Shown piece after piece: positions 1 to 64,000 of a stretch of 64,000 nt of DNA. Numbering within the stretch: position 1 is the first letter of the stretch; each line of letters begins with the position of its first letter. This DNA is from a plasmid. The notes beneath the pieces were generated by a model. It did not search any database, was not told the origin of the DNA, and worked only from the letters and a program-made list of their open reading frames with translations. The position numbers were made by a program, and so were the translations under genes. Location: sequence record NZ_MK262712.1; one strand, 5' to 3'.

Positions 1-286
1 CTTCACCATACGGCGTAGAGTGATCGGATTTGGACGATATTTACTGTTTAACGGAGCACGAAAAGGAGTAACTCTTTTGAAAATAGGTATAACGTCATTT
101 TCTCCAAAACAGTCAACATTAAAGTGCTCGTTTGCACGGACAATAATGTATTCCTCTTCATCTTGATATTCTATAGCCTTGGTTAACTCATGAGGTTCGA
201 AATATTTAATTTCTAAGTCAGAGTTAACATTCAAAGTTAGAATTTTTGCATTGTTGTTAGCAGTAGTAGCGGGTGTCATATATAAC
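1..286 (-). CDS. Partial CDS running off the window start; hypothetical protein
   Basis: Minus-strand ATG at 286-284 (MTPATTANNNAKILTLNVNSDLEIKYFEPHELTKAIEYQ...). It is open to the window edge and co-oriented with the downstream operon. No recognisable motif. Confidence 0.3.
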
Positions 287-306
287 TCCGTTGGATATTT
301 ATGAAA

Positions 307-1143
307 TTAAAGGTTTTTGATAATGGCTTTCGAAGTGCTGAAAAGTAATCCGTAATCAAAACCGTATACATGAGATATTACCTTACATGCATCGGAATAT
401 AACCACTCAACATAATCCACAGCTTCGGTTTTAAGAACATAAGAATCGGTATTCTGATCCAAAGTCCAGGCACCATTTTCACTTAGATTTTCAAGGATAA
501 TCATTTGCTCATCGAAAATCTTTTTAAAGAGTTTCAATCTGTCAGCTATTGACCATTTAATGATCAATGATCTCCTTGTATAACAATATCTATCATCTAA
601 GAAATCTGACCATTTAATCGGGCCTATAATAGGATGAGAAAATGTTAAGTTGTCAGTTTCTAAAGATTTAATAAGATCTTGCCTTGACTCTCTTGAACGT
701 ATTGCAAGAAGAAGTCTTGACTTAATAAAATCAATAATTTCATCTGGGTCATATCCGAAGCGATGACACACAATTTGAAATTGTTTAGTACAATACCAAT
801 CTAACTCCAATTTTAATTTCGGTGTTAGATATCGAAACCCATTGGCATCAATTTTATAGACCATCGATTGGTCTATATGGTACTGAACGGTTACAAAAGA
901 TGACTCCATTATTTTATAGAAGAACGTACATATATGTTCATCTGTCCAAATGAAATCATCTAGCTCTTGATAATCATGGTTCGGTACTTTGTTACCATGA
1001 TCTTCAACTATTGAGTTTGATTCCACAGGTATATATACCTTTTCTTTAATTCCATCATCCTCAAAGAAGAATCTGAAACTAAGTTGGTTTTCATTCTCAA
1101 TCTTTCTTAATTTACTACTTAAATGCATGATAGGTTTCTCCAT
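307..1143 (-). CDS. Hypothetical protein, 278 aa
   Basis: Long ORF, co-directional with the helicase operon, no recognisable motif. Confidence 0.4.
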   Translation of the reverse strand: MEKPIMHLSSKLRKIENENQLSFRFFFEDDGIKEKVYIPVESNSIVEDHGNKVPNHDYQELDDFIWTDEHICTFFYKIMESSFVTVQYHIDQSMVYKIDANGFRYLTPKLKLELDWYCTKQFQIVCHRFGYDPDEIIDFIKSRLLLAIRSRESRQDLIKSLETDNLTFSHPIIGPIKWSDFLDDRYCYTRRSLIIKWSIADRLKLFKKIFDEQMIILENLSENGAWTLDQNTDSYVLKTEAVDYVEWLYSDACKVISHVYGFDYGLLFSTSKAIIKNL

Positions 1144-1189
1144 AGGAGAAACCCAAATGGGATTTCTCCCAATAGGGGTTAAAAAATTA

Positions 1190-1543
1190 TTAACGTGTTA
1201 AGAACCTTGAACCGCCGAAACCTTCAATAGGCTTAGGAGCTCGGTGAATCAATTTCTGGGCCTGGACTCTAACAACCGTCAATTCACCAGAGTGAACTTT
1301 ATCAGTCACCAGACAACCAGTTATCATCAGGTTATCGCCTCGAATAATCTCTTTAAACTCCTTATCATACAGGTCTTGAGGTATTTTCACTTGGATCGAT
1401 GAAACTACCATTTCTATTTTACCATTTCTTTCCATTTCCTGTTTGTTATCCAGTATTAGCATAATAGTGTCATATTCATTACGAACAATCACCTTATTAA
1501 CCTCGCCGGAAACGCAAACAGTATTTATGTGATTTGTAAACAT
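1190..1543 (-). CDS. Small OB-fold-like protein (SSB/PriB-like ssDNA-binding candidate), 117 aa
   Basis: Alternating hydrophobic beta-strand pattern (VCVSGEVNKVIVRNEYDTIMLIL...LMITGCLVTDK...ELTVVRVQAQKL) resembles OB-fold SSB/PriB cores. It lacks the acidic SSB tail, so this is weak. Confidence 0.3.
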   Translation of the reverse strand: MFTNHINTVCVSGEVNKVIVRNEYDTIMLILDNKQEMERNGKIEMVVSSIQVKIPQDLYDKEFKEIIRGDNLMITGCLVTDKVHSGELTVVRVQAQKLIHRAPKPIEGFGGSRFLTR

Positions 1544-1560
1544 GTTAGGCCTCTTTTAAA

Positions 1561-1595
1561 AAACAAAAAGAGACCCAAAAGGAGTCTCTTTTTCT
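1561..1595. terminator. Rho-independent terminator-like hairpin between two minus-strand genes
   Basis: Stem AGAGACC / GGAGTCTCT, flanked by an A-run and a T-run. Confidence 0.45.
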
Positions 1596-1687
1596 CCTTA
1601 TGGATGTGTGATTAAACAAAATTTAGAAGATGATACCTTTTTATAAAGGACAACTTTTATAGTTGAACTCCATGAATAAGATAAGTA

Positions 1688-2716
1688 TCAATTATAGCCA
1701 ATGAAGTTCATAATAGTTGAGATTCCGAAATAGAGAATGGCAACACAAGCAGCACCTTTCAGTACTCTTGATACCGTATTATCATATCCCTTTACAAAAC
1801 TATTATTTTCTACAGCTTTAATTTCTTGAGCTTGATTTGTTTCCATAGCTGCTTTAGCTTTCATTTCATCATCTTTCAATGATGCTTCAAGTTTAAGCAG
1901 TCGTGGCATTAAATCTGCAACTACAAAATCAAAACTATTTACTTTGTGAATCATCATCTCGTTAAATGATAAGTCATAGTATTTGTCTTGAAGCCCGAAT
2001 TCACTCATCAAAGGCTTCAATTTACCATAAAGGTCATTGAGGTCCTCATGACGAGATTCAACGGTCTCAACAAAGTGCTGACGTTTATAAAAAACATGCA
2101 CCTCATCAATAACCATATCAAGCCATTGACTTACTTTAACAGCACCCAGCTTGGTCAGTTTATCTTTACCGAAGTGAAGAGACTCTGAAGTAACAATGGA
2201 GCTGATATTCAACTCAACAAGCTTTTCATCAAGAGATGATAAAAAAGCTTCGAGCGTTTTTTCACGTGGGATGTCGGGAAATTCTTCAAGAAGTTGTTCA
2301 GCCTCATCGAGGTTGATCTCATTAATGAAGACATCACCAACATTCACGCTGTAAATCACAGAACGTTCACAACCAACTAAATGCTTCAGTTTAGAACTTT
2401 CTTCAAGCGCCTTTAACTCAATTACACGGCTGACAGATTCTGTCATATACCAGATGTAACTCTTATCGTCATCGGTGCCTTTTTCTATTTTACAAATATC
2501 ACTGCCAGTATTCGATGGTGGAATTTCTTCACCATAAAACGCTTTGGAATAAGCCATCAAAATTGAATCTTTCTCAATTTTGTCAGCAGCCGGGCGTGAC
2601 GGTTTAGCACTGGTGGCGGTTTTAGCACGTGTTGGGGTTTTAGCTTTGGGTTTAGCAGTAGTAGCAGTAGTCATTTTATATACCTTTAAGTTTAGAATTA
2701 AATCCGGAAAAACCAT
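1688..2716 (-). CDS. Hypothetical protein with Lys/Ala/Thr/Pro-rich N-terminus and hydrophobic C-terminal segment, 342 aa
   Basis: N-terminus TTATTAKPKAKTPTRAKTATSAKPSRPAADK is a low-complexity basic region of the histone-H1/AT-hook kind. C-terminus AACVAILYFGISTIMNFIGYN is a predicted TM helix. An alternative start is at 2674. Confidence 0.45.
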   Translation of the reverse strand: MVFPDLILNLKVYKMTTATTAKPKAKTPTRAKTATSAKPSRPAADKIEKDSILMAYSKAFYGEEIPPSNTGSDICKIEKGTDDDKSYIWYMTESVSRVIELKALEESSKLKHLVGCERSVIYSVNVGDVFINEINLDEAEQLLEEFPDIPREKTLEAFLSSLDEKLVELNISSIVTSESLHFGKDKLTKLGAVKVSQWLDMVIDEVHVFYKRQHFVETVESRHEDLNDLYGKLKPLMSEFGLQDKYYDLSFNEMMIHKVNSFDFVVADLMPRLLKLEASLKDDEMKAKAAMETNQAQEIKAVENNSFVKGYDNTVSRVLKGAACVAILYFGISTIMNFIGYN

Positions 2717-3007
2717 TTACGCAGTTTATTTAGAAATTGGCGAAAGCCGTCGTTTATCACCCTGAAGCAACAAACCGCCTGAGTTTATACTTTTCTGGCA
2801 TTAGAAAGTCCGTAGAAAGTTACTTTTTGAAAGCAATTTAACTACGAGTTGTGGTAAGACAGATGTGAGTTATCGCACCAGCGCCATTCTTTTGGAAAGA
2901 GGCTCTGGTGTCGAAACTCAAAATTGAGCTACCCATTTATGGATATCTTAGAAGGTATAAAGGTATTAAAAGTAAAACTATTGAGAAATTTATACATCAA
3001 CCCTGTA

Positions 3008-4831
3008 TCATTGTAAACACATATCTTCACTTCCCTCAATAATTGGTATTTCTTCAGCTAACTCAACTACTTTCGGGAACGACTCAGTGATAAACTCTGA
3101 CGGTTTCCCATGCCAGGTAATGTAAAGCTCAAGCTCTGCCCTTGTCATCCCAACAAAAAATAAACGACGCTCCTCTTCTATCCCTTCATCACCGATAACC
3201 TTCGGTGAGGGTATTTGGTCGTGGTTGCAGTTGATGATTAGTACTTTTTTCCATTCCAGTCCTTTGGAACCATGGAGCGTGCAGAGACAGATTCCACTTT
3301 GCTCTGTTTCACTAGATTCCACTTTGTTACCCATGGTCATGCCAGCTGCAATATTTAGCATCTTAAGCCATCCATCTTTCATTGCCCAACGGTAGCATGA
3401 CATTAAAGAAATCCGGGTTACTGACGAATCACCTTTCGTATTGGACATCTTGTATCCGGCCATTTCTAACCATTCTTTAATTTTTTTAAAACGGTTTTCA
3501 ATTTCTTCTTTGACTCGTGTATCAGTCATCATCGGTGCCATGTGCTTGTGTAGGGTTTTGGTAAGGACTGATGCATCAGGAGGTAAATCAGTTTGTTGAA
3601 AAGTAACTTTTTTGGAACTCATATGCTTCCACACTGTGTCCAAAACTTGTTCATCCTCATTGAGGAAAGATAGAACTCGTTTCATCAGACCGATGTTACC
3701 TGGCTGTCGGAAAAAGGAGAACAGATGGAGAATGTTACTTGGCTCTAATCCCTCCCAGAAGGATTTTCCCCCTATCCTCGTAACCGGAACTTCAAGATAA
3801 CTTTCCATTTTGTCGAGTGTCGTGTTGTTTCGGCTTAAAATCGCCCAATCATGAGGGTTTTTCTCCACCAGCTCCTTGATCACATCAAATTGGTCGTCTG
3901 CCTTATCCGATCTTATAAAAGTTACTTTTCCTTTATCCCCATTTCTGCCTGACACGAGACTCTTTTCATAGCGGGCTTTGTTCTTTCTGATCACTGTATC
4001 AGCAAATTTAAGGATCAATGGTGCACACCTGAAACATTTGGTCAGGTGAAAAACGTTAGGATTATATGCTTTATCAAACTGACGAAAGATCTTAACTCCA
4101 CCTGCATCTCTGAAACTGTATATTGTCTGGTCATCATCGCCTACGATTGTGGTGTTGATGCCCCTCTTTGCGTGCTCAGATATCCAAGTGAATTGAATAC
4201 CATCGGTGTCCTGTACTTCATCAACAATCAGATGAGTAATACTTAAAGGCCTCATCTTATCGGCACTCAACATGCCCACTACATACTTTGAAAGTGAGTT
4301 AAAATCTGCAACATTATCCTTTTTGCAAAAGCTCATGTACTCGTTGTAGAACGCCACCTGGTCGCGTGTATATTTAATCCTGATAATGTCCGGGTTAAGC
4401 TCCCGGCCAATGCCGTCGATGAATGGCATTATGTCGTTCACACTTTCATGGTAGTTAAGATGTTTTTGTACCCGTGATACCATCGCCATTTGTTTGTGTC
4501 CGATTAGAAGCCCTCCTTTCCAACCGGTCTGGTTTACCATTTTTTTTATAAAACCGTGAAAGGTATCGACCTCTATACGGTTGAGAAACCTCGGCTCTAT
4601 CATTTTCTGGAGGCTATTTTTTAAAGAGTCTGTGGCCGCACGGGTAAAGGTTACCAGGGATACCCGGGCCAATGGATGACGTTGAAAAATGGCTTTTGTT
4701 CCCTCCTTCATGGTGAAGGATTTGCCACTCCCTGGACAGGCAATGACCATCGTGTTTTTATCCATATTTTGTATAACACGCTCTTGTTCTTCTGTACTCG
4801 ATGACATCTTAGCTCCTTCCTGTTCCGGCAT
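3008..4831 (-). CDS. UvrD/Rep-family superfamily-1 DNA helicase
   Basis: N-terminal UvrD signature (EEQERVIQN...MVIACPGSGKSFTM, Walker A), DExx box (LIVDEVQDTD), and characteristic later helicase motifs (VGDDDQTIYSFRDAGG ... LCTLHGSKGLEWKKV ... FVGMTRA). Confidence 0.8.
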   Translation of the reverse strand: MPEQEGAKMSSSTEEQERVIQNMDKNTMVIACPGSGKSFTMKEGTKAIFQRHPLARVSLVTFTRAATDSLKNSLQKMIEPRFLNRIEVDTFHGFIKKMVNQTGWKGGLLIGHKQMAMVSRVQKHLNYHESVNDIMPFIDGIGRELNPDIIRIKYTRDQVAFYNEYMSFCKKDNVADFNSLSKYVVGMLSADKMRPLSITHLIVDEVQDTDGIQFTWISEHAKRGINTTIVGDDDQTIYSFRDAGGVKIFRQFDKAYNPNVFHLTKCFRCAPLILKFADTVIRKNKARYEKSLVSGRNGDKGKVTFIRSDKADDQFDVIKELVEKNPHDWAILSRNNTTLDKMESYLEVPVTRIGGKSFWEGLEPSNILHLFSFFRQPGNIGLMKRVLSFLNEDEQVLDTVWKHMSSKKVTFQQTDLPPDASVLTKTLHKHMAPMMTDTRVKEEIENRFKKIKEWLEMAGYKMSNTKGDSSVTRISLMSCYRWAMKDGWLKMLNIAAGMTMGNKVESSETEQSGICLCTLHGSKGLEWKKVLIINCNHDQIPSPKVIGDEGIEEERRLFFVGMTRAELELYITWHGKPSEFITESFPKVVELAEEIPIIEGSEDMCLQ

Positions 4832-5097
4832 AAATCATGTCACATTCAGGAAAGAATTTTCTGAAATAGAGGCTGTTTTTCGTTTTATCTTCAGTATTTT
4901 GTATCATTGACTGCTCCCCGCCCAGAATGTACTGCACCTTTACTCAGTTGGAGTTCAACTTTTGGGATGCAGTTCAAAACAGGGCGAGGATTCCAACCCG
5001 CACGGGACGAGATTTCTAGGGAACTTAACTGATAAAAGCACCTTTAAAAGCACTCTTAAGCGTGCTATAATTGAGACTCTGAACAGGAGGTTTTTTT

Positions 5098-5346
5098 ATG
5101 GCATTTCAGGTACTAACCACTACTGCAGCAAGCATCACAGAGCTTAAACGTGATCCTATGGGCACTTTCAATGCAGGAGAAGGTGCCCCTGTAGCCATAC
5201 TGAATCGCAACGAACCCGCTTTTTACTGTGTACCGCCTGCTCTGTATGCTCAACTGATGGAGCTTCTTGAAGATCAGGAGCTGGGTCGTATTGCTGATGA
5301 GCGAATTGGTGAGGCGGTAATCGAGGTCAGTCTAGATGACTTATAA
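5098..5346 (+). CDS. Type II antitoxin, Phd/YefM-RelB (StbD-like) family
   Basis: 82 aa. The conserved Phd/YefM core (ITELKRDPMGT...APVAILNRNEPAFYCVPPALYAQLMELLED) overlaps the downstream toxin gene by 11 nt. Confidence 0.75.
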   Translation: MAFQVLTTTAASITELKRDPMGTFNAGEGAPVAILNRNEPAFYCVPPALYAQLMELLEDQELGRIADERIGEAVIEVSLDDL

Positions 5347-5620
5347 GCTGGCCTTTAATGAATCAGCTCTGAAAGAATGGAAAAAATTGGGCCATACCAT
5401 TCGGGAACAATTCAAAAAGAAGCTCGCTGAGCGCCTGTTGAACCCACGGGTGCCCGCATCGCAACTACATGGACGCAAAGACCAATACAAAATAAAGCTC
5501 CGTGGCGCAGGCTACCGACTGGTTTACAGTGTCAACGATGATGTTGTGACGGTCACCGTAATTGGCGTCGGTAAACGTGAGAATGATGATATTTACAATT
5601 TAACCAAACACAGAAATTAA
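5336..5620 (+). CDS. Type II toxin, RelE/ParE (StbE-like) family
   Basis: 94 aa. Typical RelE/ParE features (LAFNESALKEWKKL ... YKIKLRGAGYRLVYSVNDDVVTVTVIGVGKREN), translationally coupled to the upstream antitoxin. Confidence 0.75.
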   Translation: MTYKLAFNESALKEWKKLGHTIREQFKKKLAERLLNPRVPASQLHGRKDQYKIKLRGAGYRLVYSVNDDVVTVTVIGVGKRENDDIYNLTKHRN

Positions 5621-5639
5621 GAGCCCATTCGTTCAGGTA

Positions 5640-7048
5640 TTTAGTCACAAAAACAATCTTTACATGTAATAAATAGTCGGAATACCGACTTCTGTTTATT
5701 TCCTGCACCTGTTGACTCCGTGATATATATATGGTTATTTATACAGGTTGTCTCAATACACTCTGAATGCAAAATGCTAATCCAGAAAGCGTATAAATAC
5801 AGACTCAACCCGACAGATGCACAGGCGCAACGACTGCGTCAGATGTGCGGCTGCGCCCGTTTTGTCTGGAATTACGCCCTGGCAGAGACGCAGCGTATTC
5901 TTGAGGCCGGACAAAAACTCCCTTCCGCCTTTGAGCTGAATAAAATGCTGACAGGATGGAAGAAATTACCTGACCTGGCGTTTTTATCTGATGCCTACAC
6001 CGACAACCTTCAGCAGAAACTGAAAGACCTGCACGGGGCATGGATACGGTGCTTTGATAAAAAACTGGCAGCGAAAGCGCCCGTGTTCAAACGTAAAACC
6101 CACGGCAATGATTCCGTTCGTTTCGTCAATTTTGACAAATACTGCCAGCTTGAGTACAGACGCGTTAAGTTACCCTCGGGGCTGGGCTGGGTGACATTCC
6201 GGCAGTCCCGGGCCGTTGTGGGTAAAATCAAAAACGCAACGGTCAGCCAGCACGCTGGCGGCTGGTATATCTCGTTTCAGGTAGAAATGGAGGTCGAACA
6301 GCCCGCGCACCCGTCAACGTCTGCTGTCGGCCTGGATGCCGGTATCTGCAAGCTGGTAACGCTGTCAGACGGCACGGTGTTTGAACCTGTCAACAGTTTT
6401 AAACAGAACCAAAGCAGACTGGCAAGGTTACAGCGCCAGCTTGCCCGTAAAGTGAAATTCAGCGCAAACTGGAAGAAGCAGAAAGCAAAAATTTCCCGCT
6501 TACACGCGCATATCACCAATATCCGCCGCGATTACCTTCATAAAGTCACGACAACAATCAGCAAAAACCACGCGATGATCGTTATTGAAGATTTGAAGGT
6601 TTCCAACATGGCGAAATCGGCAGCGGGTACGGCAGACGAGCCGGGGCGCAACGTTACGGCAAAATCAGGTCTTAACCGGGCGATACTGGATCAGGGCTGG
6701 TACGAAATGCGCCGCCAGCTCGAATATAAGCAGCGATGGCGCGGCGGTGAGGTGCTGGCAGTAAATCCGGCCTACACCAGCCAGAAATGCGCCTGCTGTG
6801 GTCATACCTCGAAGGAAAACCGTCAATCGCAGGCCACATTTGTCTGCGTGGCGTGTGGATACGAAGCGAATGCTGATGTAAACGGCGCTTGTAATATTTT
6901 AGCGGCAGGACATGCCGTACTTGCCTGTGGAGGGACGGTGCAGTCAGTCCGCCCGATGAAGCAGGAACCTGGCACTGAGCGATCAGTCGTCACCCACTAA
7001 TGGGAATCCCCCTCCTGAATCGCGCAGCGTGAAGGTGGGGAGGATGTC
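5640..7048 (+). mobile_element. Partial IS200/IS605-family element: tnpB with only a tnpA 5' remnant (solo-tnpB copy)
   Basis: Bases 5640-5773 are about 90% identical to 7909-8037 of the full copy, including the first codons of tnpA. tnpA is otherwise missing. The subterminal hairpin right end gggaatccccctcctga...gtgaaggtggggagga is shared with copy 2. Confidence 0.7.
5774..7000 (+). CDS. tnpB: IS200/IS605-family TnpB (OrfB) RuvC-like nuclease, copy 1
   Basis: [17 protein letters not shown]...; C-terminal zinc finger CACCGH...[18 protein letters not shown]. Nearly identical to copy 2 except for the last ~25 codons. Confidence 0.85.
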
Positions 7049-7053
7049 AAATT

Positions 7054-7116
7054 CCGTATAACACGTTCTTGTTCTTCAGTACTTGATTACATCTTAATTC
7101 CCTTATGTTCCTGCAT
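7054..7116 (-). pseudogene. Duplicated 5' fragment (about 20 codons plus promoter) of the UvrD-like helicase gene, truncated at the IS end
   Basis: 7054-7175 is about 75% identical to 4790-4900 (the helicase start and upstream region). The minus-strand reading MQEHKGIK*SSTEEQERVIRN matches helicase MPEQEGAKMSSSTEEQERVIQN but carries an in-frame stop. Confidence 0.45.
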
Positions 7117-7270
7117 AAATCATTTCACATTCAGGAATTATTTTTGGAAATATAGGCTTTTTAGTTTTTTTCATGATTTTTTCCTCGTCACCGGTAGCTC
7201 AAGTTAACAGCCTCCCCCTCTCTGAAGAAGGGCGAGGATTACCACTTCAACGCAACCTACCTAAACCACA

Positions 7271-7480
7271 TTAAGCGGCTTTAGGGTTTACAGTCGCTCC
7301 GTGGGCTAATGTGATCAGCCCGACCGCTTTTATATTCTTCGCCGCATTTACGTCACTATCATGGTTAGCCCCACATTCAGGGCAAATCCATGACCTGACG
7401 TTAAGCGCCATTTTTGTCATGGTATAGACGCAACCGCTATAGCGTTTTGAGGACGGGAAAAACTGGTCAATGGCGACCAC
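7271..7480 (-). pseudogene. C-terminal fragment of a different IS200/IS605-family tnpB
   Basis: 69-aa ORF ends with the TnpB zinc finger CPECGANHDSDVNAAKNI and has no N-terminal RuvC part. A hairpin-rich end follows at 7185-7270. Confidence 0.55.
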
Positions 7481-7573
7481 GGATCGCCCCGACCATCTTT
7501 TGTCTCAAAGGGTACTCCCACCGTGGCAGGCGGGAGGGGAATTTGAATTGACGCGCTAGCGTTAAAGGAACAT

Positions 7574-7972
7574 TTAGCCGCGCTGGTGCTGAATGTAGCG
7601 CTTTACGACTTCCAGCGGTGCTCCACCACATGACCCAACAAAGTAGCTGCGTGACCAGAGAACAGGCTTATTGTACGCCTCCCGCAAATCCAGAAATTCA
7701 TTCCGTAGCCGCCGACTTGTGACGGCTTTCAGGCTGTTAACCAGTTTTGACAGTTGCACAGTTGGTGGGTATTCGACCAGCATGTGAACATGATCGGCTT
7801 CTCCGTCACATTCTTTCAGTACAGCACCGAAATCACCGCAAACTTCACCTGCATACTGATTTACTTTTTCCAGATGTAACTCACCGAAAACTTTACGGCG
7901 GTACTTAGTCACAAAAACAATGTGAACATGTAATAAATAGGCAGAATGACGACTTCTGTTTATTTCCTGCAC
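7574..7972 (-). CDS. tnpA: IS200-type Y1 HuH transposase TnpA
   Basis: 132 aa with HuH motif HVHMLV and the conserved SRSYFVGSCGG tail. Confidence 0.85.
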   Translation of the reverse strand: MQEINRSRHSAYLLHVHIVFVTKYRRKVFGELHLEKVNQYAGEVCGDFGAVLKECDGEADHVHMLVEYPPTVQLSKLVNSLKAVTSRRLRNEFLDLREAYNKPVLWSRSYFVGSCGGAPLEVVKRYIQHQRG

Positions 7973-8037
7973 CTGTTGACTCCGTGATGTACATATGGTT
8001 ATTTATACAGGTTATCTCAATACACACTGAATGCAAA

Positions 8038-9225
8038 ATGCTAATCCAGAAAGCGTATAAATACAGACTCAATCCGACAGATGCACAGGCGCAACGACTG
8101 CGTCAGATGTGCGGCTGCGCCCGTTTTGTCTGGAATTACGCCCTGGCAGAGACGCAGCGTATTCTTGAGGCCGGACAAAAACTCCCTTCCGCCTTTGAGC
8201 TGAATAAAATGCTGACAGGATGGAAGAAATTACCTGACCTGGCGTTTTTATCTGATGCCTACACCGACAACCTTCAGCAGAAACTGAAAGACCTGCACGG
8301 GGCATGGATACGGTGCTTTGATAAAAAACTGGCAGCGAAAGCGCCCGTGTTCAAACGTAAAACCCACGGCAATGATTCCGTTCGTTTCGTCAATTTTGAC
8401 AAATACTGCCAGCTTGAGTACAGACGCGTTAAGTTACCCTCGGGGCTGGGCTGGGTGACATTCCGGCAGTCCCGGGCCGTTGTGGGTAAAATCAAAAACG
8501 CAACGGTCAGCCAGCACGCTGGCGGCTGGTATATCTCGTTTCAGGTAGAAATGGAGGTCGAACAGCCCGCGCACCCGTCAACGTCTGCTGTCGGCCTGGA
8601 TGCCGGTATCTGCAAGCTGGTAACGCTGTCAGACGGCACGGTGTTTGAACCTGTCAACAGTTTTAAACAGAACCAAAGCAGACTGGCAAGGTTACAGCGC
8701 CAGCTTGCCCGTAAAGTGAAATTCAGTGCGAACTGGAAGAAGCAGAAAGCAAGAATTTCCCGCTTACATTCGCATATCGCCAACATCCGCCGCGATTACC
8801 TTCACAAAGTCACGACAACAATCAGCAAAAACCACGCGATGATCGTTATTGAAGATTTGAAGGTTTCCAACATGTCGAAATCGGCAGCGGGTACGGTAGA
8901 CGAGCCGGGGCGCAACGTTGCGGCAAAATCAGGTCTTAACCGGGCGATACTGGATCAGGGCTGGTACGAAATGCGCCGCCAGCTCGAATATAAGCAGCGA
9001 TGGCGCGGCGGTGAGGTGCTGGCAGTAAATCCGGCATATACCAGCCAGAAATGCGCGCGTTGCGGTCATACAGTAAAGGAAAATCGTCAATCGCAGGCAG
9101 TATTTGTCTGCGTGGCGTGTGGATACGAAGCGAACGCCGACATAAACGGCGCTCAAAATATTCTCGCGGCAGGACATGCCGTGTTGTCCGGGATTAACCC
9201 CGGACGCGCCCGTAAGGCGGCGTAA
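8038..9225 (+). CDS. tnpB: IS200/IS605-family TnpB (OrfB), copy 2
   Basis: Same as copy 1. Zinc finger CARCGH...[18 protein letters not shown]. Confidence 0.85.
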   Translation: MLIQKAYKYRLNPTDAQAQRLRQMCGCARFVWNYALAETQRILEAGQKLPSAFELNKMLTGWKKLPDLAFLSDAYTDNLQQKLKDLHGAWIRCFDKKLAAKAPVFKRKTHGNDSVRFVNFDKYCQLEYRRVKLPSGLGWVTFRQSRAVVGKIKNATVSQHAGGWYISFQVEMEVEQPAHPSTSAVGLDAGICKLVTLSDGTVFEPVNSFKQNQSRLARLQRQLARKVKFSANWKKQKARISRLHSHIANIRRDYLHKVTTTISKNHAMIVIEDLKVSNMSKSAAGTVDEPGRNVAAKSGLNRAILDQGWYEMRRQLEYKQRWRGGEVLAVNPAYTSQKCARCGHTVKENRQSQAVFVCVACGYEANADINGAQNILAAGHAVLSGINPGRARKAA

Positions 9226-9326
9226 GCCGTTAAGCGAGGAACCGGGCAATGCGGTAACGCGTTGCTACCCTACAAAGGGAATCCCCTTCCTGATTCACGT
9301 AGTGAGAAGGTGGGGGAGGATGTCAA

Positions 9327-10420
9327 GTAGCTGAACATTTCCAGGAACGATATTGCAGCGCCTGAGATGTTCAGCCAGAGTTGCCCTTGACTGACCATGG
9401 CGTTGGTTCGTTTCATGCTCGCTTCGAAGAGTTGGTAATCTGCGGCGATACCCAACGACTTGCGATACTGCAGCACACCTTTATCTATTTGGTTGAGGAC
9501 AAAAGCCCCTGTGGTGATATCGTGAGCCTGACCAGCGCTTCCAAAAAGCGAAGACGCCACACCTTGCAGAAAGTCACTTTTTTGTCCTGACTCTTCTTTA
9601 GCCGATTCAACAAACTGATTCATCTGCCCTATACGTTTCATGATAGATACGCCCAGGCGTCGGAACAGGATGCATACTGCAGTCCGGTGGATGTCACCAT
9701 GTGGACGCTGGCCGTCTTCAGGCTGTTTGTCGTCATTGAATCCATCACCGTTTCTATTGAACCAAGATCAGTGACATAGATTTCATTTAACGCCACCCCT
9801 CTTAGTGGGGTCTGAACCTCTGAGTCCTGGGTCGTTTTAATACAATCGCGTGCAATAGACTGGATGATTCTGCAGACATCAAAGGCGACAGGTTTTTCAC
9901 TCCCGCTCATCGTATTCGGGAAAGCCTGACAGAACCCACTGGATTCCCCGCCCCACTCCATATATTTGACCATTTTTGTCATTGGCCCCAGCGTCAGGCT
10001 GTCATCGAGCGTGTCAGTGACCTGCCCCACCGGCGTAAGCGGGTCAAACGCTGCTCGCCAGTCCGTAATTAGCCCGTGAAGTAATCCGGTTGTCAGTTAA
10101 CCGGTTGACGCGATAAATAACGGTACATTGTCTATGTTCCTGACCTCCCCTGTTTTAACCGATTCCAGAGTGACATCGGCTTTAATGACGGGAATTGAAT
10201 AGAACAGCAACCCCATTATCCAGCAGAAGATCGGGACTTCGTTTTTTGTGGGGGCAAGGACCCACCGCAGGGATTTATAAAAAAGTCCAATTGCTGCTGC
10301 ATATTCAGCAAATCTGAGCCATTCATTGGATCCGTGAGTGGAAATAATCAGCGCGATCCCGTAAAAGCCGTATAAACAAAATCGATATCACTAATGGTAT
10401 ATATAGTAAAGTTGCTCATT
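9327..10420 (-). pseudogene. traG/trhG-like (F-type mating-pair-stabilisation protein) N-terminal fragment, frameshifted and truncated by the IS
   Basis: Minus-strand reading MSNFTIYTISDIDF then shifts frame to ...GIALIISTHGSNEWLRFAEYAAAIGLFYKSLRWVLAP...VKTGEVRNIDNVPLFIASTG*. This resembles the F TraG N-domain (...VKVHRVDNVPVGLA...). It continues in ORFs 9638..10030 and 9270..9641. The last 19 codons are read from the IS right end. Confidence 0.4.
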
Positions 10421-10925
10421 TACCCCCCTACACTGTATTGAGGGTAGCTGACCTCTATTAGATACGTTGAATCTATGCCGAAAACGACGTCTCATGTTGA
10501 GTTTGAAAGTTGCATTAAATCGACTCCTGACAGTACTACTGGGAAAAGTAACTCTTCTAAAAAAGTTACTTTTTGGTAGTTTCTCCTCGAAGGTTTCGAG
10601 GCATGGTGTAAAGCACTTATGCCTCCTGGTAGAAGGTTCACTTTTTTCTCGCCATACAAACAATTAACAACGCTGAGTATCTTTCTATGTCTTATCATCT
10701 TTTCAGCCCATTGGTGCAATCTATATATTTTCACATAGTTGAATTTTATTTCTTCCAAATAAGGGTAGGGAAAATCGAAAAAGTTGATTTTTTTTTGGAC
10801 AGGTATATTTTCAACTTTAACGCCTGTTTTTGAGTTTGGTTACTCAGATGTCCAACCGAAAAATAGTATCTTGCACGTGCATAATTTTATGAAATAATGA
10901 TGGAAACAACCACTGGGGCATTTCA

Positions 10926-11774
10926 ATGAAAAAAACATTATTAGCTATCCTCACATGCACTCTTCTGGCCGGATGCGCCACTCAACCACAGAGCCCAGAT
11001 AACCGTATGTTCACAAAAGAACACGGTGTTTACTGGCATGCAGATCCTCAAAAATCGGTGGCAACGAACGCATACGCACTTGCAGGTGTACCAGTAAATG
11101 TAGATGAAGCAGAGAATGCAGGAGGGGGAGTTGATGAAGGTCTTGCTTCAAAAATGCTTCTGAACACTGCTACCGGTGTAATAACAGGCGGGCTTAAAGC
11201 TGGAATTGGGATGTTTACGGCATCACTCTACAGCGAGGCTGATGCTGAATTTCTCATGGTTCCACAGAGTGTGGTTTTCGTTTCAAATCCTCGCAATCTT
11301 CCTTATGACGACCCATCACTTATAAAAGAAGGGGCCAGAATTGTTATCGAGTCAATAAAGGAACAACCTAAAATTTTAGGTGCAACTTATGAGGGTCAAA
11401 TAAACGCCTTGAACGCATGCACAATCTCAAAATCTTCAATGGGACCTTGGGATAGTTGCGAACTTAAATCAAAGGTAGAAAACTCAGGGGATGTAGGAAG
11501 TGAGTTCTTCAAATACCAGGTTATCCGGCCAGCAACTGGTGATGAATTAGCTCAGCTTTCGTTGCCAAAAGGTAATTACTCGATAATTCGATATACTAAT
11601 ATTTTTAGTAAGAATGCTACATTTATGACTAATAACTTTCCAGGTTTTATTCTACAGCCTCAATCAAAGAAAACAGCACCTGGATTTCCTAGTGTGACAA
11701 TTAATAATCTTGAATATTATTTTATTAAAGGTGATCTTGGAAAGAAAGGATTTCCTCATAAGAAAGAAATATAA
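10926..11774 (+). CDS. Lipoprotein, 282 aa
   Basis: Signal peptide plus lipobox (LLAGC|ATQPQ). Confidence 0.5.
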   Translation: MKKTLLAILTCTLLAGCATQPQSPDNRMFTKEHGVYWHADPQKSVATNAYALAGVPVNVDEAENAGGGVDEGLASKMLLNTATGVITGGLKAGIGMFTASLYSEADAEFLMVPQSVVFVSNPRNLPYDDPSLIKEGARIVIESIKEQPKILGATYEGQINALNACTISKSSMGPWDSCELKSKVENSGDVGSEFFKYQVIRPATGDELAQLSLPKGNYSIIRYTNIFSKNATFMTNNFPGFILQPQSKKTAPGFPSVTINNLEYYFIKGDLGKKGFPHKKEI

Positions 11775-11794
11775 TCCGGATTTGTCAGTGAACG

Positions 11795-11826
11795 GAAAGG
11801 CCGGGTCTCCGGCCTCCTACTTTTAA
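11795..11826. terminator. Rho-independent terminator between convergent genes
   Basis: Hairpin AGGCCGG-gtct-CCGGCCT followed by CTACTTTT. Confidence 0.5.
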
Positions 11827-14800
11827 TTAATTGAATTACCAGTTACAGGATCAACGTAGACAGAGCCTACCTCACATACACTTGGTCTCGGAAGGTATGA
11901 ACAATCTACATTGTTGCCATTAATTGCCTGCACATTCTCTTCTCTCGCTTTGGTCATATTGATACTACCCCCCATCGACTCCAGTGTTCGCTCCGAGGAC
12001 AATTGCGCCTCGTTATTTTTATATGGACCCATATTAGCTACAGAACTCTCTGTGAATGCTGCGTATTCATCCGGGACTTCCCCCGCGACAACTGCTGATT
12101 CAATATACTCAGTCATATCTATTTTATCCCAGTCAAGTTGCTGGACCTGTGAGATAGTTAATCCCACACAACCACTTTCTACAGGATTAATTCCCAATTG
12201 CGGATATGCCTGCTGCATTATTACCCTTGATAATAAAGAGTTATAACAGCACATGTCGGTTGCTTTTTTAATGCACTTCTTAGTGAAGCCAACGTTGAGA
12301 TATTTAACGCAACGATCTGTATCAATAACAAAACATGCCCCTTGGTTTTTGTGAATTGACGCTTCCATCTCTTTTTGGTCACAAGCCAGAAGCATTTCGA
12401 GAAGCATTTTTGTGATTTGATAAGCAGTATATATCCAACCAACTATGTTTAAAGCTAACATAAAATTCTGAACAGCACTTGAGAAAACTGCCTGTCCAAG
12501 TTGTGTGGTGGCCGTCTTATCAAACACAAAGTCCCTGATTGCATCGGGCAACATATCGTAAGCTTTATTCATCAACTGCTGTTTTATTGCAGCGAGACCG
12601 CCGGTCTGTAACCCATCTTTGGTGAGCTCTGTTGTAACAGCTGAACCTCCCCCTTCAACTGTTGAAGAGCCAATAAGTCTCGAGACGTTTCCTGCTATTG
12701 ATTCATAAGCAGAAGTTAGTGGTTCAGTCACGCGTTGCCACATTTGGCCCACGCTTGAAGATACACCGGAGGTCCATTGTCCGACAGAGTTCGTCATCGA
12801 TGCCCACGTACCTGACTCACCACCAGTCCAGGTTGTCAGCTTTGCTGATATTTTTTCCCAGTTTGTGTTTCTGAGCATTGTCCCGGCTAAGATAATTGCC
12901 TCTAGTTTTCCGGCTGCACCTTTAGGAGCTTCGCAGCAATCTGTTTTTGCCAACCCGTTTACAAAGCCTACAGAACGGCCACACCATTGCTTCTCTCCGG
13001 AGAAGACAATGCAACTATTGGGGTCGTTAGGGTCACTACACATAGCATCGCCCTGCATGTTCTGAACCATGCTGCTATAGGCTGCGACCTTACCGAAATC
13101 ACTGTTTTGTTCATTCGCACCGGTATTACAAGTACCTCCTGAACATGGGATCATGCCTACGCAGGTGTTTGCTTCGTTTGTTACTGTCACAGTCCTTGTT
13201 ATTCCTTCATCACAGGTCCACTTTTGTTCGTACATGTAACATTGATTAGTAGCAGAATCGAACCATCCCTCAGCGCATGTTTGACTGGACATAGTGCATG
13301 CAGAGTTTGTAGAGTATTTTGAACATGCATCAGGCATATTCTTTATCTGGTCATAATTGTAACAAGCCTCATTGCCATTCTCATCTTTAAGAATATTTCC
13401 TGATGCATCATACTGACATAATTTTTCTTTCCCTAACGGATCGCAAAAATATCCTTCTAGATTAGTTTTCCAGGTTAAGTTACCTTGGTCTCCTTCATAT
13501 AAAGGTGATGCATATTGCAATATCGATTGTGGTAAACGTTTAGTGCCTACATCAAGATCGGCAAAACGATCAAACCTGCAAAATGAACCTGTTTGTTTAA
13601 CAACATCGTAGCAGCCAGGTGGGTCCTGTATATGTTTATCTTCAAGTTTGATATTTTCAAAAATTAGTTCTACTTCAAAGTACCCTTCACCGTTACCCCC
13701 GACCCATACAGTAGATGACATTTCAACTTCGTGGTCACTTTCTTTGTACACGGATTCTGAAACTTGGCGCGTTATATCAATAGGTTCCTTTAATTTATTC
13801 GATTTATTTCTCTCCATGCCATTACGTGGTGGGCCATAACCAGGTTCGCGATATTCACCATCGATATGAGCAAAAATCTGCTTGCCATCAAGATTAACTT
13901 GCATGTGGTCATCCCACTCAGCATTTACTATGCTTGCTGATTTTAAGATAGCGTCCTGGTGGAAATGAAGCGTCATGCTATTGTCATAAACACCACCAGA
14001 CCAGTAGTCATTACCACGCTTTCCGAACCAGATACGTATACAGTTATCGCCACATACGCTTAGGTCACCATTACCACCAGAGATGTAAACTGGTACACTG
14101 AAGTCACGTGTAATAGTGCAACTACCATAATTATCTTTTTTAGGTGCGTTACAGTAATATTCCTTATAATCAGGAATATGTTTTTCTTTTGTTGTAGTTG
14201 TGGTCTGTGTTGAACAGTTTTGCAACCATTGACCCGTACCAGCCGCTGCGTTTGCTATTTCATTTCTGCCACTTGTAAACATTGGGTCATTTGGCGAAAT
14301 ATTAGGGGCTGGATTGGATTTTGTTGCAGCCACCAGCGAACGATATGCTTGCCCATCATAACTATTAGCAGTGAATAATTGACTCTTACGAGTTTTTATA
14401 TCGTTAATGAATCCTTTCTCGTCACCATAACTATCACCAGCATTAAACTGAACATCAGCATTATTTTGCTCTGAACTATACATTTCAGCTGTATTGGTAC
14501 TAGTGATCGCGCCTCCAGGATTGGGGTTGTTACTTATAGATATACTTCCATCCTGGTTACGTGAAAGTAACTTTCCACCGTTTTCTGAACCTTTTATGTT
14601 TATATTATTACCGTTCATGTTGGGTAGCATTACCGTACCAGCGATGTCCGAACCATCAGTTTTGGCATAATTCAAAACATCATCATTTGTGAATGTTTTT
14701 CCACCATATTTCTTCAGGTCCATTGACGAACTGTTAGTACTATCAAAACCATTTATTTTGTCGGTATAAGAAGGATTTTCACTATTCTTATATTTTTCTA

Positions 14801-15008
14801 AAATGTCCTCTGTAGTTACTGTTGAAGTTCTGTTCGCTGCAGGATTAGCAAGATCAAAATTGTTTTCCAGTTGTTCATAAATTTCGTTTGCCGCATATAC
14901 TTTCGGTGCCATCACAATATTGAGAAGCGTGACATAATACGCCCAACTGAGCGTATTAGTTACGATTGACACAGCTACGGCTAAGGAAACAGCCCTTTTA
15001 AATATCAT
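11823..15008 (-). CDS. trhN: TraN-like mating-pair-stabilisation protein (TrhN-like), 1061 aa
   Basis: Signal peptide, very Cys-rich secreted protein, position and size match TrhN of H-type plasmids; assigned by synteny (trhP-trhW-trhU-trhN). Confidence 0.65.
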   Translation of the reverse strand: MIFKRAVSLAVAVSIVTNTLSWAYYVTLLNIVMAPKVYAANEIYEQLENNFDLANPAANRTSTVTTEDILEKYKNSENPSYTDKINGFDSTNSSSMDLKKYGGKTFTNDDVLNYAKTDGSDIAGTVMLPNMNGNNINIKGSENGGKLLSRNQDGSISISNNPNPGGAITSTNTAEMYSSEQNNADVQFNAGDSYGDEKGFINDIKTRKSQLFTANSYDGQAYRSLVAATKSNPAPNISPNDPMFTSGRNEIANAAAGTGQWLQNCSTQTTTTTKEKHIPDYKEYYCNAPKKDNYGSCTITRDFSVPVYISGGNGDLSVCGDNCIRIWFGKRGNDYWSGGVYDNSMTLHFHQDAILKSASIVNAEWDDHMQVNLDGKQIFAHIDGEYREPGYGPPRNGMERNKSNKLKEPIDITRQVSESVYKESDHEVEMSSTVWVGGNGEGYFEVELIFENIKLEDKHIQDPPGCYDVVKQTGSFCRFDRFADLDVGTKRLPQSILQYASPLYEGDQGNLTWKTNLEGYFCDPLGKEKLCQYDASGNILKDENGNEACYNYDQIKNMPDACSKYSTNSACTMSSQTCAEGWFDSATNQCYMYEQKWTCDEGITRTVTVTNEANTCVGMIPCSGGTCNTGANEQNSDFGKVAAYSSMVQNMQGDAMCSDPNDPNSCIVFSGEKQWCGRSVGFVNGLAKTDCCEAPKGAAGKLEAIILAGTMLRNTNWEKISAKLTTWTGGESGTWASMTNSVGQWTSGVSSSVGQMWQRVTEPLTSAYESIAGNVSRLIGSSTVEGGGSAVTTELTKDGLQTGGLAAIKQQLMNKAYDMLPDAIRDFVFDKTATTQLGQAVFSSAVQNFMLALNIVGWIYTAYQITKMLLEMLLACDQKEMEASIHKNQGACFVIDTDRCVKYLNVGFTKKCIKKATDMCCYNSLLSRVIMQQAYPQLGINPVESGCVGLTISQVQQLDWDKIDMTEYIESAVVAGEVPDEYAAFTESSVANMGPYKNNEAQLSSERTLESMGGSINMTKAREENVQAINGNNVDCSYLPRPSVCEVGSVYVDPVTGNSIN

Positions 15009-15017
15009 CTTGACCCC

Positions 15018-16055
15018 TTAACCAAGCCACCTTACGCAGCAATCGTTATAACGCCAAAGCATGTATACATAGTTATTTACACCTATACGTTTTCGTCCGC
15101 CCTTCCGTGTCGACCAGTCATGAACAGAATCACCAAGTCTATGACAACATTCCGGTCCTTCTGCTTCCGGTACGGGATACAGCATCGATAGCCTGTACTG
15201 TGATCTAGGCATGAAATAACTGAACCTGCGTTCGCACATAGCGTCCTGGCCCATGGTTTTCATCAACATTCCTTGCCTGTGCAACTTGGTAATCATTCGT
15301 TGAGTTAATAATGAGGAAACCCGGACTGAATCGTCATTCGCAAAAACATGGCCGGTTAGCGGATAGAGGTTACCATCACAACCTGCACAAAAGTGGGCAC
15401 TCAGATTGTCAGCCCCAGCTGTAACCTTCACACAGTCAGCTGCGCACCACATTGAAGCAATAGGATTTGCGAAAACAACTGCCTCAGGATTTAATACGAG
15501 TGTAAGCAGGTCATTTTCCCAGAGCGGATCAACTTCGCTAATGTAGGTAAGAGACGGGTCAATATAAGGCTCAGCGGTACAATCCCCCATAATGAGGAGC
15601 TTAAGCATCACTAGGATCGGAAACTCCCATAAGTGAACATCATAAAACCCTGCCTCATTACCCCCTTTGGGCCTGTTAGTTGCTCCTTTCCCCATATCGA
15701 AGCTTGAAGACTGAAGACTAACCCCTTCAAGGAATGGCGAACACCATGGTGACTGTACAACCTCTACTATTTTTACTGGTTGGAAAAACGACAGTTGCCA
15801 TCCTACCTCTGGGACCCCATTTTGATCTGTGCAATAACATACGGGTTGTGACGGTGCAGCCCCTTCTGGTGAGGAGCCTACTCCCATAATGCGCATTGGA
15901 AAAATACAGCTCCAACAGATGTTTTTAATCAAACCTTTCCAAACACCGGCCGATTGACAGATTCCGCTACCCGTCTCAGCCCCAATCGCCATTCCTGGTA
16001 AAGCCAGGCTGAGCATGACAGCAGTGAATGCTGACAAAAGTAACTTTCGTATCAT
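15018..16055 (-). CDS. trhU: TraU-like T4SS protein (TrhU)
   Basis: Signal peptide and the TraU hallmark ICWSCIFPMRIMG. ATGA overlap with the upstream gene. Confidence 0.8.
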   Translation of the reverse strand: MIRKLLLSAFTAVMLSLALPGMAIGAETGSGICQSAGVWKGLIKNICWSCIFPMRIMGVGSSPEGAAPSQPVCYCTDQNGVPEVGWQLSFFQPVKIVEVVQSPWCSPFLEGVSLQSSSFDMGKGATNRPKGGNEAGFYDVHLWEFPILVMLKLLIMGDCTAEPYIDPSLTYISEVDPLWENDLLTLVLNPEAVVFANPIASMWCAADCVKVTAGADNLSAHFCAGCDGNLYPLTGHVFANDDSVRVSSLLTQRMITKLHRQGMLMKTMGQDAMCERRFSYFMPRSQYRLSMLYPVPEAEGPECCHRLGDSVHDWSTRKGGRKRIGVNNYVYMLWRYNDCCVRWLG

Positions 16056-17413
16056 TGAGCCGCCTCTTTTTCTGATTGCTGATTTATACGCGTATACTCG
16101 CGTACATCTGCCTGAGCAAACTGCTGTACTTTGAAGTAGGTTCCTTCAACCGATATGATTGTAGGGGTGGACTTAATCAGGAACCGGCTAATGATTTCAG
16201 GGTTGATCTTGTACATCTGCCCATAGAACTGGCCGCGCAACTCCTCTAAATGCTTCCAGCCATCATCACGTTTGATTCGCGTAAAAATGGGCATAACTTT
16301 TCCTTCGCCGAAACGGTGACGAAACTGTATTTTGGCCCATGTCAGCTGCTCAGAATTCATTGGGTCAAAAACGATCATTGTCAGTTTCTGTGGAAATTGA
16401 GCAAGAGGATTTCCCTTCTGCCCTGCGGCAGCAATGAGGTTACCTTGGTTATCTCTAATATCTTGGTTTACCTGAATTGTTGGGTCGATATACCAGATTT
16501 TATTCTCGTCAGATACGGGAAGGGACGCCATCCACTGATTTTGCCAAGTTGATTTTATTGCGTTCTTTTTGGCCGCCTCCCAGTCATATTTATTACTTCT
16601 CTCCTCAAGTTCCTGTACAATACTTTTCTCTTTTATAGGGAATGTTTGGGCTGAAACCGGGAAGGTTGTTTTTTCTGGGTTTTCCTCGATCTGTTTCATG
16701 AAATACTTAATGTTAATCGACCCACTAATCTTGTAGGTTTTATCATCTTTTCTGTACACCATCGTTGGAACTTCTTTTACGCTATACTGGGTAAAACTTT
16801 CCGGATCGAGGGTGACTAAAGGTTCTTTTTTTATTTTTGCTTTAGATATATAATCACGCAGCACTACCTGCATCTGAATAAGGTTTTCTACACCTTCCTT
16901 AAGCCCCCTGAACACCACGCGCGCATTGTTTTCCGATGCTGTTTTAATCAGGTCTATCAATACATAGTCTGGCATGCTGAATGATGCAAATATTGTCAAG
17001 CCATTATCAGTCGATAGTTCTTCATTTTTGTTGTTATCTAATTTACGTTCGAAGTCCTGTGCAGTAATCCCCGACTTCCCAAACATTTTTTCAACGTTGG
17101 AAGACTGGGTTCGCATTGACTCGTTTTTTGACTTGTTAATTGTGTCTGCCTCTTCAGAGAAGGCCTCTGTAGACTGATTCTTTTTTATGTCCTGCGCAAT
17201 ATCACTCATCGCTTCCACTTCACGCAGCTTACCTGTGTGTTCTATCACCGCACGCACACTGTCGGAGACAGAGCTGGGATTGTACCGGGGTGTGCCGACA
17301 ATCGACTCTATGCTTTGAGTCTTTGCATGATCAATAGAGTCATCGGCATATGACAGAGATGTAGCTAACAGGCAGCTAAAAAGTAACTTTTTAATACATT
17401 CAGAAGATGGCAT
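16052..17413 (-). CDS. trhW: TraW/TrbC-fusion-like T4SS protein (TrhW-like)
   Basis: Size and position match the H-type TrhW, which fuses TrbC and TraW. A likely signal peptide starts at MPSSECIKKLLFSCLLATSLSYA (start 17413). The ORF track extends to 17488. Confidence 0.6.
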   Translation of the reverse strand: MPSSECIKKLLFSCLLATSLSYADDSIDHAKTQSIESIVGTPRYNPSSVSDSVRAVIEHTGKLREVEAMSDIAQDIKKNQSTEAFSEEADTINKSKNESMRTQSSNVEKMFGKSGITAQDFERKLDNNKNEELSTDNGLTIFASFSMPDYVLIDLIKTASENNARVVFRGLKEGVENLIQMQVVLRDYISKAKIKKEPLVTLDPESFTQYSVKEVPTMVYRKDDKTYKISGSINIKYFMKQIEENPEKTTFPVSAQTFPIKEKSIVQELEERSNKYDWEAAKKNAIKSTWQNQWMASLPVSDENKIWYIDPTIQVNQDIRDNQGNLIAAAGQKGNPLAQFPQKLTMIVFDPMNSEQLTWAKIQFRHRFGEGKVMPIFTRIKRDDGWKHLEELRGQFYGQMYKINPEIISRFLIKSTPTIISVEGTYFKVQQFAQADVREYTRINQQSEKEAAQ

Positions 17414-17924
17414 ATGCTTTTCCTGTGATTGTCGTTTCTGGTATTGTTCCCCAAAAACGGGAATCCCATGAGTAATCGGTCTGGCCAACTACGAAAATGT
17501 GTCCAGCTGGAACCGTGATTTCACGGTTCAGAATTTGCGGTTCAATATGGTATTTTTTGGCAATACGCCTTCCGTCAACCCGGAAAATACGGTCGCCGTT
17601 TTTAACGTATGTTTCTGTAATCTGGATTTTGTCCCCACCCTTACCAGCAACGATTTTTATTACCTTCTCCCCAGGTTTAATGAATCGAACATCTCTGTCC
17701 ATGGTGAAGTTAATCATATCCCCAATTTCATAGCCCTTATCATATTTATCCACCATGTAATAATCAGCTGGAATACAGCCATGCAGGAGTCCATGCCCCA
17801 GAGTGAAGCGGGAAAAGAACAGATGCATTAATACCGAGATGATCACCAGGTGCAGAATCAGTGATTTATCAACTCGTAAAACACCTCTTCTGTGCGGAGA
17901 AAGATATCTAAGGGACATCAACAT
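17400..17924 (-). CDS. trhP: TraF-type signal/leader peptidase (S26 family; TrhP-like)
   Basis: N-terminal TM segment and S26 peptidase motifs (...KPGEKVIKIVAGKGGDKI...YSWDSRFWGTIPETTITGKAYAIF). Confidence 0.75.
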   Translation of the reverse strand: MLMSLRYLSPHRRGVLRVDKSLILHLVIISVLMHLFFSRFTLGHGLLHGCIPADYYMVDKYDKGYEIGDMINFTMDRDVRFIKPGEKVIKIVAGKGGDKIQITETYVKNGDRIFRVDGRRIAKKYHIEPQILNREITVPAGHIFVVGQTDYSWDSRFWGTIPETTITGKAYAIF

Positions 17925-18011
17925 GAGATGGGTCCTGAATGATTATTTCAGGATATTATGCCCGAAAGGAAGAGGCCATTTGCTGAATAACAAGATGATT
18001 TTAATCATTTA

Positions 18012-18042
18012 CCAAAAAAAATAGCCCCTGACTCAGGGGCTA
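18012..18042 (-). terminator. Rho-independent terminator of the large minus-strand gene
   Basis: Perfect hairpin AGCCCCTGA-c-TCAGGGGCT, followed on the minus strand by T8. Confidence 0.55.
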
Positions 18043-18061
18043 CTCAAGAGAATGACTTATG

Positions 18062-21000
18062 TCAGTTATTCAACGTAATGAAACTTGTCGCTGAATCACC
18101 GCTGTCATCGTAAGCAGTTATAGACACCACCAGCTTACCCTTATTTTGAGCTTTGGACAGTGTTGCAGTACTTCCGAACACACCACGAACCTGATCATTC
18201 ACCTTCCAAACATAACTGGAAATCTTGCCGTCAGGATCACTGCATTTTGCAGTAAATGCCCAGCTCAGTTGCGTTTCAGTGTATGTCAGGTTACATGTAG
18301 GAGGCGTGTTCGGTATCACGTCAAAATCAACCACAACAACCCCTCTCTGACCCTGCGTACTGACAACGTCCATTTCCAGTTTATAACTACCTTCCATGAT
18401 GTTCTCAAACGTCTGTGACCAGTAATTTTTGCCACCATCGACAGGCTTACCATTCAGCTTAAACGTCACATTGTCAATTGAGTCTGCCGAGTGGGCCAGC
18501 TTAACACTGGACCTCAAGGACAGGTCCAGCGGGGCCCTCATGAACTTGTTAGAGTATTTGGGAGTAACGCTAATTTCCATCGGACTCTGTTCGTTCACGA
18601 TAAAAGTGTAATCAACCCGGGCTTCATTGTTCCTGTTATCCTTCAGGACATACGTCAACGTATGTGTACCCGATTTTGTTACCTGGAACACTTTCGTCCC
18701 GTTATTGTCGCTGGACAGCGTCATCATATTTTTGTCGTATTGCCAGTCCTGGGTGAACACAACTCCAGGATAAGAAACATCCACACCAGAGACTGATACG
18801 GTGAGTTCCGAAGGTATCATGGTGTATTTCAGTTTTGTATTCAGGCGTGGCTCCGGGAATTTGTATACCCAAGATTTTACGCTGATTTTCCGTTTTGCTA
18901 TGGTTCTGTCTTTTGCCTCCGGCATGTAGGCCTGATACGTAAACGTTGCATACCCACGTTCATCTAACATGTCTTCGGTCAGGACGGTATCAAGCAGCCC
19001 CCCCTGTTTTACGCTTCCATCAGGGAGCACCCACTCCTGGACAACTTTAGCATCAGATGAGTACTCGATATTAGGGTTCGTGTAGGTACCCTGCAAAGTA
19101 ACTTTTTTACCTACCTCTACCTGCGAGTTCCCCTCAACCTTAACCGACAATTTCTTATGCTTAATGACAGTGACACGAGCACGAGTTTCTTTCCATGCCG
19201 ATTTCCCGGCCATTTCGTCGGTTTCGGTATACCGTACTTTTGCAAAGATATACTTGGGCACCTCCGAGGACGTAATCATGTATTTAACCCCCCCCTCAGT
19301 CCATTCCTCTCCATCCTCTGACCACTGGACTTCAACTGCACTACCTTGTACATCTTCATTGTTATCAGTCAGTGTCACCGGGATGCTGTGCCCCTCAAGA
19401 ACCTTTCCAACCGAGATAACAGGTTTAGGTTCCCGGTAAGCAACCACCGTGAGATTATCGGTATATGAGACCTTACCTGTGTATTTGTTGGTCAGTTTGG
19501 CGCGGTAAAGCCACTTACCTACTTCTTTTTGTTTGATGCTTACGCTTCGAAGTCCGGTCATATCTTCAAGCGTATTCCAGGTTGATCCATTGTTACTGGA
19601 CATCTGCCATTCAGTTGGACTCAGGGAATCATAATCATCGGTACTTTTCGTTCTGAATGAGACCATTGCTGACAGAGGAACTCGGCCTACAATAAGCGAT
19701 TTAGACAGCCCACCTTCGAGGTTGGCCCCTTTATACACCCTGATACTTGTTGTTGATGTCTCACGTTTGAGTACAAAATCTTTAAACGGACTGCGTACCG
19801 TAGCTACTGCGATGATGCGGTGACTACCCAGAGTCAGATCGTCCATGTTGAGCTCACCGGTCGCAATCCCCTCAGAGTTAACGGGCAGATCACCGGTCAG
19901 AGGAGTTCGCTCAGTTACCGAAACATCTTTACCGGTTTCTTCATCCGTAACCCATTTAGAGGTAACTTTGTAAACCACCACATCCCACTGCCCCATTGTG
20001 GAGGCATCGTACAATGTACAGTTACAGCTGTTATTCCATTGGCCGATGTTTACCGATACCGGTACTTTCAAACTCGTTGCTGATTTACGCTCTGCAACTT
20101 TCATATAGGCACGAATACTGAAGTTTGGAACAGTATAAACTTTGAGCACACTGGATGACTTTATACTGGCTTCATTTTCGTAGGAAGCTTCGATGTTTAC
20201 ATTCGTTTGCGTCCACAATGGCGCTGCAGGTACTTTTATACGCTCAGAATAAGTTACCGGCGTATCACCACCTGATTTATTCTTGTAGGTTTTAGTTTCA
20301 GCGTCCTGGCCTTCAACCTTAGTTGTAAGGACAACGTTAGCCGGTACTGATTTTGCAAGCACCTTAGCTGCGTCCCCACCAGTGATATAAACCAGTGCTG
20401 TATCCTTACCAAGAGTCTCTACCGTTTTACTCATCTTGTATGAAATTTCAGGTGCAAACGGTTCAACGGCTTTAACGGTTTTACGGTTATGAGTGGCAAT
20501 GGCTTTAGAGCCTTTTGTATTAATCACATAGACGTTGTAGTCAAGGACGTTATCGCCAACTTTAGAGAAGTAACCCGTCAGGCCAGGAACTTTAGACTTC
20601 GAGTAAAATTCGAGACCAGATGGAACGTTGTTCCACTGAACATAACAGGCCGTTCCATAAACCGCAGTTCCGAACTGGCTAAGAAACGCCTGAGCGTCTT
20701 CTTCAGTAGAGAAAATCTTACAGGTATTCCCTGATTGCTGAGTAACCAGCGAAGTGTAAGGACGGACGTAACCGTAAATCGTAGACGCTGATTCGATGGA
20801 CTTCAGAGTGAAAGTCATCGGCATATAGGTAAAATCGATTGAATAGGTTTTGGATATACCGTTAACATTCTCAGCAACAACCGTCAAAGTATGGACTTTG
20901 TTTGTTTCGAGTGACGGCATCGGCTTTAACCGGTAGATCCCTTTGACGTTTGTGGGAGTGTATGAAGCCATGACGTTATCAATGACAACGCTCTTGATGT

Positions 21001-22303
21001 CGGCAACACCCTCTTCGCCCTGGAATGCAGCAATAACGATCTCATTCAGGAAGTACACCTGGTCCCGCTTAACAAGCTCTGAGCCGTCCTTGAAAACGGA
21101 AACAGATGGTTCATCAGACAGTATAAGTTTAGATTCCGGTTCGGTATAACTGGAATCATTGCCCGCTGTATTAGACACAGAATATGTTGCAACGTAAGAA
21201 GCGCTGGCCAGATCGCTTATATCAAAAAAATAAACAAATTTACCCGCAACTTCCTGATATCCGGCGACAGGTTGAAGAGTTCGACGGGACGGAGTTGACC
21301 AAATTTTGTTAAAATTAAGCTCCGTACCATCATCTAAAGTAACTTTTGTCATTGGAGAGAAGCTACCATCAGGAGCAAGTGTGAGCGACATTGCAGCAGG
21401 TTTCCACCAGTCATTGGTATCTGACCGGGCAGGAACCGAGACAGCTACAGCGATCGTCTGCGGAGCAACGTAGATATCTTTATCTCCGATCTTGAATGAC
21501 CGAGCTTCTTTAGAGACGTTCCAGAAGGTATTGTCTATCGCTGGAGCGCGGTAATCCCAGCTTAATCTCACCTTAGAGGTTACTGGTGGGGAGAAGTAAT
21601 TATTGAACGAGTTTAAGGTTACGCCTACATCCCTGCTTCCGAAATCGGAACCCCCATCACTGATGCCTACGCTTCCGGTCGTTATAGAACATTTTGAGGC
21701 TCCTGCAGCAATGGCGCAGGATGTCCCAGAACCGACAGACGCGACCATATCGTAGTCTCGGGGTTCAACGGTTATATCAATATTTGAGAGTGTCTCGTTT
21801 TTAATGTATGACGTCAGTGTTGAACCGGAAGAACCGTTGCTCATTGAACCTTTTATAGAAGTAATCACAGGAGCTACAGGCGCAACAGTCTTGAAGTTGT
21901 ACTCCCCTTCCTTGACTATGACTTTTTCACGTTCTGAGCCCGAGTAGTAAACGATTTGCCATGGAAGTTTGATATCCCCAGCTATGGCAGGGATGCCCTT
22001 CAGTGAGAACCCATTAGCAATCGGCATACCGGAATTATTAGGTAACCATTCAAACACACATTTCAGGCTACCAGCCGTACTTTTGACATTAGGATCAGAG
22101 GACACCTCGCATCCCTCAGATACCGGAATAGCTGTAACCGTACTTTCTTTCACGAAGGCCGTATTTACTTGTGAACTGGTAGAAAATTTGACATCTGGTA
22201 ATGACGTTTCCAGGGTACCGGAAACCATTATCGATTCTGCGTTTGAAAAAGCACTGAACACAGAACAGAACATCAGGAAAGAGATTTTATTAATTTTAGT
22301 CAT
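18062..22303 (-). CDS. Giant exported Ig-like (Big-domain-type) surface protein, 1413 aa; possibly RSP-like
   Basis: Signal peptide MTKINKISFLMFCSVFSAFSNA. Long beta-rich Thr/Ser/Val-rich sequence with recurring ~90-100 aa Ig-like segments. An RSP-like identity is recalled from IncHI1 plasmid R27, not verified. Confidence 0.55.
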   Translation of the reverse strand: MTKINKISFLMFCSVFSAFSNAESIMVSGTLETSLPDVKFSTSSQVNTAFVKESTVTAIPVSEGCEVSSDPNVKSTAGSLKCVFEWLPNNSGMPIANGFSLKGIPAIAGDIKLPWQIVYYSGSEREKVIVKEGEYNFKTVAPVAPVITSIKGSMSNGSSGSTLTSYIKNETLSNIDITVEPRDYDMVASVGSGTSCAIAAGASKCSITTGSVGISDGGSDFGSRDVGVTLNSFNNYFSPPVTSKVRLSWDYRAPAIDNTFWNVSKEARSFKIGDKDIYVAPQTIAVAVSVPARSDTNDWWKPAAMSLTLAPDGSFSPMTKVTLDDGTELNFNKIWSTPSRRTLQPVAGYQEVAGKFVYFFDISDLASASYVATYSVSNTAGNDSSYTEPESKLILSDEPSVSVFKDGSELVKRDQVYFLNEIVIAAFQGEEGVADIKSVVIDNVMASYTPTNVKGIYRLKPMPSLETNKVHTLTVVAENVNGISKTYSIDFTYMPMTFTLKSIESASTIYGYVRPYTSLVTQQSGNTCKIFSTEEDAQAFLSQFGTAVYGTACYVQWNNVPSGLEFYSKSKVPGLTGYFSKVGDNVLDYNVYVINTKGSKAIATHNRKTVKAVEPFAPEISYKMSKTVETLGKDTALVYITGGDAAKVLAKSVPANVVLTTKVEGQDAETKTYKNKSGGDTPVTYSERIKVPAAPLWTQTNVNIEASYENEASIKSSSVLKVYTVPNFSIRAYMKVAERKSATSLKVPVSVNIGQWNNSCNCTLYDASTMGQWDVVVYKVTSKWVTDEETGKDVSVTERTPLTGDLPVNSEGIATGELNMDDLTLGSHRIIAVATVRSPFKDFVLKRETSTTSIRVYKGANLEGGLSKSLIVGRVPLSAMVSFRTKSTDDYDSLSPTEWQMSSNNGSTWNTLEDMTGLRSVSIKQKEVGKWLYRAKLTNKYTGKVSYTDNLTVVAYREPKPVISVGKVLEGHSIPVTLTDNNEDVQGSAVEVQWSEDGEEWTEGGVKYMITSSEVPKYIFAKVRYTETDEMAGKSAWKETRARVTVIKHKKLSVKVEGNSQVEVGKKVTLQGTYTNPNIEYSSDAKVVQEWVLPDGSVKQGGLLDTVLTEDMLDERGYATFTYQAYMPEAKDRTIAKRKISVKSWVYKFPEPRLNTKLKYTMIPSELTVSVSGVDVSYPGVVFTQDWQYDKNMMTLSSDNNGTKVFQVTKSGTHTLTYVLKDNRNNEARVDYTFIVNEQSPMEISVTPKYSNKFMRAPLDLSLRSSVKLAHSADSIDNVTFKLNGKPVDGGKNYWSQTFENIMEGSYKLEMDVVSTQGQRGVVVVDFDVIPNTPPTCNLTYTETQLSWAFTAKCSDPDGKISSYVWKVNDQVRGVFGSTATLSKAQNKGKLVVSITAYDDSGDSATSFITLNN

Positions 22304-22430
22304 GGAACGCTCTGATCGTAGTTATGCCATAGTTACATCTAATGTATCCTATGAACAGAGCGTATTTTTCCCATTAAGGGAAGTATCTTCATTGAAATTC
22401 CCGTAAAACGGGAATGGCTGGACAGAAAAG

Positions 22431-22970
22431 TTACTTTTGTAGTTGAGCATTTGCATTAAGACGCATGCACGTTAGAACCGCGTCAGATGGAACCCCTGGA
22501 TTTCGGGCCAGTATGACGGATAAGAGGAAAAGACCTAAGCGAAGGCAGGCGGCAGGATCAATACTAATTTTATGTATAAAGTTAATGTCTCGCTCGTCTT
22601 TGTTGATAGCTACAACGCCCCCCTCCAACATTGCTGTGGATTTACCATCAAAAGTAACTTTTACGTTTTTGTAGACTTGCTTATTATGGTGCTTTGTTTT
22701 TTTATCTTTCAGAACAGCCTCACGAGTAAGGCGAAGAAACGCCATACACAAAGCGATCACTTCATCATCACTCAGCTTTGTTGAAAAGGCCTTTTGCCCA
22801 GTCCAGTCAAACGCGCCCGGCTTAGATGCTAAAGGCCCAGCAAGGATAAGATTCACACTGCCATTTGTCTCAGAATAATTGAGCTCAAGTGCAGTCTTGC
22901 CGGAATTAAATACCTTTTCATTTCGGTAAGGTTGATGCTGTGGAACATCATTATTTATATTTTCCACCAA
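22431..22970 (-). CDS. Hypothetical protein, 179 aa
   Basis: ORF in a three-gene minus-strand cluster, no recognised motif. Confidence 0.4.
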   Translation of the reverse strand: MVENINNDVPQHQPYRNEKVFNSGKTALELNYSETNGSVNLILAGPLASKPGAFDWTGQKAFSTKLSDDEVIALCMAFLRLTREAVLKDKKTKHHNKQVYKNVKVTFDGKSTAMLEGGVVAINKDERDINFIHKISIDPAACLRLGLFLLSVILARNPGVPSDAVLTCMRLNANAQLQK

Positions 22971-23437
22971 ATATGTCCTTCACCTTCGTTGATTAAATCC
23001 TTCACCAGACCAATGTAGGTATTCCCTCCAGATTGCTTCATCGCAAAAATATAAGCACTGGTCTCTAGCATTAGATAGTCTCCCGATGGAGCACCAGGTG
23101 GAACCTCTGTAGAGCTAAGACTTTTAATGTACTCCTTTTTAACAATAGAAGGAATGTTGTTTATCATTATTGTTTTTTCATCAACGATCTTAAAATTCAT
23201 ACTGGTTTCAGCGCCCGCCAGACTTACGGCATGAACCGAGTTTTGCTTAAAGCTCGACAGGCTTGGTTTATTCATAGTTAGAGAATAAATACCTAGCAGG
23301 GTAATAAGTGGAACTATGAAGAAACTAACTTTTTTAATACTCACTATCTTCATCGTCATCAAATCCCCCTTGGGTCTGGCATGCAGTAATGTAAAGAATT
23401 CTAAGTTGATGTAGGAAATTTTCTGCTGTAGCACCAC
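22955..23437 (-). CDS. Hypothetical exported/membrane protein
   Basis: Likely start MTMKIVSIKKVSFFIVPLITLLGIYSL (about 23362), with an N-terminal TM or signal segment. Confidence 0.4.
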   Translation of the reverse strand: MVLQQKISYINLEFFTLLHARPKGDLMTMKIVSIKKVSFFIVPLITLLGIYSLTMNKPSLSSFKQNSVHAVSLAGAETSMNFKIVDEKTIMINNIPSIVKKEYIKSLSSTEVPPGAPSGDYLMLETSAYIFAMKQSGGNTYIGLVKDLINEGEGHIWWKI

Positions 23438-23792
23438 CTACAAATGTTATCATTCTGTTAATTCTGATGCCTGCATCTTCAAGTTCAAACTCAGCTATTC
23501 CACAATCCGACATTATTGTCATCGTGTTTTCATCTGGGTCTTCATCAAGCGAAGGGGGTATAATAATGGATAAGATAACAGTATCTACTGGAGCTATTTC
23601 CCAATTGTGTTCCTCTCGGGCCATAGGAATTATCTGAATAAAATACCCATCCAGGATCAAAGAAAGTGGATTGCGGGTGTTGTCAGCAAACCCAAAATTA
23701 CTGGTTGCTTCTTCGAAGTTTAAGCCAGAGCGCTCAATAATCTTGAGAAGTTCCTGCTTTCGTACCCCATGGTAAATCATGCCATCTGTCAT
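23334..23792 (-). CDS. Hypothetical protein with acidic C-terminus, 152 aa
   Basis: ORF. The C-terminus is GGFDDDEDSEY. Confidence 0.35.
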   Translation of the reverse strand: MTDGMIYHGVRKQELLKIIERSGLNFEEATSNFGFADNTRNPLSLILDGYFIQIIPMAREEHNWEIAPVDTVILSIIIPPSLDEDPDENTMTIMSDCGIAEFELEDAGIRINRMITFVGGATAENFLHQLRILYITACQTQGGFDDDEDSEY

Positions 23793-24475
23793 CTGTAGTT
23801 ACTCATGTGCTTTGATGGATAGTGTGTCGCTAAAAATCATACCAAAAACAAAGTATTCCTACCTCAGCCAGAGTGAGAAAAAGTTAACTTTCGCTCTGAA
23901 CCTGTAGGTTTATCTAATCTTAGCTTAACATGTAAGCTACCGATATCTGCACCGCTCATAATTCTAAGGGCTCGTATTATTCACTTGTTGAACTAGATCA
24001 TCAATCGAAAGGAACACATTACAACGCGCCAAAAGTTACTTTTATCAGAATGCACACAATTTAGCTCGAATAAGAATCTGGATTGTGATTTGGTAACAGG
24101 ATCTTTAACTTTAGCAATCAGAGTATGCCTTGCTTTTACATTGCAGTATCACCATTTAAAACAATAAGTTATAACGAAACACCAAGTGTTTGATAACATG
24201 CATTTTCACTGGATCTGCGCTTACGAATGTGGCACTGAGGCAATTCTTTAACCTTGTAAAGAATGAGTGAGCCCGCGCTGGAGGTCAGACCTTTGGTTGC
24301 ATTTAAACCACGTGTGTTACATGCCTACATGGGAATGATTCTCATCAACTATTAAAAAGTCACTTTTACATAAATCTAACAATGTACTGAAAAAAAATAT
24401 TGTAAAAATAGCTTTTTTCCTCTCTGGCGACGTCATCACATCCCTCATAAATGTATGATCACACAGAGGTGATAA
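23793..24475. promoter_or_regulatory. 680-bp AT-rich divergent promoter region carrying palindrome-motif copies
   Basis: Separates divergent operons. Contains AAAAGTTACTTTTA (24031), AAAAAGTCACTTTTA (24355) and the near-match AAAAAGTTAACTTT (23878). Confidence 0.45.
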
Positions 24476-25279
24476 ATGACTATTCTTTCAAATCTAAGTA
24501 TTGACCTTACTGATTTTACAGGACGAATTCTTATCGTCAGTGACCTTTATGGACATTTTGAACTGTTACTCAAGGGCCTTTCAAAACTGACCCAGTCCGG
24601 TGATGAAGTGGTTGTTATAACTACTGGTAATTTGTTTGACTGGGGCCCTTCCCCCTGTCAGCTGCTTGAGGCAGTGGTTTACAAAAAATTTGGTGACAGG
24701 AAAGTTCATTTTTTCACTGTGGTAGGTTTTCATGAATTACTTATGACAGATGCTATTACTCAAAAGTACCTTAAAACCTTCAGGTACTTTCCGGATACAC
24801 ATACTCGTAAACACTGGAGAAGTTTAGGTGGAAGCTGGCATGACTCTTACGACCAGATTTTGCTTGAACGTGATATTTATAAAATCGATTACCCACTGGT
24901 AATAAATCTCAAAACAAAACTAGGAACATACATAATTGGTTCGTCAGATATCCCCCACGATGGTGGTGACTGGAACACTCTCATGGCAACCTTGAACAAG
25001 TTGGATAACCAAAACTTACGCATTATGGCGAGTAATATAACCAGAACTAGGTATTTTCTAGAATCAGGAAAGACAATTGATGATATATCGCTTGTAGTAT
25101 TAGGAGTGCATCAACCTGATCAATTAAAACGAATTCTCTCAGGGCAAACTGAACTAGCTAAATCAACCTTGTGTCTGTTCCCTAACAACTGGGATGGACT
25201 CTCAAATGCACCACTGGATTTCAAAATTAGATTTCTTGACATCACTGAAAGTGAATATGGGAGTTGCTATGAGTTTTAA
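24476..25279 (+). CDS. Degenerate lambda-phosphatase/PrpA-like metallophosphoesterase-fold protein (probable pseudo-phosphatase)
   Basis: It aligns to the three N-terminal metallophosphatase motifs with substituted ligands: SDLYG for GDxHG, GNLFDWG for GDxxDRG, VGFHE for GNHE. Confidence 0.5.
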   Translation: MTILSNLSIDLTDFTGRILIVSDLYGHFELLLKGLSKLTQSGDEVVVITTGNLFDWGPSPCQLLEAVVYKKFGDRKVHFFTVVGFHELLMTDAITQKYLKTFRYFPDTHTRKHWRSLGGSWHDSYDQILLERDIYKIDYPLVINLKTKLGTYIIGSSDIPHDGGDWNTLMATLNKLDNQNLRIMASNITRTRYFLESGKTIDDISLVVLGVHQPDQLKRILSGQTELAKSTLCLFPNNWDGLSNAPLDFKIRFLDITESEYGSCYEF

Positions 25280-25985
25280 GAATTTAGCTTGTGTTATCTT
25301 ATTGTTACCAAACGCAAGCTACGTAATGGCAGGCTCTCAGCTCCAGCTAAGTTCTAATGTTATGGTTGACCAGAAAATGAAAAACATTGTTGTCCAAACA
25401 AGTTATTTTAAAAACAAAATTGACAACACAAAATTTATTCGAATTAGCAATCACACAAGATCATTCCCATTAATCCTCTCCTTACCGGAAATTAAATACT
25501 CTGTCATCATAAAAAATGGACACAGTACGCTTCTCTCAGAAGATGATGGCATGATTTGGGTAGAACCTGGGAGTAACGTCATACTAAAAATTAAAGAAGC
25601 TGAAAAACTCTACGATTTCATTCCAATAGTCTACATTACAGGGAAAAAGAAACCAAATGTACTTACTGTTTTACCCGGTAAAGCAATTAGTGCTGCAAAA
25701 GAGACAAAGCTAATTGAATATAAAGTTTCACCAAATCAAAAAAGAATGTCACATGATGACAAGGTTGTTAAGCTATCAGGCTTTGGTAATATAAATAAAC
25801 TGAAGAAAGGTTTTTATGAAGTACAGGTCGACAAATTTACTTCTGTGAGCTTTGATAAGGAGGCTTTTATAATTACCCGAAATAATATGCTTGCGGGATC
25901 ACAATATTACACTAAAAATCTTGTTGCCTATCCGCATGAAAAAATAATAATGAACATTAGCGGAGAAACTCATGTTGAAAAATAG
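25268..25985 (+). CDS. Exported hypothetical protein
   Basis: Signal peptide MSFKNLACVILLLPNASYVMA. Overlaps the upstream stop, so operon-coupled. Confidence 0.5.
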
Positions 25986-26472
25986 TCTGATGTTCCTTGT
26001 AATAATTTTACTAACAGCTTGTCAGCACCCCCCAGGATGGCATAAAACGCTACCCGCGATTAACTTTAGCCCTGTTAAAACAGTTGAAATGACAGGGAAG
26101 GTTACAGGGGAATATTCTGTTCGCGTAGTCAATGCAGGTATCGACGTATATATAATAATTGACAATGGTTATAATGAGTTTATGACTGTAGATAAACTTT
26201 CCTTATACGGGAATCGTTGCGGATATGAGTCTCAGGGGGAGTTGCTCATTCCTCCCGCTGCAGTCAGTACATATATGGTTCCTAATGTAGCATTATTAGG
26301 TCTGTGCTATACAGATGATATAAAGTTGATTTTCATTAACAATACATTCAATGGTTTGTCCAAGGATAAGAAGGATACAACTGTCCCTATTGAAGTGATG
26401 ATGCAGTTTAAGCTTACTTCTGCTAAAGAAAAAGAGGAATTTAATGATGTTATTTATAGCTCGTGGAATTAA
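25972..26472 (+). CDS. Lipoprotein, 166 aa
   Basis: Lipobox LLTAC|QHPPG. Overlaps the neighbouring genes. Confidence 0.5.
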   Translation: MLKNSLMFLVIILLTACQHPPGWHKTLPAINFSPVKTVEMTGKVTGEYSVRVVNAGIDVYIIIDNGYNEFMTVDKLSLYGNRCGYESQGELLIPPAAVSTYMVPNVALLGLCYTDDIKLIFINNTFNGLSKDKKDTTVPIEVMMQFKLTSAKEKEEFNDVIYSSWN

Positions 26473-26860
26473 AAAAGTTTGCTTAGCTGGATTCGCTATT
26501 GTTCTGACAACAAGTGCATCATGGGCCTTTACCTATACGATTGACTCAAATCCCCAAGGAGCTGTAGTCATTAATGTGATCACAAAGGAAAGAATGGGTT
26601 TGACACCAATTAAAGTGGATATACCAGATACACAGGAAGGAAAAACATTTGGTATCCTTTACAAAGACTACCGAAATGTTGCCCTCATGATATACAAACC
26701 AGCACCAACCGCAGAGAGAGCTTTTACTAATAGTCCACCCGTTGTGGTCACTAGCGCTCTTCCTGGTGAATATCCCTTAAGTGTAAATATTGATGAAGTA
26801 CGGGATAAAGTTGTTGTGGATTTGCGTCCAGTCATGTCACAACCTGTTACTTTACAATAA
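26444..26860 (+). CDS. Exported hypothetical protein, 138 aa
   Basis: Signal peptide ...VCLAGFAIVLTTSASWA. Confidence 0.45.
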   Translation: MMLFIARGIKKVCLAGFAIVLTTSASWAFTYTIDSNPQGAVVINVITKERMGLTPIKVDIPDTQEGKTFGILYKDYRNVALMIYKPAPTAERAFTNSPPVVVTSALPGEYPLSVNIDEVRDKVVVDLRPVMSQPVTLQ

Positions 26861-26886
26861 AAAAGGGGCTTATGCCCCTTTTCTCT
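26859..26886. terminator. Bidirectional rho-independent terminator
   Basis: GGGGC-ttat-GCCCC hairpin flanked by an A-run and a T-run, between convergent genes. Confidence 0.6.
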
Positions 26887-29604
26887 TTAAGCAACCTGCC
26901 TTGTTTTCATGCCTAACTGTACTAGCTCTTCTTCATAAACCCTGTCAATTGCTTCGGCATACGTATATCCGTCATTAACAAGGTTCCATATTTTACGTCG
27001 GTCAGACGGGTCTGTAGTAAAACAAAGTTCCATTTTACGATCAACATAAAGACGGACGATTTGTTGCACGTTCTCAAAACGAATCATAATCTCTGAAAAA
27101 ACATACTTTACAGTCCTGATCATCTTCATCCGTTCATATTCTGATGCTGATGCTGAAATATATTTATTTTTCTCCATTGAATCAATCGCCTCTGGGCTCT
27201 GCTTCATAATAAATTTCCATGGTGAGTTGTTGGCTATCGCTACACCGATTGGCGACTTGTAGAAGTCTTCGAAGCTCTGTGTAATACAGATCCCTGCACA
27301 GTTTGTTTTACGGAAACGACGCCATGCTGCTTCAAGGAATTTAGTAAAAAAGTTAACAGCAGCATCATCACCATTACTTTCGCCGATATACTCCCAGGCC
27401 TCATCAAGTATAAACAAACGACGACGACCATCCTTTTTAATAAACATAGCATGCTGTGCTGCCTGGATTATCGACATTAACACAACCCACTGAAGATGTG
27501 GTGTAGGTTTGAGTTCTTCAAGTTCAAGTACAATGAAGCGGCTATTAAAATTAATGGGTGGCAATGATGTTGTAAACCTCCTACCGTAAATGCCGCCTTC
27601 ACACCAAGGTCCAAGTTGAATGCCTATATCTTTAATTTCTTGTTTCTCATGCTTCATGCATTTTTTAGCGAAGCCAGTAACTGAAGGAAGATATCCATCT
27701 TCAGGGCTATTTGATTCCTCAGCAATAAGACGAAGCATTACTGCTTCCTGTAAAGAACTAATGTTACCATTACTTGAAGCCATTAGTTTTAGTTGATTCA
27801 GAACCATGATTGTTTGAGCAATAATGTCTGATTCTTTACTTTCTTCGCCTGAATTTCCCGTTAATCCCTCCAATGATTCATCTCCTGTATATTTTCTCAC
27901 CAGGAAAGCGAAAGGGTTAAGAGAAAAGGTAGCGTCAACTCCAAAATCAATAAATTGAGAGTCCTCAAATTGCTCAGCAAGCCCTTGATATGAACGTCCG
28001 ATATCAACAACAAACACCTGAGCACCATCTGGTGACGCATTAAATTTGCCATTCAGGTCCAGAGGCGGATCGTATTTATCTGCCGTAAGCAGATCTCTAA
28101 TATCATCAAAATGATAAAGCGGATTTATATGCTCGCCAGAACAAAGATAGTTGAGAATAATGTTGTTTGCTGCAAATGATTTACCTGCCCCTGAGGTAGC
28201 CCCAACGCATACGTTGTAACTGGCTGAAGTTTCGAAAATATCAATCATAACCAACTGTCCCTCGCGGGTTACAAATGGAATGACTGGATTTGTGGAGTTT
28301 CCTTTCCACGGGCCAAAGATAGGAGCTAGGTGAGCCGCACCCGTATTAGTCATTACATCACCACGATCCATATCTCTAAAAGTCGCCGGATCATTACATA
28401 AAGGTAAAGCCGACATGACACCTGAAAAACAAATATAACTATCATCAGCCACAACGATTTTTTTCTCGCTGTAATAGTTAATTAGACTTTTTGCAGCTAT
28501 TTTCACTTTTTCCAGTGTATTATCCATGACGATAAATGTCATGTAAGTTTGTAGTAGTTTAGCTTTATCCTCCAACTCTCTAGTCAATGCCGAGTAATCC
28601 TTGTCCATATCGGCAAGGCGAGGAAGATATTTTAAAACAATAGGTATTTTTGACTGATTATCTGTTATCGCTTTATAACGAAGATACTCTTTCTGTATTT
28701 TCTTTTGATGTGGGAATTGTATACAGAAGTTGATAATAAAAGGAGAGAAAATGGTTTTGCTTCCAGTCATCCAGTCAACAACCAACTCGTAAACAGCACC
28801 AAAGTTGACATATTCAGGGAATTTTGTCATCGACAAATGCTTAAAATATCGTTGAGCTGTCTCATCATCATCAGCAGACAATGACGCGAAATAATCCTCC
28901 CCCACCTCATATTTCCTTCCTGGAATGTTGACCTGATTATTTAATGGCATTAATGTACTAGCTTCAAGTCCACCATATTTCCATCTGGAGTCTTTTCCGG
29001 GGTTTAATATTTTATCAACACTGTACAACCATGTGTCAGCATTACCAACAATTGGTGACAAGGTTAAACCTTCTAGTTTAGATAGAAGGTCTTTAAAAAG
29101 GCCATCCAGTCGCATGGATTCGGATTCATTAGGAGAAAAACCTTTAATAGGTATCCTAACCGTTACCCACAACTCGAAATTCCTAAGCTTCAAATCATCA
29201 GCTTGCGTGATCTTAATGCCATCAGCTTCTTTCAAAGGCTCATATTGACTTTTTGTCAGGTAATCCAGTGAGTATACGGTAAGGAGATCCGCTTTTTCAT
29301 TATCCCTACCTCCCATCCTGTTACCTCTGCGACGTAACCAACGGGACAATGATATGTTGACATCCGGTAAAGCAGCCAGTGTCATTTGCATAATGGACTC
29401 CGCAGGAAAATCCATTTTAAACAGATCCGTCAATAGGTTTTGTTGGTTATCATACAATCCAGGAGAAGGGTTGCAGACAAAAAAGAAACCTACCGCGTTA
29501 TCTTCCAGCAAAAAATAAGGGGCATCCACCATTCTGTCGACCACGGGAATGAAGTGCCCTAAGTTATATCTTTCAAGTTCTTTTGCGAGACGTGAATTGT
29601 TCAT
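26887..29604 (-). CDS. trhC: T4SS ATPase TraC/VirB4 (TrhC-like)
   Basis: Walker A GATSGAGKSF, Walker B RRLFILDEAWEY, size 905 aa. Confidence 0.9.
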   Translation of the reverse strand: MNNSRLAKELERYNLGHFIPVVDRMVDAPYFLLEDNAVGFFFVCNPSPGLYDNQQNLLTDLFKMDFPAESIMQMTLAALPDVNISLSRWLRRRGNRMGGRDNEKADLLTVYSLDYLTKSQYEPLKEADGIKITQADDLKLRNFELWVTVRIPIKGFSPNESESMRLDGLFKDLLSKLEGLTLSPIVGNADTWLYSVDKILNPGKDSRWKYGGLEASTLMPLNNQVNIPGRKYEVGEDYFASLSADDDETAQRYFKHLSMTKFPEYVNFGAVYELVVDWMTGSKTIFSPFIINFCIQFPHQKKIQKEYLRYKAITDNQSKIPIVLKYLPRLADMDKDYSALTRELEDKAKLLQTYMTFIVMDNTLEKVKIAAKSLINYYSEKKIVVADDSYICFSGVMSALPLCNDPATFRDMDRGDVMTNTGAAHLAPIFGPWKGNSTNPVIPFVTREGQLVMIDIFETSASYNVCVGATSGAGKSFAANNIILNYLCSGEHINPLYHFDDIRDLLTADKYDPPLDLNGKFNASPDGAQVFVVDIGRSYQGLAEQFEDSQFIDFGVDATFSLNPFAFLVRKYTGDESLEGLTGNSGEESKESDIIAQTIMVLNQLKLMASSNGNISSLQEAVMLRLIAEESNSPEDGYLPSVTGFAKKCMKHEKQEIKDIGIQLGPWCEGGIYGRRFTTSLPPINFNSRFIVLELEELKPTPHLQWVVLMSIIQAAQHAMFIKKDGRRRLFILDEAWEYIGESNGDDAAVNFFTKFLEAAWRRFRKTNCAGICITQSFEDFYKSPIGVAIANNSPWKFIMKQSPEAIDSMEKNKYISASASEYERMKMIRTVKYVFSEIMIRFENVQQIVRLYVDRKMELCFTTDPSDRRKIWNLVNDGYTYAEAIDRVYEEELVQLGMKTRQVA

Positions 29605-29648
29605 ACTGTTACCTTACATTCCGTGGAACACTATATTTATGCGTGTGG

Positions 29649-30386
29649 CTAGAAAGAACTACCGGTAACCCCATTCGCCGTTACGCCTTTAGTACTACGT
29701 TGCTGCTGCTGCATGTTGTCACGAGCGCGTTCCTGAATTTCCAGTGGGACAATTCGCGCCGGATTTTTTAATGCTGAATCACCTGCCACCCACGTTTGAG
29801 GCTTAACATTGACATATACATAGCCAGGGAGGTTCAAAGCGTCGTTATCGTCTGTGTAAGGCGCGATAAGCACACGCATAACTTTGCCTTGTCTTAACAC
29901 AGCCAGCGGCTCAGGAGCGATAACAGCTTGTCTCGTACCCTGTACCTGATACTGACGCTCTTGATATGAACTCAGCGTTGGGTTTACCGGCTTGCCATCA
30001 AATTCTGAATACAGTCCCTTTCCTGCTGGTACGCGCTGCTGCGACACATAACTCGCTGTTGTCAGCGGCTTCACCGGCTTAGAAGTTCCGGTGAACAAGG
30101 GTTTAGGGCCAGCACTTACTACCGGTTTCTTTGGGTACTGCACGCCCGGTGGCGGAGTCAACGACGTTGGATATTTGCTATCTGCAATATCCTGCTTTCC
30201 CTCATCACCTTCCTTTTTTAAATATTTGAGATCGTCATGATTGTTAGTTGCTTCCATAATTGCCCGTGGCCCCATACACAGCACACCTTTTTCAATACCT
30301 GGGCAGCTGCTCTCAGATTGACCTATGCACCCTGATAAAGAAGACACCGCAGCAACAGACATGAGAAATTTCGTGATGTTGTTCAT
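29649..30386 (-). CDS. trhV: TraV-like outer-membrane lipoprotein (TrhV-like)
   Basis: Lipobox LSGC. The Pro-rich lipoprotein and its position between traB and traC homologues fit MPF-F TraV. Confidence 0.55.
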   Translation of the reverse strand: MNNITKFLMSVAAVSSLSGCIGQSESSCPGIEKGVLCMGPRAIMEATNNHDDLKYLKKEGDEGKQDIADSKYPTSLTPPPGVQYPKKPVVSAGPKPLFTGTSKPVKPLTTASYVSQQRVPAGKGLYSEFDGKPVNPTLSSYQERQYQVQGTRQAVIAPEPLAVLRQGKVMRVLIAPYTDDNDALNLPGYVYVNVKPQTWVAGDSALKNPARIVPLEIQERARDNMQQQQRSTKGVTANGVTGSSF

Positions 30387-30395
30387 TTATATACC

Positions 30396-31253
30396 TTATT
30401 TGTTAAAGGGATTTTTAAGCAAAGGTTGTAAATTCAGTTTTAACCAGTTTTTATAATCAGTCGGTAATCCATTGCCCAACACTCCATCTTCACGAACTAC
30501 AGATGGGATGCCTTGAACGTTATAAATGGATGCCAGGTATAGACCTGTAACAATAGGTTCTACTGAACAATCTTTCAGATTTTCATGAGGAATAAGCCGG
30601 TTGTTTATATCTTCTGATTTTCCTAATAACGACTGAAGAATATCATAATTGGTAATTTTACCAGCTTTAACAGAGCACCACATTTGTTTTACCCGTTTAG
30701 CTGATTCGCCAGGGCTGGGTAAAATAACAATATCAAAGCGAACAAGTTCCCTTTCTTCATTCATCTTTTTCAGAAAGTCAATACAATCTTGACAATCAAG
30801 AGAAATGAATATAACTGCCTGTCGTTTGAGGGACGGATTCCCGAACTGGATAGTAAAGGCATCCTCAGGTTTGAACGGTGCTTCGTTCAATGGTAAAAAG
30901 TAACTTTCTCGGATATCTGATATCGATTGAACTTGTTTTTTCCTGAGAACATCATAAACTTTACCTTCTGAAAAAGAGTAGCGACCCGTTGTGGTAACTA
31001 GGGTGAGGCCACTTCGCTGATCCTCAAATAAAAAAATCCCACCCGTCGGTAAGTAGACAGCATCCTTTGGCTGGTAAGGACTAAGCTTGCTAACTAATCC
31101 CCTTGACGACTGATTTAAAGCGAGACCATTTTCAGCAGCAGCGCGTGTTAACGCCGCAGCTTCTGCATCATACTTATCAGCTGCAGCAGAATGAGTTGAA
31201 TTGAGTAGTGCTATACACACGAGCAACTTGATAAGTAACTTTCTCATAATCAC
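30396..31253 (-). CDS. Periplasmic thioredoxin-fold disulfide isomerase, DsbC/TrbB-like
   Basis: Signal peptide and a CxxC active site (SLDCQDCIDF). F-type systems carry a TrbB disulfide isomerase. Confidence 0.55.
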   Translation of the reverse strand: MIMRKLLIKLLVCIALLNSTHSAAADKYDAEAAALTRAAAENGLALNQSSRGLVSKLSPYQPKDAVYLPTGGIFLFEDQRSGLTLVTTTGRYSFSEGKVYDVLRKKQVQSISDIRESYFLPLNEAPFKPEDAFTIQFGNPSLKRQAVIFISLDCQDCIDFLKKMNEERELVRFDIVILPSPGESAKRVKQMWCSVKAGKITNYDILQSLLGKSEDINNRLIPHENLKDCSVEPIVTGLYLASIYNVQGIPSVVREDGVLGNGLPTDYKNWLKLNLQPLLKNPFNK

Positions 31254-31714
31254 TGTTTACCCTCAAAATATTTAGGGTCTATACCATATTCAGTCAGTTC
31301 GCTTTCTACTTCTGATTCATCTATGTAAGCTACTTCATTTACTGTTGATGGTCGTGTAATGACATAATTCATATCGAGCACCAGGAAATCACGTGCCCGG
31401 TAAAGTGCCATCAACTTGCGAATATAAGGGAGATAACCTTCACCTTTTCCATTGTGTGCTTTTAAATACTGTTCATTTAAAGCAGAAGGGTTAAGAACGG
31501 CAATTTTTACGCTCTTATGAAACAGTCCTACTCCTTCATTCATTCTCTTCCCAATATACACTGAAATACATACCAGGATAGCGACGACAATGATGATTTT
31601 AACAGCCTTTTCGACTAAAGAATAAGACAGTGAGAATGTCAGGCTTTTCTGTTCGCTTGACACTTTTTCAAAATCAGCGTCATGTTGGTCTTCATCTTTA
31701 ACTGGTTGAGTCAT
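31250..31714 (-). CDS. Small inner-membrane protein, 154 aa
   Basis: Single TM (IIIVVAILVCISVYIG), between the traB-like and DsbC-like genes. Confidence 0.4.
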   Translation of the reverse strand: MTQPVKDEDQHDADFEKVSSEQKSLTFSLSYSLVEKAVKIIIVVAILVCISVYIGKRMNEGVGLFHKSVKIAVLNPSALNEQYLKAHNGKGEGYLPYIRKLMALYRARDFLVLDMNYVITRPSTVNEVAYIDESEVESELTEYGIDPKYFEGKQ

Positions 31715-31716
31715 GT

Positions 31717-33087
31717 TTATTTCGCCGATAAATTGGTTGGGATGGATGCACCACTAAGAACGACAAAAGTCGCATTAATACCCGGAGAAAGCTCTACAAC
31801 TGGCCACTGCTGATCAATCATGTGGGTATACCAGTCTGTCAGCTTGTTTAATCCTCCTGAGACCATACCGCTTGCACCCACAGCGCCAAGAGCACCAATA
31901 TTAGGTCCCTGGTATTGTGCTTGTGAGTTAGGGTCGATATTCAACTGGCTAACTTTGCTTGGGCTCAGTCCCTGCGCCAGCGCACTAAGTCCACCTGCAA
32001 AAGCACTACCCATAATTGCGTTACCGTTTCTGGAGATAAGCGTACCTTTGATACCGGCTTTACCATCGATTTCACTAACAGCGTATGCCTCCAATTTGAT
32101 ATCAAAGCTTTTGCCTTTAGAATTAACACAGCTCAGACTAGTTGTGCGGATATAGACTCGTTCAGAAGCCATATCTCCACGAGCAGTACCTAAGAGGTTG
32201 CAGTCACGTAGATCCATTCTGTAGTTATTGGGTAAAAACACATCGCGTTTAACCCTGAACGTTACTCCCAAAGGTTCTTCTTGAGACGACAATGAGGTCG
32301 GCGCTTCAACACCTGTCACCAGAACTGCATACAGTTGAGACGTAGCAGGCAAATACTGGTCTTCAGCACGCTTTGAGTGGCGAGCATTGCTATCAACCGG
32401 CTTAGTACCATCTCCTGCGATAGCAGCTCCAGGTCCAGCTTTAACGACCCGCTTTTGATTCGCGTTAGTAATGTTCTTTTCAACAATTGGTGTGACTTCA
32501 AGAACACCGTTATTGGCCGTGGTAATGCTGTTGCTGGTTATAGTGCGTACCAACTGAGTGCGTTGAGGCGCAATCCCTCCTGCAACTGGTATTTCCTGAT
32601 TGCGATTCCCTTCTGCATTACGGTTTAGCTGATAGGCTGGATTTTGCTGCTGATTTTCATAGACCGGCTGGCCTACGCGGTTATCAAGACTACGATTGCT
32701 CGCAGGTCCCTTTCCATTCTGCATATCAGAGATCTGTTGGTTCAGTTGCTTAATTTGGATTTTAAGTTCAGTCAGCTCACTGGAATTTTCGGCCTTATAT
32801 TTTTCCATTTGCTTTACCTGATCCAACATGTTTTGTTGATCTTTACGGTTTTCCTGCTGAACTGTTTGCAAAAACCTTTTCTGACCTTCTTCATCCATAT
32901 TGACGATGGAAGAAGTGTCAAGCAAGTTAGTCACAGGCTTAATTTTTTTAGCTTTCTTGCTCGAATCATCTCCGCCCATAAGCGTGATGGTTACCATCAC
33001 AAGAGCCGCTAATGCTAGGACAAGCAAAAAAGCAATTCGAATTGCTTTATTTTCTTCCCACAATTCCTTCAGCTTCAAAGTTTTCAT
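31717..33087 (-). CDS. trhB: TraB/VirB10-like T4SS protein (TrhB-like)
   Basis: N-terminal TM (AIRIAFLLVLALAALVMVTITLMGG), coiled-coil/Gln-rich linker, Gly-rich beta C-domain, and its position. Confidence 0.6.
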   Translation of the reverse strand: MKTLKLKELWEENKAIRIAFLLVLALAALVMVTITLMGGDDSSKKAKKIKPVTNLLDTSSIVNMDEEGQKRFLQTVQQENRKDQQNMLDQVKQMEKYKAENSSELTELKIQIKQLNQQISDMQNGKGPASNRSLDNRVGQPVYENQQQNPAYQLNRNAEGNRNQEIPVAGGIAPQRTQLVRTITSNSITTANNGVLEVTPIVEKNITNANQKRVVKAGPGAAIAGDGTKPVDSNARHSKRAEDQYLPATSQLYAVLVTGVEAPTSLSSQEEPLGVTFRVKRDVFLPNNYRMDLRDCNLLGTARGDMASERVYIRTTSLSCVNSKGKSFDIKLEAYAVSEIDGKAGIKGTLISRNGNAIMGSAFAGGLSALAQGLSPSKVSQLNIDPNSQAQYQGPNIGALGAVGASGMVSGGLNKLTDWYTHMIDQQWPVVELSPGINATFVVLSGASIPTNLSAK

Positions 33088-33565
33088 TATATTGACCTTT
33101 ATTACTTGGTGGTAAATATCTCTTTACCCTCAATGACCTGACCTTTTCATCTATCTGCGGTACAGAGTAAGGAGGCTCAGCCCGTAAATTTTTGAAAACG
33201 TTATTTTCGAGTTGCTCATAGAACTGACTATCACTATCCAGTTCAATGTGAGGCAACTCTATTGCCTGTTCATTGGTTTTCTGATCAAGTGTGGTGATGC
33301 TTTTTTCATCAAAACTTTCATCCGGTTTTGAATCAAAGCTACCCTTTCGAGTGAAATCCTTATCAGATAGCAATTTGTCAGAGTCATATACCTTAAAATC
33401 ATCAAAGCCAGGGGGCGCTGATTCTTGCACTGTATATTCCGATGGCACAATTTGAACTATCGCGGTGCGTTCCTTTGCTAAATTCCCTATAAAAAACCCC
33501 ATCCCTAGACCGACACTGAACAAAATGCCCCAAGTGAAAATTGAAAAGTTACTTTTTTTTGTCAT
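33047..33565 (-). CDS. Membrane protein, 172 aa
   Basis: TM (NFSIFTWGILFSVGLGMGFFIGNL). ATGA overlap with the traK-like stop. Confidence 0.4.
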   Translation of the reverse strand: MTKKSNFSIFTWGILFSVGLGMGFFIGNLAKERTAIVQIVPSEYTVQESAPPGFDDFKVYDSDKLLSDKDFTRKGSFDSKPDESFDEKSITTLDQKTNEQAIELPHIELDSDSQFYEQLENNVFKNLRAEPPYSVPQIDEKVRSLRVKRYLPPSNKGQYNENFEAEGIVGRK

Positions 33566-34731
33566 TCATTAATCAGACTTGGTCGTTTAGTTACACGTGA
33601 CTCCCGTTCCTGGTAAAGCTTGTCACGAAGGATATACAGCTCAGTTTTTTCACCCGGTTGTAAGAATGCTTTATCAAAGATTGCTGTAGCAATCACACCT
33701 GGTGTTATGCATTTTTGGTCATCAACAACCGATGGATATGTCAGTGTGTTTTGCACAAGAATGACATCAACCAGTTCACGAGCCCCAATAAGACGTTGCC
33801 CAAGTTTTGCGTAAAAATTAAACCGGCAAGGGGATTTTTCGTTATTAGGTATAACCGAAAGTTTATCTAGTTGGAGTGCAAAACCGGTAGGTACCTCACC
33901 GTTAGCAACGGGATAAAGAATATCTATTATCCTTTGTTTGCGGTCATCCTGAGCAATAGCTTTTTCGTCAAGCTCACCCGATTGCGCTTTTTCAAGAAGT
34001 TCTTTATTTGTGTTTTCAGCGATATGGCGATCACGTTCAATGGCCATGTTTCGCGTTAACTGTGTTTGAACACGAATCATAGCTCCCGGTACATCGATGG
34101 GGATCAATGTCAGGTTATATGTTGATTCAGGAACCCCTTCTTCGGACAACATGATACCTATAGGCGCATCTTTTACAGTTGTTATAAAGACACTGCCACC
34201 TTCTACATAGATGGTTGTATCTTCTGACGGTGCAGTTGTAGAAACGCTTACGTTCTTAAAAGTCGTCTGGATACGGTTTTGTAAACCTAATGAAACAGGG
34301 AGAACAATGTTTCCACCCGGCGGCACCGTGACGTTTTGCATTGGCTGATACCGTTTTTTTGCTTCGTTTACCGCTTTCTGCCCAGGCCCCTCAGAAGGGG
34401 TATTGTTCAACAGGGAATCGGTCATTGACCGAACCGCTGGTGAAGAAGCACTCGCTGGTGAAAGTCCGGGGGCAGCAGGTAGTGCAGTTGTCGGGCGGTT
34501 CGAATTAACAGGCGGCTGATTGCTGTCAATTGGTGGTTGATTAACAGCCACTGTCCCCGGAACTTGTTTAACTGCATTAGTTACAATATTCATAGCTTCG
34601 GCGGAATCTGGTGGTTCATCGAAAGCTTGTGTATTCACTGCCGACGCCGGAATACTGAACGGTTCATCTGCATGAACAAATGGAGCCAGCACGTTTAATG
34701 TGATTAGTATACCTAAGAGTTTTCTTTTCAT
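33562..34731 (-). CDS. trhK: TraK/VirB9-like secretin-type T4SS protein (TrhK-like)
   Basis: Signal peptide MKRKLLGILITLNVLAPFVHA and a Pro-rich linker. Position after the traE-like gene. Confidence 0.55.
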   Translation of the reverse strand: MKRKLLGILITLNVLAPFVHADEPFSIPASAVNTQAFDEPPDSAEAMNIVTNAVKQVPGTVAVNQPPIDSNQPPVNSNRPTTALPAAPGLSPASASSPAVRSMTDSLLNNTPSEGPGQKAVNEAKKRYQPMQNVTVPPGGNIVLPVSLGLQNRIQTTFKNVSVSTTAPSEDTTIYVEGGSVFITTVKDAPIGIMLSEEGVPESTYNLTLIPIDVPGAMIRVQTQLTRNMAIERDRHIAENTNKELLEKAQSGELDEKAIAQDDRKQRIIDILYPVANGEVPTGFALQLDKLSVIPNNEKSPCRFNFYAKLGQRLIGARELVDVILVQNTLTYPSVVDDQKCITPGVIATAIFDKAFLQPGEKTELYILRDKLYQERESRVTKRPSLINE

Positions 34732-34732
34732 A

Positions 34733-35593
34733 TTATTGAGCTTCTGCTTCGTTCAGTTGCTTGTTCATATCGGTATTTTCAGTGAACTCTTTTTCCAATA
34801 CCTTCCCGTTAACTGTGACTTTTTTGATATTAGGGGTCCCTGAATACTGGTTCAGATACAGTATTCGAGGTCGCCCACTTTTCACACTCAAAACCATCTC
34901 GTAAGTCCAACGCTCAGTTTGTTCCTTATCAGAGACGTTTAGGAATTTAGTTTTGCGAGTACCCCATACATAAAGAACATTATCACTGGGTAAAAAGTTG
35001 ACGTCCTCTGCAACAAATGTTTGATCAACCTTTCTTGCAAGCATTAAATCCGAGGCTTTTTTGAGTTCTGCTTCTAACTCGCTCTGTTTAGATGCCGGAA
35101 ACATCTTAAGAATATAACTGGTAACGAAAGTAACATTTTTAGGGTTAATGTTCCCCAATGTGGTTGCTATAAATAGCCCCCATTGCGTCTTATATGACTC
35201 ACTTGCCTTACTTCCGGCTACGGAAACTTCCTCAGTCATATCCGGAGGGATGGCAATGACCTCAGTTGTGGAAAAAAAGACCACTTTAATTACCAAAAGG
35301 CCAGCAATCACCGTCAATAATCCATTGTTTAAGATTAATTTTTTGTCACGCTGAATTAACTGACTGTAGGTAAGTTCAGCACCCGTTTTCTTCCCTTTTT
35401 TAGGAGGCTCGAGTTCTTTTGACAAATTCAGGATGGACTTATGACGCTGAATTTTATCATTGCTGTAACTTTCAGTTTTTTCATACTGGACGTCGTCAGC
35501 CTCATCATCCTTTGATTTATCAACTGTCTTCTTCTTCGGTACAAACCTGAAGAAGTTCATGACGTTTTCTAAAAGTGACTTTTTCTCGTTCAT
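34733..35593 (-). CDS. trhE: TraE/VirB8-like T4SS protein (TrhE-like)
   Basis: Bitopic: cytoplasmic Lys-rich N-terminus, one TM (LLTVIAGLLVIKVVFF), periplasmic domain. Position. Confidence 0.55.
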   Translation of the reverse strand: MNEKKSLLENVMNFFRFVPKKKTVDKSKDDEADDVQYEKTESYSNDKIQRHKSILNLSKELEPPKKGKKTGAELTYSQLIQRDKKLILNNGLLTVIAGLLVIKVVFFSTTEVIAIPPDMTEEVSVAGSKASESYKTQWGLFIATTLGNINPKNVTFVTSYILKMFPASKQSELEAELKKASDLMLARKVDQTFVAEDVNFLPSDNVLYVWGTRKTKFLNVSDKEQTERWTYEMVLSVKSGRPRILYLNQYSGTPNIKKVTVNGKVLEKEFTENTDMNKQLNEAEAQ

Positions 35594-35611
35594 AACTTCT
35601 CCGGGGTTAAT

Positions 35612-35914
35612 TTAGCTGTACAGCACTCTCATAAAGGGATCAGAGAAATATCGACTCTGGTAAACAGTTCTTCCAGGAAGAAAACCATTCCACCAAAGTT
35701 TATGTTTCAATCTCCCCCGTACAGAGCTTTCCTTAGCTTTGTTGTATGAGACCCAGTAAACAACTGCGGTTACTGTGGCTATCGTCATGCATTCAAAAAT
35801 GTTCCCGAATGCCAAGAGTCCCATAACAACACCAATCTGCTTTGCATCAAAAAAGAGAATCAGCAAAGGTAAATTAATCCGGTACGGAAAGCGGTATGTG
35901 TAGTTATTTTCCAT
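35612..35914 (-). CDS. trhL: TraL/VirB3-like T4SS protein (TrhL-like)
   Basis: 100 aa. YRFP motif, two TM helices and a LWWNG motif, as in F TraL. Confidence 0.65.
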   Translation of the reverse strand: MENNYTYRFPYRINLPLLILFFDAKQIGVVMGLLAFGNIFECMTIATVTAVVYWVSYNKAKESSVRGRLKHKLWWNGFLPGRTVYQSRYFSDPFMRVLYS

Positions 35915-35957
35915 TCAGTTACCACCAGTAGTCATCATGCTCTCTATTGTACAGGTA

Positions 35958-35982
35958 ATAAAAAGGGGACTTTCGTCCCCAA
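35958..35982 (-). terminator. Attenuator/terminator hairpin downstream of the pilin gene
   Basis: GGGGAC-tttc-GTCCCC followed on the minus strand by T5, between the pilin and traL-like genes. Confidence 0.45.
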
Positions 35983-36015
35983 ATTGTTGTTTTGCTCGTT
36001 TAGCAAAAATTTTTT

Positions 36016-36438
36016 TTAAAGCACAACACCCGCATCAAGGAATCCGGTGATGATTTTTTCGCCGTTAGCCAAAATCATCATCATAAGGAATGAAACGAGT
36101 GCCAAACCCGGGTTCGGACGGCCGATGGAGAAGTAGAATGCAGAGATCAGCATACATGCGGCCAGGGCCTTCCCGGGCGCGCCACTTAAAGCTTCTGAAA
36201 GTTGGGTCCAAATTTCACCCAAGGCTCCGTCATCCCCGCCCGCCAAAGCAATAGATGAGAACAACGCAGCGCACAACAGCGCAATAAATACCTGGAACAT
36301 TTTATTGCTAAGCATATTACGCAGGCTTTCAGCCAGAGTGTAGTTAGCAGTAGTGCCGCTCATAGCCATTGATTTCTGGATCATTGTGAAACTCCTGAAT
36401 GCGAATATTGTATATGTGTTCTGGTGACTAACCAGCAA
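36016..36438 (-). CDS. trhA: Conjugative pilin precursor (TraA/TrhA-like)
   Basis: First gene of the traA-L-E-K-B order. Long leader, two hydrophobic segments, Ala/Gly-rich (AALFSSIALAGGDDGALGEIW...). An alternative start is at 36387. Confidence 0.6.
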   Translation of the reverse strand: MLVSHQNTYTIFAFRSFTMIQKSMAMSGTTANYTLAESLRNMLSNKMFQVFIALLCAALFSSIALAGGDDGALGEIWTQLSEALSGAPGKALAACMLISAFYFSIGRPNPGLALVSFLMMMILANGEKIITGFLDAGVVL

Positions 36439-36439
36439 T

Positions 36440-36870
36440 TGGAGAATACCCTGGGTTAATTTTTGATTTTCAAACTAAGGAACAAATTTTTTAAACAAAA
36501 AAGAGAAAACGCTGAAGTTATAAAAGTTACTTTTCAATGAGTTTTTTTCTTATCGACATGTCATTATCAATTAGTTACAAAATTCGCCCTGTTTCATTCA
36601 TTTCACTTTGCCAAAGAAAACATATTGATTTTAAAGTAGATTTTGACAACCTCTTTTCTCCCGTAATCCTTTTTATCCTCCTGTACATTCTTGGTTTCTT
36701 CGAAAAAGTCACTTTTTTGTCCATGCAAACACTGTTTTTGCGATCATAAAAGTAACTTTTGGACCTGATAAATTACGATGTCCTTTAAAAAAGTGACTAT
36801 TGGTCACCATCTTAATGTTCACTTCTTGAGCAAGGACAACCAGGGAGTTGAGAAAAGTCACTTTTTGGCT
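36440..36870. promoter_or_regulatory. Regulatory hub upstream of the pilin operon with five palindrome-motif copies
   Basis: AAAAGTTACTTTT (36521), AAAAAGTCACTTTTTT (36702), AAAAGTAACTTTT (36746), AAAAAAGTGACTATTGGTCAC (36786), AAAAGTCACTTTTT (36852). Confidence 0.55.
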
Positions 36871-37199
36871 GTGATACAGTTCAGGTGTTAATTTTCCCCT
36901 TCCAGCTTAACTACCATAATTAGTGGGTCATCAAAAGAGGCGCACAGATCCTCCAAAAATGGTCCTAGAATGTAGAGAAAATGGAGAAATTTTGAATAAT
37001 TTGTAACCCACATAACATATTGATCTTTAATAGTTTAATGTTATTTTTGGAATAATTATCTAAATGACTACGGTTACACATAGCACTTTGGAACATAATC
37101 AGCTATAGAAGATAAAACTTATGCTTTTACCCTCTTCCCATGGGCCATTTCTAAATGTAAATTTAGGAGAATTCTTATGTTTGTCATGAAAGGAATATC

Positions 37200-37514
37200 A
37201 TGAAAAGTCGGATGGTAGAGGTCGCTGGGTTAAATCTTAAAATTACCATACATAACAACATGTTAGCTTTGAGTTATAATATTGACGGGCTCAGTATTTA
37301 CAATTCAAGTCGTATTATTCGCAACTCAAAACTAACCGAATCTGAGATTTTCGCAAGAATTGACGCTGATTTGGTTAGCAAAGTTTTTTCTGTAAATATC
37401 AAGCAGATAAACAACATCGTACACTCTAATGTCTGCGTAATACCTATACAGACTCAAGCTAAACAGGTTAACTTTGCGGCTGGAGTAATGGCGTCTTGTT
37501 TCAAGAATTTCTGA
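37200..37514 (+). CDS. Hypothetical protein, 104 aa
   Basis: ORF only. Confidence 0.3.
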   Translation: MKSRMVEVAGLNLKITIHNNMLALSYNIDGLSIYNSSRIIRNSKLTESEIFARIDADLVSKVFSVNIKQINNIVHSNVCVIPIQTQAKQVNFAAGVMASCFKNF

Positions 37515-37643
37515 TTAATAGTCTAGATACCATAGGGATAATCGGAAGTATTATCGCTCCCCTGCTCGTGATGTCAGCTGGTTCTGGTGACATAAAAATA
37601 CCCCCTTACCTAGCGATCTTTTCCTGATAGGATAGGAATATTT

Positions 37644-38327
37644 GTGAGGGGGGTAAATATGTGGGTCACAAAAGATAATGAAATTATCTCAGATGCTGAA
37701 CCGGATTCAGACGGTTTTATGGAAGTTCGCCGTCCATGCCCTGACTGTTTAGGTTCAGGTATAAACTGCCTCCAGTGTGCGGGTTCTGGCTCATTGCCGG
37801 CTGTTATGGAAAAAGTATATCCTGTGTACGAGTGGGCTTCTAAAAACTCTCTACAGATGCCATTTAAATCACCTGAACAAGCACTTATTAAAAGCTTTCT
37901 TAAAGTTATTTTAGAGGCACCCAATCAGGGTAAAAGTAATTTTTACTCAGCACTCATCCAAAAATTGGATAAAAGTTACTTTCCTACAAAGTTACAATTT
38001 CGATGTCTGAAACCTAATGGATATAGAAAAAGTTCAGCAGTCAGCCTTCAAGTACGGCCCTTTACTGCCAAAATCGGTACCAAACTGTATCTGGCTCTCA
38101 CCGTAATTAAAATTCAGGTGCTCACCAGAAAATGTTCTTCTGAGAGTTTTTCATCTTTACTTTTGGAGACCTCTGACCACCGGCATTTTATTGCTTATGA
38201 TACGCACCCATCAGGGTTTATTCTTGGTAATATAATTAATTGCAATGTCCAAGTTGTTAAACGACTCTGGGTTAATAATATGAGTATATTGCTGGTGAAA
38301 ATGATTTCATCTTCTCTGATTAAGTGA
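37644..38327 (+). CDS. Hypothetical protein with N-terminal CxxC-x8-CxxC zinc-ribbon-like motif
   Basis: RRPCPDCLGSGINCLQCAGSGS. Confidence 0.4.
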   Translation: MRGVNMWVTKDNEIISDAEPDSDGFMEVRRPCPDCLGSGINCLQCAGSGSLPAVMEKVYPVYEWASKNSLQMPFKSPEQALIKSFLKVILEAPNQGKSNFYSALIQKLDKSYFPTKLQFRCLKPNGYRKSSAVSLQVRPFTAKIGTKLYLALTVIKIQVLTRKCSSESFSSLLLETSDHRHFIAYDTHPSGFILGNIINCNVQVVKRLWVNNMSILLVKMISSSLIK

Positions 38328-38382
38328 CAGTGGTTACCAAACACAAGTTATAAGTCTTTTAAAGAGGCAATACTTACTCGTT

Positions 38383-39147
38383 ATGAATAGTCATAAGAAT
38401 TACAAAGAGTTAGGGTTATTGCAGGATTTTTTTAGAAAAAACCATAAAGCTACCTTTAATTGTGATCAAAATAAAGTTGAGATCACCTCTAGTGATATCA
38501 CTCCACTTCTTGTTAAAGGTAAAAGTAACTTTCAACAGGCTAAGTTTTGTTTATCCGGACCGGTGATGCATTTACGGTATCAACCTTTATGGTTTGCTAT
38601 TTTGCTGGGACTGAACGCTAGACAACCAATCCATCAAGAACTTCAGTTCAGTATTTCACTTGTTGAACTTATAGAAAAATCGGGACGTGTTTGTCAGGCA
38701 CTCGGAATCAGGCAAGTCAACTATACACTTGCTGAAGTTTCTTACTTTTTGTTGCTACTCATAGAGTTCAGAATCGAGATACAAAAAAGTAATATCTGTC
38801 AGACCTGTTCGGTTTTTACAGAAATCAGTCACGATATAGATTTTCAGTCTATCAGCATGGCTAGTGTTACTATCAATCCTAGAGTGGTTGACAAACTTTG
38901 GGAACTGACTAATTCGGCGTCAGTTTTTTTGACAACTCTCTTTTTTGCCAAGCGCCCGGAACTATACAGCCTACTGCAAAAGTTACTTTCAAAAACTGAA
39001 GAGGTTTCCCTTAGCGACATTGCTCCTGCAACGTTTCAACACGTACAGTTGTTATGCCGTCATGGCCTCGTCACCTACACTAAAAAGCATAAAATACTTG
39101 ATATTCATAGTGTTAGTGTTTTAATTGAAGGCCTCCACCCATTGTAA
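38383..39147 (+). CDS. Hypothetical protein, 254 aa
   Basis: ORF in the divergent accessory operon. Confidence 0.4.
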   Translation: MNSHKNYKELGLLQDFFRKNHKATFNCDQNKVEITSSDITPLLVKGKSNFQQAKFCLSGPVMHLRYQPLWFAILLGLNARQPIHQELQFSISLVELIEKSGRVCQALGIRQVNYTLAEVSYFLLLLIEFRIEIQKSNICQTCSVFTEISHDIDFQSISMASVTINPRVVDKLWELTNSASVFLTTLFFAKRPELYSLLQKLLSKTEEVSLSDIAPATFQHVQLLCRHGLVTYTKKHKILDIHSVSVLIEGLHPL

Positions 39148-39274
39148 ACAACCAGTAAAAGTAACTTTCATAAAAAATTTACCAAACTGGCTTTTTTGAC
39201 CACATAGCGAGAAACTTTTACAAAATAATACTGTACAGTCTAATTTCAGGAATGGTTCAGTCATAGGTAAGAAA

Positions 39275-40453
39275 ATGAAACAAACAGCTGACTTTTTTAT
39301 CTCTACAGAGCGGAACGGGAGGCTAGTCAAAAATTTGCGTGAATTTAGTGACGCAAATCCTGACATTTGCCACAAAGCGGTTAATGGCCAACCGTTTATG
39401 ATCGACCCAAGGGCATTAGTGTTAGTTCCAAACTGGAACTGCCGTGAGATGGGTCTGGGAGAGGCATACTACAAATTACCTAAACCTGCCGAGCATATTC
39501 AGAATCTTAAAAAAGCATTTCTGAATGGGGCAGACATTGACCCTATAACTGTCGTTATTGTTGACGGTAAACCACTGGTTCGACAGGGGAACTGTCGTAC
39601 AAGAGCTGCGCTTTTGGCTCAACAAGAATCAGGTCTCCCCATCCTAGTTAGATTGCGTGAGTTCCAGGGTGACGAGATAGAACAAGAATGGCATTCTCTG
39701 GATGGGGCGAAATCTCTCCCCCTTTGCCCCGTAGGTCGCGGCATTGCCTATAGCAGACTGGTAAATGATGCCGGGATGTCTGTTGAGCAGGTTGCACAAC
39801 GGGAAAACATTTCTGAAATGGCAGTTCGCCAAATCATTTCTCTTGCAACCATCGATGACGAATTAAAGACGTTGATTAGTCAGGATGTTATTTCGTACAC
39901 ACTCTGTCTTGAATTAATTCGTGATCTTGGTGAAAAGGAAGCTCTTGATAAAATTCGGGCCGACCTAAACGCCAAGATAATGGTTATTAATAGTTCCACC
40001 GGGAGTGATACCCTTCCTCTGAATGTTGCCGAAATAATTAAGTCTCATGGTAGTCCTAAGGCTGTCAGGGTCACTAAATCTTCACTGGGAGTGCAACCAA
40101 TTCCTCGTAAACTGGCACAAAATCTCGCAGCCAGTACTAAAGAGGTTTGCAACAGATTACGAGCCTCCCTTCCCTCTTCGTTTGATCTCAATCAGATTGG
40201 ACCCAACGAAAAAATAAATATTGAAGTTGACAGACATCTAATTGAACTTATATTTAATTCAGATGACTCTATTCGTGGCCATGAAGCTAAGCTCGAGCGT
40301 AAAACAACAAAGGGAAAACTTTCTAGTTCTGCCCCATCAGTAACATCAGAGGTAAACTCTAATGCGCTGCCAGCTAATGATCCTATGGAGGAGCCCGCTT
40401 CAGAAAGTCAGGAAAATGAATTTTCGCTATTGAATTTACATTCCGCAGTTTGA
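39275..40453 (+). CDS. ParB/KorB-like DNA-binding protein (ParB N-domain-like plus HTH), 392 aa
   Basis: Degenerate ParB-box-like IVDGKPLVRQGNCRTRAALLA, HTH MSVEQVAQRENISEMAVRQIISLA, acidic C-terminal tail. It is distinct from the SopB-like ParB at 48131. Confidence 0.55.
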   Translation: MKQTADFFISTERNGRLVKNLREFSDANPDICHKAVNGQPFMIDPRALVLVPNWNCREMGLGEAYYKLPKPAEHIQNLKKAFLNGADIDPITVVIVDGKPLVRQGNCRTRAALLAQQESGLPILVRLREFQGDEIEQEWHSLDGAKSLPLCPVGRGIAYSRLVNDAGMSVEQVAQRENISEMAVRQIISLATIDDELKTLISQDVISYTLCLELIRDLGEKEALDKIRADLNAKIMVINSSTGSDTLPLNVAEIIKSHGSPKAVRVTKSSLGVQPIPRKLAQNLAASTKEVCNRLRASLPSSFDLNQIGPNEKINIEVDRHLIELIFNSDDSIRGHEAKLERKTTKGKLSSSAPSVTSEVNSNALPANDPMEEPASESQENEFSLLNLHSAV

Positions 40454-40817
40454 ATTTAAACAACGAGATAATTTAAATGATAGAGGGTTGGACTATGTCT
40501 GATAGTAAAATCAACGAGATGCAGGGAATCCCCCCTTTTCCAGAAAATGGAGAACCTATTGCAGTATTGGTTCCCCCGGTAGCAATGAATAATTTTCCGT
40601 TGGCTAATCCAGAAGAGGATTAACTACTCTTTGAACCTACTCGTCTTTAAAGTAAGGGGCTATTTTACAGCTCCTTATTTTATTGTAACTTAACCTAAAA
40701 ACACCCCCCTATCGTTATAGACACTGAATAAAATCAATTCCGCTGTTTTTATTGAATGTTTTTGATTTCTATAGATTAACTCCTTGTTCTCCCTTTTTTG
40801 TATTTTTAAAATAGGGT

Positions 40818-41339
40818 ATGTACAAGCCTTTTTCATTTGATTTAATTGTGTCATACATAACGAGATGGTGGGGCCTATCCATGACACATTCGAATGAAAG
40901 ATGGTATTCAGTTGACGGTCAGTTAATTGATAATAAACTTGTTTTCAATATTAATGAATTCAACGGCACTGCTCGGTACGAAAAAAATTTTATCTGCTCA
41001 TATTGTAAAGGCTCAGGTCGTCATCGTATCAGTTATGCAAATTCTTCAGGAAAATGTTCCGCGTGTAAAGGTACGGGCAAACAAGGTACCTTAATAAAAG
41101 AGTGTTTCACGCTTCAAATGCTTTTTAAAAAGAATTATCTAGCTGCTAAAAAGATTGTTTCTTCACGACACTGTCGTGAGAGTCAAGGAAAAAATTTATC
41201 AGCCCTTGAGAGACAAATCATGTCTTCAAGCAACAAAAACCCCTTCCTTAAAAGCCTTACGCTTACGATTCAAAGTGGTCGTCATCTTTCAACTAAGCAG
41301 ATTGCTGTAGCAGAAAGTATCCTTTCCCAACTTAGCTGA
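40818..41339 (+). CDS. Small protein with two DnaJ-type CxxCxGxG zinc-finger repeats
   Basis: CSYCKGSGRH ... CSACKGTGKQ. Confidence 0.4.
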   Translation: MYKPFSFDLIVSYITRWWGLSMTHSNERWYSVDGQLIDNKLVFNINEFNGTARYEKNFICSYCKGSGRHRISYANSSGKCSACKGTGKQGTLIKECFTLQMLFKKNYLAAKKIVSSRHCRESQGKNLSALERQIMSSSNKNPFLKSLTLTIQSGRHLSTKQIAVAESILSQLS

Positions 41340-41498
41340 ACCTCCGAGTTAAAATGTCACTATCAAAAGATGGTGACATTTCTTTCTTTTGCTCTCTTAT
41401 GTCGGAAACCCAAAAATTTCACATGATACTATTCTCGTATAGACCTATGAGTGTCTTTGAAAAGTAACTTTCGTGGCTTCTCACATAAAAGGTTTCCT

Positions 41499-43937
41499 AT
41501 GCGCTTTTCACTATTCTTAAATCATTTTGCTTTAGCTTTGAGTCTCTCAATAGCCACGAGCATGTTTTCCAACGCCCAGGCCCGGGTATACGAGTACACC
41601 TTTACAGATATCAATGGGGCGCAAAAAAGTGTCCCTGAAAGTGCGCCCTATCTTAATCCACATGGGAATTTTAACGCTCTCCTCATTGGTGGCTTGGACC
41701 AACAAATCCGCTTAACCGTAACTCGCGATGCTGATAACAGTGCTGTTTACAGCACAACAACAAGTATCATCTCTGTTGATGACAGGATTTCTTCCGCTAA
41801 TGGAAATATGTTTTACGGAAAGACTGTCACTATTCCACCTATCAGTGATGGTCGTTACACCATAAAATCTGAGATTTTAGACTCAAAATCGACCGTTGTT
41901 TCAACAACATCCCATCCTTTTATAATAGATACGGTAGGCCCTACGTCTGATAACTTCTCTGTACCATGGATTCCTGGGTACAACATGGTTGTAACGGGAC
42001 CTCGCTGGGAACTTGGCCAAGGTCAAGAATCTGCCATAAATCTTGCAATTAAGAATATCAATGATCTATCTGGTTTTGATAAGGCTATTGTTCAAATAAT
42101 AAAACCAGATGGATCAATACAATCCAGCTATACGATGGCCTACGACGATGGGTCAAGAGCTGCTACAGCCCCTATAACTAAAGGTGGTGGAGCGATAGCT
42201 AAAGCTACATGGATGCCAGTGTCGGATGCCGATGTAGAGTTTCGCTTTCGAGCATTCCTTTATGATAAAGCCGGAAATGTTACTCAAGTCCCCGACCAAA
42301 AATTTGTATTTGATTCTTCTGCAGGTGAATATGAGCTATTTGCAGTTGCAGACCCCAATTCTTCAACTAGTGTTGTTCCCGGCATTTCGTCTGGCTACAT
42401 TAAATATTCAGCAGGGATGACTGTTAATACTAACCCTGTTACTCTTGTGTACAAGATTCCCAAACATAATTATAGGGCTTATAACAAAGCTGGTTTATCC
42501 TTCGGTTCTTTGCTTACTGAAGATAATAGTTATGTATATATAAAACAATCCACCCCAGTTGGTACATCATTTACTATTCATAATGGATACCAATACGGAG
42601 GAGGTAACGCTTCGTATAATGTTAAGTTAAGTTCAATCGCTCCGAAATCCCCATCAATAAAATCCTACTCAGCAAACTTTTCAACAATTGGCGATTTTTC
42701 TGCTGGCACAATGAAATTCACAAACATAGATTTGCCAGGTGAGTATCAAAGTATAACTGTGTTTGTAGACCCTAGGGATTATGTGCAGTCATTTTATAAC
42801 CTTACACAAGGCTACGAAGTTTGTACTATTGAGCCCGGAGAAAGTTCTTGCACTGGTCCTTTTTCATACGCAATAAATAAGGGGAATGGTTACATAGCTC
42901 ATTATTTTATAGTTCGCAATCAAGATAAGACACTTACATCAAATCAATTTGAGATTCGTAGCATCTGGAATACGGATTTAATACCTAAGATCACAGGGTA
43001 TGATTACAAAGAAGAGAATAAATCTGTCCTTGTTTATGTCACACAACCCGGCAATGGCAATTGGCGTGATGTCTTGATGCTTTCTAAGCTAGAGATACTG
43101 GATACAATTTCTAATACGGTTCTTCTGACGGGCACAAAAGCCGCGATGTCTGGAGAGGACTATACTTATGCATTTGATTTATCGGCTATACCTGAAGGGA
43201 AGTATGATTTAACCTTCAGGGCCACTGATACTTTTAACAACAGTTCTCAGTTGCCGTTCAGATCTCTTATTATAGATAACTCCCCTCCTTCAATTTCATT
43301 TTCGTATGAAGGGAAACCACTGTTATCAGAAAGTACAGTCTATGGATTAGAAAACATCTCAGTAGCTGTATCTGATGCTTTAAGTAAGTCCAAGATCTCT
43401 CAAATGGTTCTTCAAGGAGGCCCTGCATCAGATGATGTAGAATTAGGATTTACCCATAACACAGATGGTTCATACACACCACTTTATCCTCGTTTGTTTC
43501 CTTCACTTGATGAAAAAACTGATAAATACACACTTGTAGTTAAAGCTATAGATGATGCAGGTAATGAGTCATCAAAATCTATCCGTTTTGCATATTATCC
43601 TAAGAATCTCATTGTTCTTGATAAACTTAATACCCTTGCGGTTAACAAACCTTTAAACCTTTCTTCAGGTGAACCTCTGGCTGTTCTTAAAGCAAGTCAG
43701 TTACGCCGTAATGATGGTTCCTTAGCAAAAGGCGTACAGACAGCTTTAATTACTGTTAGGGGTGACTCAGCATTCCCAATTAGTGTTAATGGAAACCTTG
43801 TTTCTCCAGGTGAAACGAAAGAAATTCAAATAGATTTAGGTTCTGTAGGAAATGACGTTGTTGTCCCTATATTCCCAGGAGTATCTGGCGTTGTCGGTGC
43901 CTCCGGTTTTATTGTTGAATTCCCTCAACTAAAATAA
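41499..43937 (+). CDS. Exported ~810-aa surface protein, paralogue A of a four-member family
   Basis: Signal peptide ...SMFSNAQA|RVYEYTF. The C-terminal ~200 aa are highly similar to paralogues B-D and end in IVEFPQLK. Palindrome motif at 41458 in the 5' UTR. The ORF track starts at 41451. Confidence 0.65.
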   Translation: MRFSLFLNHFALALSLSIATSMFSNAQARVYEYTFTDINGAQKSVPESAPYLNPHGNFNALLIGGLDQQIRLTVTRDADNSAVYSTTTSIISVDDRISSANGNMFYGKTVTIPPISDGRYTIKSEILDSKSTVVSTTSHPFIIDTVGPTSDNFSVPWIPGYNMVVTGPRWELGQGQESAINLAIKNINDLSGFDKAIVQIIKPDGSIQSSYTMAYDDGSRAATAPITKGGGAIAKATWMPVSDADVEFRFRAFLYDKAGNVTQVPDQKFVFDSSAGEYELFAVADPNSSTSVVPGISSGYIKYSAGMTVNTNPVTLVYKIPKHNYRAYNKAGLSFGSLLTEDNSYVYIKQSTPVGTSFTIHNGYQYGGGNASYNVKLSSIAPKSPSIKSYSANFSTIGDFSAGTMKFTNIDLPGEYQSITVFVDPRDYVQSFYNLTQGYEVCTIEPGESSCTGPFSYAINKGNGYIAHYFIVRNQDKTLTSNQFEIRSIWNTDLIPKITGYDYKEENKSVLVYVTQPGNGNWRDVLMLSKLEILDTISNTVLLTGTKAAMSGEDYTYAFDLSAIPEGKYDLTFRATDTFNNSSQLPFRSLIIDNSPPSISFSYEGKPLLSESTVYGLENISVAVSDALSKSKISQMVLQGGPASDDVELGFTHNTDGSYTPLYPRLFPSLDEKTDKYTLVVKAIDDAGNESSKSIRFAYYPKNLIVLDKLNTLAVNKPLNLSSGEPLAVLKASQLRRNDGSLAKGVQTALITVRGDSAFPISVNGNLVSPGETKEIQIDLGSVGNDVVVPIFPGVSGVVGASGFIVEFPQLK

Positions 43938-43951
43938 TTATTAACCACGCC

Positions 43952-43976
43952 AAAAACCAGCTTCTGGCTGGTTTTT
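43952..43976. terminator. Rho-independent terminator after paralogue A
   Basis: AAAAACCAGC-ttctg-GCTGGTTTTT. Confidence 0.55.
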
Positions 43977-44204
43977 GTATTTTTTTAATAAAGATGGCTG
44001 ATATGCCTAGCCCCCTCCCCTTTTCTTTTACATGACCTGAAAACCCATCTTCTTTTTTTTCACATATCCTCCCCCTTCGATATTTACCAGTCATCCCCTG
44101 AGCTTCCGCAATTACCTGAAGTGATAATATGCTGAACACCTCCCCTCTTCCCGGTGATTTACTTGTGACTTAACTTACTCATGAAGACCTGTATGAATAA
44201 AATC

Positions 44205-46450
44205 ATCCCGTTATTCGCAGCTACATCCCGGAAGCCTCTAAATTCTGATGATGCCCCACATATGCAGTACGATCCCTGTTCGCAGTCGTATATCTTAAGC
44301 CTCAGCGGATTCCTGATGCGCAGCAGCTGAAAACAACCCCCTTGTTCGCAGTCAGATACCTTAAGCCTCATCAGTCTCCTGATGTGCAGCAGTTGAAAAC
44401 AACCCCGTAGTTCGCAGTCGGATACCAGAGTCACAGCAGACTCATAATGTGCAGCTGGTGAAAACAACCCCGTTGTTCGCAGTCGGATACCAGAAGCCAC
44501 AGCAGACACATAATGTGCAGCCGGTGAAAACAATCCCGTTGTTCGCAGTCAGATACCTCCAGCCTCATCAGCCCCCCGATGCGCAGCAAGTAAAACCCCA
44601 TGTTCGCAGACGCATACCTGAAGCCACAGCAGACTCATGATGTGCAGGAGGTGAAGACAACCCCGTTGTTCGCAGGCTGATACCTGAAGCCACAGCAGAC
44701 TCATAATGTGCAGCCGGTGAAAACAACCCCGTTGTTCGCAGTCGGTTACCAGAAGCCACAGCAGACTCATAATGTGCAGCCGGTGAAACAACCCCGTTGT
44801 TCGCAGTCGGATACCTCCAGCCTCATCAGACTCCCGATGCGTAGCAAGTTAACCCCCCTCAGCTTGTCCGCAGTCGGATACCCGAAGCCACCACAGACTC
44901 ATGATGTGCAGCAGGTGAATACAACCCCGTTGTTCGCAGTCGGATACCAGAAGCCACAGAAAACTCATAATTTGCAGCCGGTGAAAACAACCCCGTTGTT
45001 CGCAGTCGGTTACCAGAAACCACAGCAGACTCATAATGTGCAGCCGGTGAAAACAACCCCGTTGTTCGCAGTCGGTTACCAGAAACCACAGCAGACTCAT
45101 AATGTGCAGCCGGTGAAAACAATCCCGTTGTTCGCAGTCAGATACCTCCAGCCTCATCAGCCTCCCGATGCGCAGCAAGTTAAACCCCATGTTCGCAGTC
45201 GGATACCAGAAGCCACAGCAGACTCATTATGTGCAGCTGGTGAATACAACCCCGTTGTTCGCAATCGGATACCAGAAGCCACTGCAGACTCATGATGTAC
45301 AGCATGTGATAACAATTCCCTGTTCGCAGTCAGATACCTCCATCCTCATCAGACCCTTGATGCGCAGCAAGTTAAACCCCCTCAGCTTGTCCTCATTTGG
45401 TTACCTGAAGTCTCTTCAGGCTACCGATGTGTAGCCAGTTAAACCCCTTGTTCGCAGACGCATACCTGAAGCCACAGCAGACTCATAATGTGCAGCCGGT
45501 GAAACAACCCCGTTGTTCGCAGTCGGATACCTCCAGCCTCATTAGACTCCCGATGCATAGCAAGTAAACCCCCCTCAGCTTGTCCGCAGTCGGATACCCG
45601 AAGCCACCACAGACTCATGATGTGCAGCAGGTGAATACAACCCCGTTGTTCGCAGTCGGATACCAGAAGCCACAGCAGACTCATAATGTGCAGCCGTTGA
45701 AAACAACCCCGTTGTTCGCAGGCTGATACCTGAAGCCACAGCAGACTCATAGTGTGCAGCCGGTGAATACAAACCCGTTGTTCGCAGGCTGATACCTGAA
45801 GCCACAGCAGACTCATAGTGTGCAGCCGGTGAAAACAACCCCGTTGTTCGCAGTCGGTTACCAGAAGCCACAGCAGACTCATGATGCGTAGCGAGTTAAA
45901 ACAACCCCCTTGTTCGCCGTCATTAAGTGAAGCCTCTACTGACTGATGAAGTTCAGCCAGTGAATACAACGCCGTTATTCGTAGTCGTTACGTGAAACCT
46001 CAGCGGATGAATGATGTGCAGCCGGTGAAAACAACCTCGTTGTTCGCACTATACTCATGTGAGCCTCTCGTAACTCCCGAAGCCCCATAGATGATTTCAA
46101 CTCCTTTTTATAAAATCGGCTATCTGAATCCTCAGACTATTCCAGATATCTTGCAGATAAAACCATCCCGCTGTCTGTTCGCAGTCGGCTATCTTAAGCC
46201 TTATCAGATTCCTGATGCTTGCAGGTGTAAAAATCCTTTTGTTCGTAATCGGATCCAAGGATTCTCTGGACACCCATGAAGTCCACAGATGAAATGCAAC
46301 TCCGCTGTTCGCAGTCTGGTCATGCGTGCCCATGGAGACTCATGAAGCCCCACAGATGCAATCAAACAACGTTTCACAAAGTCGGTATCAGAATCCACAG
46401 AAGAATCCTAATGCCTTGTAGATGAAAACCCATTGTTCGTAGTCGGCAAT
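44205..46450. repeat. Tandem array of about 34 x 66-bp repeats (candidate centromere/iteron array)
   Basis: Period of exactly 66 (for example 44981 to 45047). The consensus unit GTGAAAACAACCCCGTTGTTCGCAGTCGGATACCAGAAGCCACAGCAGACTCATAATGTGCAGCC contains the inverted repeat AACAAC-ccc-GTTGTT. Two alternating unit subtypes. Edge units are more degenerate. Confidence 0.85.
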
Positions 46451-46553
46451 TCTGGTCTGGAGCCCCAATAAGTTGAACAGCCATGTTTTCGACCTCGAAA
46501 TTTGGGAAGGTATACATCGTTAAACCGGCCTCCAGTAGATAGGTGAAAGAGAA

Positions 46554-46585
46554 GGGCAGGGCAGGGCAGGGCAGGGCAGGGCATG
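46554..46585 (+). repeat. (GGGCA)6 pentanucleotide microsatellite / G-quadruplex-type motif
   Basis: gggcagggcagggcagggcagggcagggca read directly. Confidence 0.8.
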
Positions 46586-46803
46586 GTAAAGGGGTGGCAT
46601 AGTCATTTGCGCCCATGGGTTCTAGCTAAATTTTAAAAATTGAGTATGGATGGCTGGGAAAAAGTCTCAGAATTCACCAAATCTGTGAATTTTGCCTAGT
46701 TAAATTAGATTTCTTTTAATATCAATACCTTGAGAATCATTTGTACATTTCTCGCCCAAAAAAGACTGTGCACGAAATCTCATTTTGAGCGCATGATGTG
46801 ATA

Positions 46804-46827
46804 AAAGTGCATTGTAATGCACTTTTA
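46804..46827. promoter_or_regulatory. 24-bp palindrome about 55 bp upstream of parA (candidate ParA/ParB autoregulatory operator)
   Basis: AAAAGTGCATT-gt-AATGCACTTTT. Confidence 0.4.
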
Positions 46828-46883
46828 CCTTGTAATACGCTCAATCCTCATGAATAATGTGAAGACTAACCTAAGGAGAGATC

Positions 46884-48131
46884 ATGAGCATATTAGATGA
46901 TATTCGTACTATCGGCCTAAAGATGAAAAATGAACAAGCAAGCCTCAAGGAAATAATCTTGGAGTCGAGTCGGGTTGATGTTTCGGATGAACAAGTCGAT
47001 GGCTTAGATCGTCTTATCTATAACCATTGTTTAAATAAAAAAACTCTTTCGGACTTCTTTGGTAAATCAAGAAACACTTTTAGTAGAATTCTTGCTGAAC
47101 TACATGAGAAAAAAGTGATCGGTGAACCTATCTTCCAGAATAAGAGTCACCTGTATACACGTTGGGATGTTCAAAAAATAATGGAAGCGATGGGCACTAT
47201 TCAATATCGTGAAATGTATTTGCCCCGAGTTATTGTTACGGAAAACCATAAAGGTGGGACAGGTAAAAGTACAACAACAGCAACACTTGCTACCGCGGCC
47301 GCTTTGGATCTTAATCTGAATGCAAAAATCTGCGTAATTGATCTTGACCCCCAAGGCTCGTTAGGCAATAACCTTATCCACTCAACTAGTGAAGATAGTG
47401 TTTACCTAACCATAACCGATGTTCTGCTTAGTGAAATTGAAGATAATGACTTTACACAATATATAAAACAGGGATATACGGAAGCACAAATTATTGGTGC
47501 TATGGCATTTTCAACCCATCTCCCTAACATGGATGTTATAACTGCATTCCCGACAGATGATAGATTTACTGATAAATATTGGAGCCTCGATAAGGAGTCA
47601 AGACTCAAACTTCTTACACGTTTTCGTGATGTGGTTATACCTGTATTAAAGGAAAAATATGACCTTATATTTATAGATACTCCGCCACAAGATTCTCCAA
47701 TTATTTGGTCAACAAACGAAGCAGCTGATGCAATACTTGTTCCCATTACACCACGAGAATATGATTTTGCATCAACCACAAACTATATGATTACGATTTC
47801 AGACCGACTTGAGCAGCTTCCATCTAAGGGAACAAATATTAAATGGATTAATGTTCTTGCAGTAAACGTAGATGATAGAAGTCAACATGAGATTCGTACT
47901 TTAAATAAACTAGTAAGAACTGTACGTGATCGGTTCATGACAACAAATATTAAACATTCAGAGGCTTTCGTTGCAGCGGCTGAAAAAGGTCGTACTGTAC
48001 TCGATATTAAAAAATCAGAAGAACTTTGTTCTTCGAAACAATATGATATTGCTGAAATGTCGGTTCAGTCGGTGTATCAACAACTTATCAATGAAATTAA
48101 AAGCTTCTCAGTTAGGGAGGAGGGTAAATAA
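46884..48131 (+). CDS. parA: Type Ia partition ATPase ParA/SopA-like with N-terminal HTH extension
   Basis: Deviant Walker A KGGTGKSTTTATLA about 110 aa from the N-terminus, followed by DLDPQGS. 415 aa is consistent with SopA/P1 ParA. Confidence 0.85.
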   Translation: MSILDDIRTIGLKMKNEQASLKEIILESSRVDVSDEQVDGLDRLIYNHCLNKKTLSDFFGKSRNTFSRILAELHEKKVIGEPIFQNKSHLYTRWDVQKIMEAMGTIQYREMYLPRVIVTENHKGGTGKSTTTATLATAAALDLNLNAKICVIDLDPQGSLGNNLIHSTSEDSVYLTITDVLLSEIEDNDFTQYIKQGYTEAQIIGAMAFSTHLPNMDVITAFPTDDRFTDKYWSLDKESRLKLLTRFRDVVIPVLKEKYDLIFIDTPPQDSPIIWSTNEAADAILVPITPREYDFASTTNYMITISDRLEQLPSKGTNIKWINVLAVNVDDRSQHEIRTLNKLVRTVRDRFMTTNIKHSEAFVAAAEKGRTVLDIKKSEELCSSKQYDIAEMSVQSVYQQLINEIKSFSVREEGK

Positions 48132-49141
48132 TGAGTGATGTTGAACGCGGTACAAGCAAAGACAAATACTTAACCGGAAACAGCAAACGTACATTTGTCG
48201 ATCAAAAAAGCGGACTTCCACCTTTACGTACTTCTCCTACACAGAAGCGACTATTTACTCTAGCAAATGGGCGTAAAGTTGAAGCTCGCTACGTTGTCGT
48301 CCCTGGCTCAGAAGTTGCTAATAAAACGCTCGTTCATGAACTAAACCCACGAAATCAAGAGGCAGTTGACGATCTCTCTACAAGAGAAATTCTTCCTTTA
48401 ATTAAAGAGAATGGGGTTACAACTGAAGCTATTGCCGTCTACCGGGACGGCCAATTTTACCTAATTGAAGGAAGTAGGCGTCGTTTCTGCTGCATAAAAT
48501 GTTCGGTTGATTTACCTTTATGGGCCTTCGATGTAGAGGTTAGCCGTGAAGATGTCGATTGTATTGTTAATGCTGCACAAACGGCAAAACGATTCTCGTA
48601 TCGTGAAGTTGGAATTAAATACCTTGAAATCATGAAGAATAAGGGTTTTAAAACTAATGAGGAACTTGCTTCTTATCTTAATATTGGTATTGAATCGATA
48701 AGAAAGAGAATTCAGGCTGCAAAAATCAGTAAAGAACTTATTAGAATATTCCCAGATAGTGAGGGGATACCTAATACTTATTATAGTAAATTGGCTAGAA
48801 TTGAAAAAACCGCTAATGCTAATAACATTCCTCTGACAGAGCTAACATCTGAAGTAGGGGCGGATGACAATAAAATTACTAACATTAATGATATTGAGGA
48901 AGTTCAGAAGTCAATTTTAGATGGTTTACATTCAGTTCTTAGTATTCTTTGTAATGATGTAAATAAACCGCAAAACTGGACAGTGACTGATATTGCTGCT
49001 TTTGATAATAAGGATACTTACGCTAGGGTAAAAAGAAGCGCCGATGGCCAGAAAGTAAGCTTTGAATTTAAGCGTATTGGTCAATCAACAATAAATGAGA
49101 TTGAACGCTTAATTAAAGTTAGTATTAGCAAAGCAAAATAA
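48131..49141 (+). CDS. parB: Partition protein ParB/SopB-like
   Basis: ATGA-coupled to parA. ParB N-domain motif YLIEGSRRRF, 336 aa. Confidence 0.7.
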   Translation: MSDVERGTSKDKYLTGNSKRTFVDQKSGLPPLRTSPTQKRLFTLANGRKVEARYVVVPGSEVANKTLVHELNPRNQEAVDDLSTREILPLIKENGVTTEAIAVYRDGQFYLIEGSRRRFCCIKCSVDLPLWAFDVEVSREDVDCIVNAAQTAKRFSYREVGIKYLEIMKNKGFKTNEELASYLNIGIESIRKRIQAAKISKELIRIFPDSEGIPNTYYSKLARIEKTANANNIPLTELTSEVGADDNKITNINDIEEVQKSILDGLHSVLSILCNDVNKPQNWTVTDIAAFDNKDTYARVKRSADGQKVSFEFKRIGQSTINEIERLIKVSISKAK

Positions 49142-49325
49142 TTATTTTATTTTTAGTCATGATTCTTTAACAGGGATCATGACTTTCTCATTTATGCAAC
49201 TCACATGTACGACTTTGACACTGGAGGTTCTAACAGCTTTCTGTTCCACTCTTGGCAGAGAAGAATCCCTTTGCTCAAGTCCATCTCTTGGTGCTCCGGC
49301 AGCTTTCAGAAGCATCGTTGACAAA

Positions 49326-49480
49326 AACAACCCCATTGTTCGCAGTCGGATACCTGAAGCCACCGCAGACTCATGATGTACTGCAGGTGAAAACAACCCC
49401 GTTGTTCGCAGTCGGATACCAGAAGCCACGGCAGACTGATTCTGTGCAGCAGATGAATACAACCCCATTGTTCGCAGTCT
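49326..49480. repeat. Mini-array of about 2.5 units of the same 66-bp repeat, downstream of parB
   Basis: TTGTTCGCAGTC cores at 49335, 49401 and 49467 (66-bp spacing), same AACAACCCC-GTTGTT feature. Confidence 0.75.
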
Positions 49481-49862
49481 GTTTCTTGTTGCTCTTGAAA
49501 CCTTCTGGTGCACCGTTATGATTATACAACCAGCCTAACTAGTTAGGGCTGCGCCCAGCCTACTCACGAATAACCCTGACAATGTACCGTCCTAAAGAAC
49601 TCTATAACCCTTATACTGGGGGAGGGGGCAACACCAACTAACGGGTCTGATCATGTCGAAATTCGACTCTGATCATTTCTGGAAAATTTCCAGCAAAGCT
49701 GGTATCTATTGCCCTGATGTGAAAATTAACCTATCTGGTGGGTAGTTAGAAAGTTACTTTTTATTGTTACTTTCTATAGTTAGACGATGAATCTATGCCT
49801 AACGTCCCTAATCAGTATGAACCTGATCAGGGCACATTTTTTGATTAATGCATGTTACTTGG

Positions 49863-52268
49863 TTACTTGATTTGCGGAAATTCGATTATGAAATTGCTTT
49901 CCCCTGTAGAACCGTTTTCTGCTGTGAAAATAGGAACAGTTGAGTTTTCACCGGTTCCAAGGTCTATCTGAATTTCTTTTGTCTCCCCGGGATGAATAAC
50001 GTTCCCAAGGATGTTTATCGCATAATCTGCGTCCTTCCTGACCGTGATGTTTGCCGTTTGTATACCCTTAGCCAGTGAGCCATCGTTACGTCGTAGCTGT
50101 CCCGTCCGCATGACGGCCAACGGTGTGTTGTCACTGGTTTTTAGCGCCTTTACAACACCCAAAGTTTTCAGCTTCTCAAGGGTGACCAGGTTTTTTGGGT
50201 AATAGGCGAACTGAATGCTTTTTTGAGTAGTGTTACCTTTCGCGTCGGTAGCATATGCGGTTAGTGTATATTTGTCCGTGTTTGCATCCAGACTGGGGAA
50301 GAGACGAGGGTAATCAGGTGTATAACTACCGTCCGTATTCTGGTTAAACCCCAAGATAACGCTATCCGACGCTGGTCCTCCTTTAAGTTCAAGTCTGACA
50401 AGGCTGGGTGCTGTTAACTCATCATTTAGCGTTATACTGATGTTCTCAAGCCCGAAAACAGTAGCACCGGGGGATAGCGGCGCATTTTCATATTTAAAAT
50501 TAACAACAGGAGGTGTCTTGTCGTTAATCAGATTTATGAATGGTGATGAAGTTTCATTGTTAAAGCTGTCCTTTGCCAGAAAGCCTAAATTGTATTTACC
50601 TTCGGCCAGTTTGCTGAGATCAAAACTATATGTGTAATCCTCGCCAGATAGAGCTGTTTGGATACCTGACAGTAGTTGGTCCCCGGTATCTGAATCAATC
50701 AGAGCAGCAGATTTGAGTTGCAACAAATCGCGGAATTTTCCGCGCCCTGGTTGCGTCACAAATAAGAGTACAGTTTTGTTTTCCTCTTGGTAACTGTATC
50801 CGGTTATTTTGGGTAAAAGATCAGTGTTCCAGTGATGTCTCTTTTCTACGGTGACTGATGAAAGGGTTTTATCCATATCAGTCAATTTGAAGGCATAAGT
50901 TGTAATACCATTACCTGATTTTGGAATAGACCATGATACCGCACCGGTACACTCAGTCTCACCAGCTGGTATCTGACATATCTCAGTGTTTCCACTCATC
51001 GCCCTCTGACCATAATTTCGTGGAGACGCAGTGATCCTTACAGAACTGAATTTCACGGGCAGATCTATGGTATCCCAAAGGTAGCTACTCGAATTCATTT
51101 CTCCTTTTTTATCTGAAGTTAACCATACTTCAGGTGCTGCCGGGCTGGCCGGAGCCTCACTTCCTAAATTGATATTATAGGAGAGTGAGCCTCCACCCCA
51201 TTGATATCCGTTATGGATGACGTAAGCTACCTTATAGGCCGTTTTCGCGGATACATAACTGTATCCATTCGCTTCGGAAATAATTGTGCCAAATTTCAAA
51301 CCAGCTTTACTGTATTCCCTTCGATTATTCGATGGAACCCTGTACACGAGTGTTAAAGGGTTTTGGTTAACGGTCATTCCCGGCTTATATGCTATGTAAC
51401 CTTCACTAAATCCCGGAACTACGCTTGTTTTAGAAGTCGGGTCATAAACAGCAAATAAAGTATATTCACCAAGATCTGAGTCAAATATGAACTTCTGATC
51501 CGGCAAAACTTTACGGTTTCCCGCTTTATCATAGAGCGTCACACGGAAACGATATTCCACATCAGCGTTTGATACAGGCATCCATGATGACCGACTCATA
51601 TTCCCTTTTGTCCACGGTATTGAAAGGGATGCTGATCCACTGTCATAAACCATATCTGTAGTTGAAAAAACAGTATCATCAGGTTTTATCACCTGAATAG
51701 TCGCTTTATCAAAACCGGTGGCAGATTTGACGTTTTTCACATTCAGGTACAGCTTTGCTTCAGCCCCGAGGCCCAGTTCCCAACGCTCACCTGTTAAGAC
51801 CATATCATATCCGGGGTTTTGGTCCACGCTCAGGTTATCTGACGAAGGCCCTACAGTATCAATAATAAAATTGTGAGACGTGCTGTCGATAACAGTGTTT
51901 TGAGTATTCAGGATATCTGACGTTATTACATAACTTCCATCACTCAGTGGTGGCAATGTCAGCGTTTTACCATAAAATTCTTCACCAGTTGATGCCTTTA
52001 TACGGTCATTGACCGTCACGCTCTCAGTAGTAAAGCTATATACTCCAACATTGTCTTTCTTTACTGTTACCTGAATTTTTCTGTCGAGTCCCGATATTAT
52101 TCTTACCTGAATTTTTTCATTGGTATTTAGGATACCTGCTTCCGCACTGACTGATTTATCCGTTCCATAGACATCCTTGAATACATATTCATACACACGA
52201 GCATATGAGGGGAGTGAAAAAGCGGAGAGGGCAATTAGTATTAAAGTAGTCTGTAAATTAATTTTCAT
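49863..52268 (-). CDS. Exported 801-aa surface protein, paralogue B
   Basis: Signal peptide MKINLQTTLILIALSAFSLPSYA|RVYEY. C-terminus IIEFPQIK. Palindrome at 52313 in the 5' UTR. Confidence 0.7.
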   Translation of the reverse strand: MKINLQTTLILIALSAFSLPSYARVYEYVFKDVYGTDKSVSAEAGILNTNEKIQVRIISGLDRKIQVTVKKDNVGVYSFTTESVTVNDRIKASTGEEFYGKTLTLPPLSDGSYVITSDILNTQNTVIDSTSHNFIIDTVGPSSDNLSVDQNPGYDMVLTGERWELGLGAEAKLYLNVKNVKSATGFDKATIQVIKPDDTVFSTTDMVYDSGSASLSIPWTKGNMSRSSWMPVSNADVEYRFRVTLYDKAGNRKVLPDQKFIFDSDLGEYTLFAVYDPTSKTSVVPGFSEGYIAYKPGMTVNQNPLTLVYRVPSNNRREYSKAGLKFGTIISEANGYSYVSAKTAYKVAYVIHNGYQWGGGSLSYNINLGSEAPASPAAPEVWLTSDKKGEMNSSSYLWDTIDLPVKFSSVRITASPRNYGQRAMSGNTEICQIPAGETECTGAVSWSIPKSGNGITTYAFKLTDMDKTLSSVTVEKRHHWNTDLLPKITGYSYQEENKTVLLFVTQPGRGKFRDLLQLKSAALIDSDTGDQLLSGIQTALSGEDYTYSFDLSKLAEGKYNLGFLAKDSFNNETSSPFINLINDKTPPVVNFKYENAPLSPGATVFGLENISITLNDELTAPSLVRLELKGGPASDSVILGFNQNTDGSYTPDYPRLFPSLDANTDKYTLTAYATDAKGNTTQKSIQFAYYPKNLVTLEKLKTLGVVKALKTSDNTPLAVMRTGQLRRNDGSLAKGIQTANITVRKDADYAINILGNVIHPGETKEIQIDLGTGENSTVPIFTAENGSTGESNFIIEFPQIK

Positions 52269-52406
52269 ATCAAATTATTAATCCAAAAAATTCGTGAAGT
52301 TTATGCCTTGGAGAAAGTTACTTTTTTCTGATTGCATGCTTTTAACAACACCATTTGGTACGAAACGCCACCAGCCCCACATAGCAGAGGCGGTGGCCGT
52401 CGATAG

Positions 52407-54812
52407 TTAGTTAAGTTGTGGGAACTCGATGATGAAGTTGCTTTGACCCGTAGACCCGTTGATAGCCGGAAAAATCGGAACCGTAGAGTTTTCACCAGTT
52501 CCGAGGTCAAGCTGTATTTCTTTAGTTTCCCCGGGATGGATCACCGTTCCCAGAATGTTGATGGCATACTCAGCGTCGCTTCTGACCGTGATATTTGCCG
52601 TCTGCATACCCTGGGCAAGAGAGCCATCGTTCCTTCTCAACTGGCCGGTACGCATGACTGCCAGAGGTGTGTTGTCACTGGTTTTGAGTGCTTTAACCAC
52701 GCCCAGTGTTTTCAGTTTCTCCAGGGTAACGAGATTTTTAGGGAAGTAGGCGAACTGAATACTTTTTTGGGACGTATTACCTTTAGCATCTGTGGCATAT
52801 GCAGTGAGAGTGTATTTATCTGTCGACGTATCCAGAGTAGGAAACAGCCGTGGGTAATCAGGTGTGTAGCTACCATCAACATTCTGGTTGAAACCAAGGA
52901 CTACGCTATCAGATGCAGGCCCCCCTCGTAGTTCCAGGCGGAGAAGAGTAGGTTTAGTCAGCTCATCGTTTAGTTTAATGGATATATTCTCCAGACCATA
53001 GACCGTGTTGCCGGAGGTGAGCGGGGCATTGTCGTAGTTAAAGCTGATCTCAGGGGGAGTCATATCATGCACTAACGTGATGAATGGAGAAGATGTTTCA
53101 TTTTCGAAGGTATCTTTTGCCAGAAAGTTTAAGTCGTATCTTCCTTCAGCCAACTTACTTAAGTCAAACGCATAAGTATAATCTTCACCAGAAAGCGCTA
53201 TTTTGGCTCCATTCAGCACCTGCATACCTGAATTAGCATCAATCAGTTCAGCGGACTTAAGCTGAAGTTGATCTCTGAAGGTACCATTACCGGGTTGGGT
53301 AACAAATAAAAGTACTTTTTTCTTATCTTCCTGATAGTCATATCCCTTTATCCTCGGTAGAAGGTTTGTGTTCCAGTAGTTCCTCCTTTCCTGATTAATT
53401 GATGAAAGTGTCTTGTCCTCATTATACATTTTAAAAGAATATGTCACGCCTCCATTGCCACTTTTAGCAATTGACCACGGTACCGGCCCGCTGCACTCAG
53501 TCTCACCTGGTTGGATTTGACAGATTTCCAGGTTACCTGTAAATGCTCTCTGGATATAATTTCTCGCAGAAGCACGGATCCTCGCTGAAATAAATTTCAC
53601 CGGTAGATCACTTGTTTTCCATAAATAGTTAAAAGAATTAATTTCACCTTTTGTGTCCGTCGTGAGCCAAACGCTACTAAGCATTTCCGGTCCGACAGGC
53701 GTGTCGGGACCCAGTTTAAGGTTATAGTTTGCAGTAGCGCCGCCCCATTGGTACCCGTTATGTATATCGTACCTGTTGTTATATGCTGTTGTTGCCGCCA
53801 CATAGGCGTAACCGTTAGCTTCTGAAATGATAGAGCCAAAACTTAAACCAGCTTTGTTGTATTTCCTTACATTGTTGATGGGGATACGATAGATTAAGGT
53901 AATCGGGTTTTGATTAACTGTCATACCCGCTTTATAAGCTATATAACCCGAAGTGAACCCTGGAACAACGCTTGTTTGCGCTTCGGGGTCCCGTATAGCA
54001 ATAAGAGTGTATTCACCCAGTTGGTCATCAAATACAAATTTCTGTTCCGGTAATACTTTTCGGGAGCCTGCTTTGTCAAAGAGTGTAACCCGGAAACGAT
54101 ACTCTACATCAGCATTTGATGAAGGCATCCAGGAGGCCTTTTTCCGGTTCCCTAAAGTCCATGCAGCAGACAGGGAGGAAGACCCGCTATCATAGTCCAT
54201 AGCAGTAATGGAATAGACGCTATTATCGGGATTAATAACCTGTAATGTAGCTTTATCGAAACCAGCGACTGCTTTAACGTTGTTAACGTTCACATATAGT
54301 TTTTGGTCGGCTCCAAGGCCCAGTTCCCACCTTTCTCCCTGGGTGACCATTTCATACCCCGGTTTCTGTAAAATGCTCAAATCGTCCGCTGTAGGGCCCA
54401 CACTATCTATGGTGAAATCCTGTGTGGTGGAGTCGACCATAGCACCCTGTGTGTTAAGTATTTCAGAGATAACCTGATACGGTCCATCACTCAGGGGAGG
54501 AAGCGTGATGATTTTCCCGTAGAACTCTTCACCTGTTGATGCCTTAATTCGATCACTTACCTTAATGCTATCGGTTGTCGTGCTGTAAACCTCCGTTCCT
54601 GACTTCCGGACAGATACGTGTACTTTGCGATCTAGGCCGGAAATCAGGCTCAACTGAATTTTTTCGTTAGTGTTAAGAATGCCGGTTTCCGCACTGACTG
54701 ATTTCTCCGCACCGTAGATATCCTTAATGGTGTACTCATAGACCCGTGAATGCGATGAAAAGGACATCGTCGCGAGGATTATCGTTGTCAGCAGTTTTAT
54801 CTTGGTATTCAT
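52407..54812 (-). CDS. Exported 801-aa surface protein, paralogue C
   Basis: Signal peptide ...SFSSHS|RVYEY. C-terminus IIEFPQLN. Palindrome at 54849 in the 5' UTR. Confidence 0.7.
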   Translation of the reverse strand: MNTKIKLLTTIILATMSFSSHSRVYEYTIKDIYGAEKSVSAETGILNTNEKIQLSLISGLDRKVHVSVRKSGTEVYSTTTDSIKVSDRIKASTGEEFYGKIITLPPLSDGPYQVISEILNTQGAMVDSTTQDFTIDSVGPTADDLSILQKPGYEMVTQGERWELGLGADQKLYVNVNNVKAVAGFDKATLQVINPDNSVYSITAMDYDSGSSSLSAAWTLGNRKKASWMPSSNADVEYRFRVTLFDKAGSRKVLPEQKFVFDDQLGEYTLIAIRDPEAQTSVVPGFTSGYIAYKAGMTVNQNPITLIYRIPINNVRKYNKAGLSFGSIISEANGYAYVAATTAYNNRYDIHNGYQWGGATANYNLKLGPDTPVGPEMLSSVWLTTDTKGEINSFNYLWKTSDLPVKFISARIRASARNYIQRAFTGNLEICQIQPGETECSGPVPWSIAKSGNGGVTYSFKMYNEDKTLSSINQERRNYWNTNLLPRIKGYDYQEDKKKVLLFVTQPGNGTFRDQLQLKSAELIDANSGMQVLNGAKIALSGEDYTYAFDLSKLAEGRYDLNFLAKDTFENETSSPFITLVHDMTPPEISFNYDNAPLTSGNTVYGLENISIKLNDELTKPTLLRLELRGGPASDSVVLGFNQNVDGSYTPDYPRLFPTLDTSTDKYTLTAYATDAKGNTSQKSIQFAYFPKNLVTLEKLKTLGVVKALKTSDNTPLAVMRTGQLRRNDGSLAQGMQTANITVRSDAEYAINILGTVIHPGETKEIQLDLGTGENSTVPIFPAINGSTGQSNFIIEFPQLN

Positions 54813-54947
54813 TTCAGATCATTCCCAGCAGGCTTGTAATCAGAGTTGAGAAAGTAACTTTTCTCTCTTCCTGGCCGTCATATTCGGCGTTGTCGTGTTT
54901 ATCCAAAAATTACCGGCCCAACAGCAGGGACCCGTAATCGTGAGTCG

Positions 54948-57353
54948 CTATTTAATTTGCGGAAACTCAATGATGAAATCGCTTTGCCCGGTAGCGCCGT
55001 TTGTTGCCGGGAAAATTGGGACCGTTGTGTTAACACCAGCGCCGAGGTCTATCTGGATGTCTTTGGTTTCGCCCGGCTGAATGACAGTACCCAGTATGTT
55101 GATCGCATAATTAGCGTCAGTCCTGAGCGTGATGTTGGCAGTTTGTACACCCTGAACCAAGGAGCCATCGTTCCGCCTAAACTGCCCGGTACGCATGACG
55201 GCCAGCGGAGTGTTGTCGCTGGTTTTCAGCGCCTTCACCACACCCAGCGTTTTGAGTTTTTCCAGGGTCACAAGATTTTTCGGATAATAGGCGAACTGAA
55301 TGCTTTTCTGAGTGGAGTTCCCTTTGGTATCCGTTGCATACGCCGTCAGGGTATATTTATCGGTATTTTCGACAAGGGTAGGGAACAGACGTGGATAATC
55401 TGGCGTATAGGAGCCATCGGCATTCTGGTTGAAACCAAGAATCACGCTATCAGATGCGGGGCCACCTTTCAGCTCAAGGCGTTCGAGAACAGGCTTTGTC
55501 AGCGCGTCATTCAGGCTAATCGCGATGTTCTCCAGCCCATACACGGTAGAACCGGAAGCAAGCGGGGCATTTTCATAATTAAATATGACGTCTGGGGGGG
55601 TCATATCGTTCACCAGCGTGATGAACGGCGATGACGATTCATTATCGAAGGTGTCTTTGGCAAGGAAGGAAAGGTTATATTTGCCTTCCGGGAGAGCTCC
55701 CAAATCAAACGTGTAGGTGTAATCATCACCAGCAATCGCTGTATTGGTACCGGTTAACACCTGGACATTTGAATCCGCATTAATTAGAACCGCAGACTTG
55801 AGCTGCAATTTGTACCGTAAACTGCCGTTCCCCGGTAGATTCACAAATAGCAGAACCTTTTTCTTGTCTTCCTGATAATCATAACCAGTAATTCTGGGCA
55901 ACTGGTCAGCATTCCAGTATTGCCGCCTTTCAGCATATTGTGAGAAAAGGGTGCCATCTGAGTTGGTCATCTTGAAGAAAAAACCCATATGGCCGTTACC
56001 ACTTTTTTGAATATTCCCAACAATTTTCCCTTCACACTCCAGCTCGCCGACAGGAATGTTACATAAGAAACCTCCGGTATTAGACATAGCCTTTTGAATG
56101 TAATTTCGTGCCGACGCTTTCACGCGGGCAGTAAGAAATGTCACCGGGAGATCGGATGTTTTCCAGAGGAAATCATATGAGCTTACCGAGCTTTTCTTGT
56201 CCGAGGTAATCCACACGTCAGGAGTAGTCGGGCTTACCGGCGCATCTGCACCCATTTTAATATTGTAGGTTACACTGGCCCCCCCCCACTGATAACCGTT
56301 ATGGATAACAGAGAGCGTCTGGTAAGGGGTCGTGACCGACACATAGCTGTAGCCGTTAGCCTCAGAAATTATGTTCCCGAAGGCCAGCCCACCTTTTCTG
56401 TACTCCCTGCGGTTCGTAGAAGGGACACGGTAGACAAAAGTAATGGGATTCAGATTGACCGTCATCCCCGATTTATATTCAACATACCCTTTACTGAATC
56501 CGGGTATAACACTGGTTTCAGCTGTAGGGTCATACACCGCGACTAGCGTGTATTCGCCTAAATCCGAGTCAAAGAGGAACTTCTGATCCGGCAGGACTTT
56601 TCGGGTACCTGCCTTGTCGTATAGCGTGACACGAAAGCGATATTCTGTATCCGCATTGGACACCGGCATCCAGTCGGCTTTAACCGCGCTCCCCTTAGTC
56701 CACGGAACAGAAAGCGATGCAGAACCGCTGTCGTAAACCATGTCCATTTTGGAATAGACGGTATTATCGGGATTTAAGATCTGGATAGTAGCTTTATCAA
56801 AACCGGCCGTCGCTTTCACATTTTTGACGGTGACATATAGTTTTGCTTCTGCCCCCAACCCCAGTTCCCAGAGATTTCCGGTAAGCACCATGTCATATCC
56901 CGGACGCTGGTCAATCCTCATGTTATCGGCTGTGGGGCCAGACGTATCAATCAGGAATGATTGAGTTGTCGAATCAATAAGGGCATCCTGGGTATTCAAT
57001 ATTTCCGAGGTAATGGTATACAGCCCTTCACTTAACGGTGGCATGGTTATAACTTTCCCGTAAAACTCTTCATCTGATGATGATTTGATGCGATCGGCAA
57101 CTTTCACGCTTTCTGTCGTCGTGCTGTAGACATTCGCGTCGCCTTTTTTCACCGTCACACGGATTTTCCTGTCCAGCCCTGAAATCAGGCTAAGCTGGAT
57201 TTTCTCCGTGGTGTTCAGCTTCGCTGAATCGGCGCTAACGGATTTCTCCACACCGTAGATATCTTTTATTGTGTACTCATAAACACGGGAATGGCCCGGC
57301 AATGAAAGGGTGCCGAGGATTAATGCCGCCAGAAGTTTGAGTTTGAATTTCAT
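54948..57353 (-). CDS. Exported 801-aa surface protein, paralogue D
   Basis: Signal peptide ...SLPGHS|RVYEY. C-terminus IIEFPQIK. Palindrome at 57431 upstream. Confidence 0.7.
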   Translation of the reverse strand: MKFKLKLLAALILGTLSLPGHSRVYEYTIKDIYGVEKSVSADSAKLNTTEKIQLSLISGLDRKIRVTVKKGDANVYSTTTESVKVADRIKSSSDEEFYGKVITMPPLSEGLYTITSEILNTQDALIDSTTQSFLIDTSGPTADNMRIDQRPGYDMVLTGNLWELGLGAEAKLYVTVKNVKATAGFDKATIQILNPDNTVYSKMDMVYDSGSASLSVPWTKGSAVKADWMPVSNADTEYRFRVTLYDKAGTRKVLPDQKFLFDSDLGEYTLVAVYDPTAETSVIPGFSKGYVEYKSGMTVNLNPITFVYRVPSTNRREYRKGGLAFGNIISEANGYSYVSVTTPYQTLSVIHNGYQWGGASVTYNIKMGADAPVSPTTPDVWITSDKKSSVSSYDFLWKTSDLPVTFLTARVKASARNYIQKAMSNTGGFLCNIPVGELECEGKIVGNIQKSGNGHMGFFFKMTNSDGTLFSQYAERRQYWNADQLPRITGYDYQEDKKKVLLFVNLPGNGSLRYKLQLKSAVLINADSNVQVLTGTNTAIAGDDYTYTFDLGALPEGKYNLSFLAKDTFDNESSSPFITLVNDMTPPDVIFNYENAPLASGSTVYGLENIAISLNDALTKPVLERLELKGGPASDSVILGFNQNADGSYTPDYPRLFPTLVENTDKYTLTAYATDTKGNSTQKSIQFAYYPKNLVTLEKLKTLGVVKALKTSDNTPLAVMRTGQFRRNDGSLVQGVQTANITLRTDANYAINILGTVIQPGETKDIQIDLGAGVNTTVPIFPATNGATGQSDFIIEFPQIK

Positions 57354-57499
57354 ATCAGTACCAGTCTAAATCATGGTTAAAAGGTCGCATTGTGAGTCGC
57401 TCTTAACCACTGACGGAGCGATACATGCCAAAAAAGTTACTTTCCTTCTCCGTTGCAAAAACAACGCATGTTTATGATTCTGCTCACCTGGCCTACGGC

Positions 57500-58177
57500 T
57501 TATTTCACCTGCTCGAGAACAGCACGCCTGCTCTTCTGGGCTGGCGAATGTAATGAGCGATTCCAGACCAGCGTTTTTTCGTAAATCGTGATGAAACCAA
57601 GACGAATTAGCTCCTGCTTAATCCGCTCGTTCAGCAATGAGCAGGATTTTTGCCCTGTCACATTTGAAAGGTAATTTTGTAAGCCCATTGGCGTGGCCGG
57701 GAGCGATTTAGGGGAGGATGCGCAGGAAAGCTTCAGTCTGTTAATCCAGTACCCCATGTCATGCTCTTTGGCTTTCATCACTTTCTTTGTTGAAGCCGTG
57801 TCTTTAACCGGCTGCGGAGCGGGCAGGGCTGGAGAGAACCTTGTACAGCTGATCCCTGCTGCTTTAAGACGGGCAATAATGCCGTCATAGCCCTTGTCAC
57901 GGGAGATAACAGAGAAGTGTGACGTATCCCCGGACAATGCGGTCAGCTGGCCGAGTTCCAGAACCAGATGGAAATCAACATTGTTTTTGGATACCTCAGT
58001 CGCCGGAATAATGCATACAGAAATTGCAGAGCTCAGGGACGTAACGGGAATTTTAATGTTTTCCTGTTTAGCGCCCGTGAAGAAAAGCACTTTGTCAAAG
58101 TCATGAAGGGAAACCCCCTCAAGGCTTCCGATATTTTCATAATCAATCAGGGCAATTCTGGTTTTGGAACTGAGCAT
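57500..58177 (-). CDS. NYN/PIN-like (LabA-like) nuclease-domain protein, 225 aa
   Basis: N-terminal RIALIDYENIGS...VLFFTGAKQ pattern typical of NYN/LabA PIN-like domains. Basic C-terminal half. Confidence 0.4.
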   Translation of the reverse strand: MLSSKTRIALIDYENIGSLEGVSLHDFDKVLFFTGAKQENIKIPVTSLSSAISVCIIPATEVSKNNVDFHLVLELGQLTALSGDTSHFSVISRDKGYDGIIARLKAAGISCTRFSPALPAPQPVKDTASTKKVMKAKEHDMGYWINRLKLSCASSPKSLPATPMGLQNYLSNVTGQKSCSLLNERIKQELIRLGFITIYEKTLVWNRSLHSPAQKSRRAVLEQVK

Positions 58178-58306
58178 TATTCTCTCCCGAAAAATAGGTT
58201 GGACTAAATATCAACTTAATCACCACCAGCAGCCCAAAAGTAACTTTTGGGCCTATGTACACTCCCGCCACCCGGTAAAAGTGACTTTTTACGGCGCACA
58301 TACTGA

Positions 58307-58726
58307 CTAAACGTGCTGGTTCTGATTAAACATGGCTACGGCCATTGGTCTGGAACCACTGGTATCATCTACCTCTACGGCAATATCTATCCAATGGTCG
58401 GGGTCGGATACCCAGTCAATCAGCTCTTTAAGGGACAGGCTGTATCTGAACTTAATTTTCTTAATGCTGTCATTGCCAAACCAGTTAATTCGGTTCACAT
58501 GCTGTTTGATGTAGTACACATCCCATGAGCCATGGCCCAGAAAGTCCTTACCCCACTGCCGCTTATGCTCTCGCCAGTCACAGGGCAGAACGTCTGCACG
58601 AAAAAGACTGTCTGTTATCTGATAGATATCTGAAAACCCGACCTCGCTATCGGGGATCATTTCCAGGTACAGGTATCCGGCAACCGGATGCTTCGTGCTA
58701 ATGACCACGTGTTTCGAGCTCATCAT
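58307..58726 (-). CDS. Hypothetical protein, 139 aa
   Basis: ORF. Two palindrome copies lie just upstream at 58237 and 58277. Confidence 0.35.
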   Translation of the reverse strand: MMSSKHVVISTKHPVAGYLYLEMIPDSEVGFSDIYQITDSLFRADVLPCDWREHKRQWGKDFLGHGSWDVYYIKQHVNRINWFGNDSIKKIKFRYSLSLKELIDWVSDPDHWIDIAVEVDDTSGSRPMAVAMFNQNQHV

Positions 58727-59271
58727 AGTTCCGTTTTCCGTATGAACAGACCTAACGCCAATAATCCAGTTATATCAAAATTTGTTTCAGAAATTCCTGA
58801 ATAACAGGACAAAAAAAATCCAGAGAGGAAAGAAATGCGGGACAAAAAGGGTCTTTCAGGATCGCTTATTTTGATATCGTCAATTAACTATTCCATCCCG
58901 AGATGTTCAAATGACGCCAGTATGCAGCGCGGGAAATGTCAAAACAGAATGTGCAGAAAGAAGAAAACGACATAGAAGGAGAGGGAGGCTCATTCACATC
59001 ACTGATGACAGCTATATTAACAGCAGAATGCTTGATCAGATATCCGACGACGTGATGTATCAGGAAGCATTCAGAAAAGGAACTTAACGACGAACGTAAA
59101 AAAACACACTCCACGGCCTTAAAGTACCTTTAAGTCGGGAAAAACCAAAATTTTCTATGTTAGATTATTATCTGTTTTAGTAGGCCAGAACTAAACCAGT
59201 GCCCTGTCTGGTAAAAGGGAGTGGCGGTAGCTTCTGAAAATTCAGTTTAACTTCCAGGTTATTCAAGCGGG

Positions 59272-59631
59272 ATGTATATGCATGCAACTCATCTGACGAA
59301 AAAATTTAATGTTTTGGCGGTCGTCTATTTCACAATCATTGCTTGTGGTCAGATTGTTCTGTTCCCACATTCTCAGCCCATTTTCCTGTTCCTCGTGACT
59401 ATGGCTATGGCGGTTCGCTTATTTACCCTGCGGCCTCAATATAAAAATTTACGATTTCTGGTTTTGTCCATCATCTCACACCACCTTGTTTTTACCATTC
59501 TTTCACTCATCCAACTCTATATCAATGCAAGGTATAGCAATGCCAGTTTCATTGAGTATCAGATGGTTTACGCGCCTTTGCTCATCGGGATGGGATATGT
59601 GTATTTCAACGTCTGGAGAGCGCGTACCTAA
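59272..59631 (+). CDS. Small multi-TM membrane protein
   Basis: Three hydrophobic helices. Confidence 0.3.
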   Translation: MYMHATHLTKKFNVLAVVYFTIIACGQIVLFPHSQPIFLFLVTMAMAVRLFTLRPQYKNLRFLVLSIISHHLVFTILSLIQLYINARYSNASFIEYQMVYAPLLIGMGYVYFNVWRART

Positions 59632-59822
59632 CATCCTTCCGACTTCTTTGGTAAAAAGAGCCTGCATGAATCGTTCTACCCACAAAGCCATACCGCTGAC
59701 CTTTTCTTGTGAAGTGGCAACAGGTACAGGTGTCCCCGTTAAGGGGTCAGACTGTTGTACGTTACCGGGTTAATAACGAGTATCGGGAATTGACCAGCGA
59801 TACTCATTAGATAGGATTAAAC

Positions 59823-60287
59823 ATGTTGATTAACAATAAAGTTAAAAAAGAAATAAAGGCAAAAAGAAAGAAGGCGTCCAATATATTTTGGACGTGCCAT
59901 TACATCGAAAAGAAATATCTAGAACCTATTGTACTAGCCCTACTCTGGTTATCTGGGATACCATTGCTGGCATATCTTAAGCTATCCCCGCAATGTTCAC
60001 CTTTGACTGCATTGCTGATATACGGATTTGGGATTATTACAGTACTTTCTGTATGGTTCTATTTGGATCTTCCTAAAAGCTGGATTGATTTACTTGACCG
60101 TCAAATTTTGAAGTACCGATCAGATACATCATTCATTGATGTACTCAAAAATGTGCACACTGAAGACTTTATTGACCATGGCAAGATAATAGTACCAATT
60201 CTCGACATTAAATATTGGGCTGTTAGCCAAGAATGCCAACTGAATAGACTGCTTAGGAAAGAAAATAGCGTCAAAATCAAAAAATAG
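59823..60287 (+). CDS. Membrane protein, 154 aa
   Basis: Two or three TM helices after a basic N-terminus. Confidence 0.35.
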   Translation: MLINNKVKKEIKAKRKKASNIFWTCHYIEKKYLEPIVLALLWLSGIPLLAYLKLSPQCSPLTALLIYGFGIITVLSVWFYLDLPKSWIDLLDRQILKYRSDTSFIDVLKNVHTEDFIDHGKIIVPILDIKYWAVSQECQLNRLLRKENSVKIKK

Positions 60288-60386
60288 GTAGTTGTTAACC
60301 TTAAAAGTTTTGAAAGTAAAAAGGATTGATGTCCATTCATTAATTTTCAATTATCAAATTGCAGAAAGTTACTTTCTGGGGGATCT

Positions 60387-60965
60387 ATGTCTGAAAAGAT
60401 AATCAAAAGGGGGGGGGAGCTCATAGAGTTGCCCTCTCACAACAACAATGCCGTAAAAACCGAGATGCAGACCAGGACAGAAAAACCCAAAACGACAATC
60501 ACCAAAGCGCAAAGAGAAGAGCTCAGATTAAAATTTGCGTGCAGGTGTGCCTACTGCGGCTGTGAACTGAAGGAAAAGGGCTGGCATGCCGATCATGTAG
60601 AGCCAGTTCGTAGAGATTTCGATATAGTTCGCGCGCCCCAGGGGAGTAGGGTGAGTCACGTCGCACGCAGCAATGGACGAGTATTTCATCCTGATCGCCA
60701 TGATTTAGATAATCTTTTCCCTGCGTGTTCAGCATGCAACCTTTTCAAAGCGACATATTCGATCGAAGGGTTCAGGGAACAGATTGCCCACCAGCCTGAG
60801 CGTGCTCAGGCATACTCAGTCAATTTCCGCACAGCCCAACGATTTGGGCTGGTAACGGTTATTGAGAAACCTGTGGTTTTCTGGTTTGAGGCGTACGATG
60901 CCTCAAAAGAACTTGAACCCCAGCTTTCTTATTTTTTGGCACACCGGGAGGCTTATCAGGATTGA
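60387..60965 (+). CDS. HNH-family endonuclease
   Basis: CRCAYCGC...GWHADHVEPV...DNLFPACSACNLFK, the classic CxxC-HxDH-N-CxxCN HNH pattern. Palindrome GAAAGTTACTTTC lies 10 nt upstream. Confidence 0.65.
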   Translation: MSEKIIKRGGELIELPSHNNNAVKTEMQTRTEKPKTTITKAQREELRLKFACRCAYCGCELKEKGWHADHVEPVRRDFDIVRAPQGSRVSHVARSNGRVFHPDRHDLDNLFPACSACNLFKATYSIEGFREQIAHQPERAQAYSVNFRTAQRFGLVTVIEKPVVFWFEAYDASKELEPQLSYFLAHREAYQD

Positions 60966-61279
60966 GGTTTGCTGTCTTTTCTTGGACTGATGTCGGCTTC
61001 TTTAATCCGTTCCTCAGCTTGCATTCCGGTATAGATACATATAGCACTATTGTAATTATTAAAAGCAATCTGACTTTTGAAATCACAAAAATATGCAGGG
61101 TTCTTTGTCGCTATAGTATCGCCTTTCTGGCACTTCCCCTTCAGGCCTTCAATCAATGAGTCATTATCGGTGCCCATACATGCTTTGCCAGTTGGGGTTA
61201 TACCTTCTTCCTTACAGCCAGAAAGAAAGACTGTGGCACAGATCAACACTGTAAGCATTTTTTTTTGCATTGTTCCCAT
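60956..61279 (-). CDS. Small lipoprotein, 107 aa
   Basis: Lipobox VFLSGC|KEE. Confidence 0.4.
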   Translation of the reverse strand: MGTMQKKMLTVLICATVFLSGCKEEGITPTGKACMGTDNDSLIEGLKGKCQKGDTIATKNPAYFCDFKSQIAFNNYNSAICIYTGMQAEERIKEADISPRKDSKPQS

Positions 61280-61373
61280 TCCCTGTTATACATGGTTTTT
61301 CAATTATAGACATTACCTGGTCTGATGCATCTACCAGTAATTGTATCGCGTCTATCTGGCTTAATGCCTCAAC

Positions 61374-61805
61374 ATGGTAAAAACGGATAAACGCATACCA
61401 TCTCAGCTCCCCCTTGACCCAAAACTTCCGGCCAATTTTGATGACACCCCTAATAGTGAACGAAGCAAAGAACAGCTAGATGAATGGTGGGATCATCCTT
61501 ATGGGATCACTAAACCAGACGGCTCATTTACTGACAGATGTCTTAACGGTGGAGCGAGGGACCGCTCATCGGTGCTTGGAAAGGTAAGAACTTACGAAGA
61601 GGCTTGTGTCCTGGCTCACGACGCCCAGGCAAAATGGGTCAATACCCGTCTGAAACCTATCTTCATGTACTCTAACGAACCGCCCTTCAGGCTAGTGGTT
61701 CAGTCCCAGCGACCAGATTACGAAGAAAGCATCATTGAGGAGTTCAATACTATTGATGAAATTAATTTGTTCTTGTTAAAGCAGCACCCCACCCGAACTA
61801 CTTGA
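61374..61805 (+). CDS. Hypothetical protein, 143 aa
   Basis: ORF only. Confidence 0.3.
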   Translation: MVKTDKRIPSQLPLDPKLPANFDDTPNSERSKEQLDEWWDHPYGITKPDGSFTDRCLNGGARDRSSVLGKVRTYEEACVLAHDAQAKWVNTRLKPIFMYSNEPPFRLVVQSQRPDYEESIIEEFNTIDEINLFLLKQHPTRTT

Positions 61806-61989
61806 ATTACCTCCGACCATCGACACAAAACTCATTGATCTTGAGGCCGTGGCCTGGTATGGGAAAGAGCTTGATCTCGCTGCCTCCAGACTAAAGGCTG
61901 AGCTTATGGCCATTTCTGTTTTGCGTGAGGAGGTCAGTATGGCCGTTCGTAGGAAAAAAGGAGACGCCAGTTAGCGGCGGACTGTGGGA

Positions 61990-62349
61990 TTACCGGCGTT
62001 TATCAATAGTGTCAACTATCAAGCTTATGTAAGCAGACCTCGAATCTTCACTGTCGGACTGTCTTGCATAGGCTTTTTTTATTGCTCCATCGGAGAGTGG
62101 ATGCTTCATATTGAGGAATAACATTACCACCAACACATCAATACAGCGGGCGGATGCAAAATACTCATAGATATAATCGTACGTCGTTTTTTTAAAATCG
62201 CCCCCCACTGAGCCGAGGTCAATCAGCGCTGCGATTATCTCTCCTGCCTCGCCATTCCTAACAGTTGGCTTCAACTGGCTTAGTTTTCGTTTCAGAGCCT
62301 CATCGCGATCTCGTTGTTGCTGTAGATAATCAGAAAGGCTATTAAACAT
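61990..62349 (-). CDS. Hypothetical protein, 119 aa
   Basis: ORF only. Confidence 0.3.
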   Translation of the reverse strand: MFNSLSDYLQQQRDRDEALKRKLSQLKPTVRNGEAGEIIAALIDLGSVGGDFKKTTYDYIYEYFASARCIDVLVVMLFLNMKHPLSDGAIKKAYARQSDSEDSRSAYISLIVDTIDKRR

Positions 62350-62579
62350 TCAAACTGGTCCTGTGCATTCTAATCTCACCTATCATACGGACATTCTTAA
62401 AATCTTGGAACCAGGGAAAGATACGGTCGGATCTAGACCGGTAGTGGGGGAGTATCGACTTTTACCTTTCGAAAAAACAGTCGTTTTATAAAAGGGGTTG
62501 CAGCGTACCTAAAATAAGGTACAATTTGTTTGAAAGGGAAGGCTACGGAGCCGCCCATTAACTGCCTAAGGAGGCGTTC

Positions 62580-63023
62580 ATGTCAACTATCCCTCAATTA
62601 GCTAAGCTGGGTTTTTCCTCAGATGTTGTTCCTGTGATCAATACCCCAGCGCCCAATATGACTCGCGGATTTGAGCGCTTTCATATCAGCTATAACAGTT
62701 CATCTGCCGGGTATGGCTGCGATACAACCGCTCTGGTTCTGGATGGCCGTGTGTTTTTCGTACTGAACGGGGACCATGCCTGTGATATGACCAAAGCTGC
62801 CGCAGCACGCGGTATCGATGGCTGCATTGACGTCTTCATAGACCGTATCGAGTCGGCTAGTCGACACAGCGAGCATAAAATGGCTATTGGTCTGACAAAC
62901 GATGAGTTCGGATTGATGCCGACCGCGCTCGCTGTCATCGGAGAAGAGAACATCCTCCGTCTTCTATCTGCTGTGACAGGAAACGTTCAGGACTTTTCAG
63001 CGTACGGTATTAATCAGGATTAA
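62580..63023 (+). CDS. Hypothetical protein, 147 aa
   Basis: Reasonable RBS (aggagg) 6 nt upstream. No motif recognised. Confidence 0.35.
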   Translation: MSTIPQLAKLGFSSDVVPVINTPAPNMTRGFERFHISYNSSSAGYGCDTTALVLDGRVFFVLNGDHACDMTKAAAARGIDGCIDVFIDRIESASRHSEHKMAIGLTNDEFGLMPTALAVIGEENILRLLSAVTGNVQDFSAYGINQD

Positions 63024-63264
63024 CCATTCTCAGCCCCTACTGACCCATAACTTTTGAGGCTTGCATGAAACTTGAAGATTTAACAGGTGACGACCGTACT
63101 CTGGTTGTAGTCGCTCTCCAGGCTCTTTTCCGGGAGCGAAGTAACTCATATCATGCAGCCTGCACCGCCTGCCAGCTTGCAGGCGAGAAACCACCAGCTG
63201 AGAATCTTTTTGGCGTGGAGGAAAGTATTTCGGCAATTCGCCGGATGGGAGCTCTCCCGCAGAG

Positions 63265-63537
63265 ATGAAGCCAGATATGAAATCAACCAATGAGAACGAA
63301 AACAGACGCGGATTGCTCATCAGTGCAGGTCAGTTGCTGTTTGGTGAGCGCTGGCAAACAGAACTCGCCAGAGCCCTTGGACTGTCGGACGGCAGACGCA
63401 TCCGGCAGTGGCTTTCTGGTGACAGACCAATACCTGTCGGTATATGGGATGACCTGCGTGAACTCCTGGAGGACAGAAGCTCCAAAATGGAGCTGATAGT
63501 TAAACAGATTCAAGCCAGTAAGAAAGATAAAATGTAG
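63265..63537 (+). CDS. Small Cro/XRE-like HTH regulator candidate, 90 aa
   Basis: ELARALGLSDGRRIRQWLSGDRPIP resembles a Cro-type HTH. Overlaps the 67-aa upstream ORF (63065..63268). Confidence 0.35.
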   Translation: MKPDMKSTNENENRRGLLISAGQLLFGERWQTELARALGLSDGRRIRQWLSGDRPIPVGIWDDLRELLEDRSSKMELIVKQIQASKKDKM

Positions 63538-63569
63538 GTACCTGCAGCTGACCATTAACAGGAGGCATA

Positions 63570-64000
63570 ATGACGCAACAATTTTCTCCTCCGTATGAGG
63601 TGGTGGAAATGTCCCGGCGTATTTTTGAAAATTTAATCTCCAGTACTCTTAAGACATCTGATACCACAGGAACCTGCATGTATGGTTCGATTCTGGTTTC
63701 CATGCTACTGGAGAAATTTTCTGGGGTCAGGACGCGTATCGCCGGTGGTGATGGTGTTGGTGATGGCGGAATTGTCACCCCTGAAGGCATGAAAGGGCAT
63801 TACTGGGTTGTCGCTAACGTTCATGGCATGCACTTTATTGTAGATATAACTGCCGATCAGTTCGGTATGGACAGTATCATATACAAAGGTCTTAAGGATG
63901 CCCCGGAGTACGTGGAAGGGCACCAGGCTGTAGTAGATGAGCATGTTGCTGATAGTTTTCAGAAGCTTTTTCAAAGCTACTCTTCAGAGGATACCCGGCT
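63570..64000 (+). CDS. Partial CDS running off the window end; hypothetical
   Basis: ATG at 63570 (MTQQFSPPYEVVEMSRR...) after ggaggcataa. No stop within the window. Confidence 0.3.
   Translation, partial: MTQQFSPPYEVVEMSRRIFENLISSTLKTSDTTGTCMYGSILVSMLLEKFSGVRTRIAGGDGVGDGGIVTPEGMKGHYWVVANVHGMHFIVDITADQFGMDSIIYKGLKDAPEYVEGHQAVVDEHVADSFQKLFQSYSSEDTR

Follow-up and report, generated by a model that had tools for sequence, protein, structure and literature searches.

A 13-base palindrome dispersed over the IncH plasmid backbone forms a putative protein-binding network with a candidate ParB/Noc-family reader

KorB of IncP-1 plasmids binds 13-bp OB sites of 6-1-6 format, which are situated near promoters, distant from promoters and inside genes. 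Another type of dispersed control is found in the activators AcaCD and SetCD of IncC plasmids and SXT/R391, which bind 15-19-bp boxes at many promoters, class II boxes having a fixed promoter offset and orientation. IncC plasmids and SXT/R391 are MOBH elements related to IncH plasmids, and HtdA of the IncH plasmid R27 was described as the anti-activator in the TrhR/TrhY-HtdA circuit. The IncH palindrome analysed here resembles the OB sites in its 6-1-6, 13-bp format and in its mixed placement. IncC plasmids possess a distant homologue of the ParB-like protein discussed below and, instead of the IncH palindrome, a dispersed parS-like 18-bp palindrome. No description of the IncH network was found in the searchable literature.

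The window (the whole 64-kb stretch of DNA that was analysed) comes from a Klebsiella IncFIB/IncHI1B (pNDM-MAR-type) resistance plasmid. It contains 33 exact copies of AAAGTNACTTT (AAAGT-N-ACTTT) against 0.13 expected from 100 dinucleotide-preserving shuffles of the window, in which the maximum was 2, and the hyper-abundance claimed in an earlier note on this DNA is thus real. Each of the 31 positions given there is at most 10 bp away from a real site, while the sites at 14564 and 35572 were missed. The extended form RAAAGTNACTTTY is matched by 31 of the 33 sites. The outer A and T occur together in 16 sites, fewer than the 24 or so previously counted, with the left A present in 24 and the right T in 23. 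All four bases were found at the centre (A 14, T 13, C 4, G 2), in agreement with the variable centre noted before. One-mismatch copies are present at 10545, 31232, 35127 and 36790, corresponding to four near-matches already listed; a fifth, at 23878, was not found. The 13-base palindrome is RAAAGT-N-ACTTTY, in oligonucleotide form GAAAAGTNACTTTTC. No conservation was found around the sites outside these 13 bp, so the palindrome does not belong to a longer repeat. Half-sites with N0, N2 or N3 spacing, or in direct or everted arrangement, occur just 0-1 times in 227 kb, and the arrangement is therefore strictly inverted, 5(6)-1-5(6). The copies in coding regions are translated in all three frames (KVTF, KSNF and KLL), as the earlier reading had proposed.

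These features make it hardly credible that the palindrome is something other than a protein operator. A compositional artefact is contradicted by the shuffles and a mobile repeat by the unconserved flanking sequence. An RNA hairpin would have an unstable A/U-rich stem of 5-6 bp with a loop of 1-3 nt, and the palindrome is seen in either orientation with respect to transcription and also outside transcripts. The core does contain GTNAC, a known type II specificity, and the IncHI1B-type plasmid shares with R27 a C5-methyltransferase that is 71% conserved, as a methylation target would have it; restriction-modification targets, however, are normally avoided and not enriched 100-fold or more, and some site-bearing plasmids are without the methyltransferase.

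In the first part of the window, site 2816-2826 lies between genes, some 100-145 bp upstream from ORF 1688-2716 (homologue of R27 R0002) and downstream of the trhI-like helicase gene (3008-4831, minus strand). Two sites lie within this helicase gene, 3600-3610, which is read as KVTF, and 3918-3928. Site 9570-9580 is close to the 5' end of ORF 9270-9641 (minus strand), and 10562-10572 is in the small ORF 10391-10663, with the one-mismatch copy at 10545 being 17 bp off. The site at 14564-14574 within traN/trhN (11823-15008, minus strand) is kept in L007, L008 and L009, and that at 16037-16047 covers codons 3-6 of trhU (15018-16055, minus strand) and has an R27 counterpart at 9209. Site 17380-17390 falls where the TrbC/trhW gene begins. 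Two sites, 19095-19105 and 21336-21346, lie within the giant Ig-like (rsp-like) gene 18062-22303, and a third, 22427-22437, is about 125 bp upstream of it, at the stop of an htdK-like ORF which itself contains site 22651-22661. The divergent intergenic region between htdA and trhO (Z operon) carries site 24032-24042, and 24356-24366 precedes the trhO-like metallophosphoesterase gene (24476) by 115 bp.

Further along, site 30897-30907 lies within the DsbC/htdT-like ORF, and the first codons are occupied in the htdO-like ORF 33047-33565 (site 33545-33555) and in traE/trhE, 34733-35593 (site 35572-35582). Site 36523-36533 precedes the pilin (trhA-like) gene by about 145 bp, and the pilin operon has a phased upstream cluster made up of 36705-36715, 36749-36759, the one-mismatch copy AAAGTGACTAT at 36790-36800 and 36854-36864, with spacings of 44, 41 and 64 bp. 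Site 37972-37982 lies within ORF 37644-38327 and sites 38522-38532 and 38979-38989 within ORF 38383-39147, both ORFs being on the plus strand. The orphan ParB-like gene is preceded at 112 bp by site 39158-39168, and 27 nt separate the end of that site from a downstream -35-like hexamer, TTGACC. The first Ig-like paralogue (ending at 43937) has site 41461-41471, 33 bp upstream of its annotated start. The paralogue 49863-52268 has one site about 50 bp upstream (52314-52324) and another about 110 bp downstream of its stop (49750-49760), while 54851-54861 is about 44 bp upstream of paralogue 52407-54812 and 57433-57443 about 85 bp upstream of paralogue 54948-57353. Upstream of the PIN/NYN gene 57500-58177 are 58237-58247 (about 66 bp) and, 41 bp from it, 58278-58288 (about 107 bp); 60365-60375 precedes the HNH-domain gene 60387-60965 by about 17 bp. 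Copies are thus situated upstream of all four Ig-like paralogues as well as of the giant Ig-like, pilin and HNH genes, and also in the htdA/trhO divergent region, as had been reported.

Contrary to what the earlier note had supposed, the sites are not specific to the transfer region or the surface-protein genes, and span the entire backbone of the IncH family. In a near-identical reference plasmid, 84 sites were counted against 0.6 expected, the accessory DNA being almost free of them, and R27, with about 65% DNA identity, carries 46. Across the IncH backbone the enrichment of RAAAGT-N-ACTTTY over chance is hundreds-fold, and the palindrome ranks first or second in frequency in each of the IncHI1 and IncHI2 sequences scanned. 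In R27 and in IncHI2 plasmids no other palindrome is more enriched. At orthologous sites, relatives retain the bases of the 12 non-central positions with 97.2, 95.9 and 95.1% identity, compared with 86, 80 and 76% in the flanks, while the centre base changes freely. Among the 84 sites of the reference plasmid, 49 are intergenic (17.5 +/- 3.7 at random positions) and 34 are positioned at -150 to +30 of a start codon (14.7 expected). In about 115 kb of non-IncH, plasmid- and chromosome-derived DNA of a Klebsiella mosaic plasmid, 0 sites were found. A non-conjugative derivative, which lacks the ParB-like gene and htdA and in which trhR/trhY are degenerate, has 3 of 7 diverged orthologous sites destroyed, compared with 3 of 63 in conjugative relatives (Fisher p = 0.011); site 22427, for example, carries a C>T mutation in the non-conjugative plasmid pSC7-vir. 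The sites thus begin to decay once the plasmid regulators are lost. The network is restricted to IncH backbone DNA, and purifying selection acts on the DNA itself, as had been suspected; together with the strict dyad geometry, the conservation of the orthologous cores, the intergenic and promoter bias, the absence from unrelated host DNA and the decay without regulators argue for a selected protein-binding network. A chromosomal Enterobacteriaceae factor, for whose recruitment IncH plasmids accumulated copies, would fit the invariance of the ten core bases in spite of only about 30% identity between the regulators of the plasmid lineages. It is nevertheless a very improbable reader, considering the site-free Klebsiella DNA and the decay in the regulator-less derivative despite the same host, and we know of no enterobacterial regulator with this site.

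The earlier note's operator network for a plasmid-encoded dimeric protein therefore stands in its first part, a selected network of binding sites, while for the protein it left out a serious rival, the TrhR/TrhY-HtdA circuit. The palindrome could be the box of the IncH master activator TrhR/TrhY, an FlhDC-like heteromer (the TrhY subunit is FlhC-like) countered by HtdA, and so the IncH counterpart of the AcaCD/SetCD boxes, though we consider this rather unlikely. The window encodes an HtdA homologue (23334-23792, minus strand; 29.5% identity to R27 HtdA), the orthologue of which is annotated HtdA in L007. In R27 the circuit governs 139 of 181 expressed genes plasmid-wide; the source paper reports no cis element, and the palindrome is the sole plasmid-wide enriched motif found. 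The fold change in the htdA mutant of R27 drops with distance to the nearest upstream site (Spearman -0.43, p = 2e-6), with a median of 8-12 within 4 kb of a site and 2.5 beyond, and no site is near the HtdA-unresponsive backbone operons parAB, parM and mucAB. The biggest jump, from trhI to R0002 (8.7 to 61), falls at the positionally conserved R27 site 2015, the same position as 2816 in the window. TrhR and TrhY are also limited to IncH plasmids, like the motif. However, no copy, even with two mismatches, is present in the F-operon promoter region of R27 and the IncHI1B-type plasmid or in the Z-operon promoter region of R27. Both promoters were reported to be TrhR/TrhY-dependent, and this weakens the activator explanation. 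The trhRY operon is unresponsive to HtdA in spite of a site at -81, 42% of the sites are intragenic or between convergent genes, and, unlike class II AcaCD/SetCD boxes, the sites have neither a fixed -10/-35 offset nor an orientation. TrhR and TrhY are moreover just 30-35% identical between the two lineages.

The reader that we tentatively prefer, at somewhat less than even odds, is an orphan ParB/Noc-family protein acting as a plasmid-encoded dimer on the dyad. Its 392-aa gene, at 39275-40453 on the plus strand, is a homologue of R27 R0042, and the ParB-like nature proposed for this ORF before was borne out by TIGR00180 (E=7e-8), HTH_ParB and profile matches in PDB to Spo0J (3.5e-9) and Noc (3e-7). 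Homologues are present in all three IncH lineages, including IncHI1 and IncHI2, and R0042 was reported to be among the highest-expressed R27 genes (6132 units). The gene is distinct from the true ParAB system, the centromere of which is a 66-bp array. The protein is favoured since the 6-1-6 format and the spread of sites resemble KorB operators. It would bind the palindromes in KorB fashion and coordinate, most likely damp, nearly all backbone operons, including transfer, Ig-like surface-protein, leading-region and replication-region genes. The promoter-proximal, promoter-distal and intragenic copies would jointly form a plasmid-wide operator network, on which the TrhR/TrhY-HtdA switch may be superimposed. 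We infer both which protein binds and whether it represses or activates. Against the ParB-like protein, it is only 33-35% identical between IncHI1B-type and IncHI1/HI2 plasmids while the palindrome is identical in all three lineages, and the HTH recognition helix differs strongly (SEMAVRQIISL in IncHI1B-type, SPTTISSLIRL in IncHI1/HI2). In KorB, operator recognition depends on residues outside the HTH, a fact that eases this objection, although it still stands. The GERRxRA CTP-binding motif is replaced by GNCRTRA or GHCRLKA. Immediately in front of R0042, R27 lacks an exact site and has only the imperfect copy at 45096, with one mismatch, and 40 kb of an Alicycliphilus plasmid with a distant homologue contains no dispersed palindrome. 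That sites correlate with the HtdA regulon also counts against this protein, as an activator explains it more directly.

H-NS-family proteins, which had been named as candidates, are unlikely to read a strict ten-base dyad. Another plasmid-encoded protein also appears unlikely, more so than TrhR/TrhY, though many backbone ORFs are without family assignment. HtdA as a DNA-binding repressor would suit its conservation in all lineages and the derepression of most of R27 on its loss, but it was described as acting at the protein level on TrhR/TrhY and a DNA-binding domain is not recognisable in it. A small, unannotated dimeric regulator could be considered as well, no particular candidate being outstanding. 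A further candidate, the second ParB-like paralogue of R27 (R0037), adjoins repHIA, and a 43-bp array of R27 consists of degenerate motif copies and RepHIA iteron-like repeats in alternation, which is in line with a different plasmid-encoded reader.

The strong enrichment of the palindrome reported in an earlier note on this DNA withstood shuffling: AAAGTNACTTT has 33 copies in the 64-kb window, while dinucleotide-preserving shuffles gave a mean of 0.13 and never more than 2, which rules out a compositional artefact. All 31 positions listed there were correct within a few bases; two sites (14564 and 35572) had been missed, and full outer A and T arms were found at 16 sites instead of the claimed 24 or so. 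The logo obtained from the aligned window sites is R-AAAGT-N-ACTTT-Y, a 13-bp element of 6-1-6 arrangement. Across the 33 sites, the left outer position had 24 A and 7 G, the right outer position 23 T and 10 C, and the central base was free (A 14, T 13, C 4, G 2). No conservation was observed beyond the 13 bp in these aligned sites. In the 227-kb reference plasmid NZ_CP146994.1, the half-site pentamer is present about 390 times and is enriched only as an inverted pair with a 1-bp spacer (84 copies); spacers of 0, 2 or 3 bp and direct or everted pairs gave 0-1 copies each. Since the 1-bp-spaced inversion alone is enriched and nothing outside it is conserved, the element is a strict dyad and not a piece of a longer repeat. 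The long-repeat reading is ruled out by the missing conservation outside the 13 bp, and a dispersed mobile repeat (REP- or MITE-like) by the same feature together with the intragenic position of 42% of the copies.

At 99.9-100% identity, the window matches Klebsiella IncFIB/IncHI1B (pNDM-MAR-type) plasmids, which possess a MOBH relaxase and an MPF_F transfer system. The sites had been described as a property of the transfer region, and this scope proved too narrow. The assembled sequence of the complete relative NZ_CP146994.1 contains 84 sites spanning its whole backbone, namely Tra1, the maintenance and replication regions, Tra2, the Ig-like paralogues and a long run of small hypothetical genes; its 50-kb resistance/IS/integron segment has four sites only. 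The palindrome belongs to the backbone as a whole and not to the transfer region in particular. When all 5-N(0-6)-5 palindromes were scanned without bias, it ranked first in the window, the whole plasmid, the IncHI1 prototype R27 and two of three diverged conjugative relatives, and first or second in the third relative and in IncHI1 and IncHI2 segments. R27 possesses 46 exact sites against 0.43 expected, often with the extended consensus GAAAAGT-N-ACTTTTC. The IncHI1 segments have 7-9 sites in 27-41 kb and IncHI2 has 8 sites in 26 kb. The motif was absent from the scanned IncC plasmids, which belong to a neighbouring MOBH family. A contig scan for two palindromes 20-50 bp apart gave, among the matches listed, only unrelated repeat arrays from other phyla, many of them CRISPR-like. 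Compared with the reference plasmid, the window carries an insertion at 5098-9225 (G+C about 0.50, against about 0.41 in the backbone) containing a Phd/ParE-type toxin-antitoxin pair (5098-5620) and two IS605-family TnpB genes (5720-7000 and 7984-9225).

Each window site was mapped with 100-bp flanks in the three conjugative relatives, which share about 89, 83 and 76% identity with the window in Tra2. Conservation at orthologous positions was found in all three: the 12 non-central motif positions showed 97.2, 95.9 and 95.1% identity against 86.0, 80.0 and 76.3% in the flanks, while the central base and the outer R/Y positions vary freely. The core was conserved at intergenic and intragenic sites alike. 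All three reading frames occur among the intragenic copies (KVTF, KSNF and KLL), in agreement with the different frames noticed before. In the reference plasmid, 49 of the 84 sites are intergenic (17.5 +/- 3.7 at random backbone positions) and 34 lie within -150 to +30 of a start codon (14.7 +/- 3.7 at random), a promoter/intergenic enrichment of 2-3-fold; 35 are situated in CDS. The proposed placement upstream of the surface-protein genes was borne out, with palindromes 33-125 bp before each start of the four Ig-like paralogues of about 800 aa (41451-43937 and 49863-52268, 52407-54812, 54948-57353, three being in tandem) and of the 1413-aa rsp-like Ig-like gene (18062-22303). Four copies precede the pilin operon at intervals of 44, 41 and 64 bp, roughly whole helical turns.

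Unrelated sequence from the same host was free of the palindrome. The eight sites of the Klebsiella mosaic plasmid NZ_CP095255.1 all fall within about 17 kb of IncH-derived DNA, and the remaining non-IncH part of about 115 kb (IncFII/IncR backbone, virulence and metabolic loci) contains none. The non-conjugative virulence plasmid pSC7-vir has no ParB-like gene, htdA or C5-methyltransferase, and its trhR and trhY are degenerate. Three of its 7 orthologous sites in diverged sequence are destroyed by single substitutions, compared with 3 of 63 in the conjugative relatives (Fisher p = 0.011; small sample). The direction of this decay fits a function needing plasmid-encoded partners, and speaks against both a host factor and a role in structure alone. 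Reading of the sites by a host factor is accordingly very improbable, and non-protein explanations of the palindrome are hardly credible. We also consider it unlikely that the reader is a plasmid protein other than the two candidates discussed below. Taken together, the palindromes are very probably selected sites of predicted protein binding which form a plasmid-wide regulatory network.

The window contains a separate ParA/ParB pair at 46884-49141. A 66-bp tandem array of 27 copies is situated upstream of parA (44277-46048) and 2.4 further copies downstream of parB (49324-49479). The units of both carry AACAACCCCGTTGTT, and the array is most likely the centromere of this ParAB system. The diverged relative L008 has 49 copies of the AACAACCCCGTTGTT palindrome. 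Between 41471 and 49750, about 8 kb around ParAB, zero copies of the 13-bp palindrome were found. Its role as parS of this system is ruled out, as it is not clustered by parAB and the 66-bp array most likely fills the centromere role. The ParB-like protein encoded at 39275-40453 (+ strand, 392 aa) is distinct from the ParB of this partition system; since the latter comes with an array of its own as centromere, the ParB-like protein is an orphan, unpaired with ParA.

This orphan, proposed in the earlier note as ParB-like, is a genuine member of the ParB/Noc family (TIGR00180, 7e-8; borderline HTH_ParB) and contains an N-terminal ParB domain and an HTH. A six-sequence profile searched against PDB matched Spo0J (3.5e-9), several ParBs and Noc (3e-7). 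Orthologues are present in IncHI1 (R0042 of R27) and IncHI2, R0042 is among the most highly expressed R27 genes, and in the window a palindrome lies 112 bp upstream of the gene. The orphan ParB/KorB-like protein is the favoured candidate for the reader of the sites, with a likelihood somewhat short of even. Its GERRxRA motif (CTP-binding, arginine-patch) is altered to GNCRTRA or GHCRLKA, keeping two of the three arginines along with the G and A. Speaking against this candidate, IncHI1B-type and IncHI1/HI2 orthologues have different recognition helices despite their identical motif, so the DNA-reading residues are not conserved wherever the palindrome is; only the helix after it (D[VA]ISY) is conserved. 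KorB reads OB via residues outside its HTH. R27 has a second orphan ParB-like paralogue, R0037 (40890-41966 of the R27 segment L015), beside repHIA and about 28% identical to the window protein, and IncHI1 therefore has three ParB-family genes. A distant homologue is found in the IncC plasmid NC_021815.1, alongside its own dispersed palindrome ACTTTCACATGTGAAAGT, a perfect 18-bp element with parS-like TTTCAC half-sites. All five copies of this element (263, 3847, 4306, 9632 and 12980) are intergenic, and at least the one at 3847 stands directly before a Shine-Dalgarno-like sequence. An Alicycliphilus plasmid with a distant homologue showed no dispersed palindrome of its own in 40 kb.

The operator-network idea and the ParB-like candidate of the earlier note hold, while the known IncH circuit had been overlooked there. 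In R27, 139 of 181 expressed genes, 106 of them non-tra, are under the control of the activators TrhR/TrhY and the anti-activator HtdA, and no cis element or binding site is given for this circuit (Gibert et al. 2020, PMC7366339). When 116 R27 genes were mapped to the Table S4 values of that study, the fold change in the htdA mutant was lower the farther a gene lay from its nearest upstream palindrome (Spearman -0.43, p = 2e-6), a correlation partly confounded by the backbone/accessory split. The non-responding backbone operons parAB, parM and mucAB lie 2-9 kb from any upstream site, and the sharpest step, from trhI (8.7-fold) to R0002 (61-fold), spans a site positionally conserved at window 2816. 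By fold match, IncH TrhY has an FlhC-like fold, which links IncH to the FlhDC-like AcaCD and SetCD, activators that bind 15-19-bp boxes at many promoters. All these points favor TrhR/TrhY as the reader of the palindrome, yet this reading is doubtful. No palindrome, up to two mismatches, was found in the F-operon promoter region of R27 and of the IncHI1B-type plasmid or in the Z-operon promoter region of R27, although both promoters are reported to depend on TrhR/TrhY, and the trhRY operon, with a site at -81, is not HtdA-responsive. Many sites are intragenic or between convergent genes, and promoter geometry is variable: sites lie 16 to over 250 bp from start codons, and -10-like hexamers have no preferred offset. 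An earlier impression of placement at -65 to -68 was dropped, as it rested on few, possibly paralogous promoters and no -10 offset peak was seen. Search for an alternative k-mer common to the F, Z, H and AC promoter regions gave only A/T-rich noise. An AlphaFold model of TrhR, in which an FlhD-like partner was sought, had a pLDDT of 40, too low for use. Profile searches with TrhR/TrhY against PDB sequences gave no match, sequence searches for remote homologues found only IncH proteins, and no paper naming TrhY and FlhC together was found in the literature searched.

The palindrome is best classed with the operator networks of plasmid global regulons (KorB/OB, AcaCD and SetCD boxes), among which it is unusually large with 46-84 sites. 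KorB of the IncP-1 plasmids RK2/R751 recognizes OB, TTTAGCSGCTAAA, which is present in 12 copies. Like OB, the IncH element is a perfect 13-bp palindrome of 6-1-6 arrangement with a variable centre, and its copies are distributed round the backbone, beside promoters, distant from promoters and inside genes. IncH plasmids also encode a ParB-family protein with N-terminal ParB domain and HTH, for which binding is only proposed here. The two differ in sequence and in number, the IncH sites being 4-7 times more numerous (about one per 2-4 kb), and unlike KorB the IncH candidate is an orphan without ParA and has an altered arginine patch (GNCRTRA). AcaCD of IncC and SetCD of the SXT/R391 ICEs belong to a related conjugative lineage (MOBH relaxase, MPF_F) and place one short box at many backbone promoters; they are FlhDC-like master activators, IncH TrhY has an FlhC-like fold, and a plasmid-wide regulon is found in R27. 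However, their boxes are GC-rich, oriented, 19-28 bp long, immediately upstream of -35 (class II) and present in roughly 10-20 copies, whereas the IncH palindrome is AT-rich, symmetric, 13-15 bp long, without fixed promoter geometry, about 40% intragenic and missing at the F-operon promoter. Noc/NBS and MatP/matS are chromosomal systems of dispersed 13-16-bp palindromes, with dozens of copies and one dimeric reader each, and Noc is a ParB paralogue. The window ParB-like protein matches Noc structures (E = 3e-7). Their function is chromosome organisation or positioning and their sites show no promoter bias, unlike the plasmid-borne IncH sites with their 2-3-fold promoter/intergenic enrichment.

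IncH plasmids carry typhoid multidrug resistance, mcr-1 and NDM, and their hybrids carry Klebsiella hypervirulence. As a joint reading, which we put forward tentatively, an unrecognised KorB/Noc-like orphan ParB and TrhR/TrhY could govern the IncH megaplasmids (R27, mcr-1/IncHI2 and the pNDM-MAR/IncHI1B family). The orphan would load at the 46-84 copies of GAAAAGT-N-ACTTTTC, and jointly with the FlhDC-like TrhR/TrhY activator it would switch the whole backbone on or off. If this holds, no larger ParB-type network of regulatory sites would be known on any plasmid. Through its FlhC-like fold, TrhY ties IncH regulation to AcaCD of IncC plasmids and SetCD of SXT elements. The strictly conserved box marks nearly every backbone operon, predicts the location of ChIP peaks, could serve as a single-oligonucleotide bait for its binder and provides a simple signature for spotting IncH backbone DNA in mosaics. 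No description of the palindrome network was found in the literature searched. For R27, where one circuit acts on about three quarters of the plasmid genes without a cis element in PMC7366339, the 13-15-bp box offers a concrete handle.

Other repeats were observed in R27. Between trhA and repHIA, in the same region as the pilin-upstream palindrome cluster of the window, there are about fifteen 43-bp repeats (38370-39010 of L015). In each, CAAATGCTTTTC, which resembles a RepHIA iteron, stands next to a degenerate palindrome copy (AAAGGCACTTT or AAAGGCAACTT); this pairing suggests a link of the palindrome's reader to replication control. The mobI-trhR intergenic region has four copies of AAAGTGACCCT/AGGGTCACTTT (about 8436-8576 of the segment L017; 108436-108576 in the record), one of them inverted relative to the other three. 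One half-site is common to these copies and the palindrome, and they may be oriT- or relaxosome-related repeats. R27 HtdK (16077-16640 of L015) gave a match above the curated cut-off to Whirly (PF08536, E = 2.5e-5), a family of transcription factors that bind single-stranded DNA; the window htdK homologue (22431-22970) gave no Pfam match. The DNA cytosine-5 methyltransferases of NZ_CP146994.1 (173013-174440) and R27 (141140-142567) are 71% identical, compared with about 30% for the regulators. Methylation of the palindrome sites is conceivable from their sequence, because the core GTNAC has one C per strand.

Follow-up and report, generated by a model that had tools for sequence, protein, structure and literature searches.

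The spacer between a UvrD-like helicase gene and the lipoprotein/traN genes of this plasmid is layered scar tissue left by CCAT-targeting elements of the IS605 group and reshaped by recombination between insertion sequence (IS) copies and by deletion, a reading to which we give a probability of about 0.8. The window, meaning the whole 64,000-nucleotide stretch of record NZ_MK262712.1 that was analysed, comes from a Klebsiella megaplasmid (IncFIB/IncHI1B by its PLSDB matches), and the locus occupies a variable spacer, with the helicase on one side and the lipoprotein/traN genes on the other. About 170-180 public plasmid records carry the whole arrangement (180 PLSDB records at ≥80% coverage of 4600-9600), and it is not specific to this sample. 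An earlier note, made from the letters alone, had described a nested IS200/IS605 rearrangement, with a solo tnpB copy and a complete tnpA/tnpB element, at a hotspot of repeated IS605-family insertion with an adjacent deletion. Our analysis confirms this: the four pieces named in the note are all there, at similarities well beyond chance, and one element does sit within the tnpB of another. The region is ordinary debris from small IS200/IS605 transposons that inserted and recombined repeatedly, a kind of element already known from well-sequenced plasmids, and no new functional system has formed at the locus. Its features, in window coordinates, are as follows.

3008..4807, minus strand: resident UvrD-like helicase (W allele), intact, ATG at 4807
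4809..4907, minus strand: helicase leader ORF, 32 aa, MIQNTEDKTKNSLYFRKFFPECDMIYAGTGRS, ending 1 nt short of the helicase ATG
4907..4996, minus strand: probable IS-X-type right-end relic, its terminus abutting the leader-ORF start codon
5098..5620, plus strand: Phd/YefM-RelE/ParE toxin-antitoxin pair, the present left neighbour of IS1
5637..7050, plus strand: IS1, truncated IS605-group element without a left end; intact tnpB at 5774-7000; right end terminating GGAGGATGTCAA at 7050
7051..7092, minus strand: helicase 5' fragment, 14 codons (7092 to 7051), reading M, a stop (TAA at codon 2) and SSTEEQERVIRN
7103..7174, minus strand: leader ORF copy, MKKTKKPIFPKIIPECEMIYAGT, which aligns with the leader of plasmid L002
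~7203..7496, minus strand: IS-X remnant, a third and different tnpB; last 76 codons (7496 to 7271) with the first zinc-finger cysteine pair mutated; right end from ~7270 to 7203
7493..7496, plus strand: CCAT target of IS2, within the tnpB of IS-X, where the minus strand reads GAATGG (codons E-W)
7497..9326, plus strand: IS2, complete IS605-group element; left end with hairpin, 7497-7573; tnpA on the minus strand, 7574-7972 (Y1_Tnp full length, E = 2.2e-40); tnpB, 8038-9225; right end terminating GGAGGATGTCAA at 9326
9327..10413, minus strand: traG2, second traG copy, 5' 1.1 kb (~360-370 codons), cut at CCAT
10414..10886, minus strand: what remains of the DNA upstream of traG2, homologous to a small hypothetical gene of plasmid L047

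Two CCAT-targeting elements and their junctions

IS2 is the complete tnpA/tnpB element that the earlier note took it to be: Y1_Tnp and TnpB domains are present and both ends are defined. The ends were set by copies in other sequence contexts, which align from 7493. IS2-type copies in other plasmid contexts are 98-99% identical, which suggests that the element was recently mobile. Among species-representative genomes (one per species), the nearest TnpA relatives are 78-82% identical and belong to Pantoea, Aeromonas, Photorhabdus and Xenorhabdus. A literature search for these elements found neither an ISfinder name nor a reported CCAT motif.

In other genomes, about 18 insertions that arose independently share one pattern: the left end follows CCAT (rarely CTAT), and the right end terminates in GGAGGATGTCAA. 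In the window, the IS1 right end abuts the helicase fragment at precisely the point that reads ATCCAT/ATTCCG in intact helicases (the slash marks the junction); across this site the intact L002 helicase reads ...TTTATCCAT/ATTCCGTATAACACG, and the fragment begins ATTCCG. The right end of IS2 meets the traG fragment exactly where intact traG reads AACCAT/GTAGCTG. Because both right ends coincide exactly with CCAT sites of intact genes, these are genuine transposase ('peel-and-paste') junctions. The empty traG and helicase sites equal the left motif plus the right flank with nothing duplicated, and the group inserts 3' of CCAT without target duplication. The elements carry subterminal hairpins and not terminal inverted repeats: the left-end hairpin, CTCCCACC...GGCGGGAG, is visible, and the predicted right-end hairpin is conserved with compensatory changes.

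The earlier note had seen that the first tnpB copy keeps only the first tnpA codons, and we count 24 of them in IS1 (5708 to 5637, minus strand, VQEINRSRYSDYLLHVKIVFVTKY). This remnant is joined, within a microhomology of ~10 nt (GGTAYTTAGT), to DNA just downstream of relE, part of a toxin-antitoxin pair for which Pfam matches (ParE_toxin, E = 3e-13; PhdYeFM, E = 5.5e-5) and annotation agree. IS1 lacks both a left end and a full tnpA, and because the left end is missing it should be immobile.

Gene pieces beyond the right ends

The resident helicase matches UvrD-helicase (E = 1e-33) and UvrD_C (E = 2e-29) in Pfam, and near-identical plasmids annotate it as an ATP-dependent helicase. The piece at 7051-7092 holds no full-length ORF and is a pseudogene fragment. 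The earlier note had described it as a duplicate of the helicase start, about 75% identical over some 20 codons and with an in-frame TAA. The similarity is real, with 7048-7168 aligning to 4763-4886 at E = 7e-27, and so is the TAA, but the identity is 81-83% and the coding part 14 codons. The note was also right that an IS cut this helicase copy, as the junction falls exactly at a CCAT that is intact in IS-free plasmids. The fragment copy and L002 both retain the C-terminus of the leader, PEC[DE]MIYAGT; for L047 the leader was translated by hand.

A comparison with IS-free relatives, as the note had proposed, is informative here. In the sister plasmids L002/L003 the helicase is followed by 280 bp and then the lipoprotein gene, the CCAT site is intact and there is a single helicase at the locus; homology of L002 to the window resumes at 10887. 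Identity of the fragment to the helicase start of these sisters is 92% (E = 1e-49), and because that to the resident gene is only 81-83%, the source appears to be a foreign or replaced allele rather than a local duplication. The note's second helicase paralogue is thus not the favoured reading, given the closer sister allele, the single helicase of the IS-free relatives and an IS left flank that is unrelated. A chimeric resident helicase with its breakpoint at the IS1 site (4766) was considered and rejected, as identity to L002 declines gradually into the leader/UTR with no step at 4766.

The DNA at 9327-10413, whose identity the earlier note did not give, is the first 1.1 kb of a ~1310-codon TraG (TraG_N) gene and not a full-length one. 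It is 81-90% identical to the traG of L045/L046, in which the site reads AACCAT/GTAGCTGAACATTTC. The Raoultella plasmid L047 has a full-length traG2 (1314 aa) at the same position, and window 9324-11302 is collinear with L047 6890-8905. The plasmid's real traG is intact and lies elsewhere (L050 3576-7544).

A third tnpB and a probable right-end relic

The fragment at 7271..7480, which the earlier note assigned to the C-terminal TnpB zinc finger of another IS, matches Cas12f1-like_TNB in Pfam as expected (E = 2.5e-12, zinc-ribbon part only) and extends to 7496. Together, the IS-X tnpB and right end show ~88% DNA identity to a full-length tnpB, with its right end, of the Serratia proteamaculans plasmid L052. 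The closest full-length relatives, L051 and L052, have tnpB without an adjacent tnpA.

An IS right-end relic probably also lies upstream of the resident helicase leader, a feature absent from the earlier note. Positions 4907-4922 match the L052 right-end terminus GGCGGGGAGCAGTCAA at 16/16 bases (z = 5.2 against shuffles), with a partner half, GGAATCCTCGCCC, at 4982-4994. We call the relic probable only, because the match to the L052 terminus is significant whereas the alignment of 4907..4996 to the window's own IS-X is not. A tRNA-like origin of GGAATCC near 4990 was tried as well, and ARAGORN found nothing.

Homogenised tnpB copies and their predicted guides

In a self-comparison the tnpB-bearing copies align from 5637/7900 to 7050/9326, and the alignment agrees with the earlier note that they are ~97% identical over ~1.2 kb and diverge at their last ~25 codons. 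Identity is ~98% over 5688-6787, including an identical core of 650 bp (5810-6460), and drops to 84% over 6788-6887 and to ~65% past 6920; the proteins part after ...AAGHAVL, with 25 versus 12 residues. Both contain the Pfam domains OrfB_IS605, Cas12f1-like_TNB and HTH_OrfB_IS605 (core, zinc ribbon and N-terminal HTH). Gene conversion has homogenised the two copies, a point that the earlier note had not described. In the sister lineage L004, too, the two tnpB copies share blocks of 100% identity, which are that lineage's own.

The RuvC D-E-D motifs GLDAGI, VIEDL and NADVNGA line up with the catalytic motifs of a solved, AI-designed nuclease of the TnpB type (9yyg), and the same motifs occur in the tnpB of IS2. 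In a consensus fold of the tnpB 3' region built from 15 relatives, 15 of the 37 pairs show compensatory changes. The fold of the element itself has a z-score of -5.1 in IS2 and of -0.6 in IS1, where ~6905-7050 fits the conserved structured region. Rfam gave only a sub-threshold match, to RAGATH-18 (IS1 6924-6967, 28.4 bits versus 44.9). Both tnpB genes look able to make an RNA-guided nuclease, with guides read from the flanking helicase and traG DNA. CCAT is, we infer, the TnpB motif too, and the predicted cleavage targets would be CCAT plus ATTCCGTATAACACGT (helicase A allele) and CCAT plus GTAGCTGAACATTTCC (traG).

Such targets raise the idea, which we consider improbable, that the tnpB genes of IS1 and IS2 are kept as an RNA-guided weapon or gene drive against rival IncHI1B plasmids, host copies escaping by mismatches near CCAT. 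CCAT followed by a perfect match to the 37 bases past the IS1 right end occurs in 138 PLSDB plasmids, and in PLSDB the perfect helicase site and the fragment are never on the same plasmid, but this follows trivially from there being one helicase per plasmid. The 15 bases past the IS2 right end likewise match the traG sites of L045, L046 (18) and L047 (31). Mismatches to the guides fall at positions 4, 5 and 16 in the host helicase and at 1, 4, 13 and 16 in the host traG, but these counts are those of background divergence (81-83% identity at the helicase start, 88.8% in traG), and selection for guide escape in the two host genes was rejected for that reason. The genes are intact, with catalytic residues kept and a predicted structured 3' region, and targeting of the empty site is TnpB's established role (PMC8612924); however, the low dN/dS of tnpB (0.15-0.2) may date from the elements' mobile phase.

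A proposed history of insertion, deletion and patch exchange

Neither IS has left and right flanks from one and the same gene, and because the two flanks belong to different DNA we infer that recombination or deletion followed insertion. The left end of IS2 lies after a CCAT within the IS-X tnpB, and the present order most likely arose through homologous recombination of one IS copy with another, or from deletions beside the left ends. Such events would account for the loss of the helicase body, of the first three-quarters of the IS-X tnpB and of ~2.8 kb of traG2, and a separate microhomology deletion would have taken the IS1 left end and tnpA from codon 25 onward. The helicase fragment would stem from an allele like that of the IS-free sisters, and most likely arrived, or was left behind, by patch exchange with crossovers inside IS1 and near 11.1 kb. 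A PLSDB search for a surviving intermediate, with an IS left end fused to the body of the helicase, found none, so the order of events given here is a reconstruction.

Comparison with plasmid b141b gives 97-100% identity in the backbone on both sides and 65-95% between 5645 and ~11100. A first comparison, with L004, had given 97% to the left and 88% to the right of the IS, as in a switch of the whole backbone there; the extended comparison ruled this out, the divergent patch being confined to 5645 to ~11100.

In L004 the left junction of the solo tnpB is another one, made up of 12 tnpA codons and a 100-bp repeat of the 3' end of a different gene, and the spacer between the two IS copies differs from the window's, so tnpA must have been deleted independently at least twice. 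The 100-bp repeat, which flanks both IS copies, was tried as a traG 3' end and dropped, as it had no match to traG C-termini. Synonymous divergence between the IS2 tnpA and that of L004 is saturated, yet both elements occupy the same traG2 site, which requires a further replacement event.

A local duplication could also place two helicase starts here: two tandem helicases, each with a leader ORF and an IS-X right end, one of them lost to IS1 insertion and deletion. This was the main reading of the earlier note. IS1 does meet the helicase at a real insertion junction, and the resident helicase and the fragment probably both have an IS-X-type right end upstream of the leader, which could mean a duplicated module. 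We think it unlikely, however: the two right-end relics lie 0 and ~25 nt from the leader ATG, share none of the intervening DNA and look like separate insertions, the fragment resembles the helicase of other plasmids (92% identity) more than the resident copy (81-83%), and two helicases occur at the locus in no relative examined. Less likely still, and hard to credit, is the IS-mediated transduction that the earlier note offered as an alternative, in which a transposon end was skipped and the helicase piece or the toxin-antitoxin block was carried with IS1 as a passenger. IS1 does have flanks unrelated to one another and, being without a left end, must have undergone some aberrant event, but its tnpA truncation lies within microhomology, as is typical of deletion, and its right end, with the normal terminus GGAGGATGTCAA, sits at the canonical CCAT of the helicase, the outcome of simple insertion. 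The helicase piece lies beyond that normal junction, no substitute right end was identified, and the sole right-end-like sequence past the piece, that of IS-X, is in the opposite orientation; transduction thus has no positive support. We favour CCAT-targeted insertion reshaped by IS-IS recombination and deletion.

Discussion

The elements in the window resemble IS605 and IS608 of Helicobacter pylori and ISDra2 of Deinococcus radiodurans in having a Y1 (HUH) TnpA together with TnpB, subterminal hairpins, insertion 3' of a fixed short motif without target duplication and a predicted guide-RNA region that overlaps the tnpB 3' end and the right end; as in IS605, tnpA and tnpB are divergent. Unlike IS608, which targets TTAC, and ISDra2, which targets TTGAT (PMC8612924), they use CCAT, and their TnpB is only a distant match to that of ISDra2 (8h1j, 8exa; phmmer E = 1.5e-45). 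IS1 consists of tnpB and a right end, as do solo-tnpB (IS1341-type) elements, and the IS-X relatives L051 and L052 are likewise without an adjacent tnpA. Unlike IS1341-type elements, however, IS1 is not naturally tnpB-only, as 24 tnpA codons are left and the rest was probably lost by microhomology deletion.

Hybrid IS flanks, lost intervening DNA and a divergent patch in a backbone of 97-100% identity are also what recombination between IS copies produces in large resistance plasmids. IS-mediated deletion and patch exchange are usually described for IS26, the IS1 family and similar elements. Here, unlike in those cases, the portable homology is an IS605-family tnpB, the copies of which are gene-converted as well.

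For annotation, the pieces of helicase, IS-X tnpB and traG should be treated as pseudogene debris, not as genes or a helicase paralogue. None of the three is listed in the PLSDB gene tables for near-identical records, but these tables omit pseudogenes, and the original records may annotate them. The locus offers a worked example of an enterobacterial IS605 group with a CCAT target, and of the homogenisation of co-resident tnpB copies by gene conversion. It also illustrates how IS605-family copies, acting as portable homology, would reshape the spacer beside the transfer genes of clinically important NDM-type megaplasmids, and the predicted guide-target matches to sister plasmids may provide a cheap, testable lead on any role for TnpB in plasmid competition.

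Nested IS copies flanked by gene remnants

The window comes from a conjugative Klebsiella megaplasmid of the pNDM-MAR-like IncFIB/IncHI1B type. In the IS-free sister plasmids L002 and L003, the helicase gene is separated from a lipoprotein gene by only 280 bp, so the approximately 6 kb found here is accessory. We distinguished the following features:

3008-4807 (-), resident helicase
4809-4907 (-), small leader ORF just upstream of the helicase
4907-4996 (-), probable remnant right end of IS-X type
5637-7050, IS1, a truncated solo-tnpB copy
7048-7168, helicase fragment
7103-7174 (-), leader ORF copy
7271-7480, TnpB zinc-ribbon fragment (E = 2.5e-12) of IS-X, a third, different tnpB
7497-9326, IS2, a complete tnpA/tnpB element
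9327-10886, stump of traG2, a second traG copy

Aligned with each other, the two copies that carry tnpB match from 5637/7900 through to 7050/9326, at approximately 98% identity over 5688-6787 (100% at 5810-6460), 84% over 6788-6887, and approximately 65% past 6920. Both TnpB proteins have OrfB_IS605, Cas12f1-like zinc ribbon, and HTH domains, with RuvC motifs intact. The tnpA of IS2 encodes a full Y1 transposase (E = 2e-40); IS1 has 24 tnpA codons left. As an earlier note proposed, the zinc-ribbon match is the C-terminal end of another IS family member, but the tnpB fragment ends at 7496 instead of 7480, followed by its own right end. A Serratia proteamaculans plasmid carries a full-length tnpB with right end to which this whole piece is approximately 88% identical at the DNA level.

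The helicase fragment aligns with the start of the resident gene (4763-4886) at 81-83% identity (E = 7e-27), so the similarity noted earlier at 7054-7175 is well significant and closer than the estimated 75%. It comprises 14 helicase codons, not about 20, with the in-frame TAA at codon 2, plus a copy of the leader ORF. The earlier note favored a second helicase paralogue destroyed by IS insertion or deletion. However, the fragment matches the L002/L003 allele at 92% identity and the resident gene at only 81-83%, and none of the relatives examined has two helicases at this locus. On these comparisons, the best reading is that the fragment stems from a different allele and became linked to this backbone through IS1, rather than being a local duplicate. 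The note's description of the region is thus accurate, with corrections to the identity, codon count, and fragment end; its interpretation holds in outline, but its preferred paralogue does not. We also considered the resident helicase as a chimera and rejected this, because its identity profile shows no step at 4766.

The leader ORF, also present in L002 (~7048-7122) and the Raoultella plasmid L047 (~390-490), stops 1 nt ahead of the helicase ATG. Its C-terminus, PEC[DE]MIYAGT, is kept across alleles that are only 70-85% identical elsewhere in the stretch, and the ORF may encode a leader peptide or a regulator translationally coupled to the helicase.

Ends, target, and predicted guides

We gathered relatives through TnpA and lined up the ends of ~18 independent insertions from Aeromonas, Photorhabdus, Xenorhabdus, and other genera. 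Left ends read ...CCAT/CTT... (slash, element boundary; one has CTAT) and right ends finish in ...GGAGGATGTCAA. Insertion in this element group is therefore 3' of CCAT, which places IS2 itself at 7497-9326; alignments to IS2 copies in other plasmid contexts begin at 7493 and end at 9326. The CCAT preceding IS2 lies within the IS-X tnpB. Intact helicases read TTTATCCAT/ATTCCGTATAACACG at the IS1 right-end site, and the helicase fragment begins ATTCCG; intact traG reads AACCAT/GTAGCTGAACATTTC, exactly the right flank of IS2. At the right end, then, both elements show a canonical insertion junction. Their left flanks do not correspond: IS2 follows the CCAT in the IS-X tnpB, and IS1 lacks a left end and adjoins a toxin-antitoxin pair.

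A common structure of 37 pairs, 15 with compensatory changes, is predicted for the last ~150 nt in 15 related elements; the sole Rfam match, RAGATH-18, was sub-threshold. IS1 matches the group consensus, while IS2 keeps the three 3' hairpins but differs in the 5' module. The consensus 5' module, CCUGUGGAG...GAUGAAGCAGG, is retained by IS1 (6905-6975), whereas the predicted guide-RNA region of IS2 (9178-9260) has two short hairpins there, despite TnpB proteins nearly identical across ~340-350 residues. Copies of the IS2-type 3' end that are 97-99% identical lie in other plasmid contexts as well.

Because the TnpB motif equals the TnpA target as a rule (PMC8612924), CCAT would also be the TnpB motif, and the guides predicted on the basis of that paper are ATTCCGTATAACACGT for IS1 and GTAGCTGAACATTTCC for IS2. 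In PLSDB, 138 plasmids have, within the helicase, CCAT followed without mismatch by the 37 bases that lie beyond the IS1 right end, and ~126 carry the helicase fragment; none has both. The resident helicase (ATTTTGTATAACACGC) mismatches the IS1 guide at positions 4, 5, and 16. The traG genes of L045 and L046 (plasmids with intact traG) and L047 match the first 15 bases of the IS2 guide (all 16 in L046 and L047), and the plasmid's own traG (found at L050 3576-7544) reads ATAACTGAACATCTCG, with 4/16 mismatches. These counts are those expected from local divergence (81-83% for the helicase, 88.8% for traG) and so give no evidence of selected guide escape. Homing on empty alleles is the normal role of TnpB (PMC8612924); participation in plasmid competition is conceivable, though unsupported.

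How the arrangement may have arisen

Each IS joins two unrelated flanks, most likely the mark of IS copies at separate sites having undergone homologous recombination, or of a deletion adjoining a left end. Such events would have removed the helicase body, three-quarters of the IS-X tnpB, and ~2.8 kb of traG2. The junction at which IS1 lost tnpA, most likely by deletion, sits in a microhomology, GGTAYTTAGT, common to DNA downstream of relE and tnpA codon 24.

Compared with the sister plasmid b141b (L004 and L053), the backbone shows 97-100% identity to either side of the region, which rules out a whole-backbone switch, but only 65-95% between 5645 and ~11100. In b141b, the left junction of the solo tnpB is different, and so is the spacer, which contains neither a helicase piece nor an IS-X piece. 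This pattern fits patch replacement, with one crossover in IS1, another near the lipoprotein gene, and either lineage as recipient; no surviving intermediate was found in PLSDB. Two other stretches, one in traN and one in the helicase, are far more divergent from b141b than the surrounding backbone (13426-13926, 83-92%; 3492-3742, 72%). Ahead of each IS copy in b141b lies one and the same ~100-bp gene 3' end (L004 8784-8882 and 10331-10432; ...VEVDLDAPLTDN*, ending GCTAT), with no match to traG or to any part of the window.

A four-way comparison revealed 100%-identical blocks between both tnpB copies inside each plasmid (5810-6460 here, other blocks in b141b), although the copies differ between plasmids, a pattern indicating concerted evolution by gene conversion. 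The two tnpA genes at the shared traG2 CCAT site (7574-7972; L004 10503-10928) are only ~70% identical at the DNA level, with saturated synonymous divergence, and the adjacent tnpB genes are 86-88% identical. The tnpA divergence at a common site implies that tnpA was swapped too, and the elements are mosaics from module exchange. The dN/dS of 0.15-0.2 in tnpB comparisons may reflect a past life as mobile elements rather than in-place selection.

At 9327-10413 lies the opening 1.1 kb of a traG gene. L047 encodes a full 1314-aa second traG at the same position, collinear with 9324-11302, which identifies 9327-10886 as what is left of a traG paralogue native to the spacer. In some relatives, as seen in L047 (4076-8301), the interval from helicase to lipoprotein gene holds the complete paralogue and a small gene upstream of it. 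The stump is ~89% identical to the plasmid's own real traG versus 79% to its L047 positional orthologue, which hints at gene conversion between traG copies.

Recurrent insertion and plasmid setting

The terminus of the probable remnant right end at 4907-4996 directly adjoins the resident leader ORF's start codon and matches the Serratia element at 16/16 positions; the hairpin loop carries a ~55-60 nt insertion. L047 appears to hold the uninterrupted site, GTTAT/TGATTC. A tRNA search found none. L047 also has an IS1-like tnpB (669-1877, 78% identical) in opposite orientation ~150 nt upstream of its helicase leader, and a further tnpA/tnpB element past lepB (15710-16533). In different lineages, this IS family has recurrently inserted upstream of the helicase.

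Many PLSDB records match the interval 4600-9600 at 99.6-99.9% identity, and 180 records cover at least 80% of it. In p44-1 (NZ_CP025462.1, 99.86% identical), the annotated order is ATP-dependent helicase, Phd/YefM and RelE/ParE, TnpB, tnpA, TnpB, hypothetical lipoprotein, and TraN and TrhU. Beyond the window in this plasmid (44.9-47.4 kb; L049 ~9323-11766), a Cas6/Cse3-like gene adjoins a helicase C-terminal-domain gene, a pair we take to resemble plasmid-borne type IV CRISPR-Cas. Type IV systems are known on IncHI1B plasmids. We conclude that the whole feature is of an already known kind: debris of the usual IS200/IS605 sort together with a single complete element, carried by a plasmid lineage of which ~170-180 copies are public.

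Follow-up and report, generated by a model that had tools for sequence, protein, structure and literature searches.

The four genes beside trhC in an IncHI1B Klebsiella plasmid are probable orthologues of the R27 Z operon and begin with a likely pseudo-phosphatase

Results

The four genes correspond to the Z operon of R27

Four overlapping plus-strand genes at positions 24476-26860 of the window (the whole 64,000-nucleotide stretch of plasmid record NZ_MK262712.1 that was analysed) are very probably orthologous, in the IncHI1B (pNDM-MAR-type) lineage, to the IncHI 'Z operon', an accessory transfer and entry-exclusion operon that is already known and that in R27 keeps related plasmids from entering. 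The backbone of the window is that of an IncHI1B/IncFIB (pNDM-MAR-type) Klebsiella plasmid, and the region is standard IncHI backbone. For that reason it does not belong in a list of new operons, and the result is mainly a correction. The features of the locus are as follows.

18062..22303, minus strand: rsp orthologue (R27 R0009), an Ig-like conjugation protein of 1413 aa with 51% identity to R27 rsp over 1407 aa
22431-22967, minus strand: htdK-like gene (tblastn against R27 htdK, 26%, E=4e-10)
22955-23359, minus strand: gene at the htdF position, assigned by position alone
23334-23792, minus strand: htdA-like gene (tblastn against R27 htdA, 30%, E=1e-23; 'HtdA' in the annotation of one record)
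23793..24475: spacer of 683 bp between the divergent htdA-like gene and trhO
24476..25279, plus strand: trhO orthologue (R27 R0015), 267 aa, lacking a signal peptide
25269..25985, plus strand: eexB orthologue (R27 R0016, 'orf16'), 238 aa, signal-peptide-like N-terminus, predicted all-beta
25972..26472, plus strand: orthologue of R27 R0017 ('orf17'), a 166-aa lipoprotein with lipobox LLTAC
26444..26860, plus strand: trhZ orthologue (R27 R0018), 138 aa, signal-peptide-like N-terminus, weak PEGA-like domain
26861..26882: hairpin after trhZ (RNA fold)
26887..29604, minus strand: trhC/traC ATPase, 56% identity to R27 TrhC, annotated as TraC family
46998-49255: ParAB locus of the window

The open reading frame list of the window confirmed the four-gene arrangement that an earlier, sequence-only reading had described, with each gene overlapping its successor, by 11, 14 and 29 nt in turn. 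The start which that reading gave for the second gene, 25268, misses the frame by one base; the ATG that is in frame lies at 25269, giving 238 aa, and the RefSeq start is identical. The same frame is open from 25194 (25194-25985), with further in-frame ATGs at 25194 and 25257. The first gene, trhO, is preceded by a good Shine-Dalgarno sequence, AGAGGTGA. On the far side of the spacer the AN operon starts with the genes at the htdA, htdF and htdK positions, divergent from trhO, and at the other end the AC operon closes with trhC, which converges on trhZ. The middle minus-strand gene (22955-23359) had no detectable similarity to R27 htdF in the tblastn comparison with R27.

Pairwise BLASTP matched each of the four proteins to its R27 counterpart: 29% identity for TrhO and R0015 (E=5e-29), 25% for the EexB-like protein and R0016 (E=3e-15), 33% for the lipoprotein and R0017 (E=6e-35) and 43% for TrhZ and R0018 (E=1e-31). 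tblastn confirmed the homology. The R27 genes are listed as trhO (R0015), 'eexB (Z), exclusion protein' (R0016), 'Lipoprotein (Z)' (R0017) and trhZ (R0018), all marked '(Z)' (PMC7366339 supplement). Gene order is identical in the window, R27, IncHI2 plasmids, pNDM-CIT-type plasmids and one metagenomic relative. Within Tra2 of the window, the htdA side lies to one end of the operon and the trhC side to the other, and order and orientation match those in R27, where the operon is likewise divergent from htdA and on the trhC side. The predicted locations of the products also agree, with one product in the cytoplasm, two that have signal peptides and a lipoprotein.

The two operons differ in that identity is just 25-43%. 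R27 TrhO is longer (323 aa versus 267 aa) and has DPHG in motif I where the window protein has DLYG; the window protein keeps the motif-III His, which R27 TrhO lacks. The EexB-like protein of the window lacks about 35 residues that follow the signal peptide in R27 EexB. The sole structural difference is the absence from the window of ParMR upstream and ParAB downstream, so that htdA and trhC are the immediate neighbours of the operon.

The sequence-only reading had called the operon novel and placed it where R27 carries its partition modules. R27 itself has the operon, at 20184-22897, flanked by parM/parR and parB/parA, in the layout rsp-htdK-htdF-htdA-parR-parM-[four genes]-parB-parA-...-trhC, and the R27-type layout is also found in IncHI2 and pNDM-CIT-type plasmids. 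In one relative (L004) ParMR is kept beside the same four genes and ParAB is not. Nor do the three minus-strand genes and the Ig-like gene fill a gap left by partition genes, as had been proposed, since R27 has htdA/F/K and rsp in the same order. A novel, lineage-specific operon that displaced the Par1 and Par2 modules of R27 is consequently most improbable. The lack of flanking par genes, and the presence of ParAB elsewhere in the window (46998-49255), which the reading had correctly noted, would fit such a displacement, but the R27 layout and the pairwise BLASTP matches refute it: all four homologues, with order and orientation kept, occur in R27, IncHI2 and pNDM-CIT-type plasmids, and TrhO homologues were found in 1966 plasmid records. 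The names TrhO and TrhZ are, moreover, already in use. They are attached to the proteins of the window in databases, and TrhO (267 aa) and TrhZ (138 aa) are listed for the IncHI1B plasmid pSIM-1-BJ01 (PMC6657655).

The operon is distributed with conjugation functions

The operon and its upstream spacer were found in 547 plasmid records, with at least 80% covered in 541 of them, and 516 of the 547 plasmids were typed conjugative. Some 750 mostly non-mobilizable Klebsiella plasmids carry only an htdK/htdF remnant and have no operon. The TrhZ family is limited to IncHI-type elements of Enterobacterales. Presence among relatives had been put forward as a check on the sequence-only reading; relatives do carry the operon, and it is not absent everywhere.

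TrhO keeps a phosphatase fold and has lost most metal ligands

TrhO matched the Pfam Metallophos family PF00149 at E=2e-6 (28.8 bits, cut-off 21.5), over residues 17-105 only, and matched lambda phosphatase 1G5B by sequence at E=2e-5. An AlphaFold2 model (pLDDT 85, pTM 0.86) gave the alpha/beta sandwich of the family, and Foldseek returned 1G5B as the best PDB fold match (E=7.7e-11, TM 0.55/0.66). The phosphatase motifs therefore align significantly, in agreement with the earlier description of a lambda-phosphatase-like protein with substituted ligands, and the motif strings given there are present: SDLYG at residues 22-26, GNLFDWG at 51-57 and GFHE at 84-87. Lambda phosphatase and E. coli PrpA/PrpB are thus the closest known systems in sequence and fold, and TrhO shares with them a W...GG.W motif, D55 and E87. 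Its scores against the NCBIfam PrpA and PrpB equivalog models, 26.8 and 23.5 bits, are far under the cut-offs of 332 and 326.

The metal site is degenerate. Against the canonical motifs GDxHG, GDxxDR, GNH[DE], H and GH, the window protein has SDLYG, GNLFDW, GFHE, S and GVH. Relative to lambda phosphatase, H22 is replaced by Y, D49 by N, N75 by F and H139 by S, the motif-V His is out of register, and W stands in place of the phosphate-binding R53. Of the six metal ligands, no more than one or two remain (D23 certainly, H212 doubtfully), and at least four, probably five, are lost.

A word-index search with TrhO recovered relatives of at least 70% identity only, and an exhaustive search gave 29 matches at E up to 0.001. 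The rest of the family was compared through five full-length distant sequences (26-35% identity) from among these 29 matches, together with R27 TrhO. In 9/9 TrhO-family sequences the bridging Asp (D49, replaced by N), the motif-II Arg (R53, replaced by W, Y or N), the motif-III Asn (N75, replaced by F, A, S or Q) and the aligned motif-V His were missing, whereas the canonical D-H-D-D-R-N-H-H-GH set was intact in 8/8 canonical relatives. Lineages of TrhO differ from each other in motif I (DxY, DxH, DxF, NxR or NxQ) and in motif III (FH, AG, SG, AD or QQ).

Loss of the canonical ligands suggests, at the level of sequence, loss of activity. TrhO is likely to be a pseudo-phosphatase, as had been proposed earlier, and both the fold and the family-wide ligand loss support that proposal. 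We infer that it serves as a non-catalytic cytoplasmic scaffold or regulator rather than as an enzyme. It is unlikely, though several points favour it, that TrhO is catalytically active in spite of its unusual metal site, as a phosphatase or phosphodiesterase that regulates transfer by dephosphorylating a substrate: the family and fold matches are significant, the window protein keeps D23, D55, H85 and E87, of which D55 and E87 do not vary across the alignment, and annotations read 'phosphodiesterase', 'metallophosphoesterase' or 'Serine/threonine-protein phosphatase 2'. Tyr or Asn could in principle serve as metal binders in TrhO. Against activity weigh the substituted ligands (at least four out of six, and probably five), the NCBIfam PrpA/PrpB score of 27 bits where the cut-off is 332, and the variation of motifs I and III between lineages, which looks like relaxed selection on catalysis when canonical relatives keep all of these positions. 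The 'phosphatase' annotation of TrhO would then be misleading, as the family-wide loss of metal ligands suggests.

An analogy for such reuse of the fold is Vps29, a subunit of the eukaryotic retromer, whose metallophosphoesterase fold serves as a protein-binding scaffold. TrhO may resemble it in concept only, the fold being kept and the metal site decayed, with no detectable sequence relation between the two. The idea of a pseudo-enzyme could be tested at little cost, and would offer a lead on the part that trhO plays in transfer, which has lacked an explanation since 2003.

The remaining three products carry probable export signals

The second and fourth genes encode proteins with hydrophobic, signal-like N-termini that on inspection are conserved in their orthologues, and the third encodes a protein with a lipobox, L-T-A-C at residues 14-17, which fits the pattern [LVI][ASTVI][GAS]C behind a hydrophobic N-terminus and is followed by Gln at +2. 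The earlier assignment of genes 2-4 as exported proteins or lipoproteins, including the LLTAC motif of gene 3, was upheld by this inspection. In the lipoprotein C17, C83 and C112 are invariant in the alignment, Cys17 across 6 orthologues, and C83 and C112 could form a disulfide. TrhZ scored 15.6 bits against the PEGA family PF08308 (cut-off 20.8); 4/5 orthologues gave a sub-threshold match, with a best E of about 0.01, and R27 TrhZ contains a literal PEGA string.

For the EexB-like protein, Pfam, NCBIfam and PDB sequence searches gave no match. Its AlphaFold2 model is weak (pLDDT 58) and so uninformative about this protein, and Foldseek matches of that model to multicopper oxidases (TM ~0.4) were read as indicating 'two beta-sandwich domains' only and not taken as homology. 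None of genes 2-4 matched a Pfam or NCBIfam family above threshold or gave a meaningful PDB sequence match, and these searches revealed no similarity to the exclusion families TraT, TraS, TrbK, Eex/SXT or Sfx. Like F TraT/TraS, IncC Sfx, IncP/pKPC_UVA01 TrbK and SXT Eex, the products of genes 2-4 would be small envelope proteins, with genes in a tra region, through which the host becomes a poor recipient; the pKPC_UVA01 protein TrbK is, in addition, required in both donor and recipient, like R27 Eex. The Z operon differs from these systems in having no sequence similarity to them and in comprising up to three exported proteins together with a cytoplasmic pseudo-enzyme.

Transcription signals

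The 683-bp spacer presumably holds the promoter of the operon. A consensus scan of the spacer found no sigma-70-like site on the plus strand upstream of trhO. This would fit an activator-dependent promoter, as in the R27 Z operon, for which TrhR/TrhY-dependent activation has been reported (PMC7366339). The four R27 genes are up 8- to 17-fold in the columns that the same study gives for the htdA mutant (PMC7366339 supplement), and in the window an htdA homologue adjoins the operon. A search of Rfam over 22000-27500 returned nothing meaningful.

At the distal end, the 26-bp gap between the stop codons of trhZ and the convergent trhC contains the hairpin AAAAGGGGC-TTAT-GCCCCTTTT, with a folding energy of -14.8 kcal/mol (z = -3.4; 0/200 shuffles fold as well). 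It is a probable two-way intrinsic terminator, which the consensus promoter/terminator scan did not report. From the sequence, a single transcript would fit the overlaps of 11, 14 and 29 nt, the single upstream spacer and the terminal hairpin.

Discussion

Because of its orthology with the R27 Z operon, the operon of the window probably has a mating-related function in entry or surface exclusion, and the earlier suggestion that its envelope products were candidates for exclusion or mating-pair functions is right on the same ground. We take TrhZ to be EexA, an inner-membrane protein. According to secondary sources, the R27 Z operon cloned in recipients brings about exclusion (PMC7366339, PMC11493245, PMC8923210), and R27 EexB is in the outer membrane, with EexA and EexB both required in donor and recipient (PMC11493245 citing Gunton 2008; PMC8923210). 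Donors mutated in R27 eexA or eexB are reported to escape exclusion. The R27 trhO and trhZ genes raise transfer frequency; as related in PMC11628540 citing Lawley 2003, they were first named as transfer genes, and their mutation lowers transfer.

By extension from the work on R27, the exported products would act at the envelope as exclusion determinants, with EexB in the outer membrane. The requirement for the same proteins in donor and recipient would imply a like-with-like recognition that aborts redundant mating, and trhO and trhZ would additionally raise transfer frequency. The operon would be switched on through TrhR/TrhY and held down by HtdA, with transcription running away from htdA and ending tail-to-tail with trhC at the shared hairpin.

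It is possible, if rather doubtful, that the operon serves chiefly to form or stabilise mating pairs on the donor side, and that exclusion is only a side effect of over-expression in recipients. The naming of trhO and trhZ as transfer genes (PMC11628540 citing Lawley 2003) and the requirement for Eex proteins in the donor too, as described above, speak for such a role, as does the position of the operon inside Tra2 and its loss along with tra genes. Against it stands the exclusion that the cloned R27 operon is said in those secondary sources to give recipients. In addition, the R27 Z operon is unresponsive to temperature, unlike other tra operons, and so is not induced at the transfer-permissive temperature (PMC7366339). 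Since it lacks this response, its tie to mating may be looser than that of the core Mpf genes. A role in mating-pair formation is in any case compatible with exclusion by the Z operon, and does not exclude it.

Metallophosphatase-fold proteins are present in some defence systems, and the GC content of the four-gene region is slightly low (0.34-0.40). A defence or other cargo module lying by chance inside the tra region nevertheless has almost no probability, as 0/4 proteins matched PADLOC, the GC content is like that of the neighbouring trhC (0.40) and synteny is kept in all IncHI lineages sampled.

For the exclusion function that we favour, we infer a separate exclusion specificity of the IncHI1B lineage from the low identity of the four proteins to R27, 25-43% where TrhC and RSP reach 51-56%. 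We regard as evenly poised the fuller proposal that TrhO is a conserved dead phosphatase, its lambda-phosphatase fold put to use, in all IncHI lineages sampled, in scaffolding or regulating H-type transfer or exclusion from the cytoplasm, and that fast-diverging exported partners (EexB-like protein 25%, lipoprotein 33% and TrhZ 43% identical to R27) may set a separate exclusion-specificity group for the IncHI1B plasmids that are clinically dominant in Klebsiella. In Klebsiella, NDM and hybrid resistance-virulence traits have IncHI1B/IncFIB plasmids among their major carriers, and the exclusion determinants of these plasmids share only 25-43% identity with the R27 proteins that have been studied. 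If specificity does differ, this would bear on which H-type plasmids can come to enter one and the same cell.

One further candidate element in the trhO upstream spacer was considered. The spacer contains two exact copies of the palindrome AAAGTNACTTT, at 24032 and 24356, and sites also lie upstream of trhA; a ParB-HTH-like protein is encoded at 39275-40453. The idea that the palindrome is an operator conserved at the Z promoter was rejected: it occurs in the spacers of the window and of IncHI2 and is absent from the equivalents in R27, the pNDM-CIT-type plasmid, L004 and L005. In the window as a whole the palindrome occurs 33 times, against 0.3 expected, and it is over-represented also in the other IncHI loci checked.

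The four genes are the IncHI Z operon

The four genes are the IncHI1B version of the IncHI Z operon, which is already known. The operon had been called novel from sequence alone, a claim overturned by the IncHI1 plasmid R27 (NC_002305), which carries all four genes on the + strand at 20184-22897, annotated as a metallophosphoesterase and three hypothetical proteins.

Genes of the operon and their R27 counterparts (BLASTP identity, E-value)
Gene 1; 24476-25279; +; 267 aa; R0015 trhO; 29%, 5e-29
Gene 2; 25194-25985 as ORF; +; likely start ATG 25269, giving 238 aa; R0016 eexB; 25%, 3e-15
Gene 3; 25972-26472; +; 166 aa; R0017 lipoprotein; 33%, 6e-35
Gene 4; 26444-26860; +; 138 aa; R0018 trhZ; 43%, 1e-31

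Genes 1, 3 and 4 are as in the ORF listing. The start first proposed for gene 2, 25268, misses the reading frame by one base; the in-frame ATG at 25269 is also that used by RefSeq. The four-gene structure, the motif strings SDLYG, GNLFDWG and VGFHE and the lipobox LLTAC were all found in the sequence. Gene 1 is preceded by a strong Shine-Dalgarno sequence, and the three successive overlaps between genes measure 11, 14 and 29 nt. The 26-bp interval between the stop codons of trhZ and the convergent ATPase gene trhC contains a hairpin, AAAAGGGGC-TTAT-GCCCCTTTT (dG -14.8 kcal/mol, z = -3.4 by RNA folding), which is plausibly a two-way terminator.

Many IncHI1B/IncFIB (pNDM-MAR-type) Klebsiella plasmids, such as pSCKLB555-1, carry the operon region at 100% identity, and the window coordinates agree with the record annotation of pSCKLB555-1. 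RefSeq labels the genes 'metallophosphoesterase' and three times 'hypothetical protein'. Homologues had already been named: genes 1 and 4 appear as TrhO and trhZ in other database records, trhO, orf16, orf17 and trhZ are entered for IncHI plasmids in a transfer-gene database, and TrhO (267 aa) and TrhZ (138 aa) are tabulated for the IncHI1B plasmid pSIM-1-BJ01 (PMC6657655).

The neighbouring genes were compared with R27 by tblastn. A 152-aa minus-strand gene matched htdA (30% identity, E=1e-23), a 179-aa minus-strand gene htdK (26%, E=4e-10), the giant Ig-like gene rsp (51%) and the ATPase gene downstream of the operon trhC (56%). The gene at the htdF position (22955-23359, -) showed no detectable similarity to R27 htdF (E<1e-3) and no Pfam or NCBIfam family match. 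The earlier view that the operon replaces the R27 partition modules is wrong: R27 itself carries the four genes between these modules, flanked by parM/parR (18079-19834) and parB/parA (23081-25338), and its layout is common to IncHI2 and pNDM-CIT-type plasmids. The conserved flanks and gene order indicate that the window has the R27 arrangement minus both par modules. Its partition locus does lie elsewhere, as the sequence-only reading held, with ParA/ParB at 46998-49255. An intermediate layout, rsp-htdK-htdF-htdA-parR-parM-four Z genes-trhC, was found in an IncHI-like metagenomic locus, L004 (Logan ERR4229067 contig, 1-16927). ParMR is kept and ParAB is absent beside its Z genes, suggesting that the par modules are gained or lost independently.

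Role and distribution of the operon

A supplementary table of PMC7366339 marks R0015 (trhO, phosphodiesterase), R0016 (eexB, exclusion protein), R0017 (lipoprotein) and R0018 (trhZ) each with '(Z)'. In R27 the Z operon, published as an entry-exclusion operon, is activated by TrhR/TrhY, counteracted by HtdA, and is unresponsive to temperature (PMC7366339); expression of the four genes rises 8- to 17-fold in an htdA mutant (PMC7366339 supplement). Passages citing Gunton et al. 2008 (PMC11493245, PMC8923210) place R27 EexB in the outer membrane and describe EexA and EexB as required in donor and recipient alike, while a passage citing Lawley et al. 2003 (PMC11628540) credits trhO and trhZ with raising transfer frequency. 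Orthology with the R27 Z operon supports the earlier guess that the operon may function in exclusion. The fourth Z gene (trhZ) was reportedly equated with eexA by Gunton et al. Two points keep their value: the putative specificity of exclusion in this lineage of clinically important plasmids, and the hypothesis that TrhO is a pseudo-enzyme.

Plasmid records with a TrhO homologue number 1966, of which 1773 are typed conjugative; their hosts include Klebsiella, Escherichia, Salmonella, Enterobacter and Citrobacter, among others. The window operon with its upstream spacer occurred in 547 records, essentially complete in 541 and conjugative in 516. Some 750 mostly non-mobilizable Klebsiella plasmids (~190-280 kb) are without the operon and retain only an 817-bp remnant (~94% identity). 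It corresponds to window 22327-23143, which covers htdK and some of the gene in the htdF position, and is apparently what is left of a Tra2 region that has been lost. The typing of the carriers, together with these operon-free plasmids, indicates that the operon travels with a working transfer system.

Among insertion and annotation variants (NZ_CP097191, NZ_CP082976, CP110583, NZ_CP097224, CP138711), some otherwise identical plasmids have IS elements (ISKpn26, IS5, IS903B, IS3) in or beside the operon; in CP138711 the gene 3 annotation is shortened and rsp is split. Such insertions and altered genes indicate that the operon is dispensable for plasmid maintenance.

TrhO has a phosphatase fold and a degenerate metal site

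Gene 1 exceeded the Pfam Metallophos threshold (E=2e-6) in its N-terminal half only, and its sole PDB sequence match was the lambda phosphatase 1G5B (E=2e-5); with 27 bits, against 332 required, it came nowhere near a PrpA/PrpB equivalog assignment. An AlphaFold2 model built from a 17-sequence alignment was confident (pLDDT 85, pTM 0.86), and 1G5B was again the top structural match (E=7.7e-11). An exhaustive search of 1.84 billion representatives returned only 29 matches at E up to 0.001: the rest of the family comprised five full-length distant sequences (26-35% identity) and R27 TrhO, and the remaining matches were fragments, or canonical phosphatases at E 1e-7 or weaker.

Catalytic positions in 8 canonical relatives and 9 TrhO-family sequences (lambda numbering; canonical residue; window TrhO; TrhO family)
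D20 (motif I); D; D; D 7/9, N 2/9
H22 (motif I); H; Y; H, Y, F, R or Q
D49 (motif II, bridging); D; N; N 9/9
D52 (motif II); D; D; D 9/9
R53 (motif II); R; W; W, Y or N
N75 (motif III); N; F; F, A, S or Q
H76 (motif III); H; H; H in 3/9 only
H139 (motif IV); H; S; H in 2/9 only
Motif V His (GH); H; V, His one position later; aligned His missing 9/9

Replacement residues vary by lineage, the pattern expected of relaxed selection on catalysis. Structural positions (G26, G51, D55, E87 and a W..GG.W motif) are invariant, and TrhO is without a signal peptide. The alignment of catalytic positions thus supports the initial view of a dead phosphatase: that TrhO, R27 TrhO included, is a pseudo-phosphatase is a well-supported prediction.

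The predicted exported proteins

The gene 3 lipoprotein has its lipobox cysteine at Cys17 with Gln at +2; C83 and C112 are also invariant in six orthologues, suggesting a periplasmic disulfide. Of the four proteins TrhZ shows the strongest conservation (68% mean column identity), its family is limited to IncHI-type elements of Enterobacterales, and 4/5 orthologues gave a consistent, sub-threshold PEGA match. The EexB-like protein is the most divergent; a stretch of ~35 residues present behind the signal peptide of its R27 counterpart is missing from it. Its AlphaFold2 model was weak (pLDDT 58), and Foldseek matches to cupredoxin domains show no more than an all-beta character. Genes 2-4 showed no likeness to a known exclusion family in Pfam, NCBIfam and PDB sequence searches, and no defence-system match in PADLOC.

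A palindrome over-represented in the IncHI loci examined

The spacer upstream of trhO drew attention to a palindrome, AAAGT-N-ACTTT, mostly in the longer form AAAAGTNACTTTT, which is strongly over-represented.

Exact palindrome sites (length; sites; shuffle mean)
Window; 64 kb; 33; 0.3
R27 (L003); 50 kb; 15; 0.06
IncHI2 locus (L006); 18.7 kb; 7; 0.02
pNDM-CIT-type locus (L007); 14.3 kb; 5; 0.08
Metagenomic locus L004; 16.9 kb; 5; 0.04
Metagenomic locus L005; 4.4 kb; 3; 0.04

Examples in the window lie at 22427, 24032, 24356, 36523, 36705, 36749, 36854, 52314, 54851, 57433, 58237, 58278 and 60365. Of the 33 window sites, 16 lie between genes where 5.6 would be expected; another six are no more than ~66 nt from the start of a gene (30 nt or less for five), and several non-intergenic sites are at gene junctions within operons. 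The palindrome lies upstream of trhA (four sites), trhO (two sites) and rsp. It also precedes genes for a PIN-domain protein, an HNH protein and a protein with a ParB-HTH match close to threshold, as well as three tandem paralogues of 801 aa, whose starts each follow a single site at a distance of 44-85 nt:

49863-52268, -, DUF4165, Big_3_2 and Big_3_3 Ig-like domains
52407-54812, -, same domains
54948-57353, -, same domains

The palindrome is not specific to the Z operon; it is absent from the Z-operon spacers of R27 and three other relatives. None of the papers searched mentions it in connection with plasmids. A plasmid-wide regulator may use it as an operator, by analogy with the KorB sites of IncP plasmids. 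The ParB-HTH match (Pfam E=1.6e-4; 22.2 bits, cut-off 22.6) is in a 392-aa protein (39275-40453, +) whose gene has one site 112 nt upstream; purely as conjecture, this protein might bind the palindrome in the manner of KorB. Palindrome sites are almost lacking from segments 5000-10000 and 44000-46000, which have a GC content of 0.45-0.53 against ~0.40 for the backbone and are probably accessory insertions.

Follow-up and report, generated by a model that had tools for sequence, protein, structure and literature searches.

A 13-bp palindrome dispersed over the IncHI plasmid backbone and clustered upstream of the pilin operon in a pNDM-MAR-type plasmid

Among the major carriers of resistance genes are the IncHI plasmids, for example R27, IncHI2 plasmids with mcr-1 and, in Klebsiella, IncHI1B plasmids of the pNDM-MAR type; HtdA, TrhR and TrhY are known to control their transfer. 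In the IncP-1 plasmids RK2/RP4, the KorB operators OB (TTTAGCSGCTAAA) are bound by the ParB-family global regulator KorB, and the network of the IncW plasmid R388 contains repeated operator sets for StbA, ArdK, KorA and others. SetCD and AcaCD boxes are strand-specific, those of SetCD extending over about -53 to -33, and both kinds overlap or abut the -35 element; the AcaCD peaks seen by ChIP-exo are all intergenic, and 11-19 promoters per element depend on AcaCD or SetCD (PMC4207636, PMC4344509, PMC4542580). IncHI plasmids share with the AcaCD/SetCD elements the MOBH/MPF_F transfer-system lineage and the response of most of the backbone to the circuit. No cis-acting site for HtdA, TrhR or TrhY was found defined in the searchable literature.

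The window, meaning the whole stretch of 64,000 nucleotides of NZ_MK262712.1 that was analysed, corresponds to the Tra2 region of a Klebsiella IncHI1B plasmid of the pNDM-MAR type. Analysis of this window and of other IncHI plasmids revealed a 13-bp motif, AAAAGTNACTTTT (core RAAAGT-N-ACTTTY), that is real, restricted to IncHI plasmids, conserved between and inside genes and enriched in intergenic DNA. The motif probably serves as the operator for a regulator that acts across the whole plasmid. Sequence-string and topic searches of the searchable literature found no description of the motif; an earlier description is possible. Conservation over all IncHI lineages makes the motif a direct experimental handle, as a bait for its binder and as a mutation target at the pilin operon, and a cheap sequence signature of IncHI backbone DNA. 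It may also account for the derepression of most of the plasmid upon HtdA loss.

Distribution of the motif in the window and among plasmids

The window contains 16 perfect copies of AAAAGTNACTTTT, whereas shuffled sequence would give 0.05; when one mismatch is allowed, 34 copies were counted and 0.53 expected. The motif has sharp boundaries, its flanks being devoid of information, and the composition by position around 238 motif arms gave no signal beyond the 13-mer. Among close pairs of copies, nine of 29 show a spacing of 39-44 bp, which is the favoured distance. Density is 0.25-0.5 per kb, with one copy per 2-4 kb along the backbones of all the IncHI resistance plasmids that were examined. 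Intergenic DNA holds 15 of 33 copies in the window, compared with a non-coding share of 13% (p=6e-6); about half of all copies are intergenic, and the distance of these to gene starts is variable.

Copies occur throughout the Tra2 region. A one-mismatch copy lies in the intergenic DNA downstream of the trhI helicase homologue (2815-2827), and two copies lie within that gene, the one at 3599-3611 aligning with an R27 copy and the one at 3917-3929 being absent from R27. The 5' part of the ORF 9270-9641 holds a one-mismatch copy (9569-9581), and a further one-mismatch copy (10544-10556) is paired at 17 bp with a perfect one (10561-10573). The core copy GAAAGTAACTTTC within trhN (14563-14575) aligns with an R27 copy. 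Three copies are kept in both R27 and pKOX_R1: that at the trhW/trhU junction, 8-20 nt into trhU (16036-16048), and those within rsp about 3200 nt (19094-19106) and about 960 nt (21335-21347) from its start. Perfect copies are found at the 5' end of trhW (17379-17391), at the 3' end of the htdK homologue (22426-22438) and within it (22650-22662), in the divergent promoter region of htdA (AN operon) and trhO (Z operon) (24031-24043), and 115 nt before the gene that opens the Z operon (24355-24367). Closer to the pilin gene, a one-mismatch copy lies within the htdT/dsbC homologue (30896-30908), and perfect copies lie at the trhK/htdO junction (33544-33556), where IncHI2 and IncHI5 also have a copy, and 10-22 nt into trhE (35571-35583).

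Beyond the pilin region, one-mismatch copies are present in the ORF 37644-38327 (37932-37944 and, 39 bp further, 37971-37983) and in the ORF 38383-39147 (38521-38533 and 38978-38990). The Ig-like genes are likewise accompanied by one-mismatch copies: 9-21 nt into the gene 41451-43937 (41460-41472), in the intergenic DNA downstream of the first 801-aa Ig-like gene (49749-49761), and 51 nt upstream of the gene 49863-52268 (52313-52325), 44 nt upstream of 52407-54812 (54850-54862) and 85 nt upstream of 54948-57353 (57432-57444). Two perfect copies 41 bp apart (58236-58248 and 58277-58289) form a pair between a gene for an NYN-domain protein and the ORF 58307-58726, and the core copy GAAAGTTACTTTC lies 17 nt upstream of an HNH-endonuclease gene (60364-60376).

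Comparison between plasmids revealed 46 copies in R27 (IncHI1), with none in Tn10 or the citrate island. Sampled transfer regions of about 41 kb gave nine copies in IncHI2, nine in an IncHI1A-like plasmid and 22 in IncHI5, and sampled regions of 30-41 kb from MOBH relatives (IncC, Photobacterium and Vibrio plasmids) gave 0-1 copies. In R27, 22 of the 46 copies are intergenic, compared with 20% non-coding DNA (p=3e-5), and 24 are intragenic. The intergenic copies lie 53-464 nt from gene starts, and those at 117441, 117523 and 122058 fall between convergent genes. Intergenic copies are conserved islands within DNA of 73-78% identity. Inside genes, five of the eight alignable copies stand at the same codon positions in R27 at a nucleotide identity of only 52-69%, against a background coincidence of 4.8% (binomial 1.3e-5).

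Analysis of over-represented plasmid-wide words in R27 intergenic DNA found only this motif and the RepHI1B iterons, and no second plasmid-wide motif beyond those iterons. An assignment of the motif itself to replicon iterons was rejected, as it is palindromic and dispersed rather than made of direct repeats beside a rep gene; the true iterons are separate from it, being TACCCGGTATAGTGGAT around RepHI1B and a 43-bp array adjoining repHI1A. When 185,579 species genomes were scanned for paired sites, 44 loci came up, most of which are chance matches in A/T-rich genomes, and they gave no clue to the binder. A Klebsiella grimontii contig among these loci is probably IncHI-derived, and in two Colwellia genomes a pair of this motif precedes recA.

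The five-copy cluster upstream of the pilin gene

Five palindromes before the pilin gene had been noticed in a sequence-only reading of this DNA, and our analysis found them to be real: four are perfect copies of AAAAGTNACTTTT and one is degenerate, between 36522 and 36865. Five copies within 400 bp is the window maximum, as that reading had held; at 34 copies in 64 kb, the Poisson probability of this is about 3e-6 for a stretch of 400 bp. It had named the right sites at 36521, 36702, 36746, 36786 and 36852, with positions 1-3 nt off only because flanking A's had been counted in; the perfect 13-mers start at 36522, 36704, 36748 and 36853 and the one-mismatch AAAAGTGACTATT at 36789.

Copy 1 (AAAAGTTACTTTT, perfect, 36522-36534) has its centre 144 nt upstream of the pilin ATG and, by alignment, is kept in the 96% lineage, in the 78% lineage (with one mismatch) and in the IncHI5 lineage. 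Copy 2 (AAAAGTCACTTTT, perfect, 36704-36716) is kept in the 96% and 78% lineages and is degenerate in pKOX_R1. Copy 3 (AAAAGTAACTTTT, perfect, 36748-36760) follows at 44 bp, and the decayed copy 4 (AAAAGTGACTATT, one mismatch, 36789-36801) at a further 41 bp. Copy 5 (AAAAGTCACTTTT, perfect, 36853-36865), 64 bp from copy 4, is invariant across all four aligned lineages.

Copy 4 overlaps a lineage-specific hairpin, GTGAC-tattg-GTCAC, which a scan for terminator-like structures flagged on the - strand. This inner palindrome had been described as the core of a variant copy; it is present, but it is unconserved in the 78%-identity lineage and in pKOX_R1, and the aligned position in pKOX_R1 carries a perfect AAAAGTCACTTTT. 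Hence, the copy at 36789 is a decayed ordinary copy rather than a variant of a special kind. In the MatP site matS (GTGACRNYGTCAC), the arms GTGAC and GTCAC are exactly 3 bases apart; matS was rejected for this variant, as its spacer is of 5 bases and the sequence is unconserved.

The cluster lies in an 815-bp gap that separates the trhA (pilin) operon from a divergently oriented one. The first ORF of this divergent operon (104 aa, 37200-37514, + strand) occurs in the IncHI3 and IncHI5 lineages and is absent from R27. The trhA-type pilin gene (36016-36384, - strand) is the first of the trhA-L-E-K-(htdO)-B-...-V-C operon according to RefSeq for the identical plasmid, and residues 75-140 of the long ORF are 62% identical to R27 TrhA. 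A gene start at 36438, as previously read, is the TTG of the longest ORF and gives way to the RefSeq start at 36384 (ATG, 122 aa). Alignments revealed a strongly conserved leader before this ATG (36385-36485, - strand), with a hairpin CTGGT-tagtc-ACCAG and a -10-like TATTCT; the latter, about 50 nt before the ATG, is common to all lineages and lies 90-430 nt downstream of the copies. A weak sigma-70-like match directed toward the pilin gene (TTATCA, 17-bp spacer, TATGAT; 36743-36771, - strand) is the sole such match with a copy, copy 3, in its spacer. Six sigma-70-like matches occur in the pilin-upstream region compared with 4.2 in shuffles, i.e. without excess, and this match is hence a lead only.

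R27, IncHI2 and the IncHI1A-like plasmid have one perfect copy 247-291 nt upstream of trhA, which identifies the five-copy array as a feature of the IncHI3/IncHI5 lineage. At least one copy lies upstream of trhA in every IncHI lineage examined, and hence a role at this operon in the binding of a regulatory protein is likely. The array may be a local amplification of a single ancestral copy. Its four to five copies, 41-64 bp apart and close to whole helical turns, may favour cooperative binding and high occupancy where the trhA-trhC pilus/T4SS operon and the divergent operon begin. The cluster had been proposed as the main control point of pilus and T4SS expression. What stands of this is that the copies are real, non-random and conserved upstream of trhA; the motif is, however, plasmid-wide. 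An operator special to the pilin promoter is contradicted by the 34 copies in the window and the 46 in R27, about half of them inside genes. Moreover, outside the window, plasmids of this type have six perfect copies upstream of a ParB-like gene, a cluster at least as dense. The thermoregulation of H-type transfer had been named as fitting a complex operator region; none of the present analyses connected the motif with it.

Candidate binding proteins and alternative explanations

The motif may be the operator of a plasmid-encoded DNA-binding protein of two-fold symmetry with a regulon spanning the IncHI backbone, and a ParB/KorB-like paralogue is the favoured candidate; this reading is given slightly less than an even chance. 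The most likely binder, we infer, is one of the ParB/KorB-like HTH paralogues carried by every IncHI plasmid. Such a protein would act like KorB of IncP plasmids, through many 13-bp palindromes at variable promoter distances, intragenic sites included, and would keep the expression of backbone and transfer genes low; on its release from HtdA, the TrhR/TrhY activator would overcome this repression.

The candidate family is represented in the window by a ParB/KorB-like HTH protein of 392 aa (39275-40453, + strand), which matches PHROG 1033 'ParB-like partition protein' (E=4.8e-23) and TIGR00180 (E=7e-8) and aligns to Spo0J, including the GxxRxxA box. ParB-like proteins of IncHI plasmids match PHROG 1033 with E values of 5e-23, 1e-23 and 1e-17 and contain GxxRxxA and DGNRxLxLSPV boxes. 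With Pfam HTH_ParB (cut-off 22.6 bits), the R27 and IncHI2 paralogue scored 25.5 and 26.6 bits and the window protein 22.2 bits, just under the cut-off. The AlphaFold model of the window protein (pLDDT 49.5, just 13 close homologues) was too poor for a fold search.

R27 carries three ParB-like paralogues. The copy AAAAGTAACTTTC (39157-39169) lies 112 nt upstream of the window gene, and a copy 105-112 nt upstream is found in three lineages (perfect in the 78% lineage, and present in pKOX_R1). A second paralogue, encoded outside the window, has copies at -100 and -218 in R27 (gene 92336-93541); its orthologues have copies at -96 and -222 in IncHI2 and six perfect copies from -116 to -864 in IncHI3. 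Other genes with conserved upstream copies include trhA, trhR and htdT, and a copy in this position therefore fails to set the regulator apart from them. Against a ParB-like binder, moreover, R27 R0042, the orthologue of the window protein, has no copy nearby, and the recognition helices vary by lineage (KTEQHLRQMVRV versus VSVTHVRKLLKV, with ISEMAVRQIISL in the window protein) while the motif is identical.

In a fuller and more doubtful form of this proposal, a ParB-family paralogue, possibly acting as a CTP-dependent clamp, would silence the whole backbone from about 50-100 AAAAGTNACTTTT sites, conserved intragenic ones among them, in a KorB-like system of IncHI plasmids, and an FlhDC-like TrhR/TrhY-HtdA circuit on top would make transfer dependent on temperature and growth phase. 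If true, global transcriptional control of the ParB type would have a second, independent example in a major family of resistance plasmids.

TrhR/TrhY, which appears FlhDC-like, is the main rival binder. The motif would then be the DNA box of a TrhR/TrhY master activator counteracted by HtdA, and TrhR/TrhY bound at each copy would switch on the adjacent promoter, in the manner of AcaCD in the related IncA/C plasmids and of SetCD in SXT/R391 elements; we consider this rather unlikely. In R27 the F, H, AC and Z operons are activated by TrhR and TrhY together, and 139 of 181 expressed genes are derepressed without HtdA (PMC7366339). A regulator of this type needs many sites, and the present motif is the only plasmid-wide one found. 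Published arrays for the Tra2 region of R27 have the units directly downstream of intergenic copies, which are the most strongly derepressed, up 8-61-fold in the htdA mutant, and the site-free parAB, parMR and R0004 of R27 at about 1-2.4-fold, i.e. not derepressed. This pattern makes a TrhR/TrhY-responsive element the more economical account and counts against the ParB reading. In addition, an offset scan of 272 arms gave a modest peak of -10-like hexamers exactly 16 nt from the motif centre (about 12 arms compared with a mean of 4 per offset), which suggests that the motif lies over the -35 region; the copy at 52313 has a -10-like TAAACT at this distance.

The promoter regions of the R27 F and Z operons, however, have no copy even at two mismatches, though both are TrhR/TrhY-dependent, and the R operon has a copy at -81, yet is reported to be unresponsive to HtdA. 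The form and placement of the motif also speak against such a box, since it is a compact perfect palindrome with half of its copies inside genes and some at start-codon junctions or between convergent genes. The resemblance to FlhC/FlhD is weak (pLDDT 57 for the model; E=0.46 for TrhR aligned to FlhD by hhalign), and no copy is near E. coli flhDC, which was checked in view of the reported motility crosstalk. Neither Pfam nor NCBIfam gave a match for TrhR, TrhY, HtdA or the divergent-operon proteins, and searches of solved structures with TrhY and with a TrhR profile returned nothing useful. HtdA itself was rejected as binder: it is acidic, nothing about it suggests that it binds DNA, and its reported action on TrhR/TrhY is between proteins.

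Comparably improbable is the operator of another DNA-binding protein, belonging to the IncHI backbone or, less likely, to the enterobacterial host. Many IncHI backbone proteins are without annotation, and the pair upstream of recA in Colwellia implies that unrelated proteins are able to use the motif sequence. A host factor leaves unexplained both the restriction to IncHI and the absence from MOBH relatives in the same hosts, and no regulator of E. coli is known to have this consensus. R27 carries the motif but lacks the divergent-operon proteins (37200-39147), which excludes these as binder.

The pilin-upstream copies are very unlikely to be relics of a replicon-associated repeat array without a regulatory role of their own. 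The trhA-repHI1A region of R27 is a 43-44-bp tandem array whose units carry a degenerate motif-like AAAGGCAxCTT; copies 2-4 of the window have the same 41-44 bp spacing, and the spacer of copies 2 and 3 holds CCATGCAAACACTGTTTTT, a sequence similar to the core of the R27 unit. The window, however, has no detectable tandem array, conservation is higher in the cluster copies than in the DNA separating them, and the dispersal of the motif plasmid-wide, far from rep genes and at conserved intragenic positions, is beyond what an array relic can explain.

Chance or an RNA-level structure (terminator or REP-like repeat) has next to no probability and is refuted by counts 60- to 300-fold above shuffles and by conservation: the motif is A/T-rich on an A/T-rich plasmid and one terminator-like hairpin overlaps copy 4, but that hairpin is lineage-specific, a palindrome with a one-base centre is unable to form a hairpin, a G+C-rich stem is absent, and no Rfam family matched the pilin-upstream region.

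Comparison with described regulatory systems

In R388, short repeated boxes join transfer, maintenance and establishment genes into few regulons, and the IncHI motif would act likewise; the R388 boxes differ in being few, confined to promoters and each assigned to a known small repressor. Centromeres of the parS type are palindromic, like the motif, and are bound by HTH dimers of the ParB family, to which the candidate binders belong. They differ in clustering beside par operons, whereas the motif is absent around parAB; the array of 27 units of 66 bp at 44277-46048 is likely the Par1 centromere and is distinct from the motif.

Comparison with AcaCD/SetCD revealed that in both cases one motif stands before many transfer operons (traL/pilin, dsbC, traN and the traI side) and non-transfer genes, and that both have a two-subunit master activator, TrhY being weakly FlhC-like. 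Unlike the directional boxes of about 20 bp, the IncHI motif is a symmetric 13-mer; half of its copies are intragenic, their distances to genes vary, and they are missing from two TrhR/TrhY-dependent promoter regions of R27.

With regard to KorB and OB, the operator sequences are unrelated, no KorA-like partner is known for IncHI, and IncHI plasmids have 46 to about 100 copies each and three ParB-like paralogues. The KorB likeness of the IncHI proteins refers to their membership of the ParB family. The arrangement is nevertheless similar: a palindrome of 13 bp whose central base is free or semi-free is present in about a dozen or more copies over the plasmid, at about 0.2-0.5 per kb, and the copies overlap promoters, sit 80-200 bp or more away from them, or lie inside genes. 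Furthermore, IncHI plasmids encode ParB-family HTH proteins besides the partition ParB, and copies are found upstream of the candidate regulator's own gene.

Palindromes upstream of the pilin gene

Analysis of the pilin-upstream region (36440-36870) revealed four perfect copies of the 13-bp palindrome AAAAGTNACTTTT, starting at 36522, 36704, 36748 and 36853, and a one-mismatch copy, AAAAGTGACTATT, starting at 36789 (copy 4). This bears out the five palindromes proposed in the sequence-only reading, whose coordinates were off by 1-3 nt because flanking A's had been counted in. Measured from the annotated pilin ATG, the copy centres lie 144, 326, 370, 411 and 475 nt upstream, with spacings from copy to copy of 182, 44, 41 and 64 bp. 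Five copies in 400 bp represent the maximum for the window (Poisson approximately 3e-6 per stretch), in agreement with the claim that this is its densest cluster. Across the 64 kb, 16 perfect copies were found against 0.05 expected from dinucleotide-preserving shuffles, and 34 copies with at most one mismatch against 0.53 expected. Mismatches are tolerated almost exclusively at the outermost positions of the 13-mer, which leaves RAAAGT-N-ACTTTY as the core. At its centre about 80% of copies have A or T, and positions outside the motif carry no information content. Adjacent copies prefer a spacing of 39-44 bp (nine of the 29 pairs closer than 250 bp), an excess that stays significant once orthologous pairs are discounted.

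Many Klebsiella plasmids typed IncHI1B/MOBH/MPF_F match the region 36000-38000 at 100% identity, and pNDM-MAR (NC_016980.1) matches the intergenic region alone at 99.8%. To the left of the cluster lie the pilin gene trhA (36016-36384, RefSeq annotation), trhL, trhE, trhK, an htdO-like gene, trhB, an unnamed ORF, htdT/dsbC, trhV and trhC, and farther left the Z operon and the htdA-trhN (AN) operon. On the right, three unannotated genes form a divergent operon; after it come a 392-aa protein annotated as DNA-binding and then Ig-like proteins, a tandem array of 27 copies of 66 bp, parA and parB. This array (44277-46048, upstream of parA at 46884) carries AACAA-N5-TTGTT palindromes, which occur 49 times in pKOX_R1 (IncHI5); its probable role is that of the Par1 centromere or of an incompatibility array. 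At 49863-57353, paralogous genes for three 801-aa Ig-like proteins lie in tandem, each with one motif copy 44-92 nt upstream. Compared with the plasmid matching the remainder, positions 1-16000 are a mosaic, with 92-94% identity or no match (approximately 4900-11857).

Alignment of the pilin-upstream region from four lineages (the window, its 96% and 78% relatives, and IncHI5, with about 73% across half the length) revealed the copies as invariant blocks amid diverged sequence. The palindrome GTGAC-tattg-GTCAC noted earlier at the 36789 variant is present in the window and lost in two of these four lineages, and pKOX_R1 holds a perfect AAAAGTCACTTTT where the window has the decayed copy. Next to the pilin ATG, 100 nt (36385-36485) show almost no variation across the IncHI3 and IncHI5 lineages; this leader contains a conserved hairpin, CTGGT-tagtc-ACCAG. 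All five lineages have a -10-like TATTCT/TATTAT about 50 nt ahead of the ATG, with TATTAT in IncHI1 and IncHI2. If this element is the operon promoter, the copies would act on it over an upstream distance of about 90-430 nt. A single sigma-70-like match encloses a copy: TTATCA-17-TATGAT, which has copy 3 in its spacer and is statistically indistinguishable from background. Overall, the pilin-upstream region is very likely regulatory.

A single perfect copy was found upstream of trhA in R27 (IncHI1, -287), IncHI2 (-247) and an IncHI1A-like plasmid (-291), against four to five in the IncHI3 and IncHI5 lineages, which indicates that the array is a lineage-specific expansion of an ancestral site. 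Just past its copy, between trhA and repHI1A (38377-39006), R27 has about 15 tandem units of 43-44 bp, each of them carrying CCATTCATGCAAATGCTTT and a degenerate motif-like AAAGGCAxCTT. No tandem array is detectable in the pilin-upstream region of the window. The spacer between copies 2 and 3 is similar to the core of the R27 unit, and the 41-44 bp spacing may therefore derive from an array of this type.

Spread and conservation of the motif in IncHI plasmids

In the 180 kb of R27, the 11-bp core AAAGTNACTTT was found 46 times; Tn10, the citrate island and the parAB region are free of it. Transfer regions of about 41 kb contained nine copies in IncHI2, nine in the IncHI1A-like plasmid and 22 in IncHI5 (pKOX_R1), and 17 copies were found in the Tra1 region of a pNDM-MAR-type plasmid. 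Among MOBH/MPF_F relatives sampled over 30-41 kb, IncC and Photobacterium had none and a Vibrio plasmid had one. The motif ranks among the two commonest palindromes in each IncHI locus and is the top one everywhere but in pKOX_R1. It is also the sole plasmid-wide over-represented 9-mer family in R27 intergenic DNA, where the only other over-represented word family comprises the TACCCGGTATAGTGGAT iterons around RepHI1B (52815-55302). On the oriT side of R27, between the H and R operons (108477-108577), the inverted repeats AAAAGTGACCCTA and TAGGGTCACTTTT have the motif half-site in common and a different inner half.

When every bacterial species, represented by a single genome, was searched for perfect copies paired at a distance of 15-45 bp, 44 loci emerged. 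Almost all are chance matches in genomes rich in A/T; one contig, from Klebsiella grimontii, probably derives from IncHI. In two Colwellia species a perfect AAAAGTWACTTTT pair, 28 bp apart, lies directly upstream of recA (L019, 1158-1198; L020, 6102-6142), a conserved regulatory element in which the motif sequence recurs in an unrelated setting.

Copies are enriched in non-coding DNA, both in R27 (22 of 46 copies vs 20% non-coding DNA, p=3e-5) and in the window (15 of 33 vs about 13%, p=6e-6). The distance from intergenic copies to the nearest start codon varies over 53-464 nt without a preferred value, and certain R27 copies fall between convergent genes (117441, 117523 and 122058). Despite the enrichment, half of the copies are intragenic, several of them 8-22 nt inside a gene start at within-operon junctions (trhW/trhU, trhK/htdO, trhE and R27 trhH). 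Window proteins share 30-79% identity with R27, and aligned coding DNA 45-69%. Protein-guided alignment of 17 orthologous gene pairs revealed that five of the eight alignable intragenic copies match an R27 copy at the exact aligned position (trhI, trhN, trhU and two in rsp; binomial 1.3e-5, with 4.8% of aligned 11-mers at least 10/11 identical as background). Our analysis shows that the motif is a conserved element specific to IncHI; symmetric and compact, it fits a protein dimer with two-fold symmetry. Full-text searches of the accessible literature by sequence and by IncHI regulation found no description of it. The interest lies more in this family-wide motif than in the five copies at the pilin promoter.

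Expression of R27 genes and candidate binding proteins

In R27, TrhR and TrhY jointly activate the F, H, AC and Z operons, HtdA opposes them at the protein level, and 139 of 181 expressed genes are released from repression in an htdA mutant at 25 degrees C (PMC7366339). Fold changes of mutant over wild type at that temperature (Table S4 of PMC7366339) were mapped to coordinates through the Tra2 gene order. Genes directly downstream of intergenic copies rose 61-fold (R0002), 28-fold (trhP), 14-fold (htdT), 8.5-fold (trhA) and 8.4-fold (R0045), and site-free backbone units changed 1.0-fold (parAB), 1.0- and 2.4-fold (parM and parR), 1.9-fold (R0004), and 3.4- and 1.5-fold (R0042 and R0043). The exceptions are the Z operon, up 8-17-fold without a promoter copy, and the R operon, which has a copy at -81 and is reported to be unresponsive to HtdA. 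Hence the motif marks the HtdA/TrhR/TrhY-responsive part of the backbone, not one-to-one.

ParB-family helix-turn-helix proteins are encoded in the window (39275-40453) and by R27 paralogues at 45191-46348 (R0042), 92336-93541 and 40890-41966. These proteins match PHROG 1033 (E=5e-23 to 1e-17), their GxxRxxA and DGNRxLxLSPV boxes align to Spo0J, and the 92336-type protein matches Pfam HTH_ParB above cut-off; the match to TIGR00180 is weak. Copies lie upstream of the 92336-type gene in R27 (-100, -218) and IncHI2 (-96, -222), and in three lineages one lies at about -110 relative to the window paralogue. In a pNDM-MAR-type plasmid (NZ_CP028791.1, L061 1622-2382), six perfect copies occur at -116 to -864 of the 92336-type gene, a cluster outside the window at least as dense as that at the pilin gene. 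Since the motif has KorB-operator-like features, a ParB/KorB-like paralogue is tentatively favoured as the protein that would bind it, with the pilin-upstream array serving as a putative cooperative high-occupancy site.

Binding by TrhR/TrhY themselves, the main rival, appears rather unlikely: it would be the simplest account of the htdA expression data and would suit the -10-like hexamer at a fixed offset beside a subset of copies, but the R27 F and Z promoter regions have no copies and intragenic copies fit it poorly. The searchable R27 literature names no binding site for TrhR, TrhY or HtdA, and none of the three matched Pfam or NCBIfam. An alignment of TrhR with FlhD covers the expected region and is non-significant, and HtdA is acidic without the look of a DNA-binding protein. 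It is quite possible, at a low probability, that some other protein binds the motif. Iteron, matS, terminator and Rfam explanations of the motif were each tested and rejected.

Comparison with known operator systems

The motif is classed as a putative dispersed plasmid operator family, whose nearest counterparts in working principle are the RK2 KorB/OB sites and the AcaCD/SetCD boxes. TrhR/TrhY are probably the IncHI counterpart of AcaCD and SetCD. Tested for two features that define the FlhDC-box kind, the IncHI sites proved neither all intergenic at -35 nor a directional box of about 20 bp. The AcaCD/SetCD boxes are directional and overlap the -35, and the motif resembles them less than it does KorB operators. 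Like the KorB operators of IncP, it is a compact palindrome of 13 bp whose centre is free, occurs 0.25-0.5 times per kb at variable promoter distance, has conserved intragenic copies together with copies between convergent genes, and has copies upstream of ParB-family genes. The IncHI system agrees with the KorB/OB kind in site form, in distribution and in the presence of ParB-family proteins on the plasmid.
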